Positions 1 through 64,000 of a stretch of 64,000 bases of DNA are shown in pieces. The DNA is from a virus. Its lineage: Duplodnaviria > Caudoviricetes. The stretch lies in IMG/VR virus record IMGVR_UViG_3300048881_000780. The stretch is one strand, 5' to 3'. Below the pieces are notes generated by a model that was given only the letters and a program-made list of their open reading frames with translations, was not told the DNA's origin and searched no databases. Positions within the stretch are counted from its first letter, which is position 1; each line of letters begins with the position of its first letter. The translations under genes were made by a program, and so were the position numbers.

Positions 1-8
1 TTGATATT

Positions 9-800
9 ATGGATTTAGCAAATATTGAAGAATCTAATAATGTCTGCCATATGAAAATACCTTTAAAGAGAGCAAAGTTTATACAGAGCTCTCCCGGAAT
101 CGATTATATCTTAAATATATCAAGTAGATCATATATAGCTAAATCTGATTTAGCTTACGAAGACTACCCTGCTAGCTCAGTAGTAAAAGAAGGGTTAGAA
201 AGTAGTTTCGTTTTAGTTGTTGATCAATTTAACTGCAAAATTGAAGATATTAATAAACCTGGCTTTCCTATTACTCGTCGGTTTTTTACTGGAAATATAA
301 TTAAATATCTAAATCCTGATAATACTCCTCTTTGTAGTAAATTTGACTTTGGAAAAGCTATGATCCGCTATGGAGAATACGAGGGTTATATTGTAGATAC
401 CAATGGCTATAATGCTGAAGGTGATTATTATCAAGTACTCTTCTTGAATGACACTACAGAACGTATAAAAAGATCAAATTTGATTAGAGATGACTATCTT
501 TGCATAATGAATAGAAGTCGATGGATCAAAAGATTTAATTATCTACATGCCCCCAAAAATAATGAGAATGAAGGACCTGGAATCATTCTATATGGAGATC
601 GAGCTGGCGAAGTTGTTAAAGTGATAGATTCAGGATTCATAAAGAATAACAATATTCAAGAACCTGTGTATATAGTTGAGGACGAGGGAGATACTAACCT
701 CTTTTATCCTGCTAACTGGATACATATTTGTGATGAATTGAGTTTTTCGACTGAATCGGGCTTTTTCTCTAATGAGATTAATTATGAAAAGGATGATTAG
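9..800 (+). CDS. hypothetical protein
   Basis: 263-aa ORF, no recognisable motif. Confidence 0.6.
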   Translation: MDLANIEESNNVCHMKIPLKRAKFIQSSPGIDYILNISSRSYIAKSDLAYEDYPASSVVKEGLESSFVLVVDQFNCKIEDINKPGFPITRRFFTGNIIKYLNPDNTPLCSKFDFGKAMIRYGEYEGYIVDTNGYNAEGDYYQVLFLNDTTERIKRSNLIRDDYLCIMNRSRWIKRFNYLHAPKNNENEGPGIILYGDRAGEVVKVIDSGFIKNNNIQEPVYIVEDEGDTNLFYPANWIHICDELSFSTESGFFSNEINYEKDD

Positions 801-1134
801 GGGTATTTTACTATTTCTAATTTCAATTAATCTATATGCTATAGATTGGTCAATTGATATTGCCGTAAATAATAAGAGAGAAAAGAGGGTATCACTTAAA
901 GATCGAAAGATGTCATTTAAGATAAAGGGAATGCCCTGGAGTTGTGATATTAGCGAAACAACTAAAGAGCAAGAGAATTTGTATGAATTTAAAATACTAA
1001 AGTGTTCAAATGGAGATAGCTCATTCTTTATTGATTTGGTTTGTTTAAAAAAAGAAAACTTCGAAGATATGAGATCTGGCGCAATAAAGTATAAGAATCG
1101 CAAGGTTGTTATGGCCTTGCGATGTGAAAATTGA
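784..1134 (+). CDS. hypothetical secreted protein
   Basis: Signal-peptide-like MKRMIRGILLFLISINLYA; start placed at ATG 784. Confidence 0.6.
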   Translation: MKRMIRGILLFLISINLYAIDWSIDIAVNNKREKRVSLKDRKMSFKIKGMPWSCDISETTKEQENLYEFKILKCSNGDSSFFIDLVCLKKENFEDMRSGAIKYKNRKVVMALRCEN

Positions 1135-1135
1135 C

Positions 1136-1540
1136 CTATTGTAAAATTGTCACTGGGATTTCATCTTTAGGAGCATCGGCATCATAGGTTGCTTTACCAA
1201 ACCCGCTAGAAAACATTACTCGAAGATGGTCCACCTCTTCATTTGAAGTTAAAACTTCAATCCCTTCAATTGTTCCAGAACCCTCAATGAGAACTTCTTC
1301 AAATCTAATCTCCTCTCCCCCTAATTCTAAGATAACAACGTCCAGAGTCTTGAATTCGACCCCTTCATTTACTTTTAAGTTATCTAAGGTACCTTTAGGT
1401 GCGATAATTTCAATTTCAGAAATTAAAAGATTTACGTCAAATTTAAATACCTCGTTACTATTTTGACACTCAAAAACATCATTTGTTTTCGATTCATCAA
1501 GTTTATAAATGGTACTAATCTTTGCTTTACTTAAGTTCAT
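1136..1540 (-). CDS. hypothetical protein
   Basis: Likely start MNLSKAK after AAAGGA and TACGATAAG motif. Confidence 0.6.
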   Translation of the reverse strand: MNLSKAKISTIYKLDESKTNDVFECQNSNEVFKFDVNLLISEIEIIAPKGTLDNLKVNEGVEFKTLDVVILELGGEEIRFEEVLIEGSGTIEGIEVLTSNEEVDHLRVMFSSGFGKATYDADAPKDEIPVTILQ

Positions 1541-1670
1541 ATTAAATCCTTTATAACTCTTATCGTAACCAAAGCCCTTTAACTCTCTCATCGTCTTAAA
1601 TTAATTTATAATTTAACAAATAGCGTTATTTTTTAATTTAAAAGCCGATAAGATTAATGATGGAGGATAT

Positions 1671-2105
1671 ATGAAAGTTAAATTTTTTAATGTCATGAAT
1701 ACAGAGGTTATAAAAGAAGGTAAAGTTAGACGTGAGATACTAGAAAATATCTTCAAATTAGGTGATCACAACCTTCTAGAGGATGCAGCGGGCTCTATTG
1801 GTGAGACTCTCATTGTAATGGAAGAAGATAGAGATGAGCATATTAAAAATATCCTATCTAAAGCTAAACTTGATATCGACGTTGATTTTGAAGTTGAATT
1901 GAATATTACGAACTCTTTGGCATCATCTTTTGCGTGTGACTTAAACTATATTGAACTTAGAATTAGTGCTCCAATGGATGATTTAACTATTTACTGTGAT
2001 GAAAAGACAAATAAAGTGCTATTTGATTCAATTTACGATTACTGTAAGGAAATTGCTCTAAATTGTGATGATTTTGCGGATAAATACTCTGAAATGGCAT
2101 CTTAG
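1671..2105 (+). CDS. hypothetical protein
   Basis: GGAGG RBS, acidic 144-aa ORF. Confidence 0.7.
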   Translation: MKVKFFNVMNTEVIKEGKVRREILENIFKLGDHNLLEDAAGSIGETLIVMEEDRDEHIKNILSKAKLDIDVDFEVELNITNSLASSFACDLNYIELRISAPMDDLTIYCDEKTNKVLFDSIYDYCKEIALNCDDFADKYSEMAS

Positions 2106-2638
2106 GTGCCATTGCAGACTTTATTTGTCTCACTTAGCATATTTTTATGAATCTTTAAATTCCACTTCTTTTTAACTGCAATCCATTTTTTCATAAATTT
2201 ACAAGCATAAGACCTGTCTAGTGGTAGCCACTCCCTAGGTGTTCTATCACTTTTTGATCTATTTATTTTAAGGTGAGTAACTACTAGATTATCGGGATCA
2301 TTTGCAAATTGAACCCTTTTCTTCTTGCTCCAGCTCATAGCACCAGTAAGATAGGCTTCTTTTAGAGGTACTACGTGGTCGATATCGATTTTCTTAGCTA
2401 TGTAGATAGTCTTACCATCATAGAAGTCAACCCATTTACCAGTGTTAACCTTACAGCCCTTTTTCATCATTTTTACAGGTACTAGCGATTTGTCGATTAA
2501 TACTTCATGGCGCGTATTTTGACAGTCTTTATCAAAATCTTTCCAGTGACCAAAATGAGTGGATCTCTTGTACTTGGCCTCAACGTGAGTTATAGCAAAT
2601 AATGCTAATATAAGGAGTAATCTTACTAATATTTTCAT
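2102..2638 (-). CDS. secreted HNH endonuclease (DUF1524-like)
   Basis: Signal peptide; CQNTRHEVL, DIDHVVPL, FANDPDNL, NRSKSD, EWLP motifs. Confidence 0.85.
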   Translation of the reverse strand: MKILVRLLLILALFAITHVEAKYKRSTHFGHWKDFDKDCQNTRHEVLIDKSLVPVKMMKKGCKVNTGKWVDFYDGKTIYIAKKIDIDHVVPLKEAYLTGAMSWSKKKRVQFANDPDNLVVTHLKINRSKSDRTPREWLPLDRSYACKFMKKWIAVKKKWNLKIHKNMLSETNKVCNGT

Positions 2639-2678
2639 GAACTCGCCTTTGTTGAGTTAATAGTATAGCACCAATAAG

Positions 2679-2924
2679 TTAGATATCTGTAGATAGAATT
2701 GTTGAAATCGATATTCCCAGTGGCCTAGCTAGTGCCGCGGCCACTTCTTTAGTAATGGCAAGCTCACCCGTTTCGTATTTAGATATTAAAGTAGCCTCGA
2801 TTTGAGTTTTCATTTCTAGTGATTTGAGACTTAAATTAAGAGCTTCTCTTCTTGAGCGAATTATATCACCAGGGATTCTGTTGGGTATGAAGTCATTTAT
2901 CATCTCTTTCCAATTTTCACTCAT
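2679..2924 (-). CDS. XRE-family helix-turn-helix regulator
   Basis: IRSRREALNLSL...ISKYETGE...LARPLGI pattern. Confidence 0.85.
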   Translation of the reverse strand: MSENWKEMINDFIPNRIPGDIIRSRREALNLSLKSLEMKTQIEATLISKYETGELAITKEVAAALARPLGISISTILSTDI

Positions 2925-2939
2925 TTTAAAACCTTGGGA

Positions 2940-3182
2940 TTACTTAAAATCAACTTCCGTCATGTTAGCAACAGACTTCACTAATAGATATGCCTTCTCA
3001 TCGTCAAACTCATTAAAGGTTTGATCTCTCTTTTCTTTAGATTCGAAACAAGGAGAGACTCCACCAGAGAATCCTTCAAAGTAGGCAACCATATTGATTT
3101 TATACATACCGTCTTCCATTTCTTTAAAGAATAAGACTTCAACCTTATCTTCGCCGACAGTGAAAGTTTTAATATTTTTCAT
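2940..3182 (-). CDS. hypothetical protein
   Basis: 80-aa ORF with RBS. Confidence 0.6.
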   Translation of the reverse strand: MKNIKTFTVGEDKVEVLFFKEMEDGMYKINMVAYFEGFSGGVSPCFESKEKRDQTFNEFDDEKAYLLVKSVANMTEVDFK

Positions 3183-3359
3183 TTCTTCTTCCTTTATTTG
3201 TTTTAATAGGAATTGGCACTAATTGAGGTTTTTTAAATGATTTAATTAGAGAATCTACTCCATCTCGGACTTCTTTAATAAATTCTCTAATTTTATTCTT
3301 TAAGTTCTTCATATGTACCCACCTCAAGAATAACACACTTACCGCATCGTGTCAAAATA

Positions 3360-3689
3360 TTAAATAAACTCTCTCTCAGTTGCATTACTATCTTTAATAA
3401 AATCAGCAGTATCATTAATTAGATTAAATGCTCTTCTGACCCAATCTTTAGACCCTTGAATTCCTATATATGAAGCATAGGCCTCTTCATTTCTCTTTTG
3501 ACCGTTGTACATGGTGCCAGTAATGGGGTTAGAGCCTGTAACAAGGTAATTACCTTCCTCACCTTCAAAAATGAAACCACAGGCATCCTCATCTCTTCTG
3601 GGAGTATTTCCAAGCTCAAGAATAGAGAGAATCATTAGAAAATCCTCTTTACTTTTAAAATCAGTTAAATCAAATCCTGCTTCGTACAT
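3360..3689 (-). CDS. hypothetical protein
   Basis: 109-aa ORF with AAGGA RBS. Confidence 0.65.
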   Translation of the reverse strand: MYEAGFDLTDFKSKEDFLMILSILELGNTPRRDEDACGFIFEGEEGNYLVTGSNPITGTMYNGQKRNEEAYASYIGIQGSKDWVRRAFNLINDTADFIKDSNATEREFI

Positions 3690-3808
3690 ATTTAATCCTT
3701 TTTCTTAACACTATACGTTATTTTGTTAAAGTTTATCTATCTTTCTTCCGTTATTAGTTATAAGCTCTGTGGTTTAGGGACTTATCACTTTTTTCTACCT
3801 CGAGGGAA

Positions 3809-4246
3809 TTAGCTCTCGAGGTAGTTTTTAAAAAAGACCAGTTCTTCATAATTTCTATGATCAAGCTTGGCCTCATTAACTAGATCTGAAATAGATTCAT
3901 TGAATCTCTTCTTCATTTGAGTGAAATCTTGAGGACTTAAGATATTCTCATTCCCTCTAATGATAGATGCCATATCTTTACAGATGTCACAGTACATAGT
4001 TTTCCCGTAATCATGAGTTTGATCTATTATTTCAGATAGTTTTTCAGATTCATTTTCAAGTTTGTAGGATAAGTTTACTCGCTCTTTTCGGAGATCTACG
4101 AGCTCCTCAATTAGAAAGTGATTCCCAATCATTGGAGAACCTTTCTTTTTTAAAGTATTATCTACTCGTTGCTTTTCTTCATGTAGCTCTTTAGAAGTTT
4201 GAATATTCTCTGCCACTTTCTTAATTAGTGCTCGTAGTTTTTCCAC
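3809..4246 (-). CDS. hypothetical helical protein
   Basis: GTG start after GGAG; coiled-coil-like. Confidence 0.6.
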   Translation of the reverse strand: MEKLRALIKKVAENIQTSKELHEEKQRVDNTLKKKGSPMIGNHFLIEELVDLRKERVNLSYKLENESEKLSEIIDQTHDYGKTMYCDICKDMASIIRGNENILSPQDFTQMKKRFNESISDLVNEAKLDHRNYEELVFFKNYLES

Positions 4247-4255
4247 AGGACTCTC

Positions 4256-4687
4256 CTATTGAAATTTCTTTAAGTTATTACTCTTTTCAACGACTTCATT
4301 AAGTGGTTTTAGTGCGACGTAATCGTGACAAGCTTCTTCAACTTTAACTAGTCCTGACATTGCGTTTTGAAACTCTCTTTGATTCTTTCTAAGTTCATTA
4401 ATATTTGAAATATCAATTTCTTTAACCATAGCTCCATGTAAATCCTTCATTGCTTCCAAGTAGATTTGTCTAGGATCATTTGTTCCATTCTCAATGCTGG
4501 ACTCAAGACTAATTACAAATTCTGCGAAATCTCTAGCTAAATCCTTTTTTTCAGCAAGAAGTTGGCCTAGAGTTGAATGAGTTGCTCCAAGTTGCATTTT
4601 ATTTTTTCTCAGTGCGTAAACCTCGCTCATTTCATTCATTAAATCCACAACGTCGTTTAAAACTGCACACATTTTTTCAATATTCAT
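4256..4687 (-). CDS. hypothetical helical protein
   Basis: GGGAG RBS; co-oriented with 3809..4246. Confidence 0.65.
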   Translation of the reverse strand: MNIEKMCAVLNDVVDLMNEMSEVYALRKNKMQLGATHSTLGQLLAEKKDLARDFAEFVISLESSIENGTNDPRQIYLEAMKDLHGAMVKEIDISNINELRKNQREFQNAMSGLVKVEEACHDYVALKPLNEVVEKSNNLKKFQ

Positions 4688-4808
4688 AATATCTCCCTTT
4701 TTATCACTTATCGTAATCTTAACACAATGCGGTAAAATATAAACTAGTCCGAGTTTTCAAGGGGTTATATTGTAATGAGATTAAAAAAATGCCTAAAAGA
4801 CAAGGCAA

Positions 4809-5489
4809 TTAATGATTTTCAATGATATTAAAAATATCTTCTTTGCCTATATATGGCATTATTCCAATTTTTGAAATATCGTGCTTTAGATAGTCATCCA
4901 ATAATTCTTTATCTCGAGATGTTGCAGACTCTAGTAGGTAGATATTCTTATCTCTTTCTGAGTCTTCTTGAGCTAATTCATCTACTCTTTGAAAAACTTT
5001 TGTTTTAATACTCAAATAATCTTTTAAAAGTTCTGATAAATTAGCTAATCGTTTAGCAGTTTTCTCGCCACTAAAGCATATTTGATCGAGAGATATATAA
5101 GAAGACCTGGAGAGCTTATCTAGTCCAATAGAATATAGAGTATGCGCAGGAAGTGAGATTCTGTGAGTAAATTTTAAAGTCTTAGTGCCATTTGATGATC
5201 TCTTCGAGAAATCTTTAGTTTGTGATACAAAGGGCCAACTCTGTGTCGGAGATAGACCTAATTTCATCCTCAAGGCCAGAGAGTAACAATCTATAATACA
5301 ACTCATTCTATCATCTTCATATTTTTTTGAGGACTTTGCCTTTTTAAAAATATCTGCATTTAAATTAACTTTTATGTTTAATACCCAGTCTAGAGGAGTT
5401 GCACAGTAAGCACTATCTGGACTCAAGGAACCAGAAAGAGTTAAGTCATCAGTGCTAATAGAGAAGTCTTTACTACCAAAAGTCATCAT
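4809..5489 (-). CDS. hypothetical protein
   Basis: 226-aa ORF with RBS. Confidence 0.65.
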   Translation of the reverse strand: MMTFGSKDFSISTDDLTLSGSLSPDSAYCATPLDWVLNIKVNLNADIFKKAKSSKKYEDDRMSCIIDCYSLALRMKLGLSPTQSWPFVSQTKDFSKRSSNGTKTLKFTHRISLPAHTLYSIGLDKLSRSSYISLDQICFSGEKTAKRLANLSELLKDYLSIKTKVFQRVDELAQEDSERDKNIYLLESATSRDKELLDDYLKHDISKIGIMPYIGKEDIFNIIENH

Positions 5490-5578
5490 ATAATCATCCT
5501 TTAATTACTTATCGTTAAAACTTTACAAATATTTACAAAGTAAACACAAAGCGTTAAAATATATCTAAGGAGATTTCA

Positions 5579-5785
5579 ATGAAAAAACACTTTGTCGTTT
5601 CAGACAGAAAGAATGGAAAGAGGATGTTTATTACTCCAAAAGGTCGAAGATCTCTCGATATAAAGAAGGCGCGTACCTTTAACAGTAGAGATGAGTGTCA
5701 CATTATAAGTAGTGAATTGAAGCTAAAATTGGTCAAAGTTCAATGTGTTGACAAGGATTTTAGGCCACTCGATATGAATTCATAA
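5579..5785 (+). CDS. small basic hypothetical protein
   Basis: AAGGAG RBS. Confidence 0.6.
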   Translation: MKKHFVVSDRKNGKRMFITPKGRRSLDIKKARTFNSRDECHIISSELKLKLVKVQCVDKDFRPLDMNS

Positions 5786-5998
5786 ATTTTATAAATAAAA
5801 TAAATTAACAGAGATAGTTAAGAATTAAATAAAATCAATTAAGAAATATAAAGATTTCTTTAGTTAAGACGCCAAGCTTAATAATTTTTATTTCCAGACT
5901 TGGGTCATACCCATCGCCCAAATCGCTATTTATCACTAATCTATACAATATTTAGACATTTCTTTGCATTTTAATAATTTCTCTCTTAAAGTTATCTT

Positions 5999-6664
5999 AT
6001 GGAGAGAATTTTATTTATTGATGATAACCAAGATGATCTAGATTATTACTATGATTTTCTTTGCGATCACTACTTAGTTGACCTTGAGAGAGAAGCTGCC
6101 TGCTTTGAGGACTACCTAAGGGAAAATATTTATCAGGCCATAATTATTGATGTTCACAATGGAATAATGAGTGGTTTTGAAGTGAGAGAAGATATTCTCT
6201 CTTCTAATTATTATAACGACTGCCCCATTATATTTAAAACATCTTATGATAGTGACGAGAATATTGAAAAGGGTCTGAGCTCTAATTGTGAATATATCAC
6301 ACCAGAAATGAAACCAGATCAAATTAGATTAAGAATAAAAAATCAAATTGATTCCCATCCTGTTAAATACTTTGGTGGGCTTAGATTTGATGTTCTAAGA
6401 AATGAGTTTAATTTCACAAAGAAAGAAATGAAGTTAACTCCCACCGAATTTAATATTATTAGACTTCTTTTTATGAATAGCTTTTCAATCTCTAAGGAAC
6501 TTCTTATTGAATCGATTTGGCCCAATGATAAAAATATAACTGAAGACCGAGTTCACACTCACGTCTCAAACACTAGAAATAAAATTGATAAATTCAATAT
6601 TCAAATAAAGTCCAATAAAGAAGAGGGGTATTATCTTGAACTTATTCAAGACGGGAAAAACTGA
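5999..6664 (+). CDS. OmpR-family response regulator
   Basis: REC domain (FIDD, IIID) plus winged helix (LTPTEF, VHTHVSNTRNKI, GYYL). Confidence 0.9.
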   Translation: MERILFIDDNQDDLDYYYDFLCDHYLVDLEREAACFEDYLRENIYQAIIIDVHNGIMSGFEVREDILSSNYYNDCPIIFKTSYDSDENIEKGLSSNCEYITPEMKPDQIRLRIKNQIDSHPVKYFGGLRFDVLRNEFNFTKKEMKLTPTEFNIIRLLFMNSFSISKELLIESIWPNDKNITEDRVHTHVSNTRNKIDKFNIQIKSNKEEGYYLELIQDGKN

Positions 6665-7802
6665 TTACGAGAAAATGGTTCAATTAGTCCAGATTAACGG
6701 ATTAATGATCTTACTTACTATCTTCTTAGACTATTACAAACTCCAGGTTGTTAATAATTTATTTCACCATGTATTAATTAAACTGGCATTTATATCACTC
6801 CCTTTTATAGCTCTGCAATTTTATAGATTTGAAAAGATTAAAGACTGGGTTCCTCTTCTTTTATATATTTGTGTATTCAGTTATTCGTCTTTCTTTGTTT
6901 TAAATTATCACTTCTCTTATTATATGGCATTTCTTCACTATCTAATTGTTACGCCAATTTTTATCAATATAAAGAAGAAGCCGTTTTTATATGCAAATGT
7001 GATAGCTTTGATTATCGTCGTGGTTACAAGTATTAATATTCCAAATGTAGATATAACTGGTCGAGAGATATCAGCAGAAATTATAAATAGCTATGCTCTC
7101 TTATTCTTTGTTGTCGTTATTTGGTACATGGGTGTACTAACTCAGAGACAAAAAGAAGAAGATAATAATAAAGTGTTTTCCGAGCTAGGAAAGGTGTCAT
7201 CATTTCTTTTACATGAGTTAAGTAGCCCTGTTTCGAGATTGGCCAATAAAGCATCAAATAGTGAAGAACACTCCCGTGAGATCGATCAAATTAAAAACCT
7301 TCTTCAACTAACTAAAGCAATTTCACAAAAACGATCGGAAATTAAAAAAGATGAATTTAAACTATCCACTCTTTCTAACTACTATATCGATGAATACTCT
7401 AGGACAATTGATAGACTTGATATAGAGGTGGATGTCGAAGAGAGGAATCGAGTAGTTAATTCTAACGCTACTTTTGTTGATATCATTGTTAAAAATATTA
7501 TTAAAAATGCAATTGAACATTTAAAGACATTAGAAAGTAATAATAAAAAAATTGTTATTAGAGAAATTAGTGACGAAAAGAAAGAAGTCTTACGTATTTC
7601 CAATACAGCTGAGAAAAAATCTAAGAAAGAAATAAATGAAATGTTCAGTCCACTCTATTCAACCAAGAAAACAAAGTATGGGTCTAATCAAGGAATAGGC
7701 CTTTTTATATCTAAGAGAATGGCCGAGGGATTGGGGATTAATATCAATTGTTTTTGTAAAGATGATCTCATTCATTTTGATGTAGAATTTCCACTAAGCT
7801 AG
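6636..7802 (+). CDS. membrane sensor histidine kinase
   Basis: Several TM segments, H-box LLHELSSP, N-box KNAI, G-box GIGLFIS. Confidence 0.88.
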   Translation: MNLFKTGKTDYEKMVQLVQINGLMILLTIFLDYYKLQVVNNLFHHVLIKLAFISLPFIALQFYRFEKIKDWVPLLLYICVFSYSSFFVLNYHFSYYMAFLHYLIVTPIFINIKKKPFLYANVIALIIVVVTSINIPNVDITGREISAEIINSYALLFFVVVIWYMGVLTQRQKEEDNNKVFSELGKVSSFLLHELSSPVSRLANKASNSEEHSREIDQIKNLLQLTKAISQKRSEIKKDEFKLSTLSNYYIDEYSRTIDRLDIEVDVEERNRVVNSNATFVDIIVKNIIKNAIEHLKTLESNNKKIVIREISDEKKEVLRISNTAEKKSKKEINEMFSPLYSTKKTKYGSNQGIGLFISKRMAEGLGININCFCKDDLIHFDVEFPLS

Positions 7803-7845
7803 ACTCCATAAAACTTATAATATGAGTACTAATGGTGGTATTTAT

Positions 7846-8313
7846 ATGAAATATTTTGCGGGAATAGGCAGTAGAAAAACTCCTAATCATATTCTAGAGA
7901 TTATGGAGCAGATATCTGAAAAATTTACAAGTAAAGAATATACCCTTCGCTCTGGAGGGGCCTTGGGTGCGGATCAAGCATTTGAAAGAGGATCGTCTCT
8001 TAAGGAAATATTTTTAGCTAAAGACGCTACTCAAGAGTCAATTGATCTAGCTCTAGAGTATCATCCAAACCCTGGGGCCCTTAGAAATATGGGGAAATAT
8101 GCTGTTGGCCTGGCCGGTAGAAATATGCAAATAGTTTTAGGTCTAAACCTTGATAAACCTGTGGAGTTTATAATTTGTTACACAAAAGATGGTGAATTAA
8201 CAGGAGGAACTGCTCATGCTATCAGACTGTGTCTTGATAGGGGTATTCCAGTTTTTAATCTTGGAATACCTGGAGAGCTTGAAAAGTTAAGACTACTCTA
8301 TTTAAACTTATAG
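7846..8313 (+). CDS. SLOG/DprA-like nucleotide-binding protein
   Basis: FAGIGSRKTP, LRSGGALGAD, GGTAHAI, IPVFNL motifs. Confidence 0.75.
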   Translation: MKYFAGIGSRKTPNHILEIMEQISEKFTSKEYTLRSGGALGADQAFERGSSLKEIFLAKDATQESIDLALEYHPNPGALRNMGKYAVGLAGRNMQIVLGLNLDKPVEFIICYTKDGELTGGTAHAIRLCLDRGIPVFNLGIPGELEKLRLLYLNL

Positions 8314-8532
8314 AATTTCTAATGATTGCAACCAAAGATTATTCTTCTTTTTTAATTTTGGATACCTAGTTTGAAAAGTCTTTTTATTTCTTTTAATCAA
8401 TTCTCTTTTTATTAGCAGAATAGACTCCTCTGTTTTTTCTTTAAACTCCAGAGAGTCTCCATTTTTTGCTTTAATTAAAAAATCTAAGAGTATCTTTAAT
8501 TCATATGTTGTCATCTTTAATAATTCTTTCAT
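8308..8532 (-). CDS. hypothetical protein with C-terminal NxW tag
   Basis: Ends NLWLQSLEIL*. Confidence 0.6.
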   Translation of the reverse strand: MKELLKMTTYELKILLDFLIKAKNGDSLEFKEKTEESILLIKRELIKRNKKTFQTRYPKLKKKNNLWLQSLEIL

Positions 8533-8582
8533 TAGCTACATTTTAATTGATTTTACGATAAGTTATAGTAGGAGTAATAAAA

Positions 8583-9119
8583 ATGAACTTATCAAAGAGG
8601 ATTTTTAAAATACTGAACGAAATTAGAGACTTTTCAAAAAATGAACGTATGGATAATTTTGTCGAAATCGAAGGATTGAATCCATTAGATATTATTGGTA
8701 ATTATTTTGAAAATTTAATGGATGAGTTTGAGTATCTTAGTTTGGATGCTTATAATCAGACCTCTTTTGATAAATTTTTAAATGAGCTATCTAAACATGA
8801 CGATGTGGAGAGTTTGATATTTTTAAAAGAAGAAGAAATAATTAGAAGAATACTTATCCCTCAAATAGACTCTAATGAAATACATGTAGATTCACACCAA
8901 GCTGTTCTCGATTTGTATGAAAACTCTATACGATTAAATTTGGCATTTAATGAACTTCTAACCAGTGGGGTCCATAGTGATTCTCTAGAGGAGCAATTAC
9001 TCTCAAAGATAGTTGGGCTTATATCTGACGGTTACGATTTTCTTGATGCTATAAATGAAGTAGAGGGACAAACTGGAATATCATCTCATATTTTAAAAGA
9101 AATCTATGATAATAATTAA
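8583..9119 (+). CDS. hypothetical acidic protein
   Basis: AGGAG RBS. Confidence 0.65.
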   Translation: MNLSKRIFKILNEIRDFSKNERMDNFVEIEGLNPLDIIGNYFENLMDEFEYLSLDAYNQTSFDKFLNELSKHDDVESLIFLKEEEIIRRILIPQIDSNEIHVDSHQAVLDLYENSIRLNLAFNELLTSGVHSDSLEEQLLSKIVGLISDGYDFLDAINEVEGQTGISSHILKEIYDNN

Positions 9120-9329
9120 ATTTATATCGATAGAGTTGAGGTAAGCAATAAAATAGAAGATCCTATAAAGAACATCACCTTATGCGCCATCATTAAATCA
9201 GGCAGACCGCTATCCATCATTTTAAATATAAATAATGAAAATGATAAAAAAGTAGAAAACAATAGTAACCTAATTAGATTATTCATATTTCTATTTTAAC
9301 AGAGAAGTCAGTGCTGGAGAGGTATTCTA

Positions 9330-9614
9330 TCAATTATAGAAATCGCTTTTAGTAAAGCTGGTGCCAAAGGCCTCATTTATAATATCTAACATTTCATTAG
9401 ATGACCTTGGATATACTTTCCAATTGGCCGTTTCAATAAGATTTTTGACATCTATATCTAATATCTCTGTTTCACCTGTAGATATGTCTGATCTAAATCT
9501 AATACCTTCAAATAATTCCCAGTATGGACGATCATTGATAATAGTAATAATTTGACCTTCATCTTCCAGAATTAAGAATTCACGATCTTTGTATTTAAAA
9601 TAATTCATTATCAC
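9330..9614 (-). CDS. hypothetical protein
   Basis: GAGG RBS. Confidence 0.6.
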   Translation of the reverse strand: MIMNYFKYKDREFLILEDEGQIITIINDRPYWELFEGIRFRSDISTGETEILDIDVKNLIETANWKVYPRSSNEMLDIINEAFGTSFTKSDFYN

Positions 9615-9635
9615 CTCTGTATAGATAACTTATCG

Positions 9636-10211
9636 TTAACTTGAGGCAAATGGTGTTAGAGACAGCTCTGATTGAGGCTGGAGAATGAGAACTTCCCTAT
9701 CTTCTTGTATTTGCTTGGCCCAAGTGGCATCAATATACTTAAAGAAGTTCATTTTACTTAAAATTAAAACCGAGTGAATAATATCATCAAAGTGAAATTC
9801 TTCTTTATTTCTGTCTAAAGTAATTAGATACCCATTAGGATTTTGCATCTGCATGGTTAAAGGTAGCGAAATTTCACTATTAGGATTTGCGTATTTTTTT
9901 GCGATATCTAAATCTTCACTGAATGATATTAAATTATAGTTTTTAAAAGGTGCCAAAGTCTTCTTTTCTTCAGCAAAGATAACTCCTCTATGAATTAGCT
10001 TTGGCATATTTAAGTCCATTTTTATTTGATCAAGTTCTGCCATTAGATTAAATTGATGCTTATTAAAGAACTCCTGTATGTAAGGGTCAAACCCCAGTAA
10101 GACATAGTGAATGAAAAATAGAAGCTCTTCTGAGTGTCGAGAACCCTCTTTAGCTAGGTACCTAGATACAAACTCCTGTGATTTAAATTTAATTATTTCA
10201 TGTAGCACCAT
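9636..10211 (-). CDS. putative R-S-E type ADP-ribosyltransferase-fold protein
   Basis: IHRGV, ISFSEDLDIAKKYA and EDREVLI in ART-like order. Confidence 0.5.
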   Translation of the reverse strand: MVLHEIIKFKSQEFVSRYLAKEGSRHSEELLFFIHYVLLGFDPYIQEFFNKHQFNLMAELDQIKMDLNMPKLIHRGVIFAEEKKTLAPFKNYNLISFSEDLDIAKKYANPNSEISLPLTMQMQNPNGYLITLDRNKEEFHFDDIIHSVLILSKMNFFKYIDATWAKQIQEDREVLILQPQSELSLTPFASS

Positions 10212-10357
10212 GGTAACCTCTAGTATCTCTTATAGTACAAAATAAATTATATAGACAAGTTTAATTGTAACCTTTTTATATTGTCAGTATTTTGTCTATC
10301 TAGAGAATAACACCTTATGTCAAATTTTCAAGAAATATTAACATTTCATGTTACAAA

Positions 10358-10918
10358 TCAGGAAGTTTTTCGAAACTTAGATAATGATTTTCGGCTTTCC
10401 CATATTTTTAAATATTCATAACTTTCAGATTCTTCGTTATATCTAATCCATGACTTATTTAAAAAGGTAACGATAATATTGTGAAGATGAGAATATATCA
10501 GATAGTAATTAGTACTTTCTACAGTTACCATTTGAACAGAGCGACTTTTAGATAGTTTTACCAGGTATTTAGATTTCTTTGTTTTAATAGAGTCAACAAT
10601 CTTTCTATTTAAAGAGGGGGTTAGCAGTACTCCATGCCTCTCCATTAATCTCTCTTTGGCGTGCTTGGTTATTTTATAATCAAAAATAGAGTTCTCTAGA
10701 TTCGGTAAGAATTTGATAACCATTTTTGACTTTTTAGAATATACCAATTTAAATGTGTCGTTTTGAATTACTACTTCATAGATACATCTAGTTTTACTTG
10801 CTCTTTGTATCATCTTGGCCTTATTTTCTTGAATGGTTTTAATCATCTCTTGGTGAAGATCAGTAGTTAACTGATCATCGTAAAATTCTAGAAATGTATT
10901 TATGGCCAAAGTTTTCAT
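10358..10918 (-). CDS. hypothetical protein with internal duplication (possible RelE/DUF4258-like fold)
   Basis: Two similar halves (SKTRCIYEV..LVYSK and SKSRSVQMV..LIYSH); ITKHAKERL motif. Confidence 0.5.
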   Translation of the reverse strand: MKTLAINTFLEFYDDQLTTDLHQEMIKTIQENKAKMIQRASKTRCIYEVVIQNDTFKLVYSKKSKMVIKFLPNLENSIFDYKITKHAKERLMERHGVLLTPSLNRKIVDSIKTKKSKYLVKLSKSRSVQMVTVESTNYYLIYSHLHNIIVTFLNKSWIRYNEESESYEYLKIWESRKSLSKFRKTS

Positions 10919-11140
10919 TTAATCGATAAGGTCTTCTAGATCTCCAATATTGCTCTCAATAATATCAAAGAACTCCTCTATAGTACTCTCACTTAAATTG
11001 CTGAGATTTTTATTGTTAGCAATATTCTTTATGTAGAACTCTCTTAAAGAGAATATACATATTGCCATGTCTGTATTTTTTAGGACTCGATTAACTTCTT
11101 TTTTATCTTTCTTGTCATCAAGCTCTATAGTTATTTTCAT
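10919..11140 (-). CDS. hypothetical protein
   Basis: 73-aa ORF in operon. Confidence 0.6.
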   Translation of the reverse strand: MKITIELDDKKDKKEVNRVLKNTDMAICIFSLREFYIKNIANNKNLSNLSESTIEEFFDIIESNIGDLEDLID

Positions 11141-11141
11141 C

Positions 11142-11768
11142 TTAAGTACCTTTATTTAAGTTGAAGTGCGAGAGTAGCTTATTATAAATTCTCGCGGTAT
11201 TATAAGCGTCACATAGAGCATTGTGGGATGACAGGAGTCTTTCTTCATATCTTAAATGTAAGAACTGAAAATTATCCTTCTTGATGACCCCCATCTTTGC
11301 CATTGACTTTGAAAGACCTGATCTAGGTTTCATGTCATTAACAATAGCAAAATTTTGATACAACTTTTTAACATCAATTGGAAAAGAGAATCCATAATCT
11401 CTAACTTTAACGCCTTTAAAGAGTGCTTTAGTGTCACCACTACCCCACTCAATAATTGCATCTTCTGTTTGATATTTTTCTTTAAGCTCTCTCATTTTCT
11501 CTCGAGCATCGTTAATCGTGAAGGGGCTATTATTGCAATCCTCATCTTTAATATTTGTTAATTTCTTTATAAAATGTGAAATTTTATATTTGTAATTAAT
11601 ATTCATTTCAACATTTTCTAAGATATTTATGTCTCCATTAAAATTTAATTCAAAGACCGTTAAACCAACTTGAATAATTGTGGCCTCCTTTACCTTTGAG
11701 TCTCTAGTTTGAGGTTTTGTGTTTGGTTGCTCTAGTTCTAAATCAAGAGATATAAATCTTTTATTCAT
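11142..11768 (-). CDS. DEDDh 3'-5' exonuclease (KapD/ERI1-like)
   Basis: SLDLE, WGSGD, HNALCDA motifs. Confidence 0.85.
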   Translation of the reverse strand: MNKRFISLDLELEQPNTKPQTRDSKVKEATIIQVGLTVFELNFNGDINILENVEMNINYKYKISHFIKKLTNIKDEDCNNSPFTINDAREKMRELKEKYQTEDAIIEWGSGDTKALFKGVKVRDYGFSFPIDVKKLYQNFAIVNDMKPRSGLSKSMAKMGVIKKDNFQFLHLRYEERLLSSHNALCDAYNTARIYNKLLSHFNLNKGT

Positions 11769-12297
11769 TAATTAATTCCTTTTTTTGAATTCCTGCTTCT
11801 ACACCACTAGCAAAGGGAAGTGTTTCGCGGTAAATGCTCAATACGTACTCTCTAAAATCTTTTTTGTAATTCTTTGCATATTTATGAAAAGCAGAACTAA
11901 TTAATTTATATTTCATTGTATGCTTTACTCGATCGTAGTAGATACTCTTAAAAGGTGATATCGGTTTATTGGCCGTTATAATATATGAAATGGCAAAGTG
12001 CTCAATAAGACTATGAATCTCAATCTTAAGCTCCTCACAGCCTTCTATTTCATCAATATCTTTAAAGAGAAGTTCTCGACACTTCTTTTTAATTCTAATA
12101 ATTCTTTGAATATTACCCCAAGTTGTATTAAACCTATCCGTTAGATCAATAAAGTTTTCTTCTTCCCTAGTTTTAATTTCAAAATACTTAGTCCAAAAAT
12201 ATGAAGCAAAACCAACGAGAGCTAATATGATACTTAAGATAAAACTTAAAAACTCTGCGTTTGATTTTATATAATCTAGTGTAATAAAACTCACCAT
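11761..12297 (-). CDS. membrane-anchored hypothetical protein
   Basis: N-terminal TM helix. Confidence 0.6.
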   Translation of the reverse strand: MVSFITLDYIKSNAEFLSFILSIILALVGFASYFWTKYFEIKTREEENFIDLTDRFNTTWGNIQRIIRIKKKCRELLFKDIDEIEGCEELKIEIHSLIEHFAISYIITANKPISPFKSIYYDRVKHTMKYKLISSAFHKYAKNYKKDFREYVLSIYRETLPFASGVEAGIQKKELINE

Positions 12298-12635
12298 TAT
12301 TTTACCTCCACTAATTTGCCTTTAAATATCTTTGAGTAGCTCAAAGCGTTTCCAATGGGCATTGACATACTCTCCATTCCACAAGGATACAGTACTCTGG
12401 CCTGTGGTAAGCGCATGGCCCTAGAGCTTCTTAGAAGTCCTTCGTGATAATAGAAATTTGGGCTCTTGTGAGCAATATAAAGACGAATCTTAAATTTATT
12501 CTCCGAAAATGGAATGATAAGAAATTCAATTAGATGAAATCTTAAAAAGAATATGATCACTAAAGTTATAAATGAAAGAATAAGCATAGAAGCTCCTTTA
12601 AATACCTCCTCTCTTGTAGAGAGGGTCTTGACCAT
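12297..12635 (-). CDS. membrane-anchored hypothetical protein
   Basis: N-terminal TM helix; lies downstream of the CA-loop leader. Confidence 0.55.
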   Translation of the reverse strand: MVKTLSTREEVFKGASMLILSFITLVIIFFLRFHLIEFLIIPFSENKFKIRLYIAHKSPNFYYHEGLLRSSRAMRLPQARVLYPCGMESMSMPIGNALSYSKIFKGKLVEVK

Positions 12636-12665
12636 TAATTTCCCATGGCCATTTATATTTATAAT

Positions 12666-12720
12666 CTTTCTAAATCCATTGAAAGTTTGCTAATGATCGA
12701 AGTGTGGTCAATCACTAACA
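12666..12720 (-). ncRNA. CA-loop structured RNA or leader, copy A
   Basis: Promoter TTGACA(12755-12750)-N17-TATTCT; 10-bp stem with loop CCACACU, then CUUUC..GAAAG hairpin also seen at 44261-44280. Confidence 0.45.
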
Positions 12721-12843
12721 GAACTTAGAATACAACAATTAACACATTGTGTCAAATAACGACTTAACAAGTTTTTATCACATTACTTAAGTGCAAGTAA
12801 TTAAAAGCTTTTTTAAATTAAGGTTTTATTTATAATTTAAATA

Positions 12844-12872
12844 TTGACGACCTGCGTTAAGACCGATATTAT
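12844..12872 (+). promoter_or_regulatory. sigma70-type promoter of sRNA copy 1, overlapped by the 17-bp palindrome
   Basis: TTGACG-N17-TATTAT, conserved in all three copies. Confidence 0.8.
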
Positions 12873-12878
12873 AAACTT

Positions 12879-12966
12879 GTAGGAACGACCAATTCTAGGT
12901 CAAATCTCCTACTCCTTATGTGTGTGTATGTGTGTGTAAGAAGAGACTCGAAAGAGTCTCTTTTTA
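12879..12966 (+). ncRNA. putative ~88-nt sRNA copy 1 (5' hairpin, anti-SD/GU-rich seed, terminator)
   Basis: GTAGGA/TCCTAC and GACC/GGTC stems; CTCCTTATGTGTGTGTATGTGTGTG; AAGAGACTC-GAAA-GAGTCTCTT plus T-run; near-identical to 43906-43995 and 58316-58405. Confidence 0.8.
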
Positions 12967-13022
12967 TTTTAAGATTTACATTTATAACGCATCATGTTAA
13001 AATAAATTAAAGCGAGGTAGAT

Positions 13023-13157
13023 ATGTCAAATAGAACTATACAAGAAGATTGTTCTCACTCTTTTAACTGTGATGGTTTTTGCGAGTACTGTGGAATATCA
13101 GAGCACGATTACGAATCATCATGCTGTAGCGGCGAGGAGATTGGTCGTTATGAATAA
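13023..13157 (+). CDS. small Cys-rich protein (44 aa, absent from ORF track)
   Basis: GAGG RBS; MSNRTIQEDCSHSFNCDGFCEYCGISEHDYESSCCSGEEIGRYE. Confidence 0.5.
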   Translation: MSNRTIQEDCSHSFNCDGFCEYCGISEHDYESSCCSGEEIGRYE

Positions 13158-14424
13158 GACTTCTCCCTTTATTAGTACATGGAAAATTATAGATAAGAGA
13201 ATTACTTTTCCTTTTAAGAGAAGTGCTAATATTAATTGCACTATCGACTGGGGAGATGGAACGCAATCTCATGTTACTAACTACTTTGATAAGAATAATA
13301 CTCACATCTATAAAGAAAATGGTGAGTATGAAATTAGTATTGTCGGAGATATATTCGAGCTTGATATAAAGCTTGAGGAAAGTGCGAGAATAGTTAAAGT
13401 TTCATCTATGGGTAGATGCTCTTGGAGAGTTTTTAAAGCAATGTTTTGTGAATGTCTGTATCTAAGAGAGTTTAACTCTGGAGACTGTGACTCTTCCTAT
13501 ATAAGCGATATGTATTCTATGTTTAACGGTTGTAAGAGCTTAAAAAAGGTAGTTATTGATTCTTTTGATACTTCAAATGTTTTTGATATGGAATTTATGT
13601 TTGCTAATTGTGAAAACCTAAATTCCTTGCAATTAAAAAACTTTACAAATGAAAGTGTTGTTACAATGCGAGGAATTTTTGAAGGACTCTCAAAGTTAAA
13701 AAGATTAAACTTATCAGACTTTAAGACTCCTAGGGTGCAGATTTTTTCTAGTATGTTTTCGAGTTGTACCAGCTTAAAGAAACTAAACTTAAAATCCTTT
13801 AATACGAGTAATGCTAAATCAATGATTAGTATGTTTAATGCTACTGTATCTCTAGAAAGTCTCGATATCTCTACTTTTCAAACTGGAAACGTTATAGATA
13901 TGCGCTCCATGTTTAATCGCTGCTATGTAAGTGAGCTTAAACTAGATCACTTTGACACGTCATATGTATCATCGATGGAAAATATGTTCAGAGGAATGAT
14001 CAATCTCAAAGAGATAGATATTTCAAATTTTAATATTAAAAATGCTCTATCTCTTCATGGATTATTTAATTCTTGCTCTAGTCTTAAAAAAATAAATTTT
14101 GGAGAAATTAATACCTCAAGAGTTAGAGATTTAAGCTATATGTTTAATAATTGTAGCTCTCTTGAATCCTTGGACTTATCTACCTTTGAGACCTCAAGAG
14201 TTCAATCGATGGATAATATGTTTTACTCTATTCCAGAAAAGTTAAAGGTTGATATAACTCACTTTGATTTTGATAAATTAGAGCAAAATCCGTTCAGGTT
14301 CACTAAAAGTAAGCTTATAATAGATAGTAGGTATAAAAAACACTTTAAAGAGTCTGAAGCTAAAGGTGTAGAATTTGGGGTCAATAAGAGAAGGCATCCC
14401 TGGTTCAAATCATTGTACGCTTAA
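13150..14424 (+). CDS. PKD + DUF285/BspA-type LRR protein
   Basis: IDWGDG module, FDTSNVxxMxxMF repeats, GAGGAG before ATG 13150; ends HPWFKSLYA. Confidence 0.9.
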   Translation: MNKTSPFISTWKIIDKRITFPFKRSANINCTIDWGDGTQSHVTNYFDKNNTHIYKENGEYEISIVGDIFELDIKLEESARIVKVSSMGRCSWRVFKAMFCECLYLREFNSGDCDSSYISDMYSMFNGCKSLKKVVIDSFDTSNVFDMEFMFANCENLNSLQLKNFTNESVVTMRGIFEGLSKLKRLNLSDFKTPRVQIFSSMFSSCTSLKKLNLKSFNTSNAKSMISMFNATVSLESLDISTFQTGNVIDMRSMFNRCYVSELKLDHFDTSYVSSMENMFRGMINLKEIDISNFNIKNALSLHGLFNSCSSLKKINFGEINTSRVRDLSYMFNNCSSLESLDLSTFETSRVQSMDNMFYSIPEKLKVDITHFDFDKLEQNPFRFTKSKLIIDSRYKKHFKESEAKGVEFGVNKRRHPWFKSLYA

Positions 14425-14448
14425 GTCTTTTTCACACACGGAGATAGT

Positions 14449-15174
14449 ATGACGGCCTTTGTTAGTAGATGGAATCTTGAGAGAGGATATTTTAAGGCGC
14501 CAGTTATTCGAGATAAGTACACTGAAGTAACTATTGACTGGGGAGATGGCCACAAATCTAATATCTCAGGAGTTGGCAAAGATCAGTATTATCATGAATA
14601 TAAGACTTGCGGTAAATATACTATCAGTATTACTGGAAAAACGAGAGCGATTTCAATTTACCCACGAGATAAACAACTTCTTTTAAGTGTATTATCAATC
14701 GGAGACTTGGGATTAAATACACTACATGGAGCCTTTAAAGATTGTGTAAATATGACTTCATTTACTGGTGAAATTGAAAACTGCATCAGTGATTTATCTT
14801 GGATGTTTGGGTATTGCTTGAAATTATGGTCTGTTGATATAAAAAGTAAGCATGGTAATGCTATAAGAAGCTTTGGAGATATGTTCTATAGTTGTCAATC
14901 TCTAACAAAGGTTAATCTTAGTAAGCTAAATATAGATAATGATAATACTTACTTTTCGAATGTCTTTGGAGGTTGTCTTAAAATTAAGCAAATTACAGCC
15001 CCCTACACTACCGAAGAGAAGAGCGTTTACTTTGGAGACAGTCTTGAGTTGTGTAGAAATAACGTAAAAATTAATGGTGGTGGACTTATAGAGAAATATC
15101 TAAAAGATGAACTTTCAAGAGTCAGTGTAATTCACAATAAGTATGATGGTAATTGTGGGGTTGGACATGGGTAA
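14449..15174 (+). CDS. PKD + DUF285-type LRR protein, divergent, lacks tag
   Basis: IDWGDG, degenerate repeats. Confidence 0.8.
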   Translation: MTAFVSRWNLERGYFKAPVIRDKYTEVTIDWGDGHKSNISGVGKDQYYHEYKTCGKYTISITGKTRAISIYPRDKQLLLSVLSIGDLGLNTLHGAFKDCVNMTSFTGEIENCISDLSWMFGYCLKLWSVDIKSKHGNAIRSFGDMFYSCQSLTKVNLSKLNIDNDNTYFSNVFGGCLKIKQITAPYTTEEKSVYFGDSLELCRNNVKINGGGLIEKYLKDELSRVSVIHNKYDGNCGVGHG

Positions 15175-16546
15175 GAAAAAAAATAAGGAAAGTTGCCCTC
15201 TTACTAGATTTAGAAAAGTTTATGGAAATTACAATAGTGAAAGTATTTTAAAGGCCTGTGAAAAAGGTGACTTTAAAATGTTATTAGATATAGTCACAAG
15301 TGAAGAACTTGAAGGTATGCCAAAAGGATATGTACTAATGTCCATTCCTAAATTTGACAAAGAGCGTATCTACTATGATTTTATAAATAACTTTCAAGAT
15401 AGCGACTCCCCCTATTTAAGAGAAGCGTGCGTAAAAGCTCTCTATGAATATTTAGATACTGAAAACTCTAAAGAAGTTGATTCTTTTAAACTTAAAATCA
15501 CTAATATTAGATATAACTCTAAAGACTTCCCTGGTGTCGTCAAGAGAATTGATTCTATATTTAAGTGGCTTGGGTCAAGTGAAGATCAAGATAAACTAGA
15601 ACTTGCTAAAGATACCATTAGGTATTTACTTAAATATATTGTCGAAAAAGATGAAGAACATCACGATTATTCAAAGAGTAGCGTTGATAATCATCAACTC
15701 TATAGTGAAGTTGAAAAGGAAAGAATTTCAACATTTTTAATGAATAATAGAAAATTTAATACGACAACCAGAGATTTATTTAGAAGCTTGTATCAGGATC
15801 ACTATGTTGATCTTAATTTTGTAACACTTGAGAAGATATTTGGAAATCTGGATAGCTTTAGAAGTAACTTAAAGAAAAAGAGTTTACTTGTCCGAGGATG
15901 TGACTATAGTGACAAAGAGGATAGTTTAAGAATTCAAACAACATTTGATAATCTAGAGAGAAAGCTTAGAGAACATCACGGTATAAAATTCTCTTTTAAA
16001 TCTATCTGCATGGAAGAAGTCGATACAGTTGATCTCATAATGAAGCTCACTAGAAATAGAATGAGAGGACTTTTAGACTTAGAGTACTTTTTTTTAGAAG
16101 AGCTTGAAATCTGCAAATCTCTAATGATTGATGGCCTTGAAATATTAGAGAGTGCCAATAGAGGTTATCACGGCAATGGGGAGAATATCCCTTATGGAGT
16201 ATTTTTAGCTAAGTCTTTTCCAAAGCACTGGAAACTTCCAACTGAGATGACAATGAATTTAACAACTCGGGACACAGTTAGCTCTATTTATCACAAAAGT
16301 GATAATCCAATAGTTGACTCCTTGAAGGATAAATTCAAAGAAGATGACGTAAATGCCATAAAGGAGTTCTTAAGAACCCAGATTGATGACTTTGATAAGA
16401 AGTTAGCAAATAGTCACCCGGCGCTTGAGAGTAATTATCAACTGCTGGCCCATAGACTTAGAGATTTTTGTAATTACTACGATATTGAATATACCAGGGC
16501 CATAGAATCATTTTTTAAAGGCCCTGAGAGTTTTAGGGAGTACTAA
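15143..16546 (+). CDS. hypothetical protein
   Basis: 467-aa ORF, start uncertain. Confidence 0.7.
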   Translation: MMVIVGLDMGKKKNKESCPLTRFRKVYGNYNSESILKACEKGDFKMLLDIVTSEELEGMPKGYVLMSIPKFDKERIYYDFINNFQDSDSPYLREACVKALYEYLDTENSKEVDSFKLKITNIRYNSKDFPGVVKRIDSIFKWLGSSEDQDKLELAKDTIRYLLKYIVEKDEEHHDYSKSSVDNHQLYSEVEKERISTFLMNNRKFNTTTRDLFRSLYQDHYVDLNFVTLEKIFGNLDSFRSNLKKKSLLVRGCDYSDKEDSLRIQTTFDNLERKLREHHGIKFSFKSICMEEVDTVDLIMKLTRNRMRGLLDLEYFFLEELEICKSLMIDGLEILESANRGYHGNGENIPYGVFLAKSFPKHWKLPTEMTMNLTTRDTVSSIYHKSDNPIVDSLKDKFKEDDVNAIKEFLRTQIDDFDKKLANSHPALESNYQLLAHRLRDFCNYYDIEYTRAIESFFKGPESFREY

Positions 16547-17523
16547 TGAAGATTTACGAGAGAATTAATGCTACTCACCTATTCTTTTATGGCGGGATTT
16601 TCTCTCAGTGGTACACGCAGGCACCATTTTATGATCAAGAACTAAATTTAAGATTCAGCTCTGGTGAGCAATACATGATGTATCGAAAGGCCCTCTTATT
16701 TAAAGATAGAGACGCTATGGCCAAAATAATGAGTACAACCTCACCAAAAGAAGTGAAAGATCTAGGAAGAGATGTTTCAGGCTTTAAACAAGATATCTGG
16801 GATGCTCATAAATTAGATATTATTGTAAGAGCTAATTTTCTTAAATTTTCGCAAAACGAAGCCCTCTTAAATAAAATGAGAAAGTATGCTCATTTAAAGT
16901 TAGTGGAGGCCTCTCCTGTCGATACTATATATGGAATAGGACTTAAATCCACTGACTCTAGAGTATTGGATGAAAGTAAGTGGAGAGGAGAGAATCTTCT
17001 CGGTGTGGCCTTAATGAGAGCGAGAGATTTAATTTTAAATCAAAACATTTCTCCTCATATTGTCATGAGAAACGCTAGCATTATTAATGCTAGTGAAAAT
17101 ATTATTGCGCATGGGTGCAATACTCAAGGGGCCAGTGGAGCAGGAATTGCGAAGTATATGGCCTTAAAATTTCCCCTATCAGATCGAGAGTATAAAAAAA
17201 GATGTAGAAATGGCGATTTTATACTTGGAGATATTCTCTTTTATCGGGAAAACTCTAAAATAATAGCCAATTGTGCCACTCAGGAGTACTACGGTCGAAG
17301 ACTTAAGATGGATAAGGATTCTGTAGAAAATAGATATCAGGCCATAAGACAATGCTTAACAAGGATTTATGTCAACGCAAAAAGAGAGCAAATGAGCGTG
17401 GCCATTCCAAAACTTGGGTGTGGTAGAGCACGCCTGGATTGGAGTAGAGTATTAAATATAATAAAAGAAGTATTTCACGATTATCCAATTACGATATATT
17501 ATATAGAAGATAAATATTGTTAG
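16546..17523 (+). CDS. NADAR (YbiA-like) - macrodomain fusion
   Basis: FSQWY, EQYMM, KFSQN, LVEASP.D.IYGIG, GENLLG; then IAHGCN..G..GAGIA and IPKLGCG. Confidence 0.92.
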   Translation: MKIYERINATHLFFYGGIFSQWYTQAPFYDQELNLRFSSGEQYMMYRKALLFKDRDAMAKIMSTTSPKEVKDLGRDVSGFKQDIWDAHKLDIIVRANFLKFSQNEALLNKMRKYAHLKLVEASPVDTIYGIGLKSTDSRVLDESKWRGENLLGVALMRARDLILNQNISPHIVMRNASIINASENIIAHGCNTQGASGAGIAKYMALKFPLSDREYKKRCRNGDFILGDILFYRENSKIIANCATQEYYGRRLKMDKDSVENRYQAIRQCLTRIYVNAKREQMSVAIPKLGCGRARLDWSRVLNIIKEVFHDYPITIYYIEDKYC

Positions 17524-17532
17524 GGATTAAAA

Positions 17533-17769
17533 ATGAATGACGATTTAAATAATATCATCAATGACGTCTGGGAAAAAATTAGTAATAGAAGATATCAGCT
17601 AAAGGGTATCATCGAAAAGTACCAACTAGACTACGTAGACTATAAGAACAATCCTGAGGGATCTCCATATAAGAAACAGTATCTACTAGTTAAAGAGTCT
17701 ATGGAAGAGTTGGCGGAACTTGAGTTATTTTCAAAGAATTTAAAGTCTATTGATCCGTATCAAGAGTAG
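17533..17769 (+). CDS. hypothetical protein
   Basis: 78-aa ORF in operon. Confidence 0.55.
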   Translation: MNDDLNNIINDVWEKISNRRYQLKGIIEKYQLDYVDYKNNPEGSPYKKQYLLVKESMEELAELELFSKNLKSIDPYQE

Positions 17770-17784
17770 AAGTAAAAATCCTAA

Positions 17785-18153
17785 CTATTTAGTCCATTTA
17801 ATATTCAAGATAGTGTCTAATGCTTGAGATAGGGTCTGACTAGAGCGCAACCTTAATTCTTCAGAGGCAATAAATTCGTCACTATTTTCTCGGTATTGCC
17901 CCTTGTAGACTGATTGATTTAATAGCAAGTAGTCAACTCCTGAACACTTAGATCTTTCACTATATACCCCACAAGAAAATACTTCTTTCATTGTTTTTTT
18001 CTTTATATTTTCATAGAGGAAATTTACGATATAAGACTTCTTATATTGATTGTGACGAGATGAAGTCCATTTTATAAACTCTTTAAGTTTCACTTTAGTG
18101 ACTTTATCTACAACTGTTACCTTGAATTCATTGCTTTTTACTAGCTTTGTCAT
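17785..18153 (-). CDS. hypothetical protein
   Basis: 122-aa ORF. Confidence 0.55.
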   Translation of the reverse strand: MTKLVKSNEFKVTVVDKVTKVKLKEFIKWTSSRHNQYKKSYIVNFLYENIKKKTMKEVFSCGVYSERSKCSGVDYLLLNQSVYKGQYRENSDEFIASEELRLRSSQTLSQALDTILNIKWTK

Positions 18154-18157
18154 TTTG

Positions 18158-18298
18158 TTACCAATCTAATTTTGAATCTTGCTCGTCATTATCAAAATCA
18201 GCACTAAGCCAGGTATTATCACCGATTGACTCAAAGAAGGCTTCTTTAAGCTTCTCTTTTTGTTCATTTGTTAGTTTCTCATTACTTTTTTTATTCAT
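18158..18298 (-). CDS. 46-aa peptide with internal NTWLSA (absent from ORF track)
   Basis: MNKKSNEKLTNEQKEKLKEAFFESIGDNTWLSADFDNDEQDSKLDW fills an operon gap. Confidence 0.5.
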   Translation of the reverse strand: MNKKSNEKLTNEQKEKLKEAFFESIGDNTWLSADFDNDEQDSKLDW

Positions 18299-18314
18299 AT
18301 CTTAGCTACCACAG

Positions 18315-18533
18315 TTAACCAAACCATTTACGATAAAGTATTGTGGCATCTCTCGTATCCCTTTCAGTTTCTCCAAACTGAGAGGTGTAATCCGAACCAA
18401 ACATTGAAATTTGATCTCTCAGATAGGACATAAAATCCCTCTTAGATTTACTAGCTGAATCACCACTTATAAAAAGAGCGATCATTTGAATAATGAATTC
18501 TTCATCAATATAGTGATCTACTCTAACTCTCAC
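18315..18533 (-). CDS. hypothetical protein
   Basis: 72-aa ORF in operon. Confidence 0.55.
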   Translation of the reverse strand: MRVRVDHYIDEEFIIQMIALFISGDSASKSKRDFMSYLRDQISMFGSDYTSQFGETERDTRDATILYRKWFG

Positions 18534-18778
18534 TAGGATACCTTTTTAAAGTTGTTGATCATGCGAATACCAAAACTCTCATCATGGGGAGTTTTAAATT
18601 TAACAGCAGTTTTACCGCTCTCCCATGGTAAAATGTCGATAACTTCTAGGTGAGTCTGTTCTTTTACTTCTTTTTGGTAATATCCTTCATCTTTATTATT
18701 TTTTAAAATAACGATATCCCCGATCTCAATAGCATCGGAAGATCCCATCTCTAATGAAGTAACCCATGAGTTTGACAT
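18533..18778 (-). CDS. hypothetical protein
   Basis: Likely start MSNSWV after GGAG. Confidence 0.55.
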   Translation of the reverse strand: MSNSWVTSLEMGSSDAIEIGDIVILKNNKDEGYYQKEVKEQTHLEVIDILPWESGKTAVKFKTPHDESFGIRMINNFKKVS

Positions 18779-18835
18779 ATATTCTCCAGAGATATTAATA
18801 ATAACACTGTTAACGCAACATGTCAATATACATTT

Positions 18836-19264
18836 TCAAGAAGATAACTTTTGGTCTTGAATTTCTCTTTGAGTCCGGTTTAACCACTTGTTAATTATTG
18901 GATCTTTTGACTTGTCCAGTAGGTTCTTAAATAGCTTATAGTAAGTCTTACATTTATTATCGAAGAATATTTTACGACCGGAATTTAGAAAAACTACTGA
19001 GATGAATGGTTGATATGGATAATCTGACTCAAAATTCACTAAAATATCTTCATGAAAAAACATGAGTGTCAGATTAGACTCTAGTAAATTGTTAATTCTC
19101 TTATTAGCGTTTAGCGAATCTAATGGAGGTTTACTATTAGATTTGATATTAAATTCTTTAACAAGTTCTCCACACTTAACTACATCAAGAATTTGCTTTT
19201 CATCTTTATAGGATTTGTACCTTCTTTTTAGATAAGTTATGAATCTATTCACCTTGATATCCAC
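18836..19264 (-). CDS. hypothetical protein
   Basis: 142-aa ORF. Confidence 0.55.
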   Translation of the reverse strand: MDIKVNRFITYLKRRYKSYKDEKQILDVVKCGELVKEFNIKSNSKPPLDSLNANKRINNLLESNLTLMFFHEDILVNFESDYPYQPFISVVFLNSGRKIFFDNKCKTYYKLFKNLLDKSKDPIINKWLNRTQREIQDQKLSS

Positions 19265-19805
19265 CTGTCCATTTTTTAATTGATGATATTTTTATTTTTG
19301 AGAACGGAATTTTGTTTTTTAAATTTAATAAGGCCTTTCTTCTTGCGCTGAACTTATCTTTTAAATCATCTTTCTCGAGTTCATGGAGGGATTTATTGGA
19401 GTTACCTGGAATAAACAAATTATCGAACCCAAAACCAATTAACTCTCTATCTGGATCAATTAAACCAGAAGTGCCACCTCTGAAAATATAGATATACTCT
19501 CCATCTGAATATGCAATAGAGGTGATCCAAACAGCAGGAGATTTTTTCTTTAACTCTTTTAATTTAAATTTAATATCTACAACCTCATCCCACTTCTTAC
19601 TTGATCTATCAAAAATCTCTAATACAGTATCTTCAACAAGGTGAAATTCGCGACCAAGTTCAAGTACTTTATGGATAATCACTTCATCTTTATCACCCCT
19701 GACTTCTTTTAAGTCTGGCCCTTTTGATGCCGTAAGATTTGGAAGAATTCTCTTAAATTCTTTAAGTTTATCTTTATTAGATGTAAGTAATGTAAATTTC
19801 TCCAT
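19245..19805 (-). CDS. Ham1/ITPase non-canonical purine NTP pyrophosphatase
   Basis: TSNKDKLKE, LVEDT, GFGFDNLF, SARRKAL motifs. Confidence 0.88.
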   Translation of the reverse strand: MEKFTLLTSNKDKLKEFKRILPNLTASKGPDLKEVRGDKDEVIIHKVLELGREFHLVEDTVLEIFDRSSKKWDEVVDIKFKLKELKKKSPAVWITSIAYSDGEYIYIFRGGTSGLIDPDRELIGFGFDNLFIPGNSNKSLHELEKDDLKDKFSARRKALLNLKNKIPFSKIKISSIKKWTGGYQGE

Positions 19806-19814
19806 ATTTAAACC

Positions 19815-20834
19815 CTACGCCAATGCCTCTAACCAGGTATTAATGGGTTTGCTCTCACTGGCCCCATCAAATCCTTTAATAAACCTAAGAGACTTGGAAT
19901 TAAACGTAATATTACTTTTACACTGGTACAAAAAAGACTTTCTCTTAATATCATCAGAGATCGTAAATCCTGAGAAATTTACCTTTGGGGCCACAAAACC
20001 ATTAAACATATCTGCGATAGTGATTGCGGAATTGGATTTAAATCCACGTAGATCTAAATTTCTTTCAAGCGAACACCTTGAGAACATTTCTATAAAGTTT
20101 TGAGCTTTTTCAGTTTTAAAATTTGATAGATTAAGATTTTTAAAACTAGAATCCTGAAACATTCTCTCCATGGTTTTACAATTTCTAGTATTGAAATTTG
20201 AAAGGTCTAAATAATCTAAGTTAAGTTGAGAAAACATCGCAGTCATACAAAGAACTTTTTCTGTGTTAAATGATTTGATGTTCAGCGATTCGAGACTGTG
20301 CATCTCAGAAAACATATGTCCCATATAGAGAACATTAGCTGTGTTAAATGAACTTAAATCTAACCTTTCTAGAGAATAGAGTTCACTAAAGGTACCTGAC
20401 ATATCGTTTACATTTGAGGTGTCAATATTGAGAGTTAATTCCTTAATATTATGACATCTAATAAACATTTCAGAGATACTACTAACATTACTAGTATTAC
20501 AAGTTCCAGAGTTAAATTTTTTGAGATCGAAACAATTTGCAAAGCTATACCATAGATTTTCCCATTCGCAATCGCCAAGATTTTTTACCTCTATAAGGGT
20601 GGCACCTTCAACATTTGAAGATACCCAACTCTTTAAGTTTCCAGCTATTGAAATGGTATAAATACCAGCTGTCTTATAGGTGTGGGTTGCCTTGACGTTA
20701 CCAGTAATATTTTCTAAGTCAGATCCGTCTCCCCAGTCTATTAGTAAGTTGACATCTATTCCATTATTAGTGGGGAGAGTGATCTTATTGTCGCTACCAA
20801 TAGTTTGCCAGCAACTTACAAATGATTCTTTCAT
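19815..20834 (-). CDS. PKD + DUF285-type LRR protein
   Basis: IDWGDG, LGDCEW, repeats; ends NTWLEALA. Confidence 0.9.
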   Translation of the reverse strand: MKESFVSCWQTIGSDNKITLPTNNGIDVNLLIDWGDGSDLENITGNVKATHTYKTAGIYTISIAGNLKSWVSSNVEGATLIEVKNLGDCEWENLWYSFANCFDLKKFNSGTCNTSNVSSISEMFIRCHNIKELTLNIDTSNVNDMSGTFSELYSLERLDLSSFNTANVLYMGHMFSEMHSLESLNIKSFNTEKVLCMTAMFSQLNLDYLDLSNFNTRNCKTMERMFQDSSFKNLNLSNFKTEKAQNFIEMFSRCSLERNLDLRGFKSNSAITIADMFNGFVAPKVNFSGFTISDDIKRKSFLYQCKSNITFNSKSLRFIKGFDGASESKPINTWLEALA

Positions 20835-20857
20835 TATTAACTTCCTTGTTGTGCTTA

Positions 20858-21967
20858 TCATGAAATAGACTCCAGCCAAGTGTTTTTAGTATCCTCTTGG
20901 TTTTGGTCTGTTGTGAATTGACTTCCTTCCTTGAAGTAATCTATATTTTTCTTATATCTCGTTTTTATTTTTACATTTGCTTTACTCTTATAGTGAACAA
21001 AGTTATGAAAGTTTGCGACAGCGCTAAATCTAAAATTTGATAAATCTATCTCTTTTAAATTATCTGAATAGAAAAATATTGCACCAAAATCTACGACATT
21101 AGATGTTTTAAATGATCCTAGATTTACTTCCTTTAAATTATCACAACATTTAAACATTGCTCTCATATCAGTGACACATTCAGTATTAAAGCTCGATAGA
21201 TCTAGCGACACTAGGCCCCTGCACTTTTCAAACATTCCCTGCATATCAAGGGCGCTATCAGTTCGCATGTGATCTAGATTTAAATTCTGTAAATTATAGC
21301 AATTTTTAAACATTCCTCTGAAACTTAAAACACTACCAGCATCAAATCTCTCTAAATCTAGAGAGAGTAAGTTATTCATGCCAGAGAACATTCGAGACAT
21401 TGTTGTAACATTAAAAACATCTAAGTTCCTTAAGTCGAGATGATTTATTCCGGATTTTCTAAACATAACTTTCATATTTTCAACAAATGAAGTATTCAAA
21501 TTATCAATATTTAAATTATTTAAATTAATAGTTTTGTGAAATAATCCTTCCATATTAATAACAGAGCTCGAGTCAAAGGTGGAGAGATCTATATCTGTAA
21601 GATTCTTACACCCATGAAACATATTTTTCATAGATGTAACATTTGAAGTATTACAGCTGCCACTGTTAAATTTTGTCAATGATTTACAGTTTTCAAAGGA
21701 TCCTGCGAAAGTTATCCAATCGCAATCACCAAGATCAAAAACTTTTACTACTTGTATGGATGGATAATCTAAAATATGCATGGCCTGAATCTTACCATAG
21801 AAGCAAATGGTATACTCTCCATTTTCTTCGTAGGTATGATCTAGCTCATTACTGGAAATGATTCCATCACCCCAATCTATAGCGAACTCTACGTCTGTTC
21901 TATGAAACTTAAGAGGGAGAGTTACACTACCCTTTTTCACACGCCAACTGGCCCTAAATGGTTTCAT
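20858..21967 (-). CDS. PKD + DUF285-type LRR protein
   Basis: IDWGDG, LGDCDW, repeats; ends NTWLESIS. Confidence 0.9.
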   Translation of the reverse strand: MKPFRASWRVKKGSVTLPLKFHRTDVEFAIDWGDGIISSNELDHTYEENGEYTICFYGKIQAMHILDYPSIQVVKVFDLGDCDWITFAGSFENCKSLTKFNSGSCNTSNVTSMKNMFHGCKNLTDIDLSTFDSSSVINMEGLFHKTINLNNLNIDNLNTSFVENMKVMFRKSGINHLDLRNLDVFNVTTMSRMFSGMNNLLSLDLERFDAGSVLSFRGMFKNCYNLQNLNLDHMRTDSALDMQGMFEKCRGLVSLDLSSFNTECVTDMRAMFKCCDNLKEVNLGSFKTSNVVDFGAIFFYSDNLKEIDLSNFRFSAVANFHNFVHYKSKANVKIKTRYKKNIDYFKEGSQFTTDQNQEDTKNTWLESIS

Positions 21968-22070
21968 TTTATCTATATTAATAACAAGCCTCTCTAGATT
22001 TGATATTAACATATTTTTTATTTTCTAACAAGTTGCGTTAAAAACAATCAATAATTAGACATAGTTAGAA

Positions 22071-22481
22071 TTAATCTTGATAGGTTTCTGATTTTGTTAG
22101 AACCTCGGTACCAGTGTACTTAAAGTCTGGCAATAGATCCTCAACATCTTCTATCTTTCTAGAAGGAATCCAGAGAGAATTCTCCCCATTTTTTAAGAAG
22201 ATTTCTAAAAACTTATAATCCAGACTATTGAATATTAAACTACCATCCGACATTAAGGAAAATTGATATTCTTTATTTAACTCTTCAATATAGTAATTAA
22301 TATCACTTTCTTTCTTCTTAACTAAGTCTACAACGGATTCACTATCATCAAATTTTGACATTTCTTCTTTATAGTTATCTAGGAATTCTTTCTTTGAGTC
22401 TATGTCTACTTCTATTTTTTGGAAAATATCAACTTCCGTAACCCGCTCTATTACACTAGTTTTATATATAGTCTTCTTCAT
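22071..22481 (-). CDS. hypothetical protein
   Basis: AAGGAG RBS. Confidence 0.65.
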   Translation of the reverse strand: MKKTIYKTSVIERVTEVDIFQKIEVDIDSKKEFLDNYKEEMSKFDDSESVVDLVKKKESDINYYIEELNKEYQFSLMSDGSLIFNSLDYKFLEIFLKNGENSLWIPSRKIEDVEDLLPDFKYTGTEVLTKSETYQD

Positions 22482-22512
22482 TGCTACTCCTTTAAGTACT
22501 TATCGTAGAATG

Positions 22513-23454
22513 TCACTCTAGAGATTCTAGCCAGGTATTTCTTATTGATCCTGAGATTGCATTTGGAATATCGTGAAAATACAATTTCCCATTCTTTACT
22601 GGTAATAGTATTTTACAGAGGACATCACAAAATATACCAATATTAGATCCAGAAAAGTCAAAAGAGTATAACTTAAGTTTTTTAAGAGAGCTACACCCTC
22701 TAAACATATAATCCATATCATTTGCATTGCTAGTATCAAAGAAATCTACGTTTAATCTTAAAAGAGAATTGCAATGAGTGAACATATTTCTAAATGATTC
22801 TACACTGTAAGTCTTAAAGTGGTTTAGATCTAGAGACTCTAGACTGTGGCAATCTTTAAACATCTTCTCCATTGATTCAACTTTTGAAGTATTAAAATTT
22901 GATATATCTAAGAAGTTAAGAGCACTAGCTCCTTCAAACATCGACTTCATTGATTTAGTGTTTTTGGTACAAAATGAAGATAAGTCTAGATATTTAAGCC
23001 TTTTACAATTGGAAAAAAGATGCCTCATATTCTTTACATTATATGTATGAGAGTTCGATAAAGAGACTCTCTCTAGAGATTCACACTCATCAAACATAAA
23101 GCTCAAATCTTTTACTGTTTTTGGAATTGCTCCATTATAACTTTCGAGCATTTTACAACCATAGAAGGCATTTGATAAATCCTGCCAATGGCAGTCACCT
23201 AAATGATGAACGGCCAAAAGTTCACACGATGAGACTTTATAAGATCTCCAAAGTCCTAATTTTCCAGATATTGTTAATGTGTAATTGCCATTAATTTCAT
23301 ATATATGAACGGCGTTTGGGTCATCGTAGGAAGTTATATGATCACTTTTCCCATCGCCCCAGTCGACAGTAAAGTCGTAATCAAACCCCTCAAATAGAGG
23401 GAGAGCTAAAACTCTCTTTTGGACTAGCCAGGTACTAACAAAGTTTTTTGACAT
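22513..23454 (-). CDS. PKD + DUF285-type LRR protein
   Basis: VDWGDG, LGDCHW, repeats; ends NTWLESLE. Confidence 0.9.
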   Translation of the reverse strand: MSKNFVSTWLVQKRVLALPLFEGFDYDFTVDWGDGKSDHITSYDDPNAVHIYEINGNYTLTISGKLGLWRSYKVSSCELLAVHHLGDCHWQDLSNAFYGCKMLESYNGAIPKTVKDLSFMFDECESLERVSLSNSHTYNVKNMRHLFSNCKRLKYLDLSSFCTKNTKSMKSMFEGASALNFLDISNFNTSKVESMEKMFKDCHSLESLDLNHFKTYSVESFRNMFTHCNSLLRLNVDFFDTSNANDMDYMFRGCSSLKKLKLYSFDFSGSNIGIFCDVLCKILLPVKNGKLYFHDIPNAISGSIRNTWLESLE

Positions 23455-23568
23455 AGAATAAATCCTCTATGTCTATTATAAAGGAATACTTAGTGAGATT
23501 TCGTTTTTAACTTTTAAGTAAGAGATGCGTCTATTTCGTTATATTAATGATAGTTAGGCATATAAATT

Positions 23569-24513
23569 TTAGCTAATGGCCCTAAGCCAACTATTACAGT
23601 TTTTATTATCCGTGACGATATTAAGATTTGATGATGCAAACATCTCTAGATACTTCCTCGATACCTTCACTAAAGCATTAGAGTTAGTTATTTTCGATTT
23701 TGCTAGGGACTCATCGAACTCGAAGTTTTTAAGATTAATTTTCTTAAGTTTAGGAGTGTCATAGAACGCCTTTGTAATATCTTTAAGTTTGGAGAACTTT
23801 CTGTGTCCAAAGTTGATGGATTCGAGGTTCCTACAGTTAAAAAATGCTCTATTCATATGATTAATTTTATGGGGCCTAAAATTTGATAAATCAAGTTTTC
23901 TTATTCCCGAAGAGCTAAAGACGCACGAAAAGCCAATGAGATTTTCCGTATTAAATTCACTAAGATCGACTTCTCTTAAACTTTTAGTACCGTGAAATGC
24001 TGAAAACATTTGAGTTAAAGAAGATGAATTTATTTTACCAAAATCAACATTTTCTAACTTTTCGCAGCCACGAAACAAGCTAGACATAATTTTAACATTA
24101 GAAAAATCAAAGGTTGATAAATCTGCGGTTTCAAGTTTTTCACATTCTGAAAATAAACCGTTTAAATTCTTTATTTTGATCGTATCACAATTGCCTGCGA
24201 CAAACTTTTTAAGGTTAATACAGTCACTAAATAAAGATCCGACATTATACCAATTTAGATCACCAAATTGAAGAACCTCAATCAACTTAGCTTTATCTCT
24301 TAGCTTTATAAATAGTCCTCTGTGAATTGACCCTGATACTCTTATTGTGTAAATTCCAGGTTCTTTATACTTATGAACAGCTGAGTTCTTGCTATTTTGA
24401 TCAATACTCCCATCACCCCAATCAATTGTAAGCCCTGAGGCATCTTGTAAGAAAAAAAGCGTCTCATTACTATTGGTAATTTGCCATCGACTAATAAAAT
24501 CAAAGTTACTCAT
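23569..24513 (-). CDS. PKD + DUF285-type LRR protein
   Basis: IDWGDG, repeats; ends NSWLRAIS. Confidence 0.9.
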   Translation of the reverse strand: MSNFDFISRWQITNSNETLFFLQDASGLTIDWGDGSIDQNSKNSAVHKYKEPGIYTIRVSGSIHRGLFIKLRDKAKLIEVLQFGDLNWYNVGSLFSDCINLKKFVAGNCDTIKIKNLNGLFSECEKLETADLSTFDFSNVKIMSSLFRGCEKLENVDFGKINSSSLTQMFSAFHGTKSLREVDLSEFNTENLIGFSCVFSSSGIRKLDLSNFRPHKINHMNRAFFNCRNLESINFGHRKFSKLKDITKAFYDTPKLKKINLKNFEFDESLAKSKITNSNALVKVSRKYLEMFASSNLNIVTDNKNCNSWLRAIS

Positions 24514-24649
24514 TTTAAATTCTCTTTCTTCTTATTGGCAATTATGATGTGACCACTACTTGAATAGTGATAGCTTGGAACTGGGAGCTTTTTAAATAAG
24601 CTCATTATTTTAAAATTCCTTAAAAATTTAAAGAGTTTCATAGTTATCC

Positions 24650-24862
24650 TTAGATTTGATAATCAGTAAGAATTTTAAGAGGGAGATAGAACCATCCCAT
24701 AAGAAAAGACCCTATCGTCTTTAAAAACAATTCTAAGAGATTACTGGCCTCATCTAGCTGACTGAACATATAGACACCACTAAATAACATATAAAGAAAT
24801 ACCCATAATTGTTCATGGGTTTCACTTTGACTTACTTTGTATGAATTTAGTTGCTTCTTCAA
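24650..24862 (-). CDS. small two-TM membrane protein
   Basis: Paralog of 24877..25086 (GWFYLPL vs GWLYMPL). Confidence 0.6.
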   Translation of the reverse strand: MKKQLNSYKVSQSETHEQLWVFLYMLFSGVYMFSQLDEASNLLELFLKTIGSFLMGWFYLPLKILTDYQI

Positions 24863-24876
24863 ATCTTCATCCTTAA

Positions 24877-25086
24877 TTAAAATATTGCATTATATAACAG
24901 ATTTAGTGGCATATATAACCAACCAGTAAAGTAACAAGATATAAAGAGAGCTAAAGATTCTATTAAGCTCGATTGCGACTCTAAGTTTTGGTACATATAG
25001 TGACATCCAATTATTTTATATAATGTTATGGCAACATCTAGCTTACTCTCTCTAAACTGAAATTCTTTTGATGCGATACTTGTCAT
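24877..25086 (-). CDS. small two-TM membrane protein
   Basis: Paralog of 24650..24862; GAGG RBS. Confidence 0.6.
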   Translation of the reverse strand: MTSIASKEFQFRESKLDVAITLYKIIGCHYMYQNLESQSSLIESLALFISCYFTGWLYMPLNLLYNAIF

Positions 25087-25164
25087 ATTAACCTCTGTAC
25101 TAAGTTCTATCTATATTTTATAATATTTAACATATTATGTCAAAAAATAAACTATGGATACAGT

Positions 25165-25365
25165 ATGGTTTTTGAAATATTAATAATATGGATACTCCTT
25201 GGGTCACTTTCTTGTAATATTGCTTGGATGTTACAAATGAGGGCAGCTAGTTCTGTAGATATGCGCTATAGTCCCTATTTATTGGGCATTATGTTGTTTT
25301 TAGTGTTCGGTCCATTCTCGCTACTGATTAGTAAAATATTTAAAAGGATTAAAAATGCAAAATAG
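25165..25365 (+). CDS. small membrane protein
   Basis: Two hydrophobic segments. Confidence 0.55.
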   Translation: MVFEILIIWILLGSLSCNIAWMLQMRAASSVDMRYSPYLLGIMLFLVFGPFSLLISKIFKRIKNAK

Positions 25366-25729
25366 AGTTTCAAGTATTACAGAAGCTAGAGATATAATTG
25401 ATAAATTTCACGCTCGAAAAATAATGATTCATAATGGGAAAAGGTGGAGTGTTGCCTCAGTGAAAAGAATTATCCCTATGATTAGTAATTACCCAAAAGG
25501 GCCAATAGATGATATTGAAATCCTAATTAATAAAGAAAAGAATCACTACTTTTCAGCACTCTGTTTATTTGGAAAAAGATCATGGGTTAAAGATATTAGG
25601 ATTTGTGATGATTATAATAGAAATTCCCTAAAGATGGTAGCAATTCATCCTACTCCTAAAAATGATGAGATGATCATTAGAGTGGCCAGATTTATTAAAT
25701 TAATTTACTTAAAACAAAAGACGAAATGA
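25355..25729 (+). CDS. hypothetical protein
   Basis: 124-aa ORF overlapping neighbours. Confidence 0.6.
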   Translation: MQNRVSSITEARDIIDKFHARKIMIHNGKRWSVASVKRIIPMISNYPKGPIDDIEILINKEKNHYFSALCLFGKRSWVKDIRICDDYNRNSLKMVAIHPTPKNDEMIIRVARFIKLIYLKQKTK

Positions 25730-26574
25730 GTTCTTTTAGATTTGTAATAAATATTCCCAATGATGATACAGTCGTAAGTATGAGAGTTTATGAAGAGTAT
25801 CGTTATAGTTTTAAAGTTAATTGGGGAGATGAATGCTTTGGTAGTTACACTTATCGAAACAAGAGTCGCAACATAATACATCATACTTTTGAAAAAGCTG
25901 GAGAATATACTATTGTAATGAGTGGCAGGATTGGCAAAATCAGAGCGGAGGAAACTTTATTTAAATATATAACTGAGGTTATAGATTTAGGAGATTGTAA
26001 GTGGCAGGATTTATCATTCATGTTCGCTGAATGTAATAATATGGTTAGATTTAAAGGTGGCATTACTTCTGATGTTAAATCAATGGATCATATGTTCACA
26101 GATTGCAAGAAACTGAGTTTTTTAGATATTTCTAGTTTTGACACTTACAATGTAACTAATATGAGAGGTATGTTTACAGGACTCTCCAAACTCAGTCATA
26201 TTGACGTTAGTCACTTCAACACCTTCAATGTTACGGATATGTCGCATATGTTTAGAGGTATGAAATCACTTAGACATTTAAGCATATCTAACTTTCGATT
26301 TAAAGGCCCTGTCAATATGGGCCTTAGTTTTGATGATTTGAACTCCTGTGAGGTATTGGATCTAAGACACTTAGATTTTAGTAAGATAGATCTATACTTA
26401 ATTAATGATGTTAGAAGTTATCAGAACTGTTTTAAGTATGGACCAAAGAAGGTAATTGTTAAGCTAGAGGATTTTTGTAAGTACTTTAAGGGTAATCCGC
26501 GCGTTTACGGATTAGTTGAAGATAGAAGAAAGAATAGCTGGTTAAACTCGCTAGATATCGAGGATTTCAAATGA
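25726..26574 (+). CDS. PKD + DUF285-type LRR protein
   Basis: VNWGD, LGDCKW, repeats; NSWLNSL near C-terminus. Confidence 0.9.
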   Translation: MSSFRFVINIPNDDTVVSMRVYEEYRYSFKVNWGDECFGSYTYRNKSRNIIHHTFEKAGEYTIVMSGRIGKIRAEETLFKYITEVIDLGDCKWQDLSFMFAECNNMVRFKGGITSDVKSMDHMFTDCKKLSFLDISSFDTYNVTNMRGMFTGLSKLSHIDVSHFNTFNVTDMSHMFRGMKSLRHLSISNFRFKGPVNMGLSFDDLNSCEVLDLRHLDFSKIDLYLINDVRSYQNCFKYGPKKVIVKLEDFCKYFKGNPRVYGLVEDRRKNSWLNSLDIEDFK

Positions 26575-26894
26575 AAAAGCAAATTATAAAACTTAATTCC
26601 CACCTAATACCAAAAGTAAAGAGTGCTAGAAAAATGGCCACTACTAGACTTGGAATAAAGAGTAAGTATCATGTGGGCCCATTTGTAATTGAAGATGCGA
26701 GTGATTCCGATAAAATTTATGATTTTTCACTTTATATTTGTAGAATAGAATTAATTCGATTTAAAGAAATTGATATAGATCTCGCGAATGTTGAGGGTTA
26801 CGATTATGTTGATGATTTCAAGGCAGAGTTAGTGAAAATCTACGGAAAGATAAAAGAAAGTGATTTTCTAACGGTGATCTATTTCTCCTCATAA
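26571..26894 (+). CDS. ASCH domain protein
   Basis: KMATTRLG, LANVEGY, ELVKIY, VIYF pattern. Confidence 0.75.
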   Translation: MKKQIIKLNSHLIPKVKSARKMATTRLGIKSKYHVGPFVIEDASDSDKIYDFSLYICRIELIRFKEIDIDLANVEGYDYVDDFKAELVKIYGKIKESDFLTVIYFSS

Positions 26895-26899
26895 TTAAA

Positions 26900-27235
26900 T
26901 TACAATATTCTAAAATCCCTATAATCTTCAATATAAACATGAGATATTACACCAAAGTGAAGATCTAGATACTGCTGATACATTGGATAGTCTTCATTTA
27001 CAACTATATCACTATCAACCTGGAAAAAAGGAGTTTTTTCAGATGGCCCCTCTTCACTAACAAGAGCTCTTCTAGAGAATAATATTAAAACCTTTGAATC
27101 TACTAGGCCTTGCTCTTTAAGAATATCCGTTTGTTCTTCGATATACTTATGGGCCTTCCCATAGCTTGTAAAGACTCTCCCTAAAGATTTCGTATCGTTA
27201 TTTTCAAATTGCACAACTATTAATCTCTCGTTCAC
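26900..27235 (-). CDS. hypothetical protein
   Basis: GTG start after AGGAG. Confidence 0.6.
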   Translation of the reverse strand: MNERLIVVQFENNDTKSLGRVFTSYGKAHKYIEEQTDILKEQGLVDSKVLILFSRRALVSEEGPSEKTPFFQVDSDIVVNEDYPMYQQYLDLHFGVISHVYIEDYRDFRIL

Positions 27236-27465
27236 AAAGACTCCTATTTGTTAACTTATCGTAATTACTATCTCCTAAAGTAATTCGCGATACTATCCAG
27301 TGATCCTCTTACTAATTAAGACCAGGTTGTATTTACGTACAGTACACTCTAAACAGTTGTTTTCTATATGTATTTAAAATTTTAACACATTTCGTTAAAA
27401 AATAAATTAACAAAGTCATCCTTTCAAACTACAATTAATTAACACGCCACACAAGTGAGAAAATT

Positions 27466-28965
27466 ATGACGACCAACGCTATAACGAATGAGTTATTAGT
27501 CCTCTATTTAGATAATGAAGATGTAATCTACAATCAAGTAAGACAGGCCACTTGCAAAAAACTCAGTAGAGCATTTCTTGGTCAAATTAAAAGAAAATTA
27601 TCTCTTGAATTTGACGATGATAATGGATATCGAAAGCACAAGAAGATTGATTTCAATCTAGAGAATGGCTCCTCTATCTATTTATTGCTAATAAAGAAGT
27701 CTATACCTACTCTCGAGTTATATGAGGCCCTTAGAGATGCTCTAAGTCTACCATTTAAGGCCGGTGGAACATATTCATATAATATCTCAAATATCTCAAT
27801 AGAAGACCAAGAGAGGCTAACTAGAGGTGTATATCAACTTGAAGAGCTCTCTAAATTTCAAATACCTACTAAGAGTAAACATACCAGTAAAAAAGCAAAG
27901 GTAGAGATAAACTCTGGCTTCTATACTGACTTAGCGGATCACGAACTCTATGCGCTAAATAAAGAAAGTACTAGTTTAAGTAAGAATGTTAATCAAGCAA
28001 AATTATTTTGCTACTCTCCTGCCAATATTCTAGACGCTAGAAATTATGTAAAGGAAATTGAAAAGCTAATATCTAAGCAAAAAGATGTTGAATACGAATT
28101 CTTTGATTACGAATGGCTTAAGAAAAATGATTACAATCTATTTCTCGCTGTTTCTCAGGCCGATTTAGACCAGGGCGGAGGTATTGTTAAACTTACTTAT
28201 AGACCTTTAATCAAAGACTCTAAAAGTAAAAAGAATAGACCGCTTGCCATTATTGGAAAAGGAATTGTTTACGATACTGGTGGACTTACAATTAAGCCCG
28301 AAATGGAAGGAATGCATAGAGACATGACAGGTTCCGCGGTTGCACTTGGGACATTCTTGTCTCTTGTTTCGATGAAAGTGAATAAGAATCTCAATTGCTA
28401 TCTTCCAATAACTGAAAATAAGATATCGCAATACGCTTATAGACCAAGTGATATTATTGTAACTAAGAATAAAATATCTGTGGAAGTCGTAGATACTGAT
28501 GCCGAAGGAAGAATGTGTCTGGCCGACTCAATTGCAATGGCCCTAGAAGATAAATGTAGCTCTATTTTTGATTTTGCCACACTAACAGGAACAATACCTG
28601 ACTCAGTTGGAAAGAAGACTGCTGGTATAGCTAGTAATGATAAGAAGATTCGATCTCTAATTGAAGACAGTAGCCATATTTCAGGTGAGAACTTTTGGAA
28701 TTTTCCACTACCTAATTACATTATGGATGACCTACAAAGTACTGACATGGCCGACATTAAACAAAGCTTAACTGAAGAAGGTTGTGATCACATTGTGGGA
28801 GCTCAATTTCTACATTATTTTACTGGGGATACTCCTTGGGCCCATCTAGATTTGTCATGTGAATTCTTGGATGGAGGATTAGGCTTATCAAATACTGAAG
28901 TCACTGCTCATGGATTAGTTTTTGGGTATCACTTGATAAACAAATATATTGAGATGGAGTCATAA
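27466..28965 (+). CDS. M17 leucyl aminopeptidase family protein
   Basis: GKGIVYDTGG, DMTGSA, DTDAEGR, ATLTG, WAHLD motifs. Confidence 0.93.
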   Translation: MTTNAITNELLVLYLDNEDVIYNQVRQATCKKLSRAFLGQIKRKLSLEFDDDNGYRKHKKIDFNLENGSSIYLLLIKKSIPTLELYEALRDALSLPFKAGGTYSYNISNISIEDQERLTRGVYQLEELSKFQIPTKSKHTSKKAKVEINSGFYTDLADHELYALNKESTSLSKNVNQAKLFCYSPANILDARNYVKEIEKLISKQKDVEYEFFDYEWLKKNDYNLFLAVSQADLDQGGGIVKLTYRPLIKDSKSKKNRPLAIIGKGIVYDTGGLTIKPEMEGMHRDMTGSAVALGTFLSLVSMKVNKNLNCYLPITENKISQYAYRPSDIIVTKNKISVEVVDTDAEGRMCLADSIAMALEDKCSSIFDFATLTGTIPDSVGKKTAGIASNDKKIRSLIEDSSHISGENFWNFPLPNYIMDDLQSTDMADIKQSLTEEGCDHIVGAQFLHYFTGDTPWAHLDLSCEFLDGGLGLSNTEVTAHGLVFGYHLINKYIEMES

Positions 28966-29187
28966 GTGAAGTTATTTGACGATCTTTTTATTCCCGAAAA
29001 AGGAGTATATGAAACTCCTAGGTCGGCCCTCATAATAAAAGTTCTAAAAGTTTTTAATATTAATAAAGCTAAGAAAACGATTGATTTGAGATACAACATT
29101 TTTAGCAAGTCTGGACTGATTCTTACTAATGCCAAAGTAGAGAGAGTCAAATTAGAAAATATTCAAAGTTGGAAAAAGGTTAAATAA
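28966..29187 (+). CDS. hypothetical protein
   Basis: GTG start after GGAG. Confidence 0.55.
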   Translation: MKLFDDLFIPEKGVYETPRSALIIKVLKVFNINKAKKTIDLRYNIFSKSGLILTNAKVERVKLENIQSWKKVK

Positions 29188-29189
29188 TA

Positions 29190-30164
29190 ATGAAAGAGAA
29201 AGAAAAAACAAATAAATTTTCACTCAAGGAAGCTGGAGAAACAATCTCGGCACTTCTAAAAGTTATCATGTTTGGTTTTATTATATTCTCCTTTAGTAAG
29301 GATCTTAAAAAATCCTTTCATACAGGAGTTCAATTCAAATCAATGAATAAAAATATATTAAGTAAGCAAAATAGCTTTTTTAAAAAAATTGGCAGAAGAC
29401 CAAGTTCAACTCCTCTAGAGTCTCCTAGCATGAAAACTTTTGTTATAGACTTTAAAGGAAATATCCCCAAATTTATTAAAGAAGTTGAATTTCTACTCCC
29501 CGCTTTAGATAGAGTAGATACCGTTATTGTAAAGATCGAAAGCCCTGGCGGGTCAGTCGTTGACTACTCACTGGCAACTTATCACCTAGAAAGATTAAAA
29601 ATGACGGGGGTTCATTTAGTGGCCTCTATTGATCGTGTCGCAGCTAGCGGTGGTTATATGATGGCAGTGGTTGCTGATGAAATCTATGCTACCCCACACT
29701 CTATTGTTGGAAGTATTGGCGTTGTGAATTCATTTCCAAATTTCTCTAAGGCCCTATCTAAATTAGGGGTTACTTGGAAGGAATATACCGCTGGAAGTAG
29801 CAAGAGAACCGCTGGAGTATTTAGGAAAATGAGTCCTGAAGATGATAAAAAAATGAAGGAGAAATTAGAGGAAATGCACCTAAGTTTTATTGATCACATT
29901 AAGAATTATAGACGAATTGATGAAAGTAAAGTGGCAACTGGTGATTATTGGTACTCATCTATCTCAATGGATAAGAATTTAAATCTAGTTGATGAAATTA
30001 AATCAAGTTCTGAAGTTATTAGTGAGCACTTAGAATATACCGAAGTTATCGAAGTTGTTACCGTTGAACAGCAGGGTCTATTTGGTGGTGCAACGAGAGC
30101 TATGGTTAAAGCATTTATTGAACAAATTACAATTTCTCTCAATCTCAACAGGGCCTATCTATGA
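29190..30164 (+). CDS. sohB: S49 family serine peptidase (SohB-like)
   Basis: N-terminal TM, ESPGGSV, VAASGGYMMA, GSIGV motifs. Confidence 0.85.
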   Translation: MKEKEKTNKFSLKEAGETISALLKVIMFGFIIFSFSKDLKKSFHTGVQFKSMNKNILSKQNSFFKKIGRRPSSTPLESPSMKTFVIDFKGNIPKFIKEVEFLLPALDRVDTVIVKIESPGGSVVDYSLATYHLERLKMTGVHLVASIDRVAASGGYMMAVVADEIYATPHSIVGSIGVVNSFPNFSKALSKLGVTWKEYTAGSSKRTAGVFRKMSPEDDKKMKEKLEEMHLSFIDHIKNYRRIDESKVATGDYWYSSISMDKNLNLVDEIKSSSEVISEHLEYTEVIEVVTVEQQGLFGGATRAMVKAFIEQITISLNLNRAYL

Positions 30165-30360
30165 TTTTTATTATTCTATTTGATTTAATTTCTAATTCTA
30201 CTACCTCTGAGAATCTCAGTGATAAAGATGTGAAGATGCTCTATTATATTGGTATTATTGAGCTAATTTTAGAAGTTATGTTTCTTCTTATTTATCTGGC
30301 CCATAGACTCTCAATTTCTCCGTGAGAAATACGATAAGTTTATATAAATAGGAGTAAATT

Positions 30361-30846
30361 ATGGCAAAAGAAAATAAGAAGTATATAGATGCGTGTGCAG
30401 ACTATATTCTAAGTCAAGATCACGAATTTAAAAACTATCTAGACACCAAGAGGGAAAATGGTGAAAATCCTCTCATTATTGAAGATTCCCATATCTATAT
30501 TTGTGCCTCGCTACTTAAATTTAAGGTTTATACCGTATTTGATAATATTAGATCAGAGGCCTCAGTAAAGGAAATGATTGAAGCCTATCATCACTATCTG
30601 ATTAATGAGGATGATGAGTTAGGAATTGGCGCCATCTTAGAGGGATATGAGCTAGATGGAATTATCGCTGAAGCAATGGAATATCTCTGTGAAGAAAAGG
30701 GATTTAGCTTTAAGAGTGACAAGGCTGACTATGTACCTACTATAGATGAATTAGATAATTTAAATGGCCTATATGAAGAGACTACTAGACAGGCCATTCA
30801 AATACTTTCTTTTGCAATAAAGAGAAAAAGTGAAGGATTTCTATGA
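30361..30846 (+). CDS. hypothetical protein
   Basis: AGGAG RBS. Confidence 0.65.
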   Translation: MAKENKKYIDACADYILSQDHEFKNYLDTKRENGENPLIIEDSHIYICASLLKFKVYTVFDNIRSEASVKEMIEAYHHYLINEDDELGIGAILEGYELDGIIAEAMEYLCEEKGFSFKSDKADYVPTIDELDNLNGLYEETTRQAIQILSFAIKRKSEGFL

Positions 30847-31130
30847 TTAAATCTAAGAAGAAAATCATTATTGAAACTAAAAACGGTGATCGTTACTTAA
30901 TTTCTGCTCATGAAGTTATTTCCGATCGAGCAACTTATTACAGTGAACGAGATCACGATTGTGATTTTGATGAAGTTTACGAAGAGACTGAAGCTGAAGA
31001 TTTTGAAATGACTGAGTGGCTCAGTAATAATATGGAGTGGGACGAGTGCAAAACCCTTAAAAAACTACCAAGAGAAGAAATTTCTCCAAAAGATGCTTTT
31101 ATTGAAAGTATCGAGGTGGTTAATGACTAA
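30843..31130 (+). CDS. hypothetical acidic protein
   Basis: ATGA overlap with upstream gene. Confidence 0.65.
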   Translation: MIKSKKKIIIETKNGDRYLISAHEVISDRATYYSERDHDCDFDEVYEETEAEDFEMTEWLSNNMEWDECKTLKKLPREEISPKDAFIESIEVVND

Positions 31131-31132
31131 TT

Positions 31133-31507
31133 ATGAAACAAAATAAACTTGAAGTTAAGTTGTCGAGAATTAGTAAATCTCTTAAAGGAATTAAAGAGAA
31201 GTTTAATCTATCTTGGTCAGAACTTCATTCTATGACTCATGTTTCAAAAACCAGCCTAAAAAGATGGATCAAAGAACCACCAAAGAATCCAAATACTCTA
31301 ACTCTTAATAGCTTAAATGCTTTTGTAGTTATGGATAAACTTTTGATGAATATATACTCAAGTCAAAAAGAGCAAGTAGTGTGGTTAGATAGTCCTCACC
31401 CTTATTTTGACAACAAAACTCCTAGAAGCTTATTAAGTGAGTCCCCTGCTAATGTCATTTATCTAAGGGATTACTTAGCAACTGAAAGTAGAATATTAAT
31501 GAGTTAA
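31133..31507 (+). CDS. Xre/MbcA/ParS-type antitoxin-like protein
   Basis: N-terminal HTH plus WLDSPHPYFDNKTPRSLL. Confidence 0.75.
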   Translation: MKQNKLEVKLSRISKSLKGIKEKFNLSWSELHSMTHVSKTSLKRWIKEPPKNPNTLTLNSLNAFVVMDKLLMNIYSSQKEQVVWLDSPHPYFDNKTPRSLLSESPANVIYLRDYLATESRILMS

Positions 31508-31649
31508 CTTAAGGACTATTTATTCAGGTAATAAGAGAAAAGGCATTTCTTGAGTCTTGGTTGTCACTGAGTTGAAATCTTATTAGAAATAATATATGAA
31601 TATATAAGGTTTTAAACGTAAACATTTTAACACTTATAAAAAAACCTAA

Positions 31650-31682
31650 AAAGAGGAGAATTTTATAGTTCTCCTTTTTTTT
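31650..31682. terminator. bidirectional intrinsic terminator
   Basis: A-run, AGGAGAA/TTCTCCT stem and T-run between convergent genes. Confidence 0.65.
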
Positions 31683-33498
31683 ATATCGTTAAATTGAAGT
31701 CCTCTAGAATCTCTTTATACCATGGTTGAAAAGATGCCCAACGATAGTATTGTGGTAGTTCTTTAAACCAGTGGGAAATAGATTGTATCTCTTTTTTAGA
31801 CAATAGGAACTCTAGATGCTTTCTGTTTTTTACAATATATTTTGATTCAATGTGATACTCAGTTATTAAAATATCAGTAACTTTTAAACTACGTGCTCTA
31901 TTATATGTTTTTGGGCTGGTTGATGCCCACTCACTGACTGTAATGTACTTATATTTTTCTAAATGATTTCTAATTTCATTTATTTGTAGTTGCCTTTTGT
32001 TTTCCTTAATTGTTTTTTTTATTTCTTGTAAAAATCCGTTATCAATGGAATATTTGTAACTACTAGGACAATTAGATCTCCATTCTTTAGTGCTACTAAA
32101 TTTATTAACTATCACAGATAACTTTATTTTACTTTCCATTTCCTTTGGAGATCTAGATATAAGCTTTCTTGAGTCGTTAAATAGCTTGGTTATTTTTTCT
32201 TCGATACAATTAATTGAATCTTTAATGTATATCTTACTAACACATTTTTTTAAATCATTTATTGTTTCGTATTGAGATATATTTAATTCATCTATAAGAT
32301 TCCTGATGAATAAATTTTTCTTATTTTCTTCAATTTTATCTTTAACTTCCTGAGCCCACGTTTGCCTCAAAGAATATTTGTAAGATTTATAAGACAGTTC
32401 GGACCATTGCTTACTTGAAGTAATTTTATTTTCTTCTATAAATTTTAAAACTTCCTCTTTGTTAACTGAAAACTTCTTAATTCTTAGGTTGTGAAGACTA
32501 ACTACCTCCTCATACCATCCTTGTTTTCTCGCCCACCGAACTGATGATTCATCCTCTCTTTCCCACTCTCCAATACAAGAGAACATATTTTTATTTAATA
32601 TTCTTTCGATTTGCTCTCTAGATCTCTTTTCTTTTTTTAAATTAAATTCATCCAACACTTCCTCAAACCAATCTTTTTTAGATGCCCATAAATATGAGTT
32701 GCTATCTTTCCTTTTCCACTCTGTGATACTTGCAAAACTTTCATTAGTTAAAAGATTGATAATATCATCTTTAGTTCTGTTTAAGTTTCTCGTCTTGAGT
32801 CCAAACTTGCTTGCTACATCAGTGTGCCAACTTTGAGATACTGAAAAATAGTAACTCTCTTGCTCTTGAATTTGCCACTCTGAAGTTTTCTGGAATTTAT
32901 TTTTCTTTAAAATTTCCTCAATTTCTTGTCTGGTGAACTGTCTCTTATACGAGACTTTATTTCCTGTTGTCTTTAAATTATATCTATTTGCTACTTTGTG
33001 GTACCAAGATTGACTTCTTGCCCATCTAAGTGATGTGATATCTTTTTTCTCCCACTCTCCAATGCAAGAGAACTTATTTTTCTTTAAAATTTCTTCAATT
33101 TCTTGTCTGGTGAACTGTCTCTTATACGAGACTTTATTTCCTGTTGTCTTTAAATTATATCTTTTTGCTACTTTGTGGTACCAAGATTGACCTCTTGCCC
33201 ATCTAAGTGAAGCAATATCTTTTTTTTCCCATTCCCTAATACAAGAGAACTTATTCTTCTTTAAAAGTTCTTCAACGTCAAAACGGGTTAACTGTCTCTT
33301 GTAGGATATCTTATTTTCTCTTGTTCTTATATTATATTTAGTTGCAACTTCGTTGTACCAAGATTGACTACGTGCCCACATGTTAGAGGCGCAACTATAT
33401 CTACGCCACTCGACGACTGTGCTGAATCTCATTTCACGAAGCAGTTTTTCGATACCTTTTCTAGTTTTATTAAATTTATTTCTTTGATGTTTTTTCAT
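31681..33498 (-). CDS. Trp-rich tandem repeat protein
   Basis: Roughly ten F-S-x-x-EW...WA...W repeats of ~50-59 aa. Confidence 0.8.
   Translation of the reverse strand: MKKHQRNKFNKTRKGIEKLLREMRFSTVVEWRRYSCASNMWARSQSWYNEVATKYNIRTRENKISYKRQLTRFDVEELLKKNKFSCIREWEKKDIASLRWARGQSWYHKVAKRYNLKTTGNKVSYKRQFTRQEIEEILKKNKFSCIGEWEKKDITSLRWARSQSWYHKVANRYNLKTTGNKVSYKRQFTRQEIEEILKKNKFQKTSEWQIQEQESYYFSVSQSWHTDVASKFGLKTRNLNRTKDDIINLLTNESFASITEWKRKDSNSYLWASKKDWFEEVLDEFNLKKEKRSREQIERILNKNMFSCIGEWEREDESSVRWARKQGWYEEVVSLHNLRIKKFSVNKEEVLKFIEENKITSSKQWSELSYKSYKYSLRQTWAQEVKDKIEENKKNLFIRNLIDELNISQYETINDLKKCVSKIYIKDSINCIEEKITKLFNDSRKLISRSPKEMESKIKLSVIVNKFSSTKEWRSNCPSSYKYSIDNGFLQEIKKTIKENKRQLQINEIRNHLEKYKYITVSEWASTSPKTYNRARSLKVTDILITEYHIESKYIVKNRKHLEFLLSKKEIQSISHWFKELPQYYRWASFQPWYKEILEDFNLTI
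32896..33370. repeat. 177-bp intragenic tandem repeat (about 2.5 copies)
   Basis: TCTTGTCTGGTGAACTG at 32924 and 33101. Confidence 0.8.
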
Positions 33499-33556
33499 GA
33501 CTTATATCTTAAGCTATATCAACAACTAACACAAGATGTTAACTTATTGATTCTAA

Positions 33557-33907
33557 CTAGCACACTGAGTAAAGTTTAATGTACTTTGCTGGTATGTGAT
33601 CATATTGAATAGTCTCGTAAGATTCATGATCTTCCTTGTTGAACAACTTTGAGACTGGGAGTGAAATCTTTAATATTGCAACTTTAGAACCTTCCCCATA
33701 GTCTTCATCGAATTCCTCACCTAGCCAGTTCATTAAGGCGTTATTACAATCGTCTAGTGAATTAAAGAGGTATATCGCTGGAGTCTTTTCTTCGATCTTC
33801 TGTGATCTCGTTCCAATTTTTGGTTCAAGCCCCTTACTTAAAATTGAATATAGATTATCTAATGGTGTCACATGTAAGAAGACTTCAATATCATTATCTA
33901 AGTTCAT
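33557..33907 (-). CDS. putative ADP-ribosyltransferase-fold protein (Tpt1/DarT-like N-terminus)
   Basis: FLHVTPLDNLYSILSKGL, AIYLF, YE..HIPAKYI. Confidence 0.55.
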   Translation of the reverse strand: MNLDNDIEVFLHVTPLDNLYSILSKGLEPKIGTRSQKIEEKTPAIYLFNSLDDCNNALMNWLGEEFDEDYGEGSKVAILKISLPVSKLFNKEDHESYETIQYDHIPAKYIKLYSVC

Positions 33908-34256
33908 ATTTTCCAGTATAATTATGCTTAGAAATGAAGGTTATAATTTCTCTTTTGAAATTTCCCATGTCTGCGCGAGATCCCTTTTGTAGTTTATCTA
34001 GAATTTTTGACAACTTTTGATCTAATGAAACTTCACCACAGTACCTAACAAAACCATCTTTATCGCTTACCTCAAAGAACTCTATACTTTCTCCACTATC
34101 TGAGAATCTGATTTCGCGAGTTAGCTCAATAATCTTGTCTTTAACGGCCTTCTTTGTTTTTTTCAATTTTTCATCTGTTTTAGTCGAAAAGTGTAAACCA
34201 AAGAGATTAAACGTATAATTATATGTAATTTCTTTTTCCTCAGTTATAAAACTCAT
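33894..34256 (-). CDS. hypothetical protein
   Basis: Operonic ORF. Confidence 0.6.
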   Translation of the reverse strand: MSFITEEKEITYNYTFNLFGLHFSTKTDEKLKKTKKAVKDKIIELTREIRFSDSGESIEFFEVSDKDGFVRYCGEVSLDQKLSKILDKLQKGSRADMGNFKREIITFISKHNYTGKYELR

Positions 34257-34447
34257 TCTGACTTCCCTCTTTTAGATGTACTAACTAGCTTTATAGCTCC
34301 TTTTGCTAGTCTTCTACCATCCTCTTTTCCTTTTTCAAACCCCTCAAACATAGGAGCAAGAGTAAAGCCTAAAATGGCGCCAATTAGATAAAATGGCGTA
34401 AAAACTATAATTAAAATAATGTGCAGAATTAATTTAAGTATTTTCAT
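34253..34447 (-). CDS. small membrane protein
   Basis: Hydrophobic N-terminus. Confidence 0.55.
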   Translation of the reverse strand: MKILKLILHIILIIVFTPFYLIGAILGFTLAPMFEGFEKGKEDGRRLAKGAIKLVSTSKRGKSE

Positions 34448-34878
34448 TAGGCAACCTTCTCTTTTCTTTGATCGCGCAATCTCTTTAATCTTAGTAGCCT
34501 TTCTCTTCCTCTTTCAGATATGTATTTAACTCTCTTTGTGAAAGTTGAATCACTTGGGTGAGAGACAACTTTAGACTGAGTACAGTATTTAAGTCCAGCT
34601 AGACGATCATGAGAGAATCTCAAGCATCTAGTTCTATAGATAGTGGTCTTTTTTTCAAATTCTTCATATGAGGTCATTTTTGAAAGATTTTCAAGCAGTA
34701 CTAACTCTTTTGCACAGAGGTCTTCTTTGGCCTTTTTTCTCATTAAGTTCGAGAGTTTTTTAAGATCATTTAACCTCTTTACTCTTCTATCTTCAAATTG
34801 TGCTCTTAGGCCTCTGGAACCCTTTCTTCGACTGATGACGTTATCTTGAAAGCGATTTCCTCTTTTTGTTTTAGACAT
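34447..34878 (-). CDS. highly basic hypothetical protein
   Basis: AAGGAGG RBS; Arg/Lys-rich. Confidence 0.65.
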   Translation of the reverse strand: MSKTKRGNRFQDNVISRRKGSRGLRAQFEDRRVKRLNDLKKLSNLMRKKAKEDLCAKELVLLENLSKMTSYEEFEKKTTIYRTRCLRFSHDRLAGLKYCTQSKVVSHPSDSTFTKRVKYISERGRERLLRLKRLRDQRKEKVA

Positions 34879-34980
34879 AAGACCTCCTTAAATCAGTGTA
34901 CAGATATTAACACAACTTGTCAAGATTTAAATTGACACATGGCAGCAAATATAGTAAAATTTAATTATCAAGGGGAATTC

Positions 34981-36690
34981 ATGTATAGAATAGAATCAAG
35001 TTTAGAAAAAGTTGGAAAAATTACTTCTGCTAAATATAACTTAATAGTTCATTTTGAAGGCAATGATGCCTATACGAATGGTAAAGAAATATATATTCCC
35101 TATTTGGAAAATCTAACTAAAGAGAATAAAATCCTTTTAAATGGTTATATGGACCATGAAGTCGCTCACTGCTTATTTACAGACTTCTCTTGTTTAAAAG
35201 ATTGTCTCAATGAATTTCACCACAAATTACTAAATATGGTTGAGGACGTTAGAATCGAGAGACTAATGATCTATAAATACCCAGGGTGTCGTTATTTTAT
35301 CGGAAAAATGAATGAGATTCTTCAAGATAGAACTGCTAAATCTTGGGATAAAGTACCATGGCCATTTCAATTTATTTGGAATGTTGGGTTATACATGCAG
35401 GGAATTGATTATTTAGATACAACTAATTGCCAAGAATATCTAGATTTAGTTCAAGATGAATTAGCAATGTTAAATAGTGCAACTAGTACTTCTGAGTTGT
35501 TACAGATTACTAAAGCAATGACTGATAAGATTTTAGAAGATTTACCTGAAGAAAACAAACTTCCTCATAAGCCTGGGAAATCTGAGGTTGCTTACAATGA
35601 GAGAATGGAGAGAGAATCTGAAGGTGACAAAGTTGAAAATAATAGCGGTCAGAAAGGTCAAAAAAGCTCTCAAAACGGCAAAGGACAAGAAGAGAAAGAA
35701 GGGTATCAGTTACCATCGGCCCACACTTTAATTAAAGAGGCAATAGAAGAAGAAATAGAGAGAGAATCTACTTCTAACATGAATATTGTTAATGATCACT
35801 CTCTAAAATCAAGACAAAGAATTATTGCATCAACGACAAGATTTGACATTGAGACAAATTACTCTAATAAAGGTAATTCTAGTCAATACTCCACTTTTAA
35901 ATCAAAGGTTCAACCTATGATTTCTAAAATTAGAAGGGATTTTGAGAGAGTTTTAAAAGTTAAGGAGAATTCTCACTGGAAGATAGAGAGAGAACGTGGA
36001 GTTTTAAATAATCGCTCACTATCTAGGTTAATCACTGATGGTGGATATAGAACTCCATTTAAACAAAAGTTTAAAAATGACACAACTAATGTAGCGGTAC
36101 AAATTTTAATTGATCAGTCTGGTTCTATGGGTGGTTCAAGAATTGAAACCGCAAAGCTATGTGCTGTGGCCATGGGAGAGGCATTAAATGACCTTGGCAT
36201 CTCTTTTGAAATTACAGGTTTTTCTAGTCAAGGCTGTAGTAAATTAATTAGCTATACCTCTCAAGTTAAGAATAACAAGAGATTTTCAAGAACTAGAGAG
36301 GCCTTGATTTTAGATATCTTTAAAGATTTTCAAACAAGTAATTTAAATGGGATTACTCGTCTATCTTCAAAGGCCATGAACCCCGATGGGGAATGTGTTA
36401 TTTGGGCCTCAAAGAGATTATTAAAGAGAAAAGAAAAAAGAAAGATATTATTTGTTCTAAGTGATGGCCAGCCAGCTACAGGTGAGAACGATTCTGCGGT
36501 TTTATGCAATGATCTAAAGCTTGCTCTAGATGTAGTAAAAAAAGAGGGAATTGAGACTATTGGGCTAGGTATTGAAAGTGATGCTGTTTCTAAGTTTTAT
36601 AAGGATTTTATTGTTATAAATAAATTAGAAGAGCTACCAAGGAGGGCATTAAAAAAGATGACAGATATTCTACTTAGAGAGGTCGCCTAA
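34981..36690 (+). CDS. CobT-like VWA domain protein
   Basis: N-terminal HEVAH motif; MIDAS DQSGSM; LSDGQP. Confidence 0.88.
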   Translation: MYRIESSLEKVGKITSAKYNLIVHFEGNDAYTNGKEIYIPYLENLTKENKILLNGYMDHEVAHCLFTDFSCLKDCLNEFHHKLLNMVEDVRIERLMIYKYPGCRYFIGKMNEILQDRTAKSWDKVPWPFQFIWNVGLYMQGIDYLDTTNCQEYLDLVQDELAMLNSATSTSELLQITKAMTDKILEDLPEENKLPHKPGKSEVAYNERMERESEGDKVENNSGQKGQKSSQNGKGQEEKEGYQLPSAHTLIKEAIEEEIERESTSNMNIVNDHSLKSRQRIIASTTRFDIETNYSNKGNSSQYSTFKSKVQPMISKIRRDFERVLKVKENSHWKIERERGVLNNRSLSRLITDGGYRTPFKQKFKNDTTNVAVQILIDQSGSMGGSRIETAKLCAVAMGEALNDLGISFEITGFSSQGCSKLISYTSQVKNNKRFSRTREALILDIFKDFQTSNLNGITRLSSKAMNPDGECVIWASKRLLKRKEKRKILFVLSDGQPATGENDSAVLCNDLKLALDVVKKEGIETIGLGIESDAVSKFYKDFIVINKLEELPRRALKKMTDILLREVA

Positions 36691-36881
36691 TGAATGGTCT
36701 ACAGGCCAAGGGCCTTAGTTTCTATATCTGCTTTGGTAAGTATGGTGGATTTTCATGTATTAATGACAAGGTGTCTGTTCGAGTCGTTATGGGTTTCATA
36801 TCTATTGGTGTTTTTAAAAATGATATCGAAGAAACTCTATCAAATTGTCTAGAAAGGATTTCAGAACTTAAGGATAATTAA
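36690..36881 (+). CDS. hypothetical protein
   Basis: Coupled to VWA gene stop. Confidence 0.55.
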   Translation: MNGLQAKGLSFYICFGKYGGFSCINDKVSVRVVMGFISIGVFKNDIEETLSNCLERISELKDN

Positions 36882-36883
36882 CA

Positions 36884-37768
36884 ATGAATAGACCTTTTGA
36901 GTTCGTGATTGATAATAGGTTTACAAACGAAGATACTTTTGAACTATACTTATTTGAAGATATTAATTATGACTTCTCTATTGATTGGGGCGATGGATCT
37001 ATTTCCTCAATAAGTAATAATGACAAAAGCTGTTCCCACGTCTATAAAAATAAAAAAAAATATACTATTAAAATTTGGGGAAATGTAGAGGTCCTACATT
37101 TTTCTTGGAAATCTAAAAAACAAATAGTATACGTTTTAGACTTAGGTGATTGTAACTGGAAATCTTTAAATGCCATGTTTCTTTCATGTTCAAATCTTAT
37201 ATCATTTCGTGGAGGGGTTACCTCAAGTGTTGCGGATATGAGTCGAATGTTTTACAGATGTTCTTCATTACATGATTTAGATTTAAGTAGCTTTAATACT
37301 TCTAATGTGACCAATATAAATTCAATGTTCAGTGGTTGTACATCTCTAGAGAATTTAAATCTATTAAATTTTAATACATCAAATGTATTAACTATGAGTT
37401 TTGTTTTTAATAAATGTTCTTCTTTGTTGAATTTAGATTTAAGTAGTTTTAATACATCCAAGGTGACTAGCATGGATTTAATGTTTAATAGATGTACATC
37501 TTTAGATAATTTAAATCTATCTAGCTTCAATACTTTAAATGTTAGTGATATGACAGGTATGTTTAGACGTACTTTTTCAATAAAGTACCTAGATCTAACT
37601 AACTTTTGCTTTAACTCTCCAAAAATTCAAAACTTTTGTAAACTTGGCCCTAAAAAAATAATCGTCAAAAGACCATATAAGAAGAAGTATTTTAAGAAAG
37701 ATGAGAATGTATTCTCTAGTTCTATAGATATTTCTAGTAACTTATGGATAAATTCACTGACCGACTAA
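36884..37768 (+). CDS. PKD + DUF285-type LRR protein
   Basis: IDWGDG, LGDCNW, 26-aa repeats; ends NLWINSLTD. Confidence 0.92.
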   Translation: MNRPFEFVIDNRFTNEDTFELYLFEDINYDFSIDWGDGSISSISNNDKSCSHVYKNKKKYTIKIWGNVEVLHFSWKSKKQIVYVLDLGDCNWKSLNAMFLSCSNLISFRGGVTSSVADMSRMFYRCSSLHDLDLSSFNTSNVTNINSMFSGCTSLENLNLLNFNTSNVLTMSFVFNKCSSLLNLDLSSFNTSKVTSMDLMFNRCTSLDNLNLSSFNTLNVSDMTGMFRRTFSIKYLDLTNFCFNSPKIQNFCKLGPKKIIVKRPYKKKYFKKDENVFSSSIDISSNLWINSLTD

Positions 37769-37822
37769 AAAACCTATTTACACTCATAACGCTTCGTGTT
37801 AAAATATTAACAAGGAGTTTCT

Positions 37823-38755
37823 ATGACAAAAAAAGCATCACCTAATAAGGTAAAAAGCACAAAAACATTTAAAATTGGAGAAGTTGAACTTCCTGTTAGA
37901 GAGGGGGATTCTACTTTTGTTCCAAAGATTAATGAGGCATTTTACTTCACAGAAGTATCGCATTGTATTGCTCAAGATATTGTTGAAAATAAGAGAGTTC
38001 TATTAACTGGTCACTGTGGAACAGGAAAGACCTCTAATCCACAGCAGATTGCTGCGAGGATTAATCAACCTGTTACTAGGATCAATTTAAATGGTCAGGC
38101 CACAATTGGTGACCTTGTAGGGTTTTGGTCTGTAAAAGGTGGTGAAACTGTTTGGATTGATGGTGCGCTCCCGATGGCAATGAAAGAGGGACACTGGTTA
38201 ATTTTAGATGAAATTGACTTCGCAGAACCAGCAATTCTCTCAATTTTAAATGGCGTACTTGAAAAAGATGCACCACTAGTTTTAAAAGAAAAAGGAACTG
38301 AGATTGTAAGACCTCATAAAGATTTTAGAATTTTTGCTACGGCCAATACCGTTGGTGTTATGCAAGAGTTTAGATTCCTATATCAGGGAGCAAATATCTT
38401 AAATGAGGCATTTATAGATAGATGGAGAATCTACTTTGTAGATTACCTAGAACCTGATCAGGAAGTAGATGTCCTGATTAAGACTCTAGGACTAGAAGAG
38501 AAGAGAGATAAGGTAGAAAAGGGTATTAGAAGTGCCGTAGAGGTCGCTAATATGGCCAGAAGAGCTTTTGAAGAAGAAACTCTATCATGTACCTTTTCTA
38601 TGCGAAAACTGACTGATTGGGTCGAATTAATGTTTAAATATAAGGATCCAATTAAGGCCTGTAATATGGCCATTAAAAGTAAAGTCAGTCGCGTTGATGG
38701 AGATGCCATTTCTTCGATCATTCAGCGTGTATTAGAAGATTGTGAACAAGATTAA
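37823..38755 (+). CDS. CobS/CbbQ-like MoxR-type AAA+ ATPase
   Basis: Walker A GHCGTGKT, Walker B LILDEID, FRIFATAN, AFIDRW. Confidence 0.92.
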   Translation: MTKKASPNKVKSTKTFKIGEVELPVREGDSTFVPKINEAFYFTEVSHCIAQDIVENKRVLLTGHCGTGKTSNPQQIAARINQPVTRINLNGQATIGDLVGFWSVKGGETVWIDGALPMAMKEGHWLILDEIDFAEPAILSILNGVLEKDAPLVLKEKGTEIVRPHKDFRIFATANTVGVMQEFRFLYQGANILNEAFIDRWRIYFVDYLEPDQEVDVLIKTLGLEEKRDKVEKGIRSAVEVANMARRAFEEETLSCTFSMRKLTDWVELMFKYKDPIKACNMAIKSKVSRVDGDAISSIIQRVLEDCEQD

Positions 38756-38790
38756 ATTTCCCCTCAGTGGGAAAGAAACCCCTTAAGTAG

Positions 38791-38822
38791 AGGGTCTGGC
38801 ATTACGTCAGGCCCTTTATTTT
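38791..38822 (+). terminator. intrinsic terminator
   Basis: AGGGTCTGGC/GTCAGGCCCT stem followed by T-rich tail. Confidence 0.6.
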
Positions 38823-38835
38823 AAAGAGTTTATAT

Positions 38836-40263
38836 ATGACAACTAGACCTTTCAAATTCAAAATTAAAGTAAATAGAGATGAGATATTCGCATTTAATTT
38901 ATCAAAAGAAGAAGTATCATATGACTTCACTATTGATTGGGGTGATGGGGTTAAAGGCTCTGTAAATAGTAAATCCTGCAAGTGTGAACATACCTATAAA
39001 AAGGGTGGCGAATTTACTATTACAATTAATGGTAATGTAGAGTCTATAAACTTCGAGAATGAGTCAAAAAGGCTGATTATAGAAGTTCTAGATTTAGGCG
39101 ATTGCAACTGGAAGAGTCTTTATTTTATGTTTGGCAATTGTTCTAACTTGACCTCATTTTCTGGTGGAATAACTAATCGAGTTGTAGATATGGCCTGTAT
39201 GTTTTACGAGGCTAGCTCTCTTAAGAGATTAGATTTATCAAGCTTTGACACCTCTAATACTCGGGATATGCAATCTATGTTTGCAGAAATCAGCTCTTTA
39301 GAGGAATTAGATATATCAAATTTTGAAACATCTAATGTGACGGATATGCGCTTTATGTTTTCAGGAGCTACCTCTCTTGAAAAATTAGATCTATCCAGTT
39401 TTGATACTTCTAAAGTAACAGATATGAGAAACATGTTTAATAGAGCTAACTCTCTAGTAAATTTAGATTTATCCAGCTTTGATACTTCTAATGTTAGAAA
39501 TATGAGCTATATGTTTAATGAATCTAGCTCACTTAAGGATTTAAATTTATCAAATTTTAATACATCTAAAGTCACGGATATGAGTCATATGTTCTATGGA
39601 TCGTGTTCATTTAAGAATTTGAATATATCAAATTTTAATACCTCTAAAGTTCAAGATATGAGTCATATGTTCTATGAAGTTAGCTCTCTAGTGGATCTAG
39701 ATTTATCCAGTTTTGACACTTCTAATGTTATAAACATGAGCTACATGTTTAGTGGAGCTACAGATTTAATAAATCTAGATATATCAAGTTTTGAAACCAC
39801 TGAAGTTGAATATATGAAATGTATGTTCCATGGAGCTAGCTCTATAGTAAGCTTAGATTTATCAAGTTTTAATACATCTAAAGTGACGAATATGAGTTAT
39901 ATGTTCTGCTACACTACCTCTTTAAGAAATTTAGATATAACTGGTTTTAGTACTTTTGAGGTAAAAGATATGAGCTTTATGTTTCATGGAGCAAGTTCTC
40001 TAGTGAATTTAGATTTATCAAATTTTGATACTTTTAATGTTTCTGACATGTCTAGTATGCTCGCTGGTGCGACATCTATTTCAAGTTTAGATTTAACAAA
40101 TTTTAACTTTGATGAAGTTGATGTGAATATGTTTGAGCTTAATGGTCCTCTAGAAATTATCGTTAAGAAGAAATTTAAAGAAAAATATTTTAAAGATAGC
40201 GAGAACGTAATATTTAAAACACTTAATTTAGTGTCCAACTCATGGATAGATGCTATTTCTTAA
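38836..40263 (+). CDS. PKD + DUF285-type LRR protein (longest repeat array)
   Basis: About 12 26-aa repeats; ends NSWIDAIS. Confidence 0.93.
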   Translation: MTTRPFKFKIKVNRDEIFAFNLSKEEVSYDFTIDWGDGVKGSVNSKSCKCEHTYKKGGEFTITINGNVESINFENESKRLIIEVLDLGDCNWKSLYFMFGNCSNLTSFSGGITNRVVDMACMFYEASSLKRLDLSSFDTSNTRDMQSMFAEISSLEELDISNFETSNVTDMRFMFSGATSLEKLDLSSFDTSKVTDMRNMFNRANSLVNLDLSSFDTSNVRNMSYMFNESSSLKDLNLSNFNTSKVTDMSHMFYGSCSFKNLNISNFNTSKVQDMSHMFYEVSSLVDLDLSSFDTSNVINMSYMFSGATDLINLDISSFETTEVEYMKCMFHGASSIVSLDLSSFNTSKVTNMSYMFCYTTSLRNLDITGFSTFEVKDMSFMFHGASSLVNLDLSNFDTFNVSDMSSMLAGATSISSLDLTNFNFDEVDVNMFELNGPLEIIVKKKFKEKYFKDSENVIFKTLNLVSNSWIDAIS

Positions 40264-40284
40264 TTTAACAACCAGGGAGATTAT

Positions 40285-40554
40285 GTGGAAAAGGAAATTC
40301 TAGTTTGGGAAGATAAGACTTATGATCAAATACCTCTTCAAGATAACCCAGCCACATGCTCTGTGGATGAATATGGAAGAATAGAATGTTTTATAATTTG
40401 TCTATCCGACTCGAAATTAGTGAAGCCAATGGTTGCACTCTATAAAGTTAATAATTTTAAAAGTGATAAGGTTACGGTCGTTAAGACTTTTCACGATTTC
40501 GAGTACGCTCTTTCTTGGGCAAAGGTCTTAAATTTTGAGGAGTCGAATAAGTAA
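40285..40554 (+). CDS. hypothetical protein
   Basis: GGGAG RBS. Confidence 0.6.
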   Translation: MEKEILVWEDKTYDQIPLQDNPATCSVDEYGRIECFIICLSDSKLVKPMVALYKVNNFKSDKVTVVKTFHDFEYALSWAKVLNFEESNK

Positions 40555-41051
40555 TGGACTTTTTAAAGAAGCTTGAATTTTTAATTACTCAAAATAAAGA
40601 GAATTTACTCGATTCACATTTGAAGTATGGAGGAGTTCGAGTGACCTGTATTTCACTATCAAATGACAAGAGTTCAATAGAAGTGGAGCTAGATACTGGA
40701 TCACTAGCTTTTTCTCTAGAAGTTGATCACGAAAGTTGTTTTGAGTGTGGAAATAGTGAATTTCATGCAACTCAAGAATACCGAGTAAATATCATTGTTA
40801 ATCAGAACGGAGAGTTTTTAAGAAATAGATTTAATGATATGGAGCGATCTCTAGAAGATGCTGATGTACCCAAGGGTCCATTTAGTTGTACAAAGTGCAG
40901 TAAACAATATAGTGAAATAAAAGATGGCGCCATATTAGATAGGATGATTGAAATTACTGAAGAGAAGCTACGAGAACTAGGAGTAGGCCTCTTTAATAGT
41001 TATGATAAATTTGAAGAAGCGGTATTTAACCATGAACAAAGTAACAACTAA
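40554..41051 (+). CDS. hypothetical protein with Zn-ribbon
   Basis: CFECG and CTKC pairs. Confidence 0.65.
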   Translation: MDFLKKLEFLITQNKENLLDSHLKYGGVRVTCISLSNDKSSIEVELDTGSLAFSLEVDHESCFECGNSEFHATQEYRVNIIVNQNGEFLRNRFNDMERSLEDADVPKGPFSCTKCSKQYSEIKDGAILDRMIEITEEKLRELGVGLFNSYDKFEEAVFNHEQSNN

Positions 41052-41691
41052 GCATACCTCTTTTGAGTTTGAAGTAAATTTATCTAGTGGTAATTTCGTT
41101 ATGTTTCATGTAGATCGAAACTTTGATTTCAAATTTAATGTTGATTGGGGTGATGGTAAGCGTAATTATTATCACCGTGAAAAAGACGCTAGTACTATAA
41201 GTCATAAGTATAGAAATAGTGGATGCTATAAAGTTAAAATATCTGGAGATATCTACAAACTTAGGTTCGGAGTAAGAACTAAGGGTTTTATAACTAGAGT
41301 TTTCAATTTAGGTGATTGTGAGTGGATTGATACATCTTCAATGTTTGAAAATTGTGAAAAACTAATGAGTTTCGCTGGTGGCGCAACTGATGAGGTGACT
41401 GATATGTCTGCAATGTTTGCTGGTTGCTTTAGTCTAGTATTATTAGACTTGAGTACTTTTAATACATCAAACGTAGTATCAATGGACAGGATGCTGGAAA
41501 AGGTTTCCTTTACTCCCCCATTAGATCTCACTTCATTTGATTTTTCTAAGTCATCATTAGATAGATTTCTATATCTTGGTCCAGGAAAAGTGTTTGTCAG
41601 TAAAGTAGTAAAAAATAAGTATTTTAAAGGAATTGATGCCGTTAAATATAAGACAGGCACCAATTCATGGATAGAATCATTAAGTAATTAA
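41032..41691 (+). CDS. PKD + short DUF285-type LRR protein
   Basis: VDWGDG, LGDCEW; ends NSWIESLSN. Confidence 0.88.
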   Translation: MNKVTTKHTSFEFEVNLSSGNFVMFHVDRNFDFKFNVDWGDGKRNYYHREKDASTISHKYRNSGCYKVKISGDIYKLRFGVRTKGFITRVFNLGDCEWIDTSSMFENCEKLMSFAGGATDEVTDMSAMFAGCFSLVLLDLSTFNTSNVVSMDRMLEKVSFTPPLDLTSFDFSKSSLDRFLYLGPGKVFVSKVVKNKYFKGIDAVKYKTGTNSWIESLSN

Positions 41692-41706
41692 TTTAGAACA
41701 CTCACA

Positions 41707-42225
41707 CTATTTCAGTGCTTTTAACCAGGCGTTTTCATTAGTTATTTCGATATTATTTTTTTCTTCAATGACTATCCCAAATAGATCATAGAATTCCTGA
41801 TCTGTTTGTTCATACCAACGATCTGACACAATATTTACCGTTTGATGAAATTCCTCTTCACTTGGATCTAGGTCTTTAAAATGCAACTCTTCTGGTAAAT
41901 ATTCACTGGCCCATTCAGATAGAGAATACTTATTGTCAATTCCATTGTGACAAAAGAATCCCGATTCCTCTCCGTCATCAGTATAACCAACGATATTTCC
42001 AATATATTCTAATTCCTCATTGATAGCGTTAATTACTCTATGAAAGTTTCTCCATTGGTCCATATCAATATGAGAAATTTCTGCTTTTATATCAAAGATA
42101 AGATCTTTATTTTTAGGTAATGGTGACTCTTTTCTAAACCAATTTGTTATAATCTCTCTTGCTCGATCATACGAATATTGGTCTTTAAATTGGATTTTTC
42201 CATTCCAGTAACTATATCTTGCCAT
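41707..42225 (-). CDS. hypothetical protein (family B) with C-terminal NxW tag
   Basis: Ends NAWLKALK; resembles 43217..43741 and the ORF at 63592. Confidence 0.7.
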   Translation of the reverse strand: MARYSYWNGKIQFKDQYSYDRAREIITNWFRKESPLPKNKDLIFDIKAEISHIDMDQWRNFHRVINAINEELEYIGNIVGYTDDGEESGFFCHNGIDNKYSLSEWASEYLPEELHFKDLDPSEEEFHQTVNIVSDRWYEQTDQEFYDLFGIVIEEKNNIEITNENAWLKALK

Positions 42226-42237
42226 AAATACCTTTAT

Positions 42238-43203
42238 TTAATTAAGAGAGTTCAGCCATGCATTTTCTTTTGATGCTACATACTCCCGATATTTTATATT
42301 TTCATATTCTTTGAAATATAATTTTTTATATCTTTTTTTTACAATTATTTCACTTGGACCATTTTCGCAGAAGGCCTCTAAGTTTCCATTATCAAATGAG
42401 AATCCGTATAAATCTAAACTAATTAAAGAGTTTGTACCTCTTAACATCTGGCGAAAATCCGCAACTCTGTCTGTAATGAAACTTGATAAATTTAAGCTCC
42501 CAAGAGCTCTAGTTTTGCAAAACATACTGTTCATATTGGTAACGCTGGAAGTATCAAATTTTGATAAATCTAAACTCGTTAGAGAGTGGGCATCATGAAA
42601 CATGTAACTCATATCTAAGACATTGGAAGTGTTGAAGCTAGAAAGATCTAAATCAACGAGTGAGTATGTATCACAAAACATGTATCTCATATTGGTGACA
42701 GATGAAGTGTTAAATGATGATAAATCTATTTTTGCAATCGAGTATATATCGCAAAACATATGGCTCATATTTGTAACAGACGACGTATCAAATGACGATA
42801 AATCTATTTTTACAAGTGATTTTGCATTAACGAACATATGACTCATGTCGGTAACATTTTTTGTTACCCCTCCCGCCAATGAGGTTAAGTTGTAACAACT
42901 AGAAAACATCTTATTAAAACTAGTCCAATTACAGTCACCTAAGTCTATGACTTCTAAAATACAAGGTCTTGACTCATTTTTAAAATTTATTGATCCGATA
43001 TCTCCCGTAATTTTTATAGTGTACTCTCCCTCTTTGTCATATAGATGGTTACAATTAAGGGAGCCTTTGTATCCTGTTTGACTGATATTTCCATCTCCCC
43101 ACTCAACAAAGAGGAATTTCTTATCATCACTTGAGTTTTCTATAGAAAAAGAGAAAGACTTTAGTTTATCTATTTTTATTTTAAATATAAATGGTTTTTT
43201 CAT
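42238..43203 (-). CDS. PKD + DUF285-type LRR protein
   Basis: VEWGDG, LGDCNW, repeats; ends NAWLNSLN. Confidence 0.92.
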   Translation of the reverse strand: MKKPFIFKIKIDKLKSFSFSIENSSDDKKFLFVEWGDGNISQTGYKGSLNCNHLYDKEGEYTIKITGDIGSINFKNESRPCILEVIDLGDCNWTSFNKMFSSCYNLTSLAGGVTKNVTDMSHMFVNAKSLVKIDLSSFDTSSVTNMSHMFCDIYSIAKIDLSSFNTSSVTNMRYMFCDTYSLVDLDLSSFNTSNVLDMSYMFHDAHSLTSLDLSKFDTSSVTNMNSMFCKTRALGSLNLSSFITDRVADFRQMLRGTNSLISLDLYGFSFDNGNLEAFCENGPSEIIVKKRYKKLYFKEYENIKYREYVASKENAWLNSLN

Positions 43204-43216
43204 ATTAATTTACTTC

Positions 43217-43741
43217 CTATTTTAGAGACTGAAGCCAAGAGTTAATTTTAGTATCCCTGTTTATTTCAAGGAAGTCTTTTTCATTTAGATTTAACCAGTG
43301 GTCAATAATTTCTTCTTTTATACTTTTAATTTCACTCTCGCTCTTTTTAAAACTCAGATTTAACCCCTTAGTTCTTCCCCATTTTTTAAGGTGACAAGTT
43401 TTGTATTGACCGTTAAAGATTATATTTCCTTGAAAAATATTCATCTCTTTTCTATTGCAAACGCTTTTTATAAAATGACTGTCACTTAGAGTGATTATTT
43501 TTTTCAGCGAGTTTTTAAATTTTTGAATATTTTTAAGAAAGTTTTTATCGCGACTATTTAGTTTTTTAATTTCCATTCCTAAATTAAATATATACTCATT
43601 ATTTAATTCCATTGTATGAATATTACTAACTAAAGATGAATCAAAATTATCCCTGAATATAGATACGGCCATATCTAATTTCTTTTTCGATATAAATCTC
43701 AGAATTCCTGTGTATACATACTTTGAATCTACATTATTCAT
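43217..43741 (-). CDS. hypothetical protein (family B) with C-terminal NxW tag
   Basis: Ends NSWLQSLK. Confidence 0.7.
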   Translation of the reverse strand: MNNVDSKYVYTGILRFISKKKLDMAVSIFRDNFDSSLVSNIHTMELNNEYIFNLGMEIKKLNSRDKNFLKNIQKFKNSLKKIITLSDSHFIKSVCNRKEMNIFQGNIIFNGQYKTCHLKKWGRTKGLNLSFKKSESEIKSIKEEIIDHWLNLNEKDFLEINRDTKINSWLQSLK

Positions 43742-43905
43742 AAATAAATATTAACACATATTGTCAATTAAGTATATCGATATCTATCCATCAGAGTGGT
43801 ACTCGATATATGGATAAAGTGAATTTCCCCCTATCACGGTGAACTAGAGATAGTACTGTATCTCCTGTGGACCAATGAAAGAGAATTTAAATCTGCTTTA
43901 AACAA

Positions 43906-43995
43906 ATAAAAAAGGGACTCTTTCGAATCCCTTTTTACACACACATACACACACATAAGGAGTAGGAGATTTGACCTAGAAGTGGTCGTTCCTAC
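43906..43995 (-). ncRNA. putative GU-seed sRNA copy 2
   Basis: Reverse-complement near-copy of 12879-12966; promoter -35 at 44030-44025. Confidence 0.8.
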
Positions 43996-44224
43996 AAGTT
44001 TATAATATCGGCCCTAACGCAGGCCGTCAACATATAAATCACATATATTTTATTTAATTACTCTATTTTTTAGTGATATTTATCAGTTAAACCTAGTAAC
44101 TTAAGAAGAATTTATTCCCTATAAGTCTTTGAATTTTGGCCGATACATAAGAAATACAAGAAAAACTAAAAAAATACATAATTTAATTATTGACGCAATA
44201 TGTTAACATTGGTACTATAGTATT

Positions 44225-44351
44225 AAGAAATGAGCTGGCCACACACCAGCAATACTCACACTTTCAAAGAATTTAGAAAGAGTTTTTCTTGGCTTAAATA
44301 AGGGCACACTTAGGATTTGTGACCCTGGGATACACACCTGGGGTCACTTTT
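44225..44351 (+). ncRNA. CA-loop structured RNA, copy B
   Basis: TTGACG(44190)-N17-TACTAT; GCTGG-CCACACA-CCAGC; terminal 11-bp stem with ATACACA loop plus TTTT. Confidence 0.6.
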
Positions 44352-44365
44352 AAGATTGGTACAAA

Positions 44366-44524
44366 ATGAAGAATCTAATTATATTTTCCCTAGCGATAAT
44401 TTTAACATTTACGATATTTTACAAAGTATCTTGTCCAGTGGTGGAAATGGTCAAGGGAACAAGTTATGAAAATTTATTCTCCCCTTGCCTTAACTACTGT
44501 AAATTTCTAGATAATTTAAATTAA
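44366..44524 (+). CDS. 52-aa hydrophobic peptide (absent from ORF track)
   Basis: MKNLIIFSLAIILTFTIFYKVSCP...; weak RBS. Confidence 0.4.
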   Translation: MKNLIIFSLAIILTFTIFYKVSCPVVEMVKGTSYENLFSPCLNYCKFLDNLN

Positions 44525-44555
44525 AATACGATAAGCTAATTACAGGAGCTTATTT

Positions 44556-44843
44556 ATGATCAACGTAAAAATAGAACTGCTAGCATTTGATGAAGAAGAG
44601 CGTTTTAGAGAAATCCAGTTCAAAGACGAAAATTTCACTCTTGAGGATATTTTTATCCAAGGCCAGAGTCACGGTGGACCAAATCGAGATTTACCCTCTG
44701 CGAGTGCAGGAGATGTAATTCATTTAAATGGGAAATTGATTCTTATTTCTAAGATAGGTTTTAAAGAGATCGATCAAGAACAGTACGAAAAATATAAAAA
44801 TATTCCAAGAAGAGATAGAACTTTTTATAAGTTTGATAGTTAA
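44556..44843 (+). CDS. hypothetical protein
   Basis: AGGAG RBS. Confidence 0.65.
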   Translation: MINVKIELLAFDEEERFREIQFKDENFTLEDIFIQGQSHGGPNRDLPSASAGDVIHLNGKLILISKIGFKEIDQEQYEKYKNIPRRDRTFYKFDS

Positions 44844-45072
44844 CTTCTTTTATTCTTTAATCGTTCTATATAGGATTTTAACTCATCGATTCTACCATTA
44901 GATATTCTCTCTCTTGTGTTGGAGTTTTCTTTTAATCTCTTGATCAATTCTACAAGTTCTTCTTTCTTTGTCATAAGCTCCTCTACTTTAATTATATACT
45001 CTTTCAAAGTGATACAATCTTCCTCTTGACACGGTACGTTAAAAAATATATAATTTAACTACAGGGGGCATT

Positions 45073-45300
45073 ATGAATTTAAGTCTAAATCAAAAGATCA
45101 GTATCAAGGGTGAACTTGCAAAAAGGGGAATTGTCTCTCTCGCTGCTATGAATACTAAAAAAGAAGCCATTCACTATTGGAATATGGCATATGGAACAAG
45201 TATTCTTAAATTCTTAAATCCTACTAGATATAAGACTCTTCGTTTAGATATCAGAGGTCCTTCTTTTGGGATTGATTATCTTCAAAAAATGGCATCATAA
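45073..45300 (+). CDS. hypothetical protein
   Basis: Behind TTGACA promoter at 45026. Confidence 0.6.
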   Translation: MNLSLNQKISIKGELAKRGIVSLAAMNTKKEAIHYWNMAYGTSILKFLNPTRYKTLRLDIRGPSFGIDYLQKMAS

Positions 45301-45566
45301 TGAAAGATTTAACTGATTACCAAAAGAGAGCTCTAGAAGAGCATAAAGAGTCCCTTACTGAACTTGGGTATACCCATCGAGGTGAAGAGGTTAAGGACGT
45401 CATTTTCGAGGTTCTAGATACCCTTGAGAGAAGATATAAGTTTGATCTCGAGATAAATAACGACTTAGAAGATGAAGTTGAATCAATAATTCATCAATAT
45501 ACTTTAGAGAAGTTAATTGAACTTGAAGAATTCAAGAAAGTGCTCAAATCGAGGACTCTTAAATGA
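45300..45566 (+). CDS. hypothetical protein
   Basis: Coupled ORF. Confidence 0.6.
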   Translation: MKDLTDYQKRALEEHKESLTELGYTHRGEEVKDVIFEVLDTLERRYKFDLEINNDLEDEVESIIHQYTLEKLIELEEFKKVLKSRTLK

Positions 45567-45997
45567 AAACGAGATATCCAAGTATAGATAAAATTTTAAA
45601 AGAAATTAAGAAGCCTACTTTGATCGCAATAAATAAAGATCCCAATATCTCTAACGAAGAAATTTTAGACGATTTCTATGAAGTAGTAAGTGATCCAATG
45701 TGTGAAATTAATGAACTCTGTGATTTAGAGCTTATTATTGAGCGCAAGAACTCTGAGCCTCGTGTTTTAGTTAGGATTGTAGATGAACAACTAGAAATTC
45801 AGCTACTCGATAGTTGCGATCGCTGTGCTGGTACAGGCCAGAGTATGGAGATGGTGTGCTATGGGGATATGCCGATTGAAAAATATGGAGACTGTCCCGA
45901 TTGTGAGTCTACTGGATTTATCTATCCCTACAAAAAAGAGCTAAAACCTAAGGATGAATTACACCCTAATTTATGGATCAGATCTCTACTGTCCTAG
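45563..45997 (+). CDS. protein with DnaJ-type Zn finger and C-terminal NxW tag
   Basis: CDRCAGTG and CPDCESTG; ends NLWIRSLLS. Confidence 0.7.
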   Translation: MKTRYPSIDKILKEIKKPTLIAINKDPNISNEEILDDFYEVVSDPMCEINELCDLELIIERKNSEPRVLVRIVDEQLEIQLLDSCDRCAGTGQSMEMVCYGDMPIEKYGDCPDCESTGFIYPYKKELKPKDELHPNLWIRSLLS

Positions 45998-46046
45998 AAA
46001 TTACAAAAAGCTTGACGCGCTAAAGTACGTAATATAAATCCTAGTA

Positions 46047-46346
46047 ATGGATTATTTAATTAGACGCCTTGATTTTAAAATCAATAATTTACAAGAATAC
46101 AAGAAATTAGATGACTTCTTGAAGACTTTAAACTCTCCCTATGTGGAAGTCCCGATTGAGGAGAATTCTGACTCTCTAGGGATTCAAAAAATTTGCTCAT
46201 ATTGTAAAGTATCAAAGGATGCCACTAAGGAATTCTTCTTTAAAGATAAATCACGAAAAGACTCTCTCTCTTGCATTTGTAAGGACTGTAAAAGAATGGC
46301 CAATAGTGGTCTAAGTGTTGATGAAATAAGGGCCGTAATTGAGTGA
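46047..46346 (+). CDS. Zn-binding hypothetical protein
   Basis: CSYC...CKDC module. Confidence 0.6.
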   Translation: MDYLIRRLDFKINNLQEYKKLDDFLKTLNSPYVEVPIEENSDSLGIQKICSYCKVSKDATKEFFFKDKSRKDSLSCICKDCKRMANSGLSVDEIRAVIE

Positions 46347-46659
46347 ATTACAGTAAGAATCCATTTATTTTAAATTCATCTATAATCTCTTGTCTTAAAT
46401 CACTTTCAGTATCTTGACCTAGTATTTTATGATCTAGAATCTTCTTAATATTTTCTCTCTTAAGAGCAATTTCCTTTTCAACGCTCTTAACTTCTTTCTT
46501 TTGTTCCATGGCCGAAGTGTTTATTGCTAGTAATAGAATAAGAATTTTCATAACAACCTCATATTGCAGTCTTTTTGTGTGTACATATATTTTAACACTA
46601 ACCGTCAACTTTAACAAATTACTCAAACGCCTGATATAATATAAACAGGAGTTTTATTT

Positions 46660-47310
46660 ATGAGTGAACCAAAATCCTTTTTGATGGTCTATGTAGTGGG
46701 ATTAGTAACTGCATTATTAGTTATTCTCATCATTTCTATTTTATTTATCTTTTTCTATAGGGCCATTAGAGATAGGAGAAAGTATACCTGGGAATACGAG
46801 GTGACTCCTTGTGGATGGAACTCTCCTCTATTAATTAAATTTAAGACTAATTTGACCTATCTGGAGTCTCGCTACAAATGGGATATGCACTTATCTAAAT
46901 TATTTAAAAACCAAGCGAAAGAGCAAGAAATAGTGTTAAGAAATCCATACCACAATCTTAACTTGAAAATATTGGAGACACCATTTGAGGTGCTCTCAAT
47001 TAATAATTCAATAGTTGAAAAACCAGACCATTTTGAATGGTATTTAACCTCGGCAAATTTCTTTGGGGCGATGTATTTTGAATTTAACTTACACTTTTCA
47101 AGAAATGATCTCTTAAATCTTGATTATAGTGAAATACTCAAATTGATAAAAAGTGACGTTCCAAATGGCCTTAAAAAGAAACTCCAGGTTAAGGAGTATA
47201 TAGAACTTAAGATAAGAGATCGTATGGGAATTTTACCGATGGTAAAAGTTAGTGAACCTAGGGCCACATATTATCGAGATCGGTTCAAATATTATCGGTT
47301 TCGTAATTAG
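46660..47310 (+). CDS. membrane-anchored hypothetical protein
   Basis: AGGAG RBS, N-terminal TM. Confidence 0.65.
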   Translation: MSEPKSFLMVYVVGLVTALLVILIISILFIFFYRAIRDRRKYTWEYEVTPCGWNSPLLIKFKTNLTYLESRYKWDMHLSKLFKNQAKEQEIVLRNPYHNLNLKILETPFEVLSINNSIVEKPDHFEWYLTSANFFGAMYFEFNLHFSRNDLLNLDYSEILKLIKSDVPNGLKKKLQVKEYIELKIRDRMGILPMVKVSEPRATYYRDRFKYYRFRN

Positions 47311-47753
47311 GACCATTTATCTTTATAAAAGTAGTCCGGAGTAATAGACTTTAGATACTCGAGTGATTCGTCTGAGAATAGTTGGTAGTTTTCGTGATAC
47401 TCTTTTAATTCATATGGAAGCTCTTTAAAAACTTTATAACTATTTATTCTCATCTTTGATAAGTTATCAACTTTAGAGCTTATTACAGAGCCAGGCTCTT
47501 CAATTGTGTAAGAGTAATCACCCTCTTTATTTTCATTATTTAATTCAATTATATAGTATTTATCTTTTATTTCTTCACCACCAAAGTAATACTCCTCTAC
47601 TTTTACTTCGTATTTAGAGGCCCTATAGGCCCTCGCAACTAATTCACCATTAAGTAAGGCATCTTCTCTCTTTGTGTGAATACTTGCAATATATGTATGA
47701 CCAGTCTCTTCGTTTCCCCAACGACAAAGCCTAGCGATATAGAGACTACTCAT
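47307..47753 (-). CDS. hypothetical protein
   Basis: 148-aa ORF. Confidence 0.6.
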   Translation of the reverse strand: MSSLYIARLCRWGNEETGHTYIASIHTKREDALLNGELVARAYRASKYEVKVEEYYFGGEEIKDKYYIIELNNENKEGDYSYTIEEPGSVISSKVDNLSKMRINSYKVFKELPYELKEYHENYQLFSDESLEYLKSITPDYFYKDKWS

Positions 47754-47931
47754 TATAGTTGGACCTTTTATGTTTTACTTTTCTAGAGTATTTTTTCTTA
47801 TCTTTTTCTACTCTAGTTGGCTTTGGTAGTACGCGAGGTTTATACATACTCTTATATAATAGTAAACACTCCAAGCACTTGTTCTTTGGAGAGGATTTTC
47901 CATTATATTTAGGATGTTTCTTGCATTTCAT
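47746..47931 (-). CDS. small basic Cys/His protein
   Basis: CKKHPKY...CLEC. Confidence 0.55.
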   Translation of the reverse strand: MKCKKHPKYNGKSSPKNKCLECLLLYKSMYKPRVLPKPTRVEKDKKKYSRKVKHKRSNYNE

Positions 47932-47944
47932 GATTACATTATAA

Positions 47945-48190
47945 TTATTTAAGGTTATTTATAAAATCCGATATTTTTACATTTGCTTTATTGTTAACAA
48001 AGCTATCAAGAGTTAAGAAATTCGTAATATCACTAGTGTCTAAATCTAGTTTATCGGCAAGAGTTGATTTCGCTAGATTATTATCTTTAAGATATAGGGC
48101 CAATTTCTCTTGTTCTATAAATAGCAACTCATAATTCGCTAGAGAATCCATGAGTCTATTATCTATCACTTTTCCAAGTACACTAGCCAT
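47945..48190 (-). CDS. hypothetical protein, possible HTH
   Basis: KSTLADKLDLDTSDITNFL segment. Confidence 0.5.
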   Translation of the reverse strand: MASVLGKVIDNRLMDSLANYELLFIEQEKLALYLKDNNLAKSTLADKLDLDTSDITNFLTLDSFVNNKANVKISDFINNLK

Positions 48191-48779
48191 TATTCCTCTC
48201 TAGCTCCTTGTATATTTTTGAAACGTATTTAATTTGGTGAGAACAGTCATCTAGTCCCTTGTGGGCAGTTCCTACAAACTTCATAGTTTTCTTTGGATCA
48301 ATATCTAAAATACTTTTACCCAAATCAACCATAGTTCTAACATCTCTATAATGTCTAAAGTGAACAGGACACTTAGCTCCAACAGCTTTATAGGCATTCT
48401 CGATCCAAACACAGTCTGCACTTGAACCATTTCCCCATAAAGTAGCGTGATCAACATCGTGCTCTTTTAAACACTCCTGAAACCAATTATTAAAGCGCTC
48501 TAAGACAAATGGTAGTTCTAATCCCGTTTGAATGGCACTAACGAATACTTCGTTAACTGCATCTCTATCTTGAGTGAGCCACCACTTTACAGTCTCTCCA
48601 GCAACATCAAGACCATGTTTAACGGAAGAGGCAGGATCAACAAGCATTGTAAATCTACTTAAGTTCTTTCCTGTTTTTATATTGAACATAATAGCTGAAA
48701 TTTCAATTAATGCTGGTTTATCAGAGTCTCCATCTAGGCACTCTAAATCTATCATACAGTCTAGTCTATTCATCTCCAT
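48183..48779 (-). CDS. DEDDh 3'-5' exonuclease (DUF5051/RNase AS-like)
   Basis: MIDLECL, TVKWW, LWGNG, RDVRT, HKGLDD motifs. Confidence 0.88.
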   Translation of the reverse strand: MEMNRLDCMIDLECLDGDSDKPALIEISAIMFNIKTGKNLSRFTMLVDPASSVKHGLDVAGETVKWWLTQDRDAVNEVFVSAIQTGLELPFVLERFNNWFQECLKEHDVDHATLWGNGSSADCVWIENAYKAVGAKCPVHFRHYRDVRTMVDLGKSILDIDPKKTMKFVGTAHKGLDDCSHQIKYVSKIYKELERNNG

Positions 48780-49076
48780 CCTCTTGTTTGTAAGCGCAAT
48801 GATCCCATGGGCAGGGTTCAGTGCAATATGGACATTTACTCTCTTCTTTAACTTCTTCTTTGATTTTTTCTTGGTTTTGTTGTGTGTTCATATTGATATT
48901 ATATATCATTTTCTCAATCTTGACAAACCGTGTTAAATACAAGATTACACAACAATGTAAAAATAATGATTTAGGATGAACTGATTGAGAATACACTAGA
49001 TAGTAATATTAGATCTTAGAAAATTTGAAATGGTAGAATATATAGAGATAATGTAAGTTAATTATCTAGTAGAAGG

Positions 49077-49098
49077 ATGTCCTCCACTTGGAGGACAT
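49077..49098 (-). terminator. terminator-like hairpin
   Basis: ATGTCCTCCA-CT-TGGAGGACAT just past stop of 49106..49717. Confidence 0.6.
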
Positions 49099-49105
49099 TG
49101 TATTT

Positions 49106-49717
49106 TTAGGCCACGGCCTTATTATTTGCCATTCGAGCGCAGGCCCTAAGCATCTCACAGTAAATATCAGCAGATAATTCAATATTCTTCTTTACTCCCT
49201 CTGTATCACCAAGAAGCTCGACGGCCTTAAAGGCACTCTCTAAGTGATCTGGGTCCTCTTCTGAGTGAACAATAATGAATTTAGCACATCTCTCTCCATG
49301 AGCATTTCTAACATCTTCTACTAGTTTCTTATCTACGTAGGCCGCGAATCCCTCTAGTGCTAGGGCCCAACCAAATGGTGCAATTCCATCAGATTCTAAA
49401 GCGATTTTTCTTTGAACTTCATATACTTTCTTCGTTTCCATAAGTTCTGGGTAATTCTCTATACTCTCCCCCATTCTCTTGAGATCTCCCATTGCCAGGT
49501 TTTCATGACCCGCTTCTTCATCAGCGTGGGCCAGCCATCTCTTTTTTAATTCTGGAATCTTGGCACATTCACTAAAATGCCTAAGAAGTGATTCCGATTG
49601 AGATGAATAGTAGTAGGTTTGAGCAAGAAACCACTTGTAGACCTCTGGGTTTGTTAAATCTACTTCTCTAACTGTTGCGATCATCTTTTGTACATTCGCT
49701 TCAAGTAATTCTTTCAC
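49106..49717 (-). CDS. heme-oxygenase-like iron-containing redox enzyme
   Basis: HADEEAGHE, ALEG, HSEEDPDH metal-ligand motifs. Confidence 0.8.
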   Translation of the reverse strand: MKELLEANVQKMIATVREVDLTNPEVYKWFLAQTYYYSSQSESLLRHFSECAKIPELKKRWLAHADEEAGHENLAMGDLKRMGESIENYPELMETKKVYEVQRKIALESDGIAPFGWALALEGFAAYVDKKLVEDVRNAHGERCAKFIIVHSEEDPDHLESAFKAVELLGDTEGVKKNIELSADIYCEMLRACARMANNKAVA

Positions 49718-49875
49718 TTTGTCTCCTATTTAAATATATGTTAAATAAATACATTTTATGCCAGCTTGTGTAATTATCAAAATACAGGCACTTATGACTA
49801 TTATCATTATAACATTCGTATATAAAAATTGCTTATTTACTGCAAATTTCATTTAGTTAAAGGTATAGTCGCGCT

Positions 49876-51249
49876 ATGAAGAAAACGGTGTCCAATATTG
49901 TATTTAAATGTCTTTTTAAGTTTATGCATTCTCATGGCGTGGATGAAGAAAAACTATTATTAGGAACTGACCTAGAAAAGAGAGACTTTAATAACTTACT
50001 ATCTCGTCAAACTTGGGATACCTATCTTCGGGTATTAGATAATCTAGAGCCATTCTTAGATGATCAGGCCATTGACGAAATTGGACTATACGGAGTAACT
50101 GGACGAGAGTACCAGAAATTAACAAATATCGTATCTGGAATCTTTTCAACTAAGTTACTATATTGGGCCCAATCGAAATTCATGGGCAATTACTTATTTA
50201 ATAATATTAAGTTCGAGTATAAAAAGGATAGTCGAAATTTAGTTTCCTTAGAAATGAGTGTAGAGGGAGAGCCACCGCCGATGTTCTTTTGGAAAGGATA
50301 CGTATCTGTTTATCGGCATTTTCCAAAAATATTCGACAACACTCTATCTTCTAAAGTGGTTCTAACTAAAGTAGATAGTAATACGGCCAGATTTTTAATC
50401 TCCCCTCCAATTCATCAAAGTATTTTTAAGAGGGTTTTATTAACACTGTCTGCACCCTTTAGAGCGAGCAATACTGTTGAACTTCTATCAGAGTTAGAAC
50501 AAAGTAAGCGAGAAGTTTCCGAGTTAAATATGCTCTTATCAGATAAACTTAATGATAAAAGTATTCAGCTTATGTCCCTATCGCACGACCTTTCAAATCC
50601 TCTTTTTATTATAACGGGACTAAAAAAGAGAATCGATCGAGCAAAGAGTTTAGAAGAAGTTAAAGGTTATATAGAGAGCATAAATTCTCATGCCACTATC
50701 ATGGCACATACGATAAAGCAGACTAGAAGTTTTCTAGAAAAAGAAAATAATGGTTATAAGAAGTGTCCTATTTCAATGAAGAAGCTAATTGATGACTCTA
50801 TTCAGTTAACGCAAGCTAGAGCAGATAAAAAAGAAATTGAGCTGAAGATTAATGTAGTTGACTCTACAATTTTAGGTGACGAGAGTGCTATCTCTTGTTC
50901 GGTTATAACTAATATTATAACTAATGCCATAAAATTTTCTAATACAGGTGGGACTATAGAAATTAATAGTTACCCCAAGTATCATGATGCCATTCTTGAG
51001 GTTATAGATTTTGGTACAGGGATGGATGAAGAAACAAGAAAGAGAATTCAAAATGGGGACAAAGTTATTTCCAAAGAAGGTACTGTAAAGGAGCAGGGTT
51101 CAGGCTTTGGAATGATGATAGCTAAGAATATAATTGAAAAATTTGACGGAACCATGCATATTGAAACTAACGAGAATATCGGAACAAAATTTACAATTGT
51201 ATGGCCACAAGCTATGCAACATCTTTCAAATCTTCACCCTTCGATGTAG
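49876..51249 (+). CDS. cytoplasmic sensor histidine kinase
   Basis: SHDLSNP, TNAIKFS, DFGTGM, GSGFGM; no obvious TM. Confidence 0.9.
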   Translation: MKKTVSNIVFKCLFKFMHSHGVDEEKLLLGTDLEKRDFNNLLSRQTWDTYLRVLDNLEPFLDDQAIDEIGLYGVTGREYQKLTNIVSGIFSTKLLYWAQSKFMGNYLFNNIKFEYKKDSRNLVSLEMSVEGEPPPMFFWKGYVSVYRHFPKIFDNTLSSKVVLTKVDSNTARFLISPPIHQSIFKRVLLTLSAPFRASNTVELLSELEQSKREVSELNMLLSDKLNDKSIQLMSLSHDLSNPLFIITGLKKRIDRAKSLEEVKGYIESINSHATIMAHTIKQTRSFLEKENNGYKKCPISMKKLIDDSIQLTQARADKKEIELKINVVDSTILGDESAISCSVITNIITNAIKFSNTGGTIEINSYPKYHDAILEVIDFGTGMDEETRKRIQNGDKVISKEGTVKEQGSGFGMMIAKNIIEKFDGTMHIETNENIGTKFTIVWPQAMQHLSNLHPSM

Positions 51250-51889
51250 TCTTAGTTAAATCAATTCTATTTTTCCATAGATGATCAAGGACCTTTTGGA
51301 AAGGAATGTGAGAAACCTGTTTTATCTCATGTTTATTAATCATTAAAATGTCACACAATAAACCCTTATAATTAACATCACTACAAAGTACTTCAGTTCC
51401 CGACTTTAGGCCAAGACTGCTGGCCTTATTTGTTTTTACAACAGGTGCAACTATATAATCGTAAGAGTACTCGAGAGTAGCTTTATAGCTCAAATAAGTG
51501 AGAAGATTTGAAATAGTTACCCCATCCACTGGCCCTCTATACTTAGGGTGAACCGTTAGAGACTCAAATGTTATCAACTTATCAAGGCCTCTATCTTTAC
51601 AAACATCAAAGAAGTAATCAGGATAGTCAGAGAAATAGTTATGTGAAGTATGGGCCAGAGACTTTAAATCAAAGAAACTATGAGAACATATACCAATGGC
51701 CTCTCCCTTATATGTAATTACCACCATCCTTCTTTGTCTAACAAATGAATCAGATGAGAACTTATTCTTAAATATTGGTTGCCATACATCCTTAAATAAT
51801 TTCCAAGCGTGATTATATATATCACTCTCTCTATCTGTTTGAGGACAGGTAGTAATGAAGTAAAATTTTAAATCTTTTAGCTTAAACAT
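51212..51889 (-). CDS. GNAT-fold / acyl-amino-acid-synthase-like protein
   Basis: LTVHPKYRG acyl-CoA-binding-like motif. Confidence 0.55.
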   Translation of the reverse strand: MFKLKDLKFYFITTCPQTDRESDIYNHAWKLFKDVWQPIFKNKFSSDSFVRQRRMVVITYKGEAIGICSHSFFDLKSLAHTSHNYFSDYPDYFFDVCKDRGLDKLITFESLTVHPKYRGPVDGVTISNLLTYLSYKATLEYSYDYIVAPVVKTNKASSLGLKSGTEVLCSDVNYKGLLCDILMINKHEIKQVSHIPFQKVLDHLWKNRIDLTKTTSKGEDLKDVA

Positions 51890-52190
51890 GGAGATATAAT
51901 GCCTTTGTTATATGTTATTACCAAAGGAAATCTCAAGTTATGAGAATCTCTGATGTATAACCTTAAATTAGTGAGTATTAATATTGGCAGAGTCACTTCC
52001 TTTTGCCTGTTTTTTATTTTCCAACTATATAGGCCTTATCGTAATTTCAATAACAATGTGGGAAAATCATCATTTTTGCATTAACTTAAGTCCAAATTTG
52101 AATATTTAATATAATGAGTGGTTCTTCCATGTTCGATACTCTATATTATTTTATGACAAAATGTGTTATAATTTCAATAGGAGGCAAAAA

Positions 52191-52547
52191 ATGAAAAATG
52201 ATTTTTTTGATAAATTAGGAACATCTATTATCCATATACTAGCACTCCCTTTATATTGTTATTTCTTTACTATTCACACCTATGAAGAAGTTATGAAGAA
52301 TAACGACAATTTCAGAGATAAGTTATTTTTAAAGAAGATGAATCTATTAGACAATAAACACGTAAGTGACTTTTTAGAGTGGAATAAGAGATACCTGTAC
52401 GAGCGAGAAAATGGCCCCCAGGATGATATAGAGTCAAAGTTTGAAAGGCTTCAAATAGAAAACGAGGAATTGCTTAGTTTTATATCTGAAAATGAATTAG
52501 ATGATCAACTCGTAGAATTTAAAAAGATTCCAAAACTTATCAAATAG
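52191..52547 (+). CDS. hypothetical protein
   Basis: GGAGG before ATG 52191. Confidence 0.6.
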   Translation: MKNDFFDKLGTSIIHILALPLYCYFFTIHTYEEVMKNNDNFRDKLFLKKMNLLDNKHVSDFLEWNKRYLYERENGPQDDIESKFERLQIENEELLSFISENELDDQLVEFKKIPKLIK

Positions 52548-52556
52548 GTAAACATT

Positions 52557-52889
52557 ATGAAAATAGAGTATTATCAAGAACAAAAAAAGGCCTTACGAGA
52601 TCAAGCTTGTGAAGAATTAATGATTTTTCTAAGAGATTGGTTTAAATCTCATCCAAACCTTAGACTTGTTGGTGGAAATGCCACCTGGCTACTTGAAGTA
52701 AATTATAAAGATACTGGTAAGTGGGTCACAGTGGATGAGAGAGGTGGGAAGTTTTGCTACAGCGATATGGAGAGTGATGATCTAGATCCTATCTACATTA
52801 CCCATGAGTGGAGAATGATAGAAGATTTACTGCTAGATTGGAGTTGTGAAAATGTCTACCCTTTTGGTGAAATTAATCACGATATTTAA
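52557..52889 (+). CDS. hypothetical protein
   Basis: 110-aa ORF. Confidence 0.6.
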   Translation: MKIEYYQEQKKALRDQACEELMIFLRDWFKSHPNLRLVGGNATWLLEVNYKDTGKWVTVDERGGKFCYSDMESDDLDPIYITHEWRMIEDLLLDWSCENVYPFGEINHDI

Positions 52890-53079
52890 CAATAATACAC
52901 ATTAGAAATTGAGTTATATATGAATAAGAAGAAGAAAAAAGAAGAACTATTAGAAGAAGTTGATATTGATGCTGTTAACGCCTTTGATGAATTAGAACAT
53001 GAAAAAGATATTTCATCAGGTCTACTGGTCCCCCGTGGAAATAAGGATCAATTCAAAAAAACAAAAAGAAGGGTGAAAA

Positions 53080-53430
53080 ATGATTAAAGTAATTAGAACT
53101 CTTGTTTTGGGTTACGATCAAGATAGCGACTCATTTTATCTAAAAGGTAGAGATATAAATAAAAGTTTAAAAAGAATTGATCTAGAGGAAACTGATCAAA
53201 TAAGTAAGCTTATAGAAGAATATTCCAAAGATTTTCACATTAATACATCTTCTTCTCTTCATGAATTAGTACTATCAAAGAAAGATCTACTCTGGAGTGC
53301 AGAAGGAATTCTTTTAAATAAAAAGAATCTTAAATATAATAGGTCCAAAAAGCACTATGACTATCATTTACTGAGTAAAGTTATAAACTTTAAAAAAGAT
53401 AATAATGGATACTTTCATATGATCATTTAA
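53080..53430 (+). CDS. hypothetical protein
   Basis: 116-aa ORF. Confidence 0.55.
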   Translation: MIKVIRTLVLGYDQDSDSFYLKGRDINKSLKRIDLEETDQISKLIEEYSKDFHINTSSSLHELVLSKKDLLWSAEGILLNKKNLKYNRSKKHYDYHLLSKVINFKKDNNGYFHMII

Positions 53431-53496
53431 AATGAAATCAATGTAGATGATGTTAACTAATTTAGTAATCAGGAATAAGAAGAGGTAATCGATACT

Positions 53497-53877
53497 ATGA
53501 ATGATAAAAAGCTAAATGATCTAGCTTGTAACTCTCCTGCTTCTCTTGCAGAGTACATCCAATCTGATAATATTAAAAGTTTAACTAAAGCTATGGCCAT
53601 TGTCGCGCTAGGAGAAAGGGTTTATCCAAGTTATTTTAATTTCTTAAAAAACTATATTTCTGATAAAGAGGATATTGTTAGAGAGTTAGCTTTTAGAGCG
53701 CTCTCTTTTTATTATACTGAGTGTAATAACGGACAATATGATTACCTTTTAGCGGAATTTAGAGAAAGATTGCAGACTGAAAAGGCCCCTGGAGTTAGAA
53801 GACGTCTAGAGTCTCTAATAAAATTTATGCAAAAGTATGAAGATCTAGATAACTTTAATAAATTCTCAACCAGTTAA
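53497..53877 (+). CDS. HEAT-repeat-like protein
   Basis: AIVALGE, DKEDIVRELAFRAL, PGVRR patterns. Confidence 0.6.
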   Translation: MNDKKLNDLACNSPASLAEYIQSDNIKSLTKAMAIVALGERVYPSYFNFLKNYISDKEDIVRELAFRALSFYYTECNNGQYDYLLAEFRERLQTEKAPGVRRRLESLIKFMQKYEDLDNFNKFSTS

Positions 53878-53948
53878 CAATTAAGGAAAATCTTAACGAC
53901 TTGCGTTAAAATCTAAATCATGGTAAACTTTATACAAGCGAGGTTATT

Positions 53949-54182
53949 ATGATTGAAAGAGAAGTTATTAATTCAAACAATAATGTATCACTAATTAAAG
54001 AAAACCATGAAGATGAATTCTGCTACGTTGTAGAAATCATCGGTACAGATAACTCTAAGAGTTTCTTTGATTGTGGTGAATCAAAAAATAAGGCCTCTGA
54101 TTTATACGATAAATTATCAAGTATTTCATACAGTAAGAGTGTGGATGTTAAGATGAGTGAAAACTCTCATCTTGTGGCATAA
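53949..54182 (+). CDS. hypothetical protein
   Basis: GAGG RBS. Confidence 0.6.
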   Translation: MIEREVINSNNNVSLIKENHEDEFCYVVEIIGTDNSKSFFDCGESKNKASDLYDKLSSISYSKSVDVKMSENSHLVA

Positions 54183-54258
54183 GTTATTAAATGAGCGCAA
54201 AAGAGAATATTCTTAAAATAGCAACTAATAGCGTGATCTAAAAGACTGGGAGTAAGAA

Positions 54259-54480
54259 ATGGAAGAATTAGATTATTACCAACGAAAATATGACCTCGAT
54301 GTCGAAATGTCTCATTTTAGTGAGTTCTCATCTCTTAAAGGTGTTATATCGGTTGAAGGTGATACATTCTTTGCTACTGTAGGCGAAGGAGATGCTCAGT
54401 GTATTGGATCTGGAAGCACTAGGGCACACGCACTTGTAGACTGTATGAATAATTTTTGGACAGAGAAAGCTAAAGCTTAA
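54259..54480 (+). CDS. hypothetical protein
   Basis: GGGAG RBS. Confidence 0.55.
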   Translation: MEELDYYQRKYDLDVEMSHFSEFSSLKGVISVEGDTFFATVGEGDAQCIGSGSTRAHALVDCMNNFWTEKAKA

Positions 54481-54901
54481 TGATGCGACCCTTCTCTCTT
54501 TTAAAGTATTTATCAAAATCTGGAAACTTTCCTCTGATATTTGATAAGTGAGTGCTTAATAACTGTCCTGAAAGTGGCAAGTGAATATCATCTTCGTCCT
54601 TGCTTAATGCCACTTTCAATATTCTTATTTCATTATTTGTGAATTTTATTAACTCGCTCTTATACTTTAGGGTTTTATTATCAACGTCTAAAATCATTCT
54701 CTTATACTTAATTATTGGAGATCCCTTTTTTACCAAGTCAGATATTTCATTAATTTCTAAAAGCAGTGAGTTCTTTGTGCTCTTCTTTAGTTCGGTAGAA
54801 TTTTTTATTGCAAAGGATAACTTCTTTAGTTTTGAATCTAAGTTACTTTTATTATTCTTATTCTCTATGGTGGAAACTAATACTCCCCTATCTTTTATCA
54901 T
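54470..54901 (-). CDS. protein with OmpR-like winged-helix C-terminus
   Basis: KFTNNEIRIL and THLSNIRGK. Confidence 0.55.
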   Translation of the reverse strand: MIKDRGVLVSTIENKNNKSNLDSKLKKLSFAIKNSTELKKSTKNSLLLEINEISDLVKKGSPIIKYKRMILDVDNKTLKYKSELIKFTNNEIRILKVALSKDEDDIHLPLSGQLLSTHLSNIRGKFPDFDKYFKREKGRIIKL

Positions 54902-55076
54902 CGAAAAACTCCTTATATAAATAATATCTAATCAAAGGCATAAATCAAATAGAAATCACTTAAGAAATCTTAAGTGAATAATTCTTGCAACTTGCCGTAA
55001 TATAAGAGGAAAATTAGATATATTGAGGCCTAAATAAATTAATGTTAGTATCTCTATATTAGAAGAAGGAGTTTTT

Positions 55077-55973
55077 ATGAGTTTTAAAAAGTTTTTATCA
55101 TATTTTTTTCAATATCTATTTGTCTTAATTATTGTTGTAACCCCTTTTGGTGCTCAAGAGACTCCAAGTATTAAATATATACTACTATTGCTCATTCCCA
55201 TGTTGATTATGTCACCTCACCTAATTTCTAAATTAGAGTCAAAGTTGAAACTCAATATTAAGACCAAGCATAGAGTAATTGTTTCAATGATTCTCTACTC
55301 TACTTTTAGCTCATTTATTATTAACGAAGATGCTAATAGAAGAGAAATTGCTAAGGAGAGTCAAGATCGTGAAGATTTTACAAAAAATAAAAAAGAAAAA
55401 TTAGATTATATTAAAAGGTTAAACTCTCAAAAGAAATATGATCGTGCATTAGTTGTAATTAAAGAATATGAAAAATTTAATGATGACGATGTAAAGAAAC
55501 TAAGAAGAGAGTTGAATTCAAAAATTAGAAAAAGAGATATTAAAAAATTAGATAAACTTGCTAGAAGTACAAGTTCAAAACAACCAAAGCTTCTACTTGA
55601 TACATATAGAAAGCTTTTAAAGCTCGATCCTCAAAATAAGAGATACAAGAAGAAAGTAGCCCATTATCAAGAAGTGGTAGATAAAATCATTATGGAAAAG
55701 AGATTAGCAGATGTTCGAGCAAAGAAGATTTCTAATCAGTTCAGTGGTTGGGATGGCGCCCATATAAAATTAGAGAGACTGGTTAAAGAAAATCTAAAAG
55801 ACCCTGATTCTTACGAACACGTAAAGAGTCTATATAATGATCACAAAACGTATTTAATAGTAGAACTTACTTATAGGGCCAAGAATAGTTTTGGTGCAAA
55901 GGTTCTTGGTAGCGTTCAAGCAAAAGTTGATATTAATTCAGGTACAGTATTAAAAATAATTAATCAAAAGTAA
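55077..55973 (+). CDS. membrane protein with basic helical domain
   Basis: N-terminal TM segments; LKDPDSYEH..YRAKNSFGA C-terminal domain. Confidence 0.7.
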   Translation: MSFKKFLSYFFQYLFVLIIVVTPFGAQETPSIKYILLLLIPMLIMSPHLISKLESKLKLNIKTKHRVIVSMILYSTFSSFIINEDANRREIAKESQDREDFTKNKKEKLDYIKRLNSQKKYDRALVVIKEYEKFNDDDVKKLRRELNSKIRKRDIKKLDKLARSTSSKQPKLLLDTYRKLLKLDPQNKRYKKKVAHYQEVVDKIIMEKRLADVRAKKISNQFSGWDGAHIKLERLVKENLKDPDSYEHVKSLYNDHKTYLIVELTYRAKNSFGAKVLGSVQAKVDINSGTVLKIINQK

Positions 55974-56540
55974 CTAAATCAGGGACTTGATCCAAGGGTT
56001 ATCAGGTCCCACTTTAAAAGGGCCCGAACTCTCTCTATTTTCAAAACCAAAGATATTATCCAATTCGCTCCATTTGATATTTTTAATAACTTCACTAACC
56101 ATGACCATTTTATCTCTCATACCTACTGACATTAGAAAGTCTTCTTTTGATATAGTGAAATCTAGTTTTTTCTGTTTCTTGCACTCATTTGGTGATAATT
56201 TTCTATAGAAGTAAATTAAGTTCGTTTCTCTGTAAAAGGCAATAACTTGTGCACTCGATAGCCTGTTAAATGCAAATAAATCTGCCAATACTCGGATGAG
56301 ATTATCACATGACTCAAATATTTTATCTGAAGAATCCATTAGCCCAATTTTTTCATATGCATCCGAATGGATTATCTTACAAACTTCTGCAAGATCAATT
56401 ATCATTTTATCAGTATCTACCTGATAAGAAATTCCAAGTTCTCTATTTAAATAATTTCGATCATCAAAAAGATCGTTAAGATTGGAATATTTAAAATGTC
56501 CTTTTATATGTAAAATACTCACTATAGCTCCCCTTTTCAT
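55974..56540 (-). CDS. hypothetical protein with C-terminal NxW tag
   Basis: Ends NPWIKSLI. Confidence 0.65.
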   Translation of the reverse strand: MKRGAIVSILHIKGHFKYSNLNDLFDDRNYLNRELGISYQVDTDKMIIDLAEVCKIIHSDAYEKIGLMDSSDKIFESCDNLIRVLADLFAFNRLSSAQVIAFYRETNLIYFYRKLSPNECKKQKKLDFTISKEDFLMSVGMRDKMVMVSEVIKNIKWSELDNIFGFENRESSGPFKVGPDNPWIKSLI

Positions 56541-56607
56541 AATTATATCACATTAGTTAAATATTGACAAATTGCGTTAATACATATATTATAAAAAAGA
56601 GGTTTCT

Positions 56608-56940
56608 ATGTTAAATTCTAAAAGTATAAAAAATGCTAAAGTAATTGATCGTCTAATTGCCTATGATGGAATTTGTTCATCATATTTAATCGATGGTTCT
56701 TACTATGTGTCACATTTCTATAATCAAGATAGTAAATTCTATTATGACTACTATTTTAAAGCTTCTAAGAGTTTAATTGATGAGCTTAAAGAGGAGCAGA
56801 TAGATTTTAAGACTTTTATAGAGTCAGCTAGTGAAATTTATAAGGTGAGATTCTGCATCAAATTAAAAGAGTATCTCGTAGATAAAATTTCAATATCTGA
56901 TCTTGGGAATTTTATGCCACAGGCCGGAGAGTATCTATAA
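56608..56940 (+). CDS. hypothetical protein
   Basis: GAGG RBS; coupled to MTase. Confidence 0.6.
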   Translation: MLNSKSIKNAKVIDRLIAYDGICSSYLIDGSYYVSHFYNQDSKFYYDYYFKASKSLIDELKEEQIDFKTFIESASEIYKVRFCIKLKEYLVDKISISDLGNFMPQAGEYL

Positions 56941-57827
56941 TGCAATCTATTGCGACTAGAATTTATCTCATGGCCAGAAAGAATGGAAATCAATTTAAGA
57001 TATCGGATATCTACAAATACTTCCCAAAAAACAAAAGAGAGACTGTTAGAGCTAGAGTTTACACTAATTTAGGTTCGCTCTTTGAAAAGGTTTCTAGAGG
57101 CGTATACTGTATAAAAAGAAATGAAAATAGCGCTCTACTAATTAATGGAGACGGCAGAGATTTATCAAGTATTCCGGATGCTTCCATTGATGCCATTATT
57201 ACTGATCACCCATGGGTAGATAATTTAGCGCTCAAGGGTACTAGAAAAAATATGGCCAAGTACGATGGGTTTTTATATGAATTTGAAGATTTCTTAGAAA
57301 AGTATCGAGTACTAAAAGATGGATCCTTTTTAATTGAGAACTTACCTCAAGAGAGTGAAACAAATTTTGAATATCTCCATCAGATCAAGAAAATGGCAAT
57401 TAAAGCTGGTTTTAAGTTTTGGTGTGTCACAGTTTGGAAAAAAGGTAAACTAGTTCACAACACGGGAAGAGTTGCTAAGAATAAAGAATTCCTATATTTC
57501 TTCACTAAGGGAAAGGCCAGAAAATTAAGAGTCAATAAGAATACGAGACAATCTGATTTAATGTCAGGGACAACTCAAATAGTCCCATGTGAACTTAATT
57601 TTCAACCAGCTTCTCCAAAGAATAAAAAACACCAGGCCGAGAAGCCAATTGAATTACTCAAGGCACTTATCGAATTGGTTACCAATAAAGGCGAATTGGT
57701 TTTAGATCAATTTGCAGGCAGTTTTAATATTGTAGATGCCTGTCTTGAGACACAGAGAGATTGCATCGCAATAGAGATCAATGAAGAATTCTTTAATAGA
57801 TACACAAGAGAGAAAGAGGCCAGCTAA
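56940..57827 (+). CDS. N6A/N4C DNA methyltransferase (beta-class order)
   Basis: ITDHPW (DPPY-like) precedes HQAEKP and LDQFAGS. Confidence 0.88.
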   Translation: MQSIATRIYLMARKNGNQFKISDIYKYFPKNKRETVRARVYTNLGSLFEKVSRGVYCIKRNENSALLINGDGRDLSSIPDASIDAIITDHPWVDNLALKGTRKNMAKYDGFLYEFEDFLEKYRVLKDGSFLIENLPQESETNFEYLHQIKKMAIKAGFKFWCVTVWKKGKLVHNTGRVAKNKEFLYFFTKGKARKLRVNKNTRQSDLMSGTTQIVPCELNFQPASPKNKKHQAEKPIELLKALIELVTNKGELVLDQFAGSFNIVDACLETQRDCIAIEINEEFFNRYTREKEAS

Positions 57828-57830
57828 TAA

Positions 57831-58118
57831 CTATATTGTTTTCTCTGAACTCACGATGTGATCAATTTCTTTTTCACTTAAGTTTCCGGAAAATTTTAAA
57901 AGTTCTCTTATATTGAATTTAACCTCAATAAATCTAAGTCTAAATGATTGTTTCCTGATTTCTTGATAGAGTTCTCTACTGCTTTTATCGGGGTAGCCAT
58001 AGCACAAAATTAGACCACGAATCGAAAAATTTATTACTATAAATAGAGATAATGGCACGAGCACAATATAGATGAAAATATTTAATAGTATTAACGGTAT
58101 ATATAGAAGTCGATACAT
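57831..58118 (-). CDS. membrane hypothetical protein
   Basis: Hydrophobic N-terminus. Confidence 0.55.
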   Translation of the reverse strand: MYRLLYIPLILLNIFIYIVLVPLSLFIVINFSIRGLILCYGYPDKSSRELYQEIRKQSFRLRFIEVKFNIRELLKFSGNLSEKEIDHIVSSEKTI

Positions 58119-58123
58119 AAACT

Positions 58124-58261
58124 CTACTCTCTAGTTAAGATGAATTTTACACCATTAATTACCGATCTAATTAGATAAAGCCAGTGCCCTGCGTAAGCTG
58201 TAAGAATCTGACTCGCTCCAATCAAAAAGAAAATAATGATCAATACATTTAATACGTTCAT
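58124..58261 (-). CDS. 45-aa hydrophobic peptide (absent from ORF track)
   Basis: AAAGGA RBS; MNVLNVLIIIFFLIGASQILTAYAGHWLYLIRSVINGVKFILTRE. Confidence 0.55.
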   Translation of the reverse strand: MNVLNVLIIIFFLIGASQILTAYAGHWLYLIRSVINGVKFILTRE

Positions 58262-58315
58262 AAGAATTCCTTTCTTTTATTATAACACCTCATGTTAATT
58301 AAAAATACACCAGAA

Positions 58316-58405
58316 ATAAAAAAAGGGACTCTCTCGAATCCCTTTTTTACACACATACACACACATAAGGAGTAGGAGATTTGACCTAGAATTGGTCGTT
58401 CCTAC
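58316..58405 (-). ncRNA. putative GU-seed sRNA copy 3
   Basis: Near-identical to copy 2; terminator loop GAGA; -35 at 58440-58435. Confidence 0.8.
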
Positions 58406-58602
58406 AAGTTTATAATATCGGCCCTAACGCAGGCCGTCAACAAATAAAAACAAATAAAAGTCGTTTAAAATGCATATTTATATGATTTTTAATACTTAGG
58501 AACGATAACTTAAGTGGCCAAAATTAGGCCGATTGTGAATATTTTTTGATATTTTATAGATTTTATTTTGACACAATGTGTTAATAAATATAAACTAATA
58601 TT

Positions 58603-58728
58603 ACACAAACGGAACGAAAGTACCGCTGTAGACGCACTCTTCGAGTTTTTCCCAACAAAAAGAGAGCACACATTCACACAATAAGGAAAGGCCCTCTCAC
58701 ACACACATCACACAAGGGGGCCTTTTTT
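58603..58728 (+). ncRNA. CA-rich structured RNA, copy C
   Basis: TTGACA(58568)-N17-TAAACT; CACACAATAAGGA; terminator AAAGGCCCTCT-[CACACACACATCACACA]-AGGGGGCCTTTTTT. Confidence 0.65.
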
Positions 58729-59052
58729 ATTAAATCCTCAAATTTTTCATCAATGATTTCTAGTAAGCTCTAAATAGCTCTCTAATGCACTTGGAATAAT
58801 AATTATCTAGTAACGAGATAGTTCTCTTAAATGACGTGAAAAGGCCTTTAAATAGCTCTAAGTATATACCTAGTGATGTTTCTAAGCTTATTCTTCTAGA
58901 TATACATACCTAGCTAATTAAATTGAATAAAACTGCCAATAAATTCAAACGTTTATAGATATACCTAGTTTTAGGTATATAAAGTAAAAAGTGATCACAA
59001 TATACACATATCTATTATATCTAAATGAATATACTAAGCTCTCTTGGTTTCA

Positions 59053-59113
59053 GATTATACCCGATAGGGTATAATCCCTTTAAAAAGCCTTGTTTTATAC
59101 CCTATCGGATATA
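59053..59113. promoter_or_regulatory. paired palindromic operator-like sites
   Basis: GATTATACCC-GATA-GGGTATAATC (59053-59076) and inverted TATACCCTATCGGATATA (59096-59113). Confidence 0.6.
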
Positions 59114-59166
59114 GTTTTCTGTTATCTAGGTATGAAAACTTATAATTAATTCATAGAGGTGTTCAT

Positions 59167-59391
59167 ATGAATAGAATGAAATTTAGTTTAAAAAAAGAAG
59201 AAGATAGTAAAATTCAAAAAATGTTAGATACAACTAATAGTAGTGAAAAAGAATTAATTAATAATGCTTTAACACTTCTTGAGTGGGCCATTGAGGAAGT
59301 TAAAAATCAGAGAGAAATTGGTTCTCTAAGTAAAGATGACGAATTTAAAGAAGTTTTACTTCCCATGTTTAAGAGAGTTGCGAAGAGTTAA
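59167..59391 (+). CDS. ribbon-helix-helix (CopG-like) regulator
   Basis: N-terminal strand RMKFSL then two helices, ELINNALTLLEWA. Confidence 0.6.
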   Translation: MNRMKFSLKKEEDSKIQKMLDTTNSSEKELINNALTLLEWAIEEVKNQREIGSLSKDDEFKEVLLPMFKRVAKS

Positions 59392-59588
59392 TCATCCTTA
59401 TAAAAGATGATTGACCAGATATAGAAGGGAATAGTCGCAGCACCAATCGTTAGAATTGCGGCCATAACTATTTTGATAGATTTAGTCTCAATATGATCAA
59501 CTAGGTGAGCTAGAAATAAAATTAAAAGAATAGAGAAGATTCTAAGTGACCAAGTTTTAAGCCAATCAATCTCACCTTTGAAATTCAA
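59388..59588 (-). CDS. small membrane protein
   Basis: Two TM segments. Confidence 0.55.
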   Translation of the reverse strand: MNFKGEIDWLKTWSLRIFSILLILFLAHLVDHIETKSIKIVMAAILTIGAATIPFYIWSIIFYKDD

Positions 59589-60082
59589 TTAACACCTCGA
59601 GAGTCATAATTTAGAGAGAATAACCAATTATCTTTTTTATAGGAATATAATAACATAATTAAATTTAGAGTCGACCACATTAATATTGAGAAGTAGCTAT
59701 AGTAGAAACAAAAGGCGATATAGTAAATATAACACAGAACAAATCTACTTTTAATAATACTAGCATTTTCTCCACCCCTGGCCCAAAAGGGAATCAGGCC
59801 AATTAGCGCGTAGAATACCGATGTTTTTAAAGTGATGTAGACCAGTGTAAAAGGAATTAACCAATAGTAGTAACCCTTTAAGCTTTTAGAACTGTGAATA
59901 CCTGAGAAGACGCTTAGTGCCGTTATAATGGCGATATCTAGTCTATCCTCGAGAATCCAAAATACTAAATTTGAAATACTTCCAAGAATTTGTAAAAGAA
60001 GAATTGTATTTCTCTTTTTTGTATACATCGAGGAGAACTTAAAAAGTCCTCCAAGAAATGCTAAATCAAAGAAGTTGTTCAT
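59585..60082 (-). CDS. polytopic membrane protein
   Basis: Multiple hydrophobic segments. Confidence 0.6.
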   Translation of the reverse strand: MNNFFDLAFLGGLFKFSSMYTKKRNTILLLQILGSISNLVFWILEDRLDIAIITALSVFSGIHSSKSLKGYYYWLIPFTLVYITLKTSVFYALIGLIPFWARGGENASIIKSRFVLCYIYYIAFCFYYSYFSILMWSTLNLIMLLYSYKKDNWLFSLNYDSRGVN

Positions 60083-60084
60083 AA

Positions 60085-61440
60085 TTAGGCAACCATCTTT
60101 ATGTTATTTTCTTCTCTTAGTTTTAAAATATGCTCACAGATTTTTCTTACAATAACATAAGCATGAGAGTAAAGAATCGACTGTCCTAGTCCCTCATGAG
60201 CAACAGTATCGGAAATTCCTCTAACTAGGTCAGCGGGAATTCCCTTTATTCTGGCGTGTTCTACTGGATTAAATAATCTTATATCTCCGCTGATCCCATC
60301 TTGGTAATGTGGGTTTGAAATTTGTCTCTTAGAATAATTTCTTGGAATAACTCCAACTAATTCACATTCGTCACTAACAAAGTTTCTCTTAAATCCTCTA
60401 CCCTTTTTTAAATTCTCAACTTCTCTTTTTTGAAAGTACTCTCCGCTAAAGAATCTATCTTCATTTTTATCTAAGAGCTCGCCAATATTATTAAATTCTC
60501 TCTTAGGTAGAAAATCTTTAATATTATCAAAGTTAAAACCATTGGCCATCTTTTCGCTTATAGCGACAAACCAGTATCTCTTTCTCTTTTCAAGAGAGTT
60601 TGAGTGTGTTTCATCTAGATTAATTTCAAAAACTCTATAACCAAGTCTTCTGAGTTCTGACTTAAATAGAACGTAGGTGGCAGAAGTTCTCGCTTGAATA
60701 ACATTTTCAGAAATAATTATTGAAGGATTAGTTTTGTAGATAACTTTAATGGCACCAAAGATAGCAGTTGAATCTTTTGAGTGATCCTCTGCCTTTTTGA
60801 TTTTATTACTAGTTTTTCCAGCTGGAGAGTGTCCCGTACAAGGTAGCGAGAGTGATAGTATATCTAGAGAGCTCAAATCTCTAGTATCACAATCTTCTAA
60901 ATTACCTTGAATAACCAGAGAGTCCTCACTTAGAGTTACATTATTCTTTTTCGCGGCCTGAAGATACTTGGCCTCTCTCTCCATAATTAGAGATACTTTA
61001 CTATTTATATTGGAGTCTTCCATCGCTTTATTAATAGCGTGAGCAGATACTCCAATTCCGTAACAAAGAGCTCCCTCGTGAAGAGTTTCATTATTAAGTA
61101 GTCTATAATCACGCTCTCTTTTGGCCATTCCCTCTGCGTGTCTTCTAATTGTTATTTTTCCGTCAAACACTCTAGCAGTTATTAATTCATCAACTTCAAA
61201 GATATCTAGAAGCCATTTTCCACAAAGATCAATAATAGCAACGCTCTCACCATTTCTTCTCTTGCCAGATACTTTTCTCTTACCCTTTCTATCGAGAATT
61301 AGAGAAATCTCATCATTAGTTACTTTCATCGAGTACTTAGAGTCTCTTTTGAACCCACCTGAATCGAGTTTTACCCCCTCAAACCATGCCCTACCGCCCT
61401 TTGCAGTTAATGATACTCTAGTGTTGATAATCTCTCTCAT
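60085..61440 (-). CDS. C5-cytosine DNA methyltransferase with N-terminal extension
   Basis: SLPCTGHS, SENV, RKRYW motifs; AAGGAG before ATG 61440. Confidence 0.9.
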   Translation of the reverse strand: MREIINTRVSLTAKGGRAWFEGVKLDSGGFKRDSKYSMKVTNDEISLILDRKGKRKVSGKRRNGESVAIIDLCGKWLLDIFEVDELITARVFDGKITIRRHAEGMAKRERDYRLLNNETLHEGALCYGIGVSAHAINKAMEDSNINSKVSLIMEREAKYLQAAKKNNVTLSEDSLVIQGNLEDCDTRDLSSLDILSLSLPCTGHSPAGKTSNKIKKAEDHSKDSTAIFGAIKVIYKTNPSIIISENVIQARTSATYVLFKSELRRLGYRVFEINLDETHSNSLEKRKRYWFVAISEKMANGFNFDNIKDFLPKREFNNIGELLDKNEDRFFSGEYFQKREVENLKKGRGFKRNFVSDECELVGVIPRNYSKRQISNPHYQDGISGDIRLFNPVEHARIKGIPADLVRGISDTVAHEGLGQSILYSHAYVIVRKICEHILKLREENNIKMVA

Positions 61441-61587
61441 GTGGATCTCCTTAGAAATGTATATCTTTCTATACAAAATATGTATAAATACACACACAAT
61501 CTTAACACATTGCGTTACCATTGTAAATACAAATAAAAGAAATGTTTTCTAATCAAGTACTCGAAGTAACTTGATTAAAAATAGTAA

Positions 61588-61722
61588 TATTACGATTGTT
61601 TATATTACGATTGTTTATATTACGATTGTTTATATTACGATTGTTTATATTACGATTGTTTATATTACGATTGTTTATATTACGATTGTTTATATTACGA
61701 TTGTTTATATTACGATTGTTTA
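61588..61722. repeat. perfect 15-bp tandem repeat x9 (TATTACGATTGTTTA)
   Basis: Counted directly; last unit is the 3' end of 61710..62021. Confidence 0.95.
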
Positions 61723-62021
61723 ATTAGTTTGAATTTCTTAAAACTTAAAACATCGGAAATTGCTTCATCAAGATCATACTCTTCATTTAAAATCTCCAAT
61801 AGCCTTGATTCTGTGTAATTATTACCAAAAGATCCAGAGCACCACTCTCTAACTTCTCTTTCTGTAATAAGATTAAGTTGTTTATCTTCATCATCGGAAT
61901 ACTTATTAAAGCAAGAAGAGCAGTAATCTTTCTTGTCTTCCCTGTTTTCATAGTAATCAACGCTATCAACAATGTGAGAACCACAAATGTCACATAAGAG
62001 CTTGTCTTCTTCGTTATACAT
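61710..62021 (-). CDS. Zn-finger hypothetical protein
   Basis: CDICG and CSSC pairs. Confidence 0.65.
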   Translation of the reverse strand: MYNEEDKLLCDICGSHIVDSVDYYENREDKKDYCSSCFNKYSDDEDKQLNLITEREVREWCSGSFGNNYTESRLLEILNEEYDLDEAISDVLSFKKFKLIKQS

Positions 62022-62048
62022 ACTACTCTTCCATTAATCCAAAGTAAT

Positions 62049-62392
62049 TTAATTCCAAATTTCTGGGATAGTTTGAATATGCTCAATTCCATCACTTTCA
62101 ACTAACTCAATGCCATCCTTTGGTCCATGGGGACAGTCAATAATCTTTAATTCACTAATTCTTGAATTGGCCTCTTCTCCAAGCTCTGTTACACAATCAA
62201 TAATATCTGGATGAGATCTAAATGCTAGTGTTCTTGTGAAACTATTTGTATAGTCTCCACTACCAACCTCATAGAGATAGTAAGGATTTCCTTTACGTGC
62301 ACCTTTAGTCCAACCACGCTCTTTACGAGCCAGTCAACCGCTTTTTCTGATAAACTAAATCCACCATGTTTAATATTAATTACATATTTCAT
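62049..62392 (-). pseudogene. frameshifted phage-type hypothetical gene (1-bp deletion near 62322-62324)
   Basis: MKYVINIKHGGFSLS.. and ..RSHPDIIDCVTELGEEAN..DGIEHI lie in different frames; span 344 bp. Confidence 0.7.
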
Positions 62393-62393
62393 T

Positions 62394-62745
62394 TTATTCC
62401 CCCACCTCTCTTATAGATTCTAGGCCGTGTTCATTAATTAACTCAATTTCAATCTCATCATCAAAGAAGTATTCGCTAATTTGCAAATTCGAGCCTCTGC
62501 CACTGGCCTGATCACCTAGATATGTTACACAGTCGATTAGATCACTATTTTTTCTAAAATCTAAATTGTCAGTATTTGTATTCACTCGGTAATGATCAAC
62601 GCTATCTTCAACTAAAAAGAAATCAATTTCCTCATCACCTTCTTTACCGACTCTCCAGTCTCCAGTCTCTATTCTCTTTTAGCCACTCAAGGGCCTTATT
62701 ACTAAGTTTAAATGCCCCATTGGACCTATTTATTACATATTTCAA
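62394..62745 (-). pseudogene. frameshifted paralog (7-bp duplication at 62654-62667)
   Basis: TCCAGTC x2; removing one copy gives a 345-bp ORF from TTG after AAGGAG. Confidence 0.75.
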
Positions 62746-62838
62746 AGATAACTCCTTTTTTATCTTATCGTAAAATCCATAAACTAAACATTGACACCTT
62801 ATGTTAACAATGATAAAATATTATAACCGGAGAATAGT

Positions 62839-63123
62839 ATGAGCGAAAGAAGAACTTTAAATAGTATTAAGAGAGTTAATTACTACCTACTAACTAAAGC
62901 GATCGAGAAAGTTAATTGCTCATATCATTTAACAATACTTAAAGGAATAGATTTAAATAATCTATCGCAATCAGATATTGATACAATAAATTTATTTATC
63001 TTTGAAGAGACTCATCCAGAGGTATTCATAGATGTTAAAAAAACTCCCAAATTAAAAGAGTGTAATATGGAAAATATCGCCAAATTAATTAGTGAAAAGT
63101 CTAGGAGTTTAAATGTATTCTAA
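62839..63123 (+). CDS. hypothetical protein
   Basis: Promoter at 62791, GGAG RBS. Confidence 0.6.
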   Translation: MSERRTLNSIKRVNYYLLTKAIEKVNCSYHLTILKGIDLNNLSQSDIDTINLFIFEETHPEVFIDVKKTPKLKECNMENIAKLISEKSRSLNVF

Positions 63124-63541
63124 AAATGTAGAAACTTTCTTAACTATGTATAGAGATTCCATTAAATATAATGATTTTAAAATTGATGGTCCTCTATTTA
63201 TATTCTTTGAAAATTTTAGAGATAGAAAAGATGAGTATGATAGACCTTCTCATACTAAAGAAGAATTAGAACTTGCCAATCAGGTATCCAGAGAAAGAGA
63301 TTTTATTCTAACTTCAAGTGAAGTTAAGGAAATAAATCAGGCCATTAAAGAGATGGGCTATTATAGTGAAGTGGTTATTGATCCTCCCTCGTGTGGAAGT
63401 AGACCGGCCTCAAGTCATTTTAAAGTATTAAATAGTCCCATTTGGATGGAAAGAAGTAGACTAAAGAGTATTTTGACAAAGACTATTTTTATGGTCATTG
63501 TTATTGGTTTAATCGTCTTTAAAACTAATTCTAACTTATAA
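63113..63541 (+). CDS. hypothetical protein with C-terminal TM
   Basis: AGGAG RBS. Confidence 0.6.
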   Translation: MYSKNVETFLTMYRDSIKYNDFKIDGPLFIFFENFRDRKDEYDRPSHTKEELELANQVSRERDFILTSSEVKEINQAIKEMGYYSEVVIDPPSCGSRPASSHFKVLNSPIWMERSRLKSILTKTIFMVIVIGLIVFKTNSNL

Positions 63542-63591
63542 ATTTTAAATAACAATGTGAAACTAAGTTTCATTTATAGAGAGATAATTTT

Positions 63592-64000
63592 ATGAGTCAC
63601 TATACAAATTGGAGAGGATATTTAGAGTTTGAAGATGAGAAGTCTTTAAAGCAAGCGGTCTCAAAAATTGAGAAATGGAATGAAAGCAAGGATAAATTAA
63701 AATATAGAGTAGAAAATGGATTAAGTGTCGTTATTACTCCTGTTTTATCATTATTTAGTGATGACTCTAATATTGTCCCATGTGAAGATCATGAATCATT
63801 AATTAGGAATCTAATTACTCTAACTAATAATCACCTACTTATTGGAACCAGTGAAGATGCAGAGTTTGAAGGATATCTCTACTACAATAGAAAGAGTTTT
63901 GTTATTGATTTGGCAGACTGGGGAGAGTCTAAGGATTTTGAAAATTTAAATCTAAGTAAGTATGCTCTGGATGATCCCAATTATGCATCGACAGAAATTG
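63592..64000 (+). CDS. family B hypothetical protein, truncated by window edge
   Basis: MSHYTNWRGYLEFED resembles MARYSYWNGKIQFKD of 41707..42225; open to window end. Confidence 0.65.
   Translation, partial: MSHYTNWRGYLEFEDEKSLKQAVSKIEKWNESKDKLKYRVENGLSVVITPVLSLFSDDSNIVPCEDHESLIRNLITLTNNHLLIGTSEDAEFEGYLYYNRKSFVIDLADWGESKDFENLNLSKYALDDPNYASTEI

Follow-up and report, generated by a model that had tools for sequence, protein, structure and literature searches.

A seven-residue peptide, N-x-W-[LI]-x-[SA]-[LI], is carried, nearly always at the extreme C-terminus, by at least 17 soluble proteins belonging to about six unrelated families (ten LRR proteins, three members of family B, one zinc-finger protein and three orphans) and encoded within a single stretch of a bacterial mobile element. 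This stretch of 64,000 nucleotides, referred to here as the window, is part of a 361-kb low-GC element that is itself a singleton, and the collections that we searched hold no relatives of the tagged tail. Judged from the sequences, the consensus appears sharply defined, and we found no published description of it, in agreement with an earlier note on this DNA, which knew of no bacterial signal described with it. The tag may well be a peptide for docking or addressing that a single shared receptor reads, an explanation whose chances we rate as slightly below even.

Frequency and conservation of the tag

Across the approximately 120 genes of the window, the pattern [NH]-x-W-[LIFVM]-x-[SA]-[LIV] has 16 matches, 15 of which lie one to six residues before the stop codon (one residue in nine copies, two in four, three in one and six in one); about one gene in eight of the 64-kb stretch is tagged. 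The amino-acid composition of 120 genes, called greedily and totaling 19,549 aa, predicts 0.16 matches anywhere and 0.007 within the last 13 residues, and over 2,000 shuffles the motif appeared on average 0.15 times and at most three times. If each family is counted only once, five independent C-terminal carriers remain, for a Poisson probability of about 1e-13. All 15 of the C-terminal motifs listed in the earlier note are present at the genes that it named, and the comparison that it had proposed, of terminal with internal and shuffled frequencies, comes out in favor of the C-terminus within the window. The 16th match in the window is an N-terminal copy, within the ORF 18533-18826(-), and a 17th copy ends an ORF that starts at position 63592 and crosses the right edge of the window, its tag being read in the Logan contig L003.

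Over these 17 copies, the Trp is conserved in all, the Asn in 16 and the Ser or Ala in all, and four positions of the tag are nearly invariant. No degenerate position is encoded uniformly (Asn is AAT in eight copies and AAC in six, positions 4 and 7 use six Leu and Ile codons, and position 6 uses either TCN or GCN), so that selection acts on the peptide. The DNA flanking the tag is not conserved, and the earlier claim that conservation resides at the peptide level is thereby upheld.

Carrier proteins and tag structure

The main carriers are ten DUF285/BspA-type LRR paralogs, an expanded family that this giant mobile element tags at the C-terminus. The six paralogs that were scanned against Pfam (those starting at 13069, 22513, 25726, 36884, 41002 and 42238) all exceed the curated cut-off of 25 bits for PF03382 (DUF285), with E values ranging from 4.6e-49 to 2.3e-8. 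The forward strand encodes 13069..14424 (DUF285 E=4.6e-49; tag HPWFKSL at 14395-14415, with His for Asn, two residues before the stop), 25726..26574 (E=3.5e-18; NSWLNSL at 26533-26553, six residues before the stop), 36884..37768, which is situated between a CobT-like and a CobS-like gene (E=5e-30; NLWINSL at 37739-37759), 38836..40263, of 475 aa (NSWIDAI at 40237-40257), and the short paralog 41002..41691 (E=2.3e-8; NSWIESL at 41662-41682). On the reverse strand are 19815..20879 (NTWLEAL at 19821-19841), 20858..22012 (NTWLESI at 20864-20884), 22513..23454 (NTWLESL at 22519-22539; Pfam DUF285, E=1.3e-30, and LRR_5), 23569..24513 (NSWLRAI at 23575-23595) and 42238..43203 (NAWLNSL at 42244-42264). 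In the tails of these paralogs (the last 48-75 residues, which are only 14-45% identical), the Trp is the sole invariant column, which argues for sequence-specific recognition of the tag rather than for selection on a bulk physical property. Judging from the names and N-termini of the matches, BspA/DUF285 LRR relatives elsewhere are mostly exported surface proteins.

Family B is divergent and consists of 41707..42225 on the reverse strand (172 aa; NAWLKAL at 41713-41733), 43217..43741 on the same strand (174 aa; NSWLQSL at 43223-43243) and a third, forward-strand member cut by the window edge (63592..64000), whose full ORF of 176 aa (L003:1900-2430) has its tag at L003:2401-2421, two residues before the stop. 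We rejected the treatment of the 41707 and 43217 proteins as independent families, since both match the 63592 ORF (E=2e-5 and 4e-5, respectively). The zinc-finger carrier is a DnaJ-type CXXCXGXG protein of 144 aa (45563..45997, forward strand; NLWIRSL at 45968-45988), whose match to Pfam DnaJ_CXXCXGXG (E=1.7e-4) falls under the curated cut-off.

The three orphans, all on the reverse strand, are a basic helical protein of 74 aa (8308..8532; NLWLQSL at 8320-8340, three residues before the stop), a protein of 188 aa (55974..56540; NPWIKSL at 55980-56000) and a protein of 81 aa with the N-terminal tag (18533..18778; NSWVTSL at 18752-18772, residues 3-9). The real start of this last ORF is the ATG at 18778, since the longer version that begins with TTG contains a -35/-10 promoter, an operator and a GGAG ribosome-binding site; its copy of the tag is therefore N-terminal. 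The proteins at 8308, 41707 and 55974 have no Pfam or PHROG match, and among 5.8 billion proteins the family B protein at 43217 matched only itself.

Outside the tag, BLASTP after removal of the tails detected no similarity between families (E>0.4), as would be expected of the portable tag that the earlier note had envisaged; its claim of several unrelated families holds for about six, though not for each non-LRR carrier as a family of its own. Signal peptides and transmembrane segments are absent from all carriers, and the approximately 25 enzymes and regulators that Pfam annotates in the window and L003 all lack the tag. In signals of the sortase or exosortase type, a hydrophobic helix and then a basic tail come after the motif, and the proteins have signal peptides; no hydrophobic segment follows the tag.

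The AlphaFold model of the LRR protein at 36884..37768 (pLDDT 92 overall) has a confident LRR body, whose solenoid fold has TpLRR (6mlx) as its top Foldseek match, followed by other LRR proteins. The tag of this protein is modeled as a short helix (residues 287-293, pLDDT 53-58) that follows a disordered stretch, is detached from the LRR body and is positioned without confidence; in a low-confidence model of the family B protein at 41707, the tag likewise forms a helix preceded by disorder. The hydrophobic moment of the tags is 0.40-0.80 when they are treated as helices versus 0.11-0.53 when treated as strands. Both the variable stretch preceding the tag and its prediction as an amphipathic helix, which had been put forward earlier, are supported by these results.

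A candidate docking peptide and its possible destination

Under the docking explanation, an Asn cap would be followed by a two-turn amphipathic helix in which one face displays Trp3, Leu/Ile4, Leu/Ile7 and, at position 6, the small residue, and the tag would form the tail end of unrelated, soluble, non-enzymatic proteins, joined to their bodies by a flexible stretch. One common protein receptor, whose existence we infer, would recognize the tag, gather cytoplasmic cargo (the LRR binders, family B, the zinc-finger protein and the small orphans) and presumably hand it to one machine of the element. The machine that we prefer is a candidate type IV secretion system (T4SS), which the cargo would enter by way of a coupling protein or adaptor and which would export the carriers into a recipient or host cell. 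We offer the T4SS only tentatively as the destination of the tagged proteins.

Some T4SS signals are disordered and charge-biased tails, with a Glu-rich block in Legionella effectors and Arg-rich sequences in Agrobacterium Vir proteins, and others are whole domains, such as BID in Bartonella effectors and XVIPCD in the VirD4-binding effectors of Xanthomonas. The known signals lie at the C-terminus, and plasmid proteins are among the cargo of conjugative T4SSs (PMC8406263; PMC5802825). Like the tag, the signals of Legionella Dot/Icm, Agrobacterium Vir and F-type plasmid substrates are C-terminal and uncleaved and occur on many unrelated, soluble, Sec-less proteins; T4SS signals are expected within the last 20-50 residues, and 16 of the 17 tags are within 13 residues of the C-terminus. 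However, T4SS signals are loose, disordered, charge-biased tails or 100-aa domains, whereas the tag is a fixed seven-residue peptide, predicted to be helical, with an invariant Trp and one N-terminal copy, and the net charge of the tagged tails (-2 to +4) has no consistent bias. The single N-terminal copy and the singleton status of the element count against the docking explanation.

In its fullest form, which we regard as doubtful, the docking explanation describes an undescribed addressing system, in which a receptor of the giant element would read N-x-W-[LI]-x-[SA]-[LI] and load cytoplasmic binding proteins into a T4SS channel, delivering a protein arsenal to the recipient or host with or ahead of the DNA. 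If this were true, the tag would be the first T4SS signal to consist of a discrete linear motif; and if the receptor belongs to the T4SS, a giant conjugative element would be using a simple linear motif to transfer proteins in large numbers. Short portable address peptides, such as the encapsulin, microcompartment and T4 capsid tags, ease the study and engineering of sorting systems. The present tag identifies a cargo set without requiring knowledge of the machine, and its comparison with a Trp-to-Ala mutant provides a direct handle for fishing out the receptor.

Competing explanations

Instead of being cargo, the carriers might be substrate-recognition modules that the tag tethers to an AAA+ unfoldase or protease, or to the MoxR/VWA CobS/CobT-like pair, a role that we consider rather unlikely. 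LRR solenoids and DnaJ-type zinc fingers are typical binding modules, and the SspB tail has the same layout as the tagged tails, a flexible stretch and then a conserved short terminal peptide. The C-terminal peptide of SspB tethers this protein to ClpX, and the ankyrin proteins of poxviruses make similar use of an F-box-like (PRANC) motif at the C-terminus; both systems share with the tag the succession of binding module, flexible linker and short C-terminal tether to a machine, but neither has any sequence similarity to it. Six tagged genes are interleaved with a CobT-like VWA gene (34939-36690) and a CobS-like AAA+ gene (37823-38755), with which they seem to share operons; however, ten other tagged genes are far from this pair, nothing ties the tag to any ATPase, and the orphan carriers are without a recognizable binding domain.

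It is improbable that the tag concentrates the carriers at the cytoplasmic membrane by dipping into it as a short amphipathic helix, in the manner of the terminal membrane-targeting helices of FtsA, MinD, MreB and FtsY. The tag is, like those of FtsA and MinD, a terminal amphipathic helix by prediction, with the helical hydrophobic moment given above, and the end of E. coli FtsA has two S-W-[IL] turns that resemble it, G-S-W-I-K-R-L and N-S-W-L-R-K-E-F. This resemblance is absent from the earlier note. Helices of this kind function at either end of a protein (PMC6158289), and the single N-terminal copy is in keeping with that. But helices of the FtsA/MinD type are cationic, at least 8-15 residues in length and tolerant of substitution, whereas the tag has seven residues, nearly invariant at four positions and with large hydrophobic residues at only three; six of the tails are net negative, and acidic residues are common at positions 5 and 8. 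Moreover, binding to lipid needs no invariant Trp, fixed Asn or small residue at position 6.

Loading of the carriers into a particle or compartment, with the tag binding the inner face of a shell that resembles a capsid, an encapsulin or a microcompartment, is more improbable. The cargo peptides of encapsulins are C-terminal, as are the tails by which scaffolding proteins and prohead proteases bind the capsid. In encapsulins and microcompartments, as proposed for the tag, a flexible linker leads to a short terminal peptide through which diverse cargo docks to one shell protein; the peptides of microcompartments are short amphipathic helices that can be situated at either end (PMC4594438). Unlike the tag, however, microcompartment peptides have about 18 residues, and neither they nor the encapsulin peptides share its consensus. 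The capsid-targeting sequence of phage T4 is comparable in that dozens of small proteins, unrelated to one another, share one short portable peptide, but it is an N-terminal leader with another consensus and needs a prohead protease and a capsid, whereas the tag is C-terminal in all but one of its copies. We detected no shell, capsid, portal or terminase gene among the window ORFs scanned, which comprised 70 searched against Pfam and 30 against PHROGs (68 different ORFs, 50 of them searched against Pfam and 18 against PHROGs only), and none of the 10 ORFs of L003 searched against Pfam matched a shell protein. The S49 peptidase, with its N-terminal membrane segment and SohB-type N-domain, does not stand out as a prohead protease.

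That the tag marks its carriers for regulated degradation seems very improbable. It is terminal, exposed and hydrophobic, as a degron might be; but in degrons of the ssrA type the last residues are conserved and the free carboxylate lies at a constant distance, whereas both the residues after the tag and its distance to the carboxyl end (1-6 residues) vary, one copy is N-terminal, and the making of so many proteins only for their destruction is hard to rationalize.

Finally, the absence of any shared function, with the tag being a C-terminal cap inherited by the LRR paralogs and matched elsewhere by chance, is scarcely credible: although 10 of the 17 carriers are paralogs, in which the tag lies at a fairly constant 11-15 residues past a conserved cap, seven carriers are not LRR proteins, the chance expectation is the 0.007 given above, and AlphaFold leaves the tag undocked on the LRR body although no other part of the tail is as well conserved.

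A non-random peptide at protein ends

Across the six-frame open reading frames (ORFs) of the window, the pattern [NH]-x-W-[LIFVM]-x-[SA]-[LIV] was matched 16 times, and 15 of these matches are exactly the C-termini that the earlier note had listed as sharing the tag N-x-W-[LIF]-x-[SA]-[LI]. Its placement of the tag within six residues of the stop codon also stood: the stop follows after 1 residue in nine genes, after 2 in four others, and after 3 and 6 in one gene each. Given a greedy set of 120 genes (19,549 amino acids, with 92% of the window coding), composition would be expected to yield 0.16 matches overall and 0.007 in the last 13 residues, and 2,000 residue shuffles produced a mean of 0.15 matches and a maximum of 3, as against the 16 observed. 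With each paralog family counted only once, there are five independent C-terminal carriers, i.e., proteins bearing the tag.

That the tag is conserved at the level of the peptide had been claimed from its varying codons, and the wider comparison agrees: several codons are used at every degenerate position and the flanking DNA is unrelated, so it is the peptide that is conserved. Because neither the codons nor the flanks are conserved, we rejected a DNA-level element at the ends of genes, be it a terminator, a recombination site or a cassette that was copied recently. The tag is real, strongly non-random and portable.

The sixteenth match falls in a TTG-started ORF on the minus strand (18533-18826), the 5' part of which contains a TTGACA/TATTAA promoter, a copy of a palindromic operator and a GGAG ribosome-binding site; from these features we infer that translation really begins at the ATG at 18778. 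In the 81-aa product read from this ATG, the tag follows directly after Met-Ser, and it is thus an N-terminal copy. An additional copy comes from ORF 63592, which runs off the edge of the window and is covered by L003, a 30.7-kb Logan contig from run SRR35531919, where its 176-aa product has the tag two residues before the stop. Over 10.7 kb, another contig from this run (L001) has 100% identity to the window.

As far as our searches reach, this is an undescribed terminal peptide tag, of the same general kind as addressing and docking peptides already known. When the last 60 residues of one protein (P0002) served as query in a region-restricted search, nothing but the query itself came back, and among the 120 best relatives of one LRR carrier, the tag occurred in none save proteins of the same contig. 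When a profile of the last 75 residues (alignment A3) was searched against 1.84 billion representatives, the 150 best matches (360,477 amino acids) contained one internal motif and no C-terminal tag, the search being swamped by one LRR repeat kept in the profile. An alignment of the cap plus the tag (A5) had no relative in viral, genome or metagenome collections.

Carriers of the tag and its anatomy

The earlier note had assigned the tag to several unrelated families, and we now count about six: LRR proteins, family B, a zinc-finger protein, and the 74-aa, 188-aa and 81-aa proteins. The LRR carriers, ten in number, are of the DUF285/BspA type and have a PKD-like domain at the N-terminus. AlphaFold confidently models one of them as a solenoid (pLDDT 92), to which bacterial LRR proteins are the closest among solved folds. 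Because the product of 63592 matches those of both 41707 (E=2e-5) and 43217 (E=4e-5), all three constitute one divergent family, B. This family has no homolog beyond itself among 5.8 billion proteins and only weak, non-specific neighbours in the protein atlas, and its AlphaFold model (pLDDT 55) is too poor for a fold search. The remaining C-terminal carriers are 45563, which has a DnaJ-type zinc finger, 8308, a 74-aa basic helical protein, and 55974, a 188-aa orphan. After removal of the tails, all comparisons of non-LRR with LRR proteins gave E>0.4, and the non-LRR carriers outside of family B show no mutual similarity either, upholding the claim that the families are unrelated.

Signal peptides and membrane segments are absent from all carriers; the LRR relatives of carriers in other organisms are mostly surface proteins. 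Among the annotated enzymes and regulators of the window, the tag is absent from the M17 and S49 peptidases, the CobS/CobT-like pair, two histidine kinases, a response regulator, three DNA methylases or nucleases, a NADAR-Macro fusion, Ham1 and exonucleases, and it is also absent from the topoisomerase, ligase, SWIB protein and ion channel encoded on L003. Carriers are soluble, non-enzymatic and mostly binding-type proteins without export signals, and the set looks like cargo (effectors) or adaptors.

The sole untagged LRR paralog in the window (14449-15174, plus strand) is overlapped at its 3' end by a 467-aa ORF of unknown function (15143-16546, plus strand), and may be a truncation or fusion. 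A near-tag, D-N-W-L-F-S-L, with its Asn one position out of register, lies eight residues before the stop of a 165-aa protein with membrane segments (59585-60082, minus strand).

The fold of the LRR carriers closes with the conserved Y-F-K cap, made up of a strand and a short helix; the tag comes after a further 11-15 variable residues. Over their last 48-75 residues, the LRR paralogs are 14-45% identical, and the Trp is the sole invariant column. In the AlphaFold model of an LRR carrier, the tag forms a helix (residues 287-293, pLDDT 53-58) whose position relative to the body is not confident, and in the poor model of family B a disordered stretch leads into a short helix at the tag. The suggestion that this predicted helix is amphipathic is supported by its hydrophobic moment, which is 0.40-0.80 when computed as a helix versus 0.11-0.53 as a strand. 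When the tag is drawn as a helix, one face holds Trp3, Leu/Ile4 and Leu/Ile7, with the small residue of position 6 lying between these. The polar positions 2 and 5 can vary freely, and Asn1 sits where it could cap the helix.

Proposed docking and cargo addressing, and competing explanations

Four near-invariant positions, drifted codons, unrelated carriers and exposure on a flexible stretch are, taken together, the marks of a docking motif. We propose that the tag would act as a short linear motif whose docking groove lies on a single partner protein shared by the carriers; it appears to function whether placed N- or C-terminally. Our favoured reading is that the tag addresses cargo to a putative receptor. 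Among the putative machines of the element, we favour a type IV secretion system (T4SS) as the one that would handle this cargo, since C-terminal signals are what mark T4SS substrates for recognition and plasmid proteins are transferred by conjugative systems (PMC8406263; PMC5802825); however, no known T4SS signal is a discrete helical motif, as the tag is predicted to be. Signals of the type I, Sec, sortase and type IX kinds were rejected on anatomical grounds.

One candidate receptor is a stand-alone 93-aa SWIB/MDM2-domain protein (L003:7011-7292, plus strand; E=7e-14), encoded 4.7 kb beyond the right edge of the window; an amphipathic Phe/Trp/Leu helix is the ligand of this fold in MDM2. 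Its gene adjoins that of a type IA topoisomerase, with an Ion_trans/PKD-type channel and an NAD-dependent ligase nearby, and the protein and these neighbours are eukaryote-like or symbiont-like features. Another candidate is a small HEAT-repeat protein (53497-53877).

By analogy with SspB, the tag might instead be an adaptor tail that would tether carriers to a Clp or MoxR-type machine, which would account equally well for the binding modules of the carriers and for the six tagged genes that are interleaved with CobT/CobS-like genes. A tagged LRR gene lies between the genes for the CobT-like VWA protein (34939-36690) and the CobS-like MoxR AAA+ ATPase (37823-38755), both on the plus strand, and another follows; genes on Burkholderiaceae megaplasmids share about 50% identity with the CobS-like ATPase. 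A co-fold of the CobT-like and CobS-like proteins with the tail (alignment A3) scored 0.00 and was counted neither for nor against this explanation.

A helix that targets proteins to the membrane is also a genuine rival, because membrane-targeting amphipathic helices are functional at either terminus (PMC6158289) and the C-terminal end of E. coli FtsA has two S-W-[IL] turns resembling that of the tag. But for lipid binding, the tag is short and often acidic, and its conservation is far too strict. It is less likely that the tag loads carriers into particles (we found no convincing virion gene in the window, and the S49 peptidase resembles phage head-protease families in its S49 fold only), or that it is a degron or a mere LRR cap.

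Expression signals and neighbouring features

The window is an accessory region of an element whose whole contig is 361,129 bp, and its expression signals, sigma-70-type promoters and GGAG ribosome-binding sites, are bacterial. The palindromic operator TRAC-N7-GTYA occurs 31 times in the window, compared to 5.6 times in shuffles, and 27 of these sites (e.g., 12740, 27383, 34908, 43752 and 56565 among the 31) are intergenic and situated upstream of most operons. As the operator precedes tagged and untagged operons alike, a dedicated regulon for tagged genes was rejected, and these genes form part of the element's general programme.

Besides a SohB-type N-domain, the S49 peptidase (29190-30164, plus strand) has a membrane segment at its N-terminus; it is encoded downstream of an M17 leucyl aminopeptidase. 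Within the first LRR cluster, the NADAR-Macro fusion (16546-17523, plus strand; E=2.5e-43 and 4.3e-6) is likely an enzyme that reverses ADP-ribosylation.

A 135-nt intergenic repeat is present in three copies of 90-96% identity (43904-44047, 58314-58448 and, in reverse, 12827-12969) and had no match in Rfam. Its sequence includes a promoter-like box, a CA/GT-rich run and a stem that shows compensatory changes and precedes a T-run, and the repeat is probably a family of small-RNA genes.

Follow-up and report, generated by a model that had tools for sequence, protein, structure and literature searches.

We identified what appears to be a new multicopy family of base-pairing small RNAs (sRNAs), probably accompanied by an anti-sRNA partner, on a plasmid-like element that is very large (JGI contig of 361 kb, 361,129 bp) and comes from a hydrothermal-vent metagenome. 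At least four copies of the sRNA gene are present in the 106 kb of the element that we examined: three near-identical units of about 125 bp lie in the 64,000-nt stretch of DNA analyzed here, which we call the window, and a fourth is located 13.5 kb before its start. Judging from sequence, we place at roughly 0.6 the probability that these units are genes for a trans-acting sRNA that would base pair with the element's own mRNAs and occlude their Shine-Dalgarno (SD) sequences. That the sRNA is real and expressed is quite probable, and for SD occlusion by base pairing as its mode of action the odds seem to us about even. In the mechanism that we propose, each copy would be transcribed from its own sigma-70-type promoter into an RNA whose 5′ hairpin and terminator hairpin would frame a single-stranded CUCCUUAU followed by UG repeats. 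This seed would pair with the SD sequence plus the adjoining upstream C/A-rich bases (or U/A-rich bases, via G-U pairs), thereby blocking ribosome access at a small predicted set of the element's mRNAs. The CA-rich RNAs predicted beside copies 2 and 3, which we refer to as X2 and X3, would present the same kind of site, in X3 twice in tandem.

The original prediction had placed three units at 12844-12966 (+), 43906-44030 (−), and 58316-58440 (−), and both coordinates and strands are right; copy 4 is found at L003:19953-20077. Every copy shows the same layout, consisting of a sigma-70-type promoter, a 34-nt 5′ hairpin, 23-27 unpaired nucleotides and an intrinsic terminator, and the predicted sRNA is ~88-91 nt long. 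Copy 1 has its promoter at 12844..12872 (+; TTGACG, 17-nt spacer, TATTAT), overlapping a palindrome site at 12844-12860, and a predicted RNA of ~88 nt at 12879..12966 (+; 116 bits with our covariance model), divided into hairpin (12879-12912), unpaired seed (12913-12936) and terminator (12937-12966). In copy 2 (−), the promoter spans 44002..44030 (palindrome site 44014-44030) and the predicted RNA 43906..43995 (121 bits), with the hairpin at 43995-43962, the seed at 43961-43937 and the terminator at 43936-43909. Copy 3 (−) is arranged identically, with promoter 58412..58440 (palindrome site 58424-58440), predicted RNA 58316..58405 (113 bits), hairpin 58405-58372, a seed that is one UG unit shorter (58371-58349) and terminator 58348-58319. 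The copies are 92-97% alike, with a mean of 92% among the four paralogs, and a 21-nt core motif occurs exactly three times in the window versus 0 times in 100 shuffles.

Folding the RNAs reproduced the originally described succession of a 5′ hairpin (6+4 bp), an unpaired CUCCUUAU(GU)n and a terminator, with a minimum free energy (MFE) of −27 to −28 kcal/mol and a z-score of about −4. Within the unpaired stretch, which is made up of CUCCUUAU plus UG repeats, the anti-SD octamer is invariant and the UG tract differs in length between copies by 2-nt indels. These indels shift the frame of any ORF and break the reading frame between copies, so we rejected the possibility that the unit is a coding sequence. 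All the terminators are hairpins with a U5-U7 tail; terminator pairing would be conserved in any transcript. Pairing is kept in 68 of the 68 pair cells (17 pairs in four copies, 100%), including three double compensatory changes, a small number drawn from four paralogs of one element, and one wobble; slid alignments were 37-49% paired and contained no compensatory change, and 7 of 500 shuffles did as well. As no relative outside the element was found, all the structural support comes from these four paralogs. Differences between copies had been said to fall mainly in the spacer and loops or to preserve pairing, and indeed pairing survives every stem substitution among the four copies: the A-U to G-C and C-G to U-G changes in the terminator and the GAAA/GAGA loops are all correct as described. 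In copy 4, a C-G pair in the inner stem of the hairpin is replaced by U-A and a G-C pair in the terminator by A-U, and the loop reads GUAA. The loops thus vary between copies yet remain GNRA.

This pattern bears on a different explanation, to which we give a low probability, namely that the units do not act through RNA but are promoter-terminator cassettes duplicated for a role at the DNA level, as extra operator sites, a transcription insulator or a Z-DNA-prone purine-pyrimidine tract, or are simply neutral recent duplications. The copies are young, every unit bears an operator-like palindrome, and purines and pyrimidines alternate over about 21 nt of the TG tract, all of which would fit. However, all stem changes are compensated while loops and promoter spacer drift, and the complementarity of the seed to ribosome-binding sites and to X3, described below, is far above controls. 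Neither terminal inverted repeats nor target-site duplications were found at the unit borders, and sequence identity among the copies ends with the promoter on one side and the U tract on the other. A mobile repeat with target-site duplications had been named as an outcome that would contradict the original prediction, and we saw no such duplications and no sign of a mobile element; a MITE/REP-like miniature mobile repeat was rejected on the same grounds, having no terminal inverted repeats and no duplicated flanks.

The promoter TTGACG-N17-TATTAT is present in all the copies, as claimed, and at 10/12 it is among the best local sigma-70 matches; its hexamers are invariant among copies while its spacer drifts. 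It overlaps an operator-like 17-bp palindrome, of which we counted 32 sites across the element versus 2.5 expected, three of them at each sRNA locus. Because the sRNA promoter carries this element-wide palindrome, the sRNA is probably co-switched with, and probably belongs to, the element's main regulon. The flanks of the copies had been described as unrelated, which is not wholly so: each in-window copy is flanked by palindrome-bearing promoters, a divergent one 105-176 bp upstream and a second one downstream. Beside copy 1, the divergent promoter (12755-12727, −; feature span 12688..12755) precedes an mRNA leader with a 13-bp 5′ hairpin (12720-12688, −; loop CCACACU) that runs into the gene at 12635-12297. 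On the other side, the downstream operon has a separate palindrome-bearing promoter of its own at 12975..13003 (+; TTTACA, 17 nt, TAAAAT), and copy 1 is therefore not the leader of that operon. Copies 1-3 point the same way as the gene that follows, as they would if each were a cis-acting leader or attenuator for it. Nevertheless, this reading is extremely unlikely, as separate promoters with the palindrome stand between these three copies and the genes that follow, those genes are mutually unrelated, and copy 4 faces a convergent gene. The claim of a stand-alone, multicopy sRNA gene is strengthened by this arrangement.

To look for relatives, we searched Rfam, as had been suggested with the original prediction, and no family was matched. 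At gathering thresholds the whole window was without a match, and permissive searches returned chance-level rows for copy 1 (E > 2) and, for X3, best rows with E about 0.1, far below gathering scores. Nor were tRNA or tmRNA genes found. The covariance model that had also been proposed found no copy in the available 106 kb beyond the four already known. Exact-pattern scans for the seed junction and the 5′ hairpin found nothing in viral, metagenome and genome contig collections, and a 17-mer scan gave seven viral matches, about the chance number, none of which fits the covariance model. The idea that the 5′ hairpin is a CRISPR-repeat mimic was dropped, with no array and no match found. Megablast of an 8-kb piece that includes copy 1 (window 12000-20000) gave no match in phage and plasmid collections, the helicase 1.6 kb from copy 4 matched its own entry at 100% and the next best at 31% identity, and the M17 peptidase had no relative in species genomes. 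The tblastn matches of a CobS-like protein, about 32-33% identical in phages and up to 54% in plasmids, are uninformative on the host. DNA of the element was present in two sequencing runs, from the probable source sample and, at low depth, from a second vent sample, in which the fragments are identical and so give no usable sequence variation; no RNA run containing this DNA was listed.

We then turned to the mRNAs with which the seed might pair. Among the 177 genes of the 106 kb, whose starts were called heuristically, four ribosome-binding sites (4/177) pair with the seed at ≤ −26 kcal/mol, an energy that ignores target accessibility. Shuffled-tail controls in which the anti-SD part was kept (n = 200) averaged 0.06 sites at this threshold and never exceeded one, the reversed seed gave 0, and gene-interior windows gave 0 of 270. 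All four sites lie upstream of the window, in genes that agree with the collection's own gene calls: candidate targets 1 and 2 form a two-gene operon, convergent with copy 4, that codes for a weakly metallopeptidase-like protein and a 106-aa protein; candidate 3 codes for a protein of 198 aa whose HTH match is sub-threshold, and candidate 4 for one of 60 aa. The proposed pairing with CACACA..AAGGAG leaders, through which the sRNA would act as a repressor, thus gains statistical support over the 106 kb, whereas the 118 ribosome-binding sites of the window show no enrichment for seed pairing. There, the energies are only −16.8 kcal/mol for a candidate ribosome-binding site at 14433-14451 and −19.8 kcal/mol for the M17 leader, and the enrichment of CA runs upstream of SD sequences is only slight (6.5 vs. 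4.5 per kb).

Within the window, the strongest matches to the seed were found beside the sRNA genes. X3 is a CA-rich unit free of ORFs, divergent from copy 3 and spanning 58568..58733 (+) from promoter to terminator. Its promoter (58568-58596, +; 10/12) carries the palindrome, and it contains two tandem seed-matching sites, site A at 58665-58688 (+), which is unpaired in the MFE fold, and site B at 58694-58721 (+), which lies inside the terminator hairpin (+; arms 58690-58696 and 58716-58722, a 19-nt CA loop, and a U6 tract at 58723-58728). No other non-self site in the 128 kb of scanned strand matches as well (−33.1 and −28.4 kcal/mol for these two, −26.2 for the runner-up), and the corrected Gumbel estimate for the better one alone is about 0.02. 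X2 (44190..44351, +; promoter 44190-44218), a leader or RNA that is likewise CA-rich and diverges from copy 2, has a hairpin at 44234-44250 (+; loop CCACACA) and a terminator-like hairpin at 44319-44347 (+; loop AUACACA) with only a U4 tail. Of the five hairpins with a CA loop in the window, three are no more than about 350 nt away from an sRNA promoter, and all three belong to the divergent transcripts. We do not claim that X2 and X3 are one family, as there is no convincing alignment beyond their promoters. These CA-rich RNAs most likely either titrate the sRNA, as an anti-sRNA or sponge, or are regulated by it. Whether X3 is a functional partner of the sRNA is, in our view, evenly balanced. 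The minus strand of X3 resembles a decayed sRNA copy, so that the complementarity could be a remnant of such a copy rather than a product of selection.

The sRNA might instead be a trans-acting antiterminator, docking on the CA-rich terminator loop of X3 or X2 while its CUCCU invades the G-rich 3′ arm, so that transcription would run through the opened terminator into the downstream genes. In X3, site B takes in the loop together with 3 nt from the 5′ arm and 6 nt from the 3′ arm; in X2, AUACACAC in the loop and GGGGU in the 3′ arm match GUGUGUGU and ACUCC; and both hairpins are downstream of palindrome-bearing promoters and upstream of genes without a strong promoter of their own. We nonetheless find this improbable. 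Cofolding of the sRNA with X3 (gain −22 kcal/mol) has its minimum with the sRNA on the unpaired site A and the X3 terminator still closed, the match in X2 is broken up and reaches only about −22 kcal/mol, X3 is followed by about 430 nt without an ORF, and the four ribosome-binding-site matches would be left unexplained. Equally doubtful is a reversal of roles, in which a four-copy, GU-rich RNA would mainly sequester the CA-rich RNAs, or a protein that binds UG repeats, and regulate no mRNA. The high gene dosage and the variable repeat tract would suit such a decoy, as would the methylase mRNA, which probably starts with a similar GU run (61499-61482) and hints at a shared GU-binding factor, but no candidate protein was identified, and mRNA targeting fits the invariant anti-SD octamer and the enrichment at ribosome-binding sites better. 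Small hydrophobic ORFs, one of 52 aa after the X2 leader (44366-44524, +) and one of 45 aa after copy 3, raise the idea of a type I antitoxin that silences toxin peptides encoded beside it; this is very unlikely, considering that the 52-aa ORF lacks an SD, that no ORF of this kind is found beside copy 1 or copy 4 and that the best matches are elsewhere.

We also considered, and hold to be unlikely, a more elaborate version of the SD-occluding sRNA, a self-contained circuit in which the four-copy, GU-seed sRNA, transcribed from operator-bearing promoters, would feed back on candidate regulators of the element and be buffered by the CA-rich RNAs or open their terminators. The regulators would be the weak-HTH 198-aa protein and the ImmA/IrrE-like peptidase operon, and the CA-rich RNAs would have evolved from inverted copies of the sRNA gene. 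If true, this would be a plasmid-borne sRNA/anti-sRNA/trans-antitermination module without a described counterpart. Regulatory RNAs of giant plasmids and extrachromosomal elements from uncultured microbes are almost unknown, and this family is a clean multicopy candidate whose seed is readable, whose short list of targets has statistical support and whose anti-sRNA is apparently built in, all of them apparently wired to the element's global operator. If expressed, the sRNA would offer an experimental handle on the element's regulon, through a class of mechanism that is already well known, and would indicate that giant elements use the sRNA/sponge logic known from enterobacterial chromosomes and prophages.

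Among known systems, the closest in architecture are csRNA1-5 of Streptococcus (RF02379), several highly similar sRNA genes of ~90-150 nt per replicon under the promoters of one regulon, with a 5′ stem-loop, an unpaired anti-SD stretch that includes an anti-start-codon CAU and a conserved nonamer, a terminator stem-loop and CiaR-type promoters (PMC3091779). The element's sRNA has the same architecture, several similar copies and promoters of one regulon, but its unpaired stretch lacks the CAU and has a UG-repeat tail, and its promoter carries a 17-bp palindrome. The RF02379 covariance model gave no hit at the gathering threshold in the window and no row for the sRNA at E ≤ 10. LhrC of Listeria monocytogenes targets ribosome-binding sites via pyrimidine-rich (anti-SD-like) motifs under one two-component regulator; it uses several UCCC motifs, located in loops and in single-stranded parts, and to our knowledge has no GU tract. 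LhrC1-5 of this species form a multicopy sRNA family (PMC4132741). The element's sRNA, which has no Rfam match, resembles it in being a multicopy family with an anti-SD motif. GcvB is a multi-hairpin RNA about 200 nt long, single-copy, chromosomal and divergent from the LysR-type gcvA, and we know of no anti-SD block in it. The element's RNA is ~90 nt with two hairpins and had no Rfam match to GcvB (RF00022), and for the genes divergent from the copies we found no regulator family and no Pfam family. In enterobacteria, many mRNAs have a C/A-rich sequence directly before the SD with which the G/U-rich, single-stranded R1 seed of GcvB pairs (PMC3879156; PMC4474525), and the element's sRNA likewise has a G/U-rich seed for C/A-rich sequences upstream of the SD. 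GcvB is in turn the target of the anti-sRNAs or sponges SroC and AgvB; the latter, encoded on a prophage, offers CACAACA (PMC4104026; PMC4474525), and, borne by a mobile element, occurs in two copies (PMC4104026). X3 and, more weakly, X2 would give CA-rich target mimics to a GU-rich seed as AgvB does for GcvB. Unlike AgvB and SroC, the presumed anti-sRNA would sit on the same element as its sRNA, back-to-back and under co-regulated promoters, and X3 is predicted to have two tandem sites that include an SD-like block, one of them in the terminator loop.

The original prediction placed three copies of an sRNA gene in the window, and reading the sequence confirmed all three units at 12844-12966 (+), 43906-44030 (−) and 58316-58440 (−), hereafter copies 1 to 3. 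When aligned over 200 bp, they show a mean column identity of 84%, with almost all of the identity falling inside a core of about 125 bp, and a 21-nt motif of this core occurs three times versus none in 100 shuffles. Walking upstream through the assembly of the source run, we found a fourth copy on the window's minus strand, 13.5 kb before the start of the window (L003:19953-20077, in an assembled stretch of the same element). A covariance model built from the transcribed parts of the four copies and run over the 106.5 kb assembled recovered exactly these four (113-121 bits), and no further match in that sequence scored above 23 bits. The source run as publicly assembled is broken at copy 1, with contig ends at 12892 and 12910, and the depth over a 73-nt piece common to copies 1 and 3 is double that of its flanks. 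The same element is present in a second vent sample at 2-4x depth.

Every copy has the same anatomy. The promoter, TTGACG and TATTAT separated by 17 nt, agrees with the consensus at 10 of 12 positions, and the predicted transcript starts with a G located 7 nt past the −10 hexamer. An RNA of about 90 nt is predicted, its 5′ end lying near 12879, 43995 and 58405 in copies 1, 2 and 3. A 34-nt 5′ hairpin (outer stem of 6 bp, inner stem of 4 bp) is followed by the seed, 23-27 unpaired nucleotides consisting of CUCCUUAU and then UG repeats, and by a terminator with a 7-bp G+C-rich stem, an A-U extension, a GNRA loop and U5-U7. The minimum free energy, −27 to −28 kcal/mol, is about 4 sd lower than that of shuffled sequences. 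All 17 stem pairs form in all four copies, with three double compensatory changes (one in the inner stem, C-G to U-A, and two in the terminator, G-C to A-U and A-U to G-C) and a single one-sided change (C-G to U-G). When the 3′ partners were slid by 1-3 columns as a control, pairing dropped to 37-49% and double changes to zero. The −35 and −10 hexamers are identical across the copies, which differ in the spacer, in the loops (GAAA, GAGA, GUAA) and in the number of UG units. These 2-nt indels in the UG tract would shift the frame of any ORF running across the seed, and the unit is therefore not a peptide gene. The structural support comes from the four paralogs, since relatives of the sRNA were not found.

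The unit is a predicted stand-alone gene and not a cis-acting leader: the end of copy 4 abuts the 3′ terminus of a gene convergent with it, and a separate promoter or site bearing the palindrome described below lies between each of copies 1 to 3 and the next gene. A mobile repeat is likewise contradicted by the borders of all four copies, which have neither terminal inverted repeats nor target-site duplications.

Together with the next 11 nt, the −35 hexamer of the sRNA promoter fits a palindrome of 17 bp, TTRACR-N5-YGTYAA, which occurs, allowing at most one mismatch, at 32 sites in the window versus 2.5 expected (for example at 12739, 18810, 25127, 27382, 34907, 43751, 44190, 45026, 46592, 48920, 53893, 56564, 58568 and 62791). 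The sites inspected overlap −35 hexamers of the sigma-70 type, and the motif looks like an operator used throughout the element. Each sRNA locus in the window has three of them, one in the sRNA promoter, one in a divergent promoter 105-176 bp upstream and one in the promoter region of the next downstream gene. This placement on and around the sRNA promoters suggests that the sRNA very probably belongs to the main regulon of the element.

To look for partners, we scanned both strands of the window for pairing with the unpaired stretch, setting aside the antisense of the sRNA genes. The best site, at about 58690-58722 (+), reached −32.4 kcal/mol, versus −26.2 kcal/mol for the second best in that scan; a Gumbel fit to the minima of 1-kb blocks gave it a corrected value of about 0.02. 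It lies in X3 (58568-58733, +), a CA-rich unit without an ORF that diverges from copy 3. X3 has a promoter matching 10 of 12 consensus positions and carrying the palindrome (58568-58596), and it closes with a strong terminator, in which a CA-rich loop of 19 nt tops a G+C stem of 7 bp and U6 follows; the RNA would be about 130 nt long. Two seed matches stand there in tandem, each with a CA-rich run ahead of a block of the AAGG(A/G) type. Site A (58665-58688, +; 21 bp, −28.4 kcal/mol) is unpaired in the MFE fold, and site B (58694-58721, +; −33.1 kcal/mol), which overlaps the best site of the scan, takes in the loop of the terminator and some of each arm. Cofolding of the whole RNAs gave a gain of about −22 kcal/mol. 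CA-rich loops also occur beside the other two copies in the window: X2 (44190-44351, +), divergent from copy 2, has CA-rich loops of 7 nt, including one in a hairpin that looks like a weak terminator, and the mRNA divergent from copy 1 opens with a hairpin of 13 bp and loop CCACACU. The window holds five hairpins with CA loops, and the three strong ones all lie beside an sRNA promoter. The sRNA has a probable co-encoded anti-sRNA. Read on its minus strand, X3 looks like a degenerate copy of the sRNA, and the likeness extends past the seed, so X3 probably arose from an inverted duplicate. Such an origin fits an evolved anti-sRNA; it also allows the duller reading in which the complementarity is a relic of the duplication. 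Past X3, some 430 nt without an ORF (58735-59166, +) contain many short palindromes based on motifs of the TAGATATAC/CCTAG and CCCGATAGGGTATA types. Small hydrophobic ORFs adjoin copy 2 (44366-44524, +; 52 aa, downstream of the CA-rich X2 leader and without an SD sequence) and copy 3 (58124-58261, −; 45 aa).

The original prediction had the sRNA repressing mRNAs with CACACA..AAGGAG leaders, and this was borne out in part. At the 118 ribosome-binding sites of the window, from genes called heuristically, the real seed paired no better than control seeds in which CUCCUUAU was kept and the tail shuffled, and CA runs 5′ of SD sequences were mildly enriched; abundant leaders of this type were not upheld in the window. 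When the 177 genes of the whole 106.5 kb were taken, the outcome was different: four ribosome-binding sites form 20-27 bp with the seed, SD included, at about −27 to −29 kcal/mol. Shuffled-tail controls (n = 200) gave a mean of 0.2 and a maximum of 2 sites at or below −24 kcal/mol, and none reached four; at that threshold there were no sites with the reversed seed and none in 270 gene-interior windows. The four genes, consistent with the collection's own gene calls, encode a 242-aa protein that weakly matches metallopeptidases (PhageMetallopep, SprT-like, M78), a 106-aa product of a gene overlapping and behind it, a 198-aa protein whose HTH match is below threshold and whose promoter bears the palindrome, and a 60-aa protein; the operon of the first two is convergent with copy 4. 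The four predicted leaders lie at L011:8736-8792, L011:9448-9504, L011:3419-3475 and L013:14733-14789, in assembled stretches of the element. These matches support the prediction that the sRNA occludes the SD of a small number of mRNAs from the element itself, regulators possibly among them.

The family is located on a novel giant element. The source contig, seen from the entry of a neighbouring helicase, measures 361,129 bp; this helicase is without a close relative in a set of 5.8 billion proteins, and only two sequencing runs, both hydrothermal-vent metagenomes, contain this DNA. The window (GC 32%) encodes many DUF285/BspA-type LRR paralogs (13069-14424, 19815-24513, 25726-26574, 36884-37768, 38836-40263, 42238-43203), a large family with internal 78-bp repeats, together with CobS/CobT-like proteins, M17 and S49 peptidases, methylases and a two-component pair. 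A fused NADAR-Macro protein for ADP-ribose processing (16546-17523, +) is the last in an operon starting after copy 1. ORF 31681-33498, a 605-aa protein without a Pfam family, includes a 177-bp tandem repeat (32893-33423, −; 2.7 copies, 86% matches). Just upstream of a C5-methylase gene, 9.4 units of the 15-bp ATATTACGATTGTTT stand in perfect tandem (61587-61726, 99% matches), resembling an array of iterons or of protein-binding sites. At its 5′ end, the methylase mRNA is predicted to begin with a GU run, UUGUGUGUGUAUUUAUAC (61482-61499, −), which has a 10-mer in common with the sRNA seed and could also pair with the CA-rich RNAs. A second, unrelated sRNA candidate (L013:16995-17100, −), some 39 kb ahead of the window, which the covariance model did not detect, comprises from promoter to terminator a GAGAC/GUCUC hairpin, CUCCUCCU with a G/U-rich tail and a U7 terminator; the anti-SD and G/U theme therefore recurs on the element.

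Rfam has no family for X3 or for the sRNA. The latter is a predicted new family of a well-known kind, the multicopy base-pairing sRNAs with an anti-SD. The nearest in architecture and gene organisation are the streptococcal csRNAs, where one regulator controls several similar genes and the RNAs combine two stem-loops with an anti-SD stretch left unpaired (PMC3091779); unlike them, our sRNA does not match the csRNA model, lacks the anti-AUG motif and has another type of promoter. The logic of its seed is like that of GcvB R1, a GU-rich seed acting against CA-rich enhancers (PMC3879156), and X3 resembles the target-mimic anti-sRNA AgvB (PMC4104026) and the sponge SroC (PMC4474525).

Follow-up and report, generated by a model that had tools for sequence, protein, structure and literature searches.

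In the window considered here (the whole stretch of DNA analysed, 64,000 nucleotides), three copies of a candidate small RNA (sRNA) gene with a GU-rich seed stand back to back with predicted divergent transcription units that present CA motifs in hairpin loops. The first-pass annotation had proposed a repeated module of two RNAs, in which every sRNA has a complementary CA partner that serves either as its sponge or target, or as a CsrB-like decoy for a CA-binding protein. The question is whether the divergent RNAs, here called units A, B and C after the adjacent sRNA copies, are indeed partners of the sRNA, and what each of them might do. The answer differs between the units, and there is one strong decoy candidate among them, unit C.

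The element and the search for relatives

All results come from in silico sequence analysis of one large, otherwise unfamiliar element. Its source is a hydrothermal-vent metagenome. Among sequencing runs, the element turned up in two DNA runs, both of them vent metagenomes, and in no RNA run; the second DNA run contains the same organism at low depth, with zero variant letters. The GC content of the window is 32%. The flanks were walked along the public contig from about -27 kb to +73.5 kb relative to the window.

No relatives of the sRNA were found in plasmids, phages, GTDB species genomes or viral contigs. The lone metagenome match (L002, 53% GC) is a chance 20-mer and was discarded. A protein-based search for related viral loci, performed with one test protein, found none. 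In a comparison of the window with Rfam nothing reached the gathering score, and around the three loci, at E up to 5, only far-sub-threshold noise was observed. Pfam was uninformative for the flanking genes.

A near-perfect tandem array of the 15-bp unit ATATTACGATTGTTT was found at 61587-61726 (9.4 copies, 99% matches), directly upstream of a divergent C5-methylase gene, where the public assembly breaks; the array looks like iterons or a centromere. A big paralogous cluster of DUF285/BspA-type leucine-rich-repeat genes with 78-nt repeat units occupies positions 13500-14200, 19800-26600 and 36900-42600.

A probable small RNA gene in four copies

Three copies of the sRNA gene lie in the window, and a fourth was found by walking the contig.

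12844-12968, plus strand: sRNA copy A; promoter TTGACG-17-TATTAT, 5' hairpin, single-stranded CUCCUUAU(GU)n seed, terminator
43906-44030, minus strand: sRNA copy B; promoter, seed and structure as in the other copies
58316-58440, minus strand: sRNA copy C; promoter, seed and structure as in the other copies
About L004:4280-4400, minus strand: sRNA copy D, about 13.5 kb upstream of the window

Common to all four copies are the TTGACG-17-TATTAT promoter, the 5' hairpin, an unpaired CUCCUACUCCUUAU(GU)nAU(GU)n segment and the terminator. The seed combines the anti-Shine-Dalgarno core CUCCUUAU with a (GU)n tract. The inner hairpin of copy D has undergone compensatory changes (GACC/GGUC to GAUC/GAUC), and the terminator stems co-vary across the copies. 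Four copies with conserved promoter, seed and structure and with compensatory changes suggest that the sRNA gene is genuine and under selection.

The spacer of the sRNA promoter (12850-12866 in copy A, equivalent positions in B, C and D) contains a direct repeat GRCC...GRCC. Its R position co-varies, the repeat being GACC/GACC in copy A and GGCC/GGCC in copies B to D.

The -35 boxes of the divergent promoters A, B and C lie 89, 160 and 128 bp from the -35 boxes of the sRNA promoters. On the divergent side of copy D there are about 60 nt to the ATG of a 101-aa signal-peptide ORF, and neither the palindrome promoter described below nor CACAC is present there. The first-pass annotation had advised looking for partners at further sRNA copies; copy D has none, and thus the claim that each sRNA copy has a complementary partner is false. 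Neither sRNA copies nor CA clusters were found in the walked flanks beyond copy D, and about 19 kb of additional flanking sequence contained zero further ones.

An element-wide promoter palindrome

The three divergent sigma70-like promoters annotated at 12755 (minus strand), 44190 (plus) and 58568 (plus) were all found, at distances of 89-160 bp, and all three fit TTGACRCAATRTGTTAA.

12727-12755, minus strand: predicted promoter of unit A, TTGACA-17-TATTCT, carrying the palindrome
44190-44218, plus strand: predicted promoter of unit B, TTGACG-17-TACTAT with TG before the -10 box, carrying the palindrome
58568-58596, plus strand: predicted promoter of unit C, TTGACA-17-TAAACT, carrying the palindrome TTGACACAATGTGTTAA

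The promoter of unit C agrees with the consensus at 10 of 12 positions; its -10 box, TAAACT, is weak.

The related spacer of these promoters had been taken as a feature of the partners. However, the palindrome TTRAC-N7-GTYAA has 16 copies throughout the window against 0.39 expected, with a maximum of three in 100 shuffles. Twelve of the 16 sites have TTGAC on one side, and at ten TTGAC belongs to a -35 hexamer with a -10 box 17 nt downstream. The palindrome occurs upstream of many protein-coding genes, including further genes in the flanking loci, and the same core is found at L004:14418, immediately upstream of an RNase H gene. It also precedes the promoter of sRNA copy A; the version at copies B to D differs by one base. 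Since the palindrome is element-wide and occurs on the sRNA promoters as well, similarity between the partner promoters does not tie the partners together; it is best read as closeness to an element-wide consensus or operator, not as a mutual link.

The operator is near-consensus at unit C and degenerate at the sRNA promoters. A factor binding the palindrome could therefore set the sRNA-to-decoy ratio, by a differential repression that we infer from the operator sequences.

CA motifs and pairing with the seed

The three units are as follows.

12588-12722, minus strand: unit A, predicted 5' leader of a protein-coding gene; hairpin 1 at 12689-12719 with loop CCACACU, hairpin 2 at 12665-12686
44224-44351, plus strand: unit B, about 128 nt; hairpin 1 at 44234-44250 with loop CCACACA, hairpin 2 at 44260-44281
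58602-58728, plus strand: unit C, CA-rich, about 127 nt, ORF-less, with predicted promoter and terminator; folding z-score -4.67

The background frequency of CACAC outside these loci is about 0.3 per kb per strand. Units B and C contain four separate CACAC sites each, against about 0.04 expected per unit, and unit A contains one. All 53 CACAC sites on the two strands of the window were folded, including those antisense to the sRNA genes. Hairpins that are stable (-7 kcal/mol or better) and have CACAC or ACACA in the loop were observed only at 12702 (minus strand), 44240, 44333 and 58709; thus all four such hairpins in 128 kb of strand fall inside units A, B and C. The individual loops that had been pointed out, CCACACU, CCACACA, AUACACA and the CA loop at 58698-58714, fold as described. 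Compared with shuffled sequences, the folding z-scores are -3.1, -3.4 and -4.7 for units A, B and C, respectively.

The pairing potential of the seed was scored in two ways. In a naive duplex scan, the seed was compared with every 60-nt window on both strands (12788 windows, mean -10.3, sd 4.05). Unit C is the best non-self match (-30.3) and ties with a coding segment at 17091. Indeed, the GU-rich seed is promiscuous, and naive duplex folding scores coding segments equal to unit C: the segment 17104-17141 (plus strand), inside the gene at 16546-17523, forms a duplex of -30.2 kcal/mol with the seed, and the coding segment at L004:13851 has a naive duplex score of -32.4. The segments at 17091, L004:13851 and L006:7028, the last of which overlaps a promoter, were set aside as probable false positives of this promiscuous seed.

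The second score was structure-aware, defined as the energy of the cofold minus those of the separate folds (ddG; 1983 non-self 128-nt windows, mean -6.5, sd 3.25). By this measure unit C occupies ranks 1 and 2 (-24.7 and -22.4), unit B has rank 17 (-16.1), and unit A has rank 561 or lower. In dinucleotide shuffles, which preserve the CA content, the observed value was reached in 2 of 150 cases for C, 16 of 150 for B and 91 of 150 for A. The pairing of unit B is insignificant against these composition-preserving shuffles, and that of unit A with the sRNA is not above background. The first-pass claim that every sRNA has a CA partner fails on this count too.

Unit C is a candidate decoy RNA

Unit C contains two sites that mimic a target of the sRNA.

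58667-58688, plus strand: mimic site 1, agreeing with the antisense of the seed at 20 of 22 positions, the SD-like AAGGA included
58690-58728, plus strand: predicted terminator, 8-bp GC-rich stem followed by U6
58698-58714, plus strand: 17-nt terminator loop, mimic site 2, 14 of 15 positions identical to the anti-seed

Within site 1, the annotated seed complement CACACAAUAAGGA is present at 58675-58687. The duplex energies are -30.1 kcal/mol for site 1, with a mean unpaired probability of 0.64, and -30.3 kcal/mol for site 2, with an unpaired probability of 1.0; both sites are predicted to be accessible. The alignment scores of the two sites against the anti-seed are 33 and 24, the maximum among 3965 control windows being 20. 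The match of site 1 extends to the non-repetitive AUAAGGA part of the anti-seed, and the terminator loop is of unusual length. The homology of unit C to the sRNA gene is limited to the seed and is present twice.

There is no start codon, and hence no ATG-initiated ORF, within unit C. The unit sits in a 1.4-kb stretch where no ORF reaches 80 aa, and the next ORF on the plus strand (74 aa, at 59167) begins about 440 nt downstream. Unit C occurs as a single copy, and no homologues of it were found.

The proposal of an sRNA with a sponge thus divides between the loci. The sequence supports it well for copy C, where the unit has two mimics, a predicted promoter and terminator, no ORF and the top-ranked pairing; it supports it weakly for B, and not for A and D. 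As modelled here, unit C is a credible anti-sRNA or sponge, similar to AgvB in its relation to GcvB.

The non-coding region downstream of unit C (58760-59150) contains many short palindromes and repeats: TATATACCTA / TAGGTATATA, and TTATACCCGATAGGGTATAA and CTCTAAATAGCTCT, each of which occurs twice. These may be protein-binding sites.

Units A and B

Unit A continues straight into an ORF. The gene starts either at the ATG at 12587, behind AAAGGAG, or at the ATG at 12635, and two more genes follow. Because of this arrangement unit A is predicted to be an mRNA leader, an ordinary one that has kept one CCACAC loop.

Unit B has, in addition to the two hairpins, the following elements in its 3' half.

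44304-44315, plus strand: degenerate mimic CACACUUAGGA
44319-44347, plus strand: terminator-like hairpin of 11 bp with loop AUACACA, followed by only four U

Its best pairing sites (-22.2 and -19.8) are interrupted. Downstream of unit B lie a 52-aa hydrophobic ORF (44366-44524) and then a gene encoding 95 aa (44556). The 52-aa ORF has no SD box, is missing from the gene calls of the public contig and matches nothing in Pfam.

Homology between units A and B covers the promoter and both hairpins (local alignment z 4.4), which in B corresponds to the 5' half. The CCACAC loop and hairpin 2 are kept, whereas hairpin 1 has a wholly different stem, of 13 bp in A and 5 bp in B. The hairpin previously reported as common to A and B was confirmed: the 22-mer has just two occurrences in the window, and the chance expectation is 0.01.

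The 22-nt element ACTTTCAAWGRATTTAGAAAGA (12665-12686, minus strand; 44260-44281, plus strand) agrees at 20 of 22 positions between the leaders of A and B. This conservation far exceeds the needs of a 5-bp hairpin, and the element (CTTTC-N10-GAAAG) could be a protein- or DNA-binding site.

Units B and C share a colinear layout, in which GAGUUUUUC is followed by the CACAC...AGGA mimic and then by a terminator with a CA loop. However, homology between B and C is statistically unsupported (alignment z 1.7-2.5), and no relatedness of A and C was detectable by alignment. Judging from these sequences, unit B would at best be an intermediate or hybrid, acting as a weaker decoy or as an attenuator sensitive to the sRNA.

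Candidate mRNA targets

Candidate targets were found both outside and inside the window.

L004:3244-3972 and L004:3956-4276 (L004:3180-4276, about -14700 to -13600 relative to the window): two-gene operon convergent with sRNA copy D, with a CA tract beside the SD box at both ribosome-binding sites
14433-14451, plus strand: weak candidate target ribosome-binding site, CA tract plus SD box CACACACGGAGAUAGUAUG; ddG -14.1

The starts at L004:3244 and L004:3956 are the top two of 73 called gene starts for pairing with the seed (-27.9 and -31.2). Their ddG values, -20 to -25, are similar to those of unit C. The operon facing copy D thus supplies the sRNA with its best predicted mRNA targets. The leader of L004:3244 is similar to site 1 of unit C, as both have two CACACA blocks followed by (U/G)(A/U)AGGAA. 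The candidate targets in the window, 14433 and 27448, are weaker than the operon sites, and a pattern search of the window for a CA tract, an SD box and a start codon yielded essentially only 14433.

Model of regulation and alternatives

We propose that the multi-copy sRNA blocks leaders that combine a CA tract with an SD box, that unit C is a decoy, unit B a hybrid and unit A a leader, and that the promoter spacer is an element-wide operator. In our estimate this model has about an even chance of being correct. Motifs, folds, the ranking by complementarity and the homology of A and B can be read directly from the sequence; the model further supposes that the units are transcribed, that the predicted pairing takes place in vivo and that control runs in the direction described here.

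The proposed mechanism is as follows. Firstly, the trans-acting sRNA would pair with leaders having a CA-rich tract beside the ribosome-binding site, and translation would be blocked. This action would resemble the way in which GcvB, through its GU-rich R1 region, acts on C/A-rich elements, and the anti-SD core would reinforce it. Secondly, unit C would present target-like copies at two places, the single-stranded linker upstream of its terminator and the 17-nt loop of that terminator. As it offers two target-like sites, it should titrate the sRNA or be co-degraded with it, relieving the targets. Finally, unit B would combine a 5' half similar to the leader of A with a 3' half in the layout of C.

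A wider reading is that the element, mobile or extrachromosomal, carries a self-contained circuit, composed of the four-copy sRNA, targets on the same element and a two-site anti-sRNA that stands back to back with one sRNA copy and is controlled by the element-wide operator. Units A, B and C would then be evolutionary snapshots of the transition from leader to sponge, with A as a leader still, B as a hybrid and C as a pure decoy. We consider this version rather unlikely.

One alternative is that all three units are present or former cis-regulatory leaders controlled by the adjacent sRNA in the manner of tisB/istR, the ORF of C having decayed. The strong SD box of the ORF into which unit A runs, the ORFs after unit B together with the weak terminator of that unit (four U only), and the fact that the top predicted targets of the sRNA are true ribosome-binding sites are consistent with this. 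However, unit C has a strong terminator well separated from the next ORF, the CA loops of A and B are about 100 nt or more from the ribosome-binding sites, and the pairing energies of unit A are at background. Thus we regard this explanation as unlikely.

It is also conceivable that the units have no function, the CA tracts having arisen by slippage, partial inverted duplication or gene conversion, and the promoters and terminators being chance features of AT-rich intergenic DNA. Indeed, the lengths of the alternating CA/GU tracts differ between copies, promoter-like matches are no commoner than in shuffles of these regions, and homologues were not found. On the other hand, site 1 matches more than the repetitive part of the seed, and a passive duplicate would not be expected to show homology restricted to the seed and present in two places. 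In the promoter of unit C a near-consensus palindrome occupies the standard position, the units exceed shuffled sequences in structure (z from -3.1 to -4.7), and the loop and hairpin 2 were kept between A and B when the flanks diverged. Lack of function is therefore quite unlikely.

The original idea of a uniform module, in which each sRNA copy forms a repeated pair with a dedicated sponge or target RNA and the three divergent RNAs act alike, seems distinctly improbable. It agrees with the presence, at three of four copies, of a divergent unit with CA-bearing hairpin loops, with the location of all four stable CACAC-loop hairpins in these units, and with the homology of A and B and the colinearity of B and C. 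However, copy D is partnerless, unit A combines background pairing with the arrangement of an mRNA leader, the promoter motif is element-wide and the similarity of B and C is insignificant.

Two explanations are very unlikely. A type I toxin-antitoxin system at locus B, with the 52-aa ORF as toxin and the divergent sRNA as antitoxin pairing with its 5' UTR, would account for a small hydrophobic ORF that follows a structured leader divergent from an sRNA, but this ORF lacks an SD box, a gene call and a Pfam match, the complementarity is short and interrupted instead of extending over about 18 nt or more, and the same sRNA occurs at three other loci without such an ORF. The CA loops, whose motifs have a high unpaired probability, could be decoys for a CA-binding RNA-binding protein in the style of CsrB/RsmZ and CsrA, independently of the sRNA, but each RNA has one to three loops as opposed to many in CsrB-type decoys, no candidate protein was identified, and protein binding leaves the extended anti-seed match of site 1, including its SD-like part, unexplained; the CsrB-like variant of the first-pass annotation is thus not supported.

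Comparison with known systems

The closest parallel to the proposed decoy is AgvB, an anti-sRNA from prophages and pathogenicity islands of EHEC that counters GcvB by imitating the CA-rich target of the latter (Tree et al. 2014, PMC4104026). Like AgvB, unit C is predicted to be a short, stand-alone, horizontally carried RNA, and its CA-rich region, a mimic of the mRNA target of a GU-rich seed, would occupy that seed in a duplex. Target-mimic complementarity of this type was found in unit C, is marginal in unit B (rank 17) and is absent from unit A. Unlike the AgvB case, the sRNA and its decoy here are back to back on one element, and unit C has two tandem sites, one of them in a terminator loop, and an SD-like part. 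No relationship between AgvB and unit C was observed in sequence or in Rfam.

The GU-rich seed of GcvB targets C/A-rich elements at or near ribosome-binding sites, and SroC, a sponge that titrates GcvB, is reportedly processed from a target mRNA. Both traits, the seed acting on C/A-rich elements near ribosome-binding sites and the titration by a sponge, have counterparts in the model proposed here. In contrast to SroC, unit C has its own predicted promoter, and in contrast to GcvB, the sRNA described here has an explicit anti-SD core in addition and occurs in four copies. No match to the GcvB covariance model was found around the three loci at E up to 5, and the sRNA is therefore no member of the GcvB family. 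Miyakoshi et al. (2015, PMC4474525) report SroC as a sponge of GcvB.

The general arrangement, an sRNA divergent from a complementary transcript with a structured leader, is also that of tisB/istR-1, shoB/ohsC and zorO/orzO. In tisB/istR-1 and shoB/ohsC, a small hydrophobic ORF is preceded by a structured leader and accompanied by a divergent sRNA. Unlike these type I toxin-antitoxin loci, the loci considered here have no convincing toxin ORF, one sRNA is repeated at four different loci, and unit C is ORF-less.

CsrB-type decoys display their binding motif, GGA, in many hairpin loops. The units resemble CsrB and RsmZ in having short motifs in the hairpin loops of a non-coding RNA, but the motif is CACAC instead of GGA, there are one to three loops per RNA, and the likeness leaves the complementarity to the sRNA unexplained.

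To our knowledge, the anti-sRNAs and sponges described so far either arise by cleavage of mRNAs or tRNA spacers or belong to prophages, which use them to subvert an sRNA of the host. If the proposed model is correct, an anti-sRNA encoded beside its own sRNA, on the same element, would be a new form of a known type of regulator. As the sequences are short, the circuit could be tested directly in a surrogate host. An sRNA and its decoy placed back to back under one class of operator would constitute a compact, portable post-transcriptional switch, and the element would offer one of the rare opportunities to trace, in paralogous loci, how a sponge arose from a target leader.
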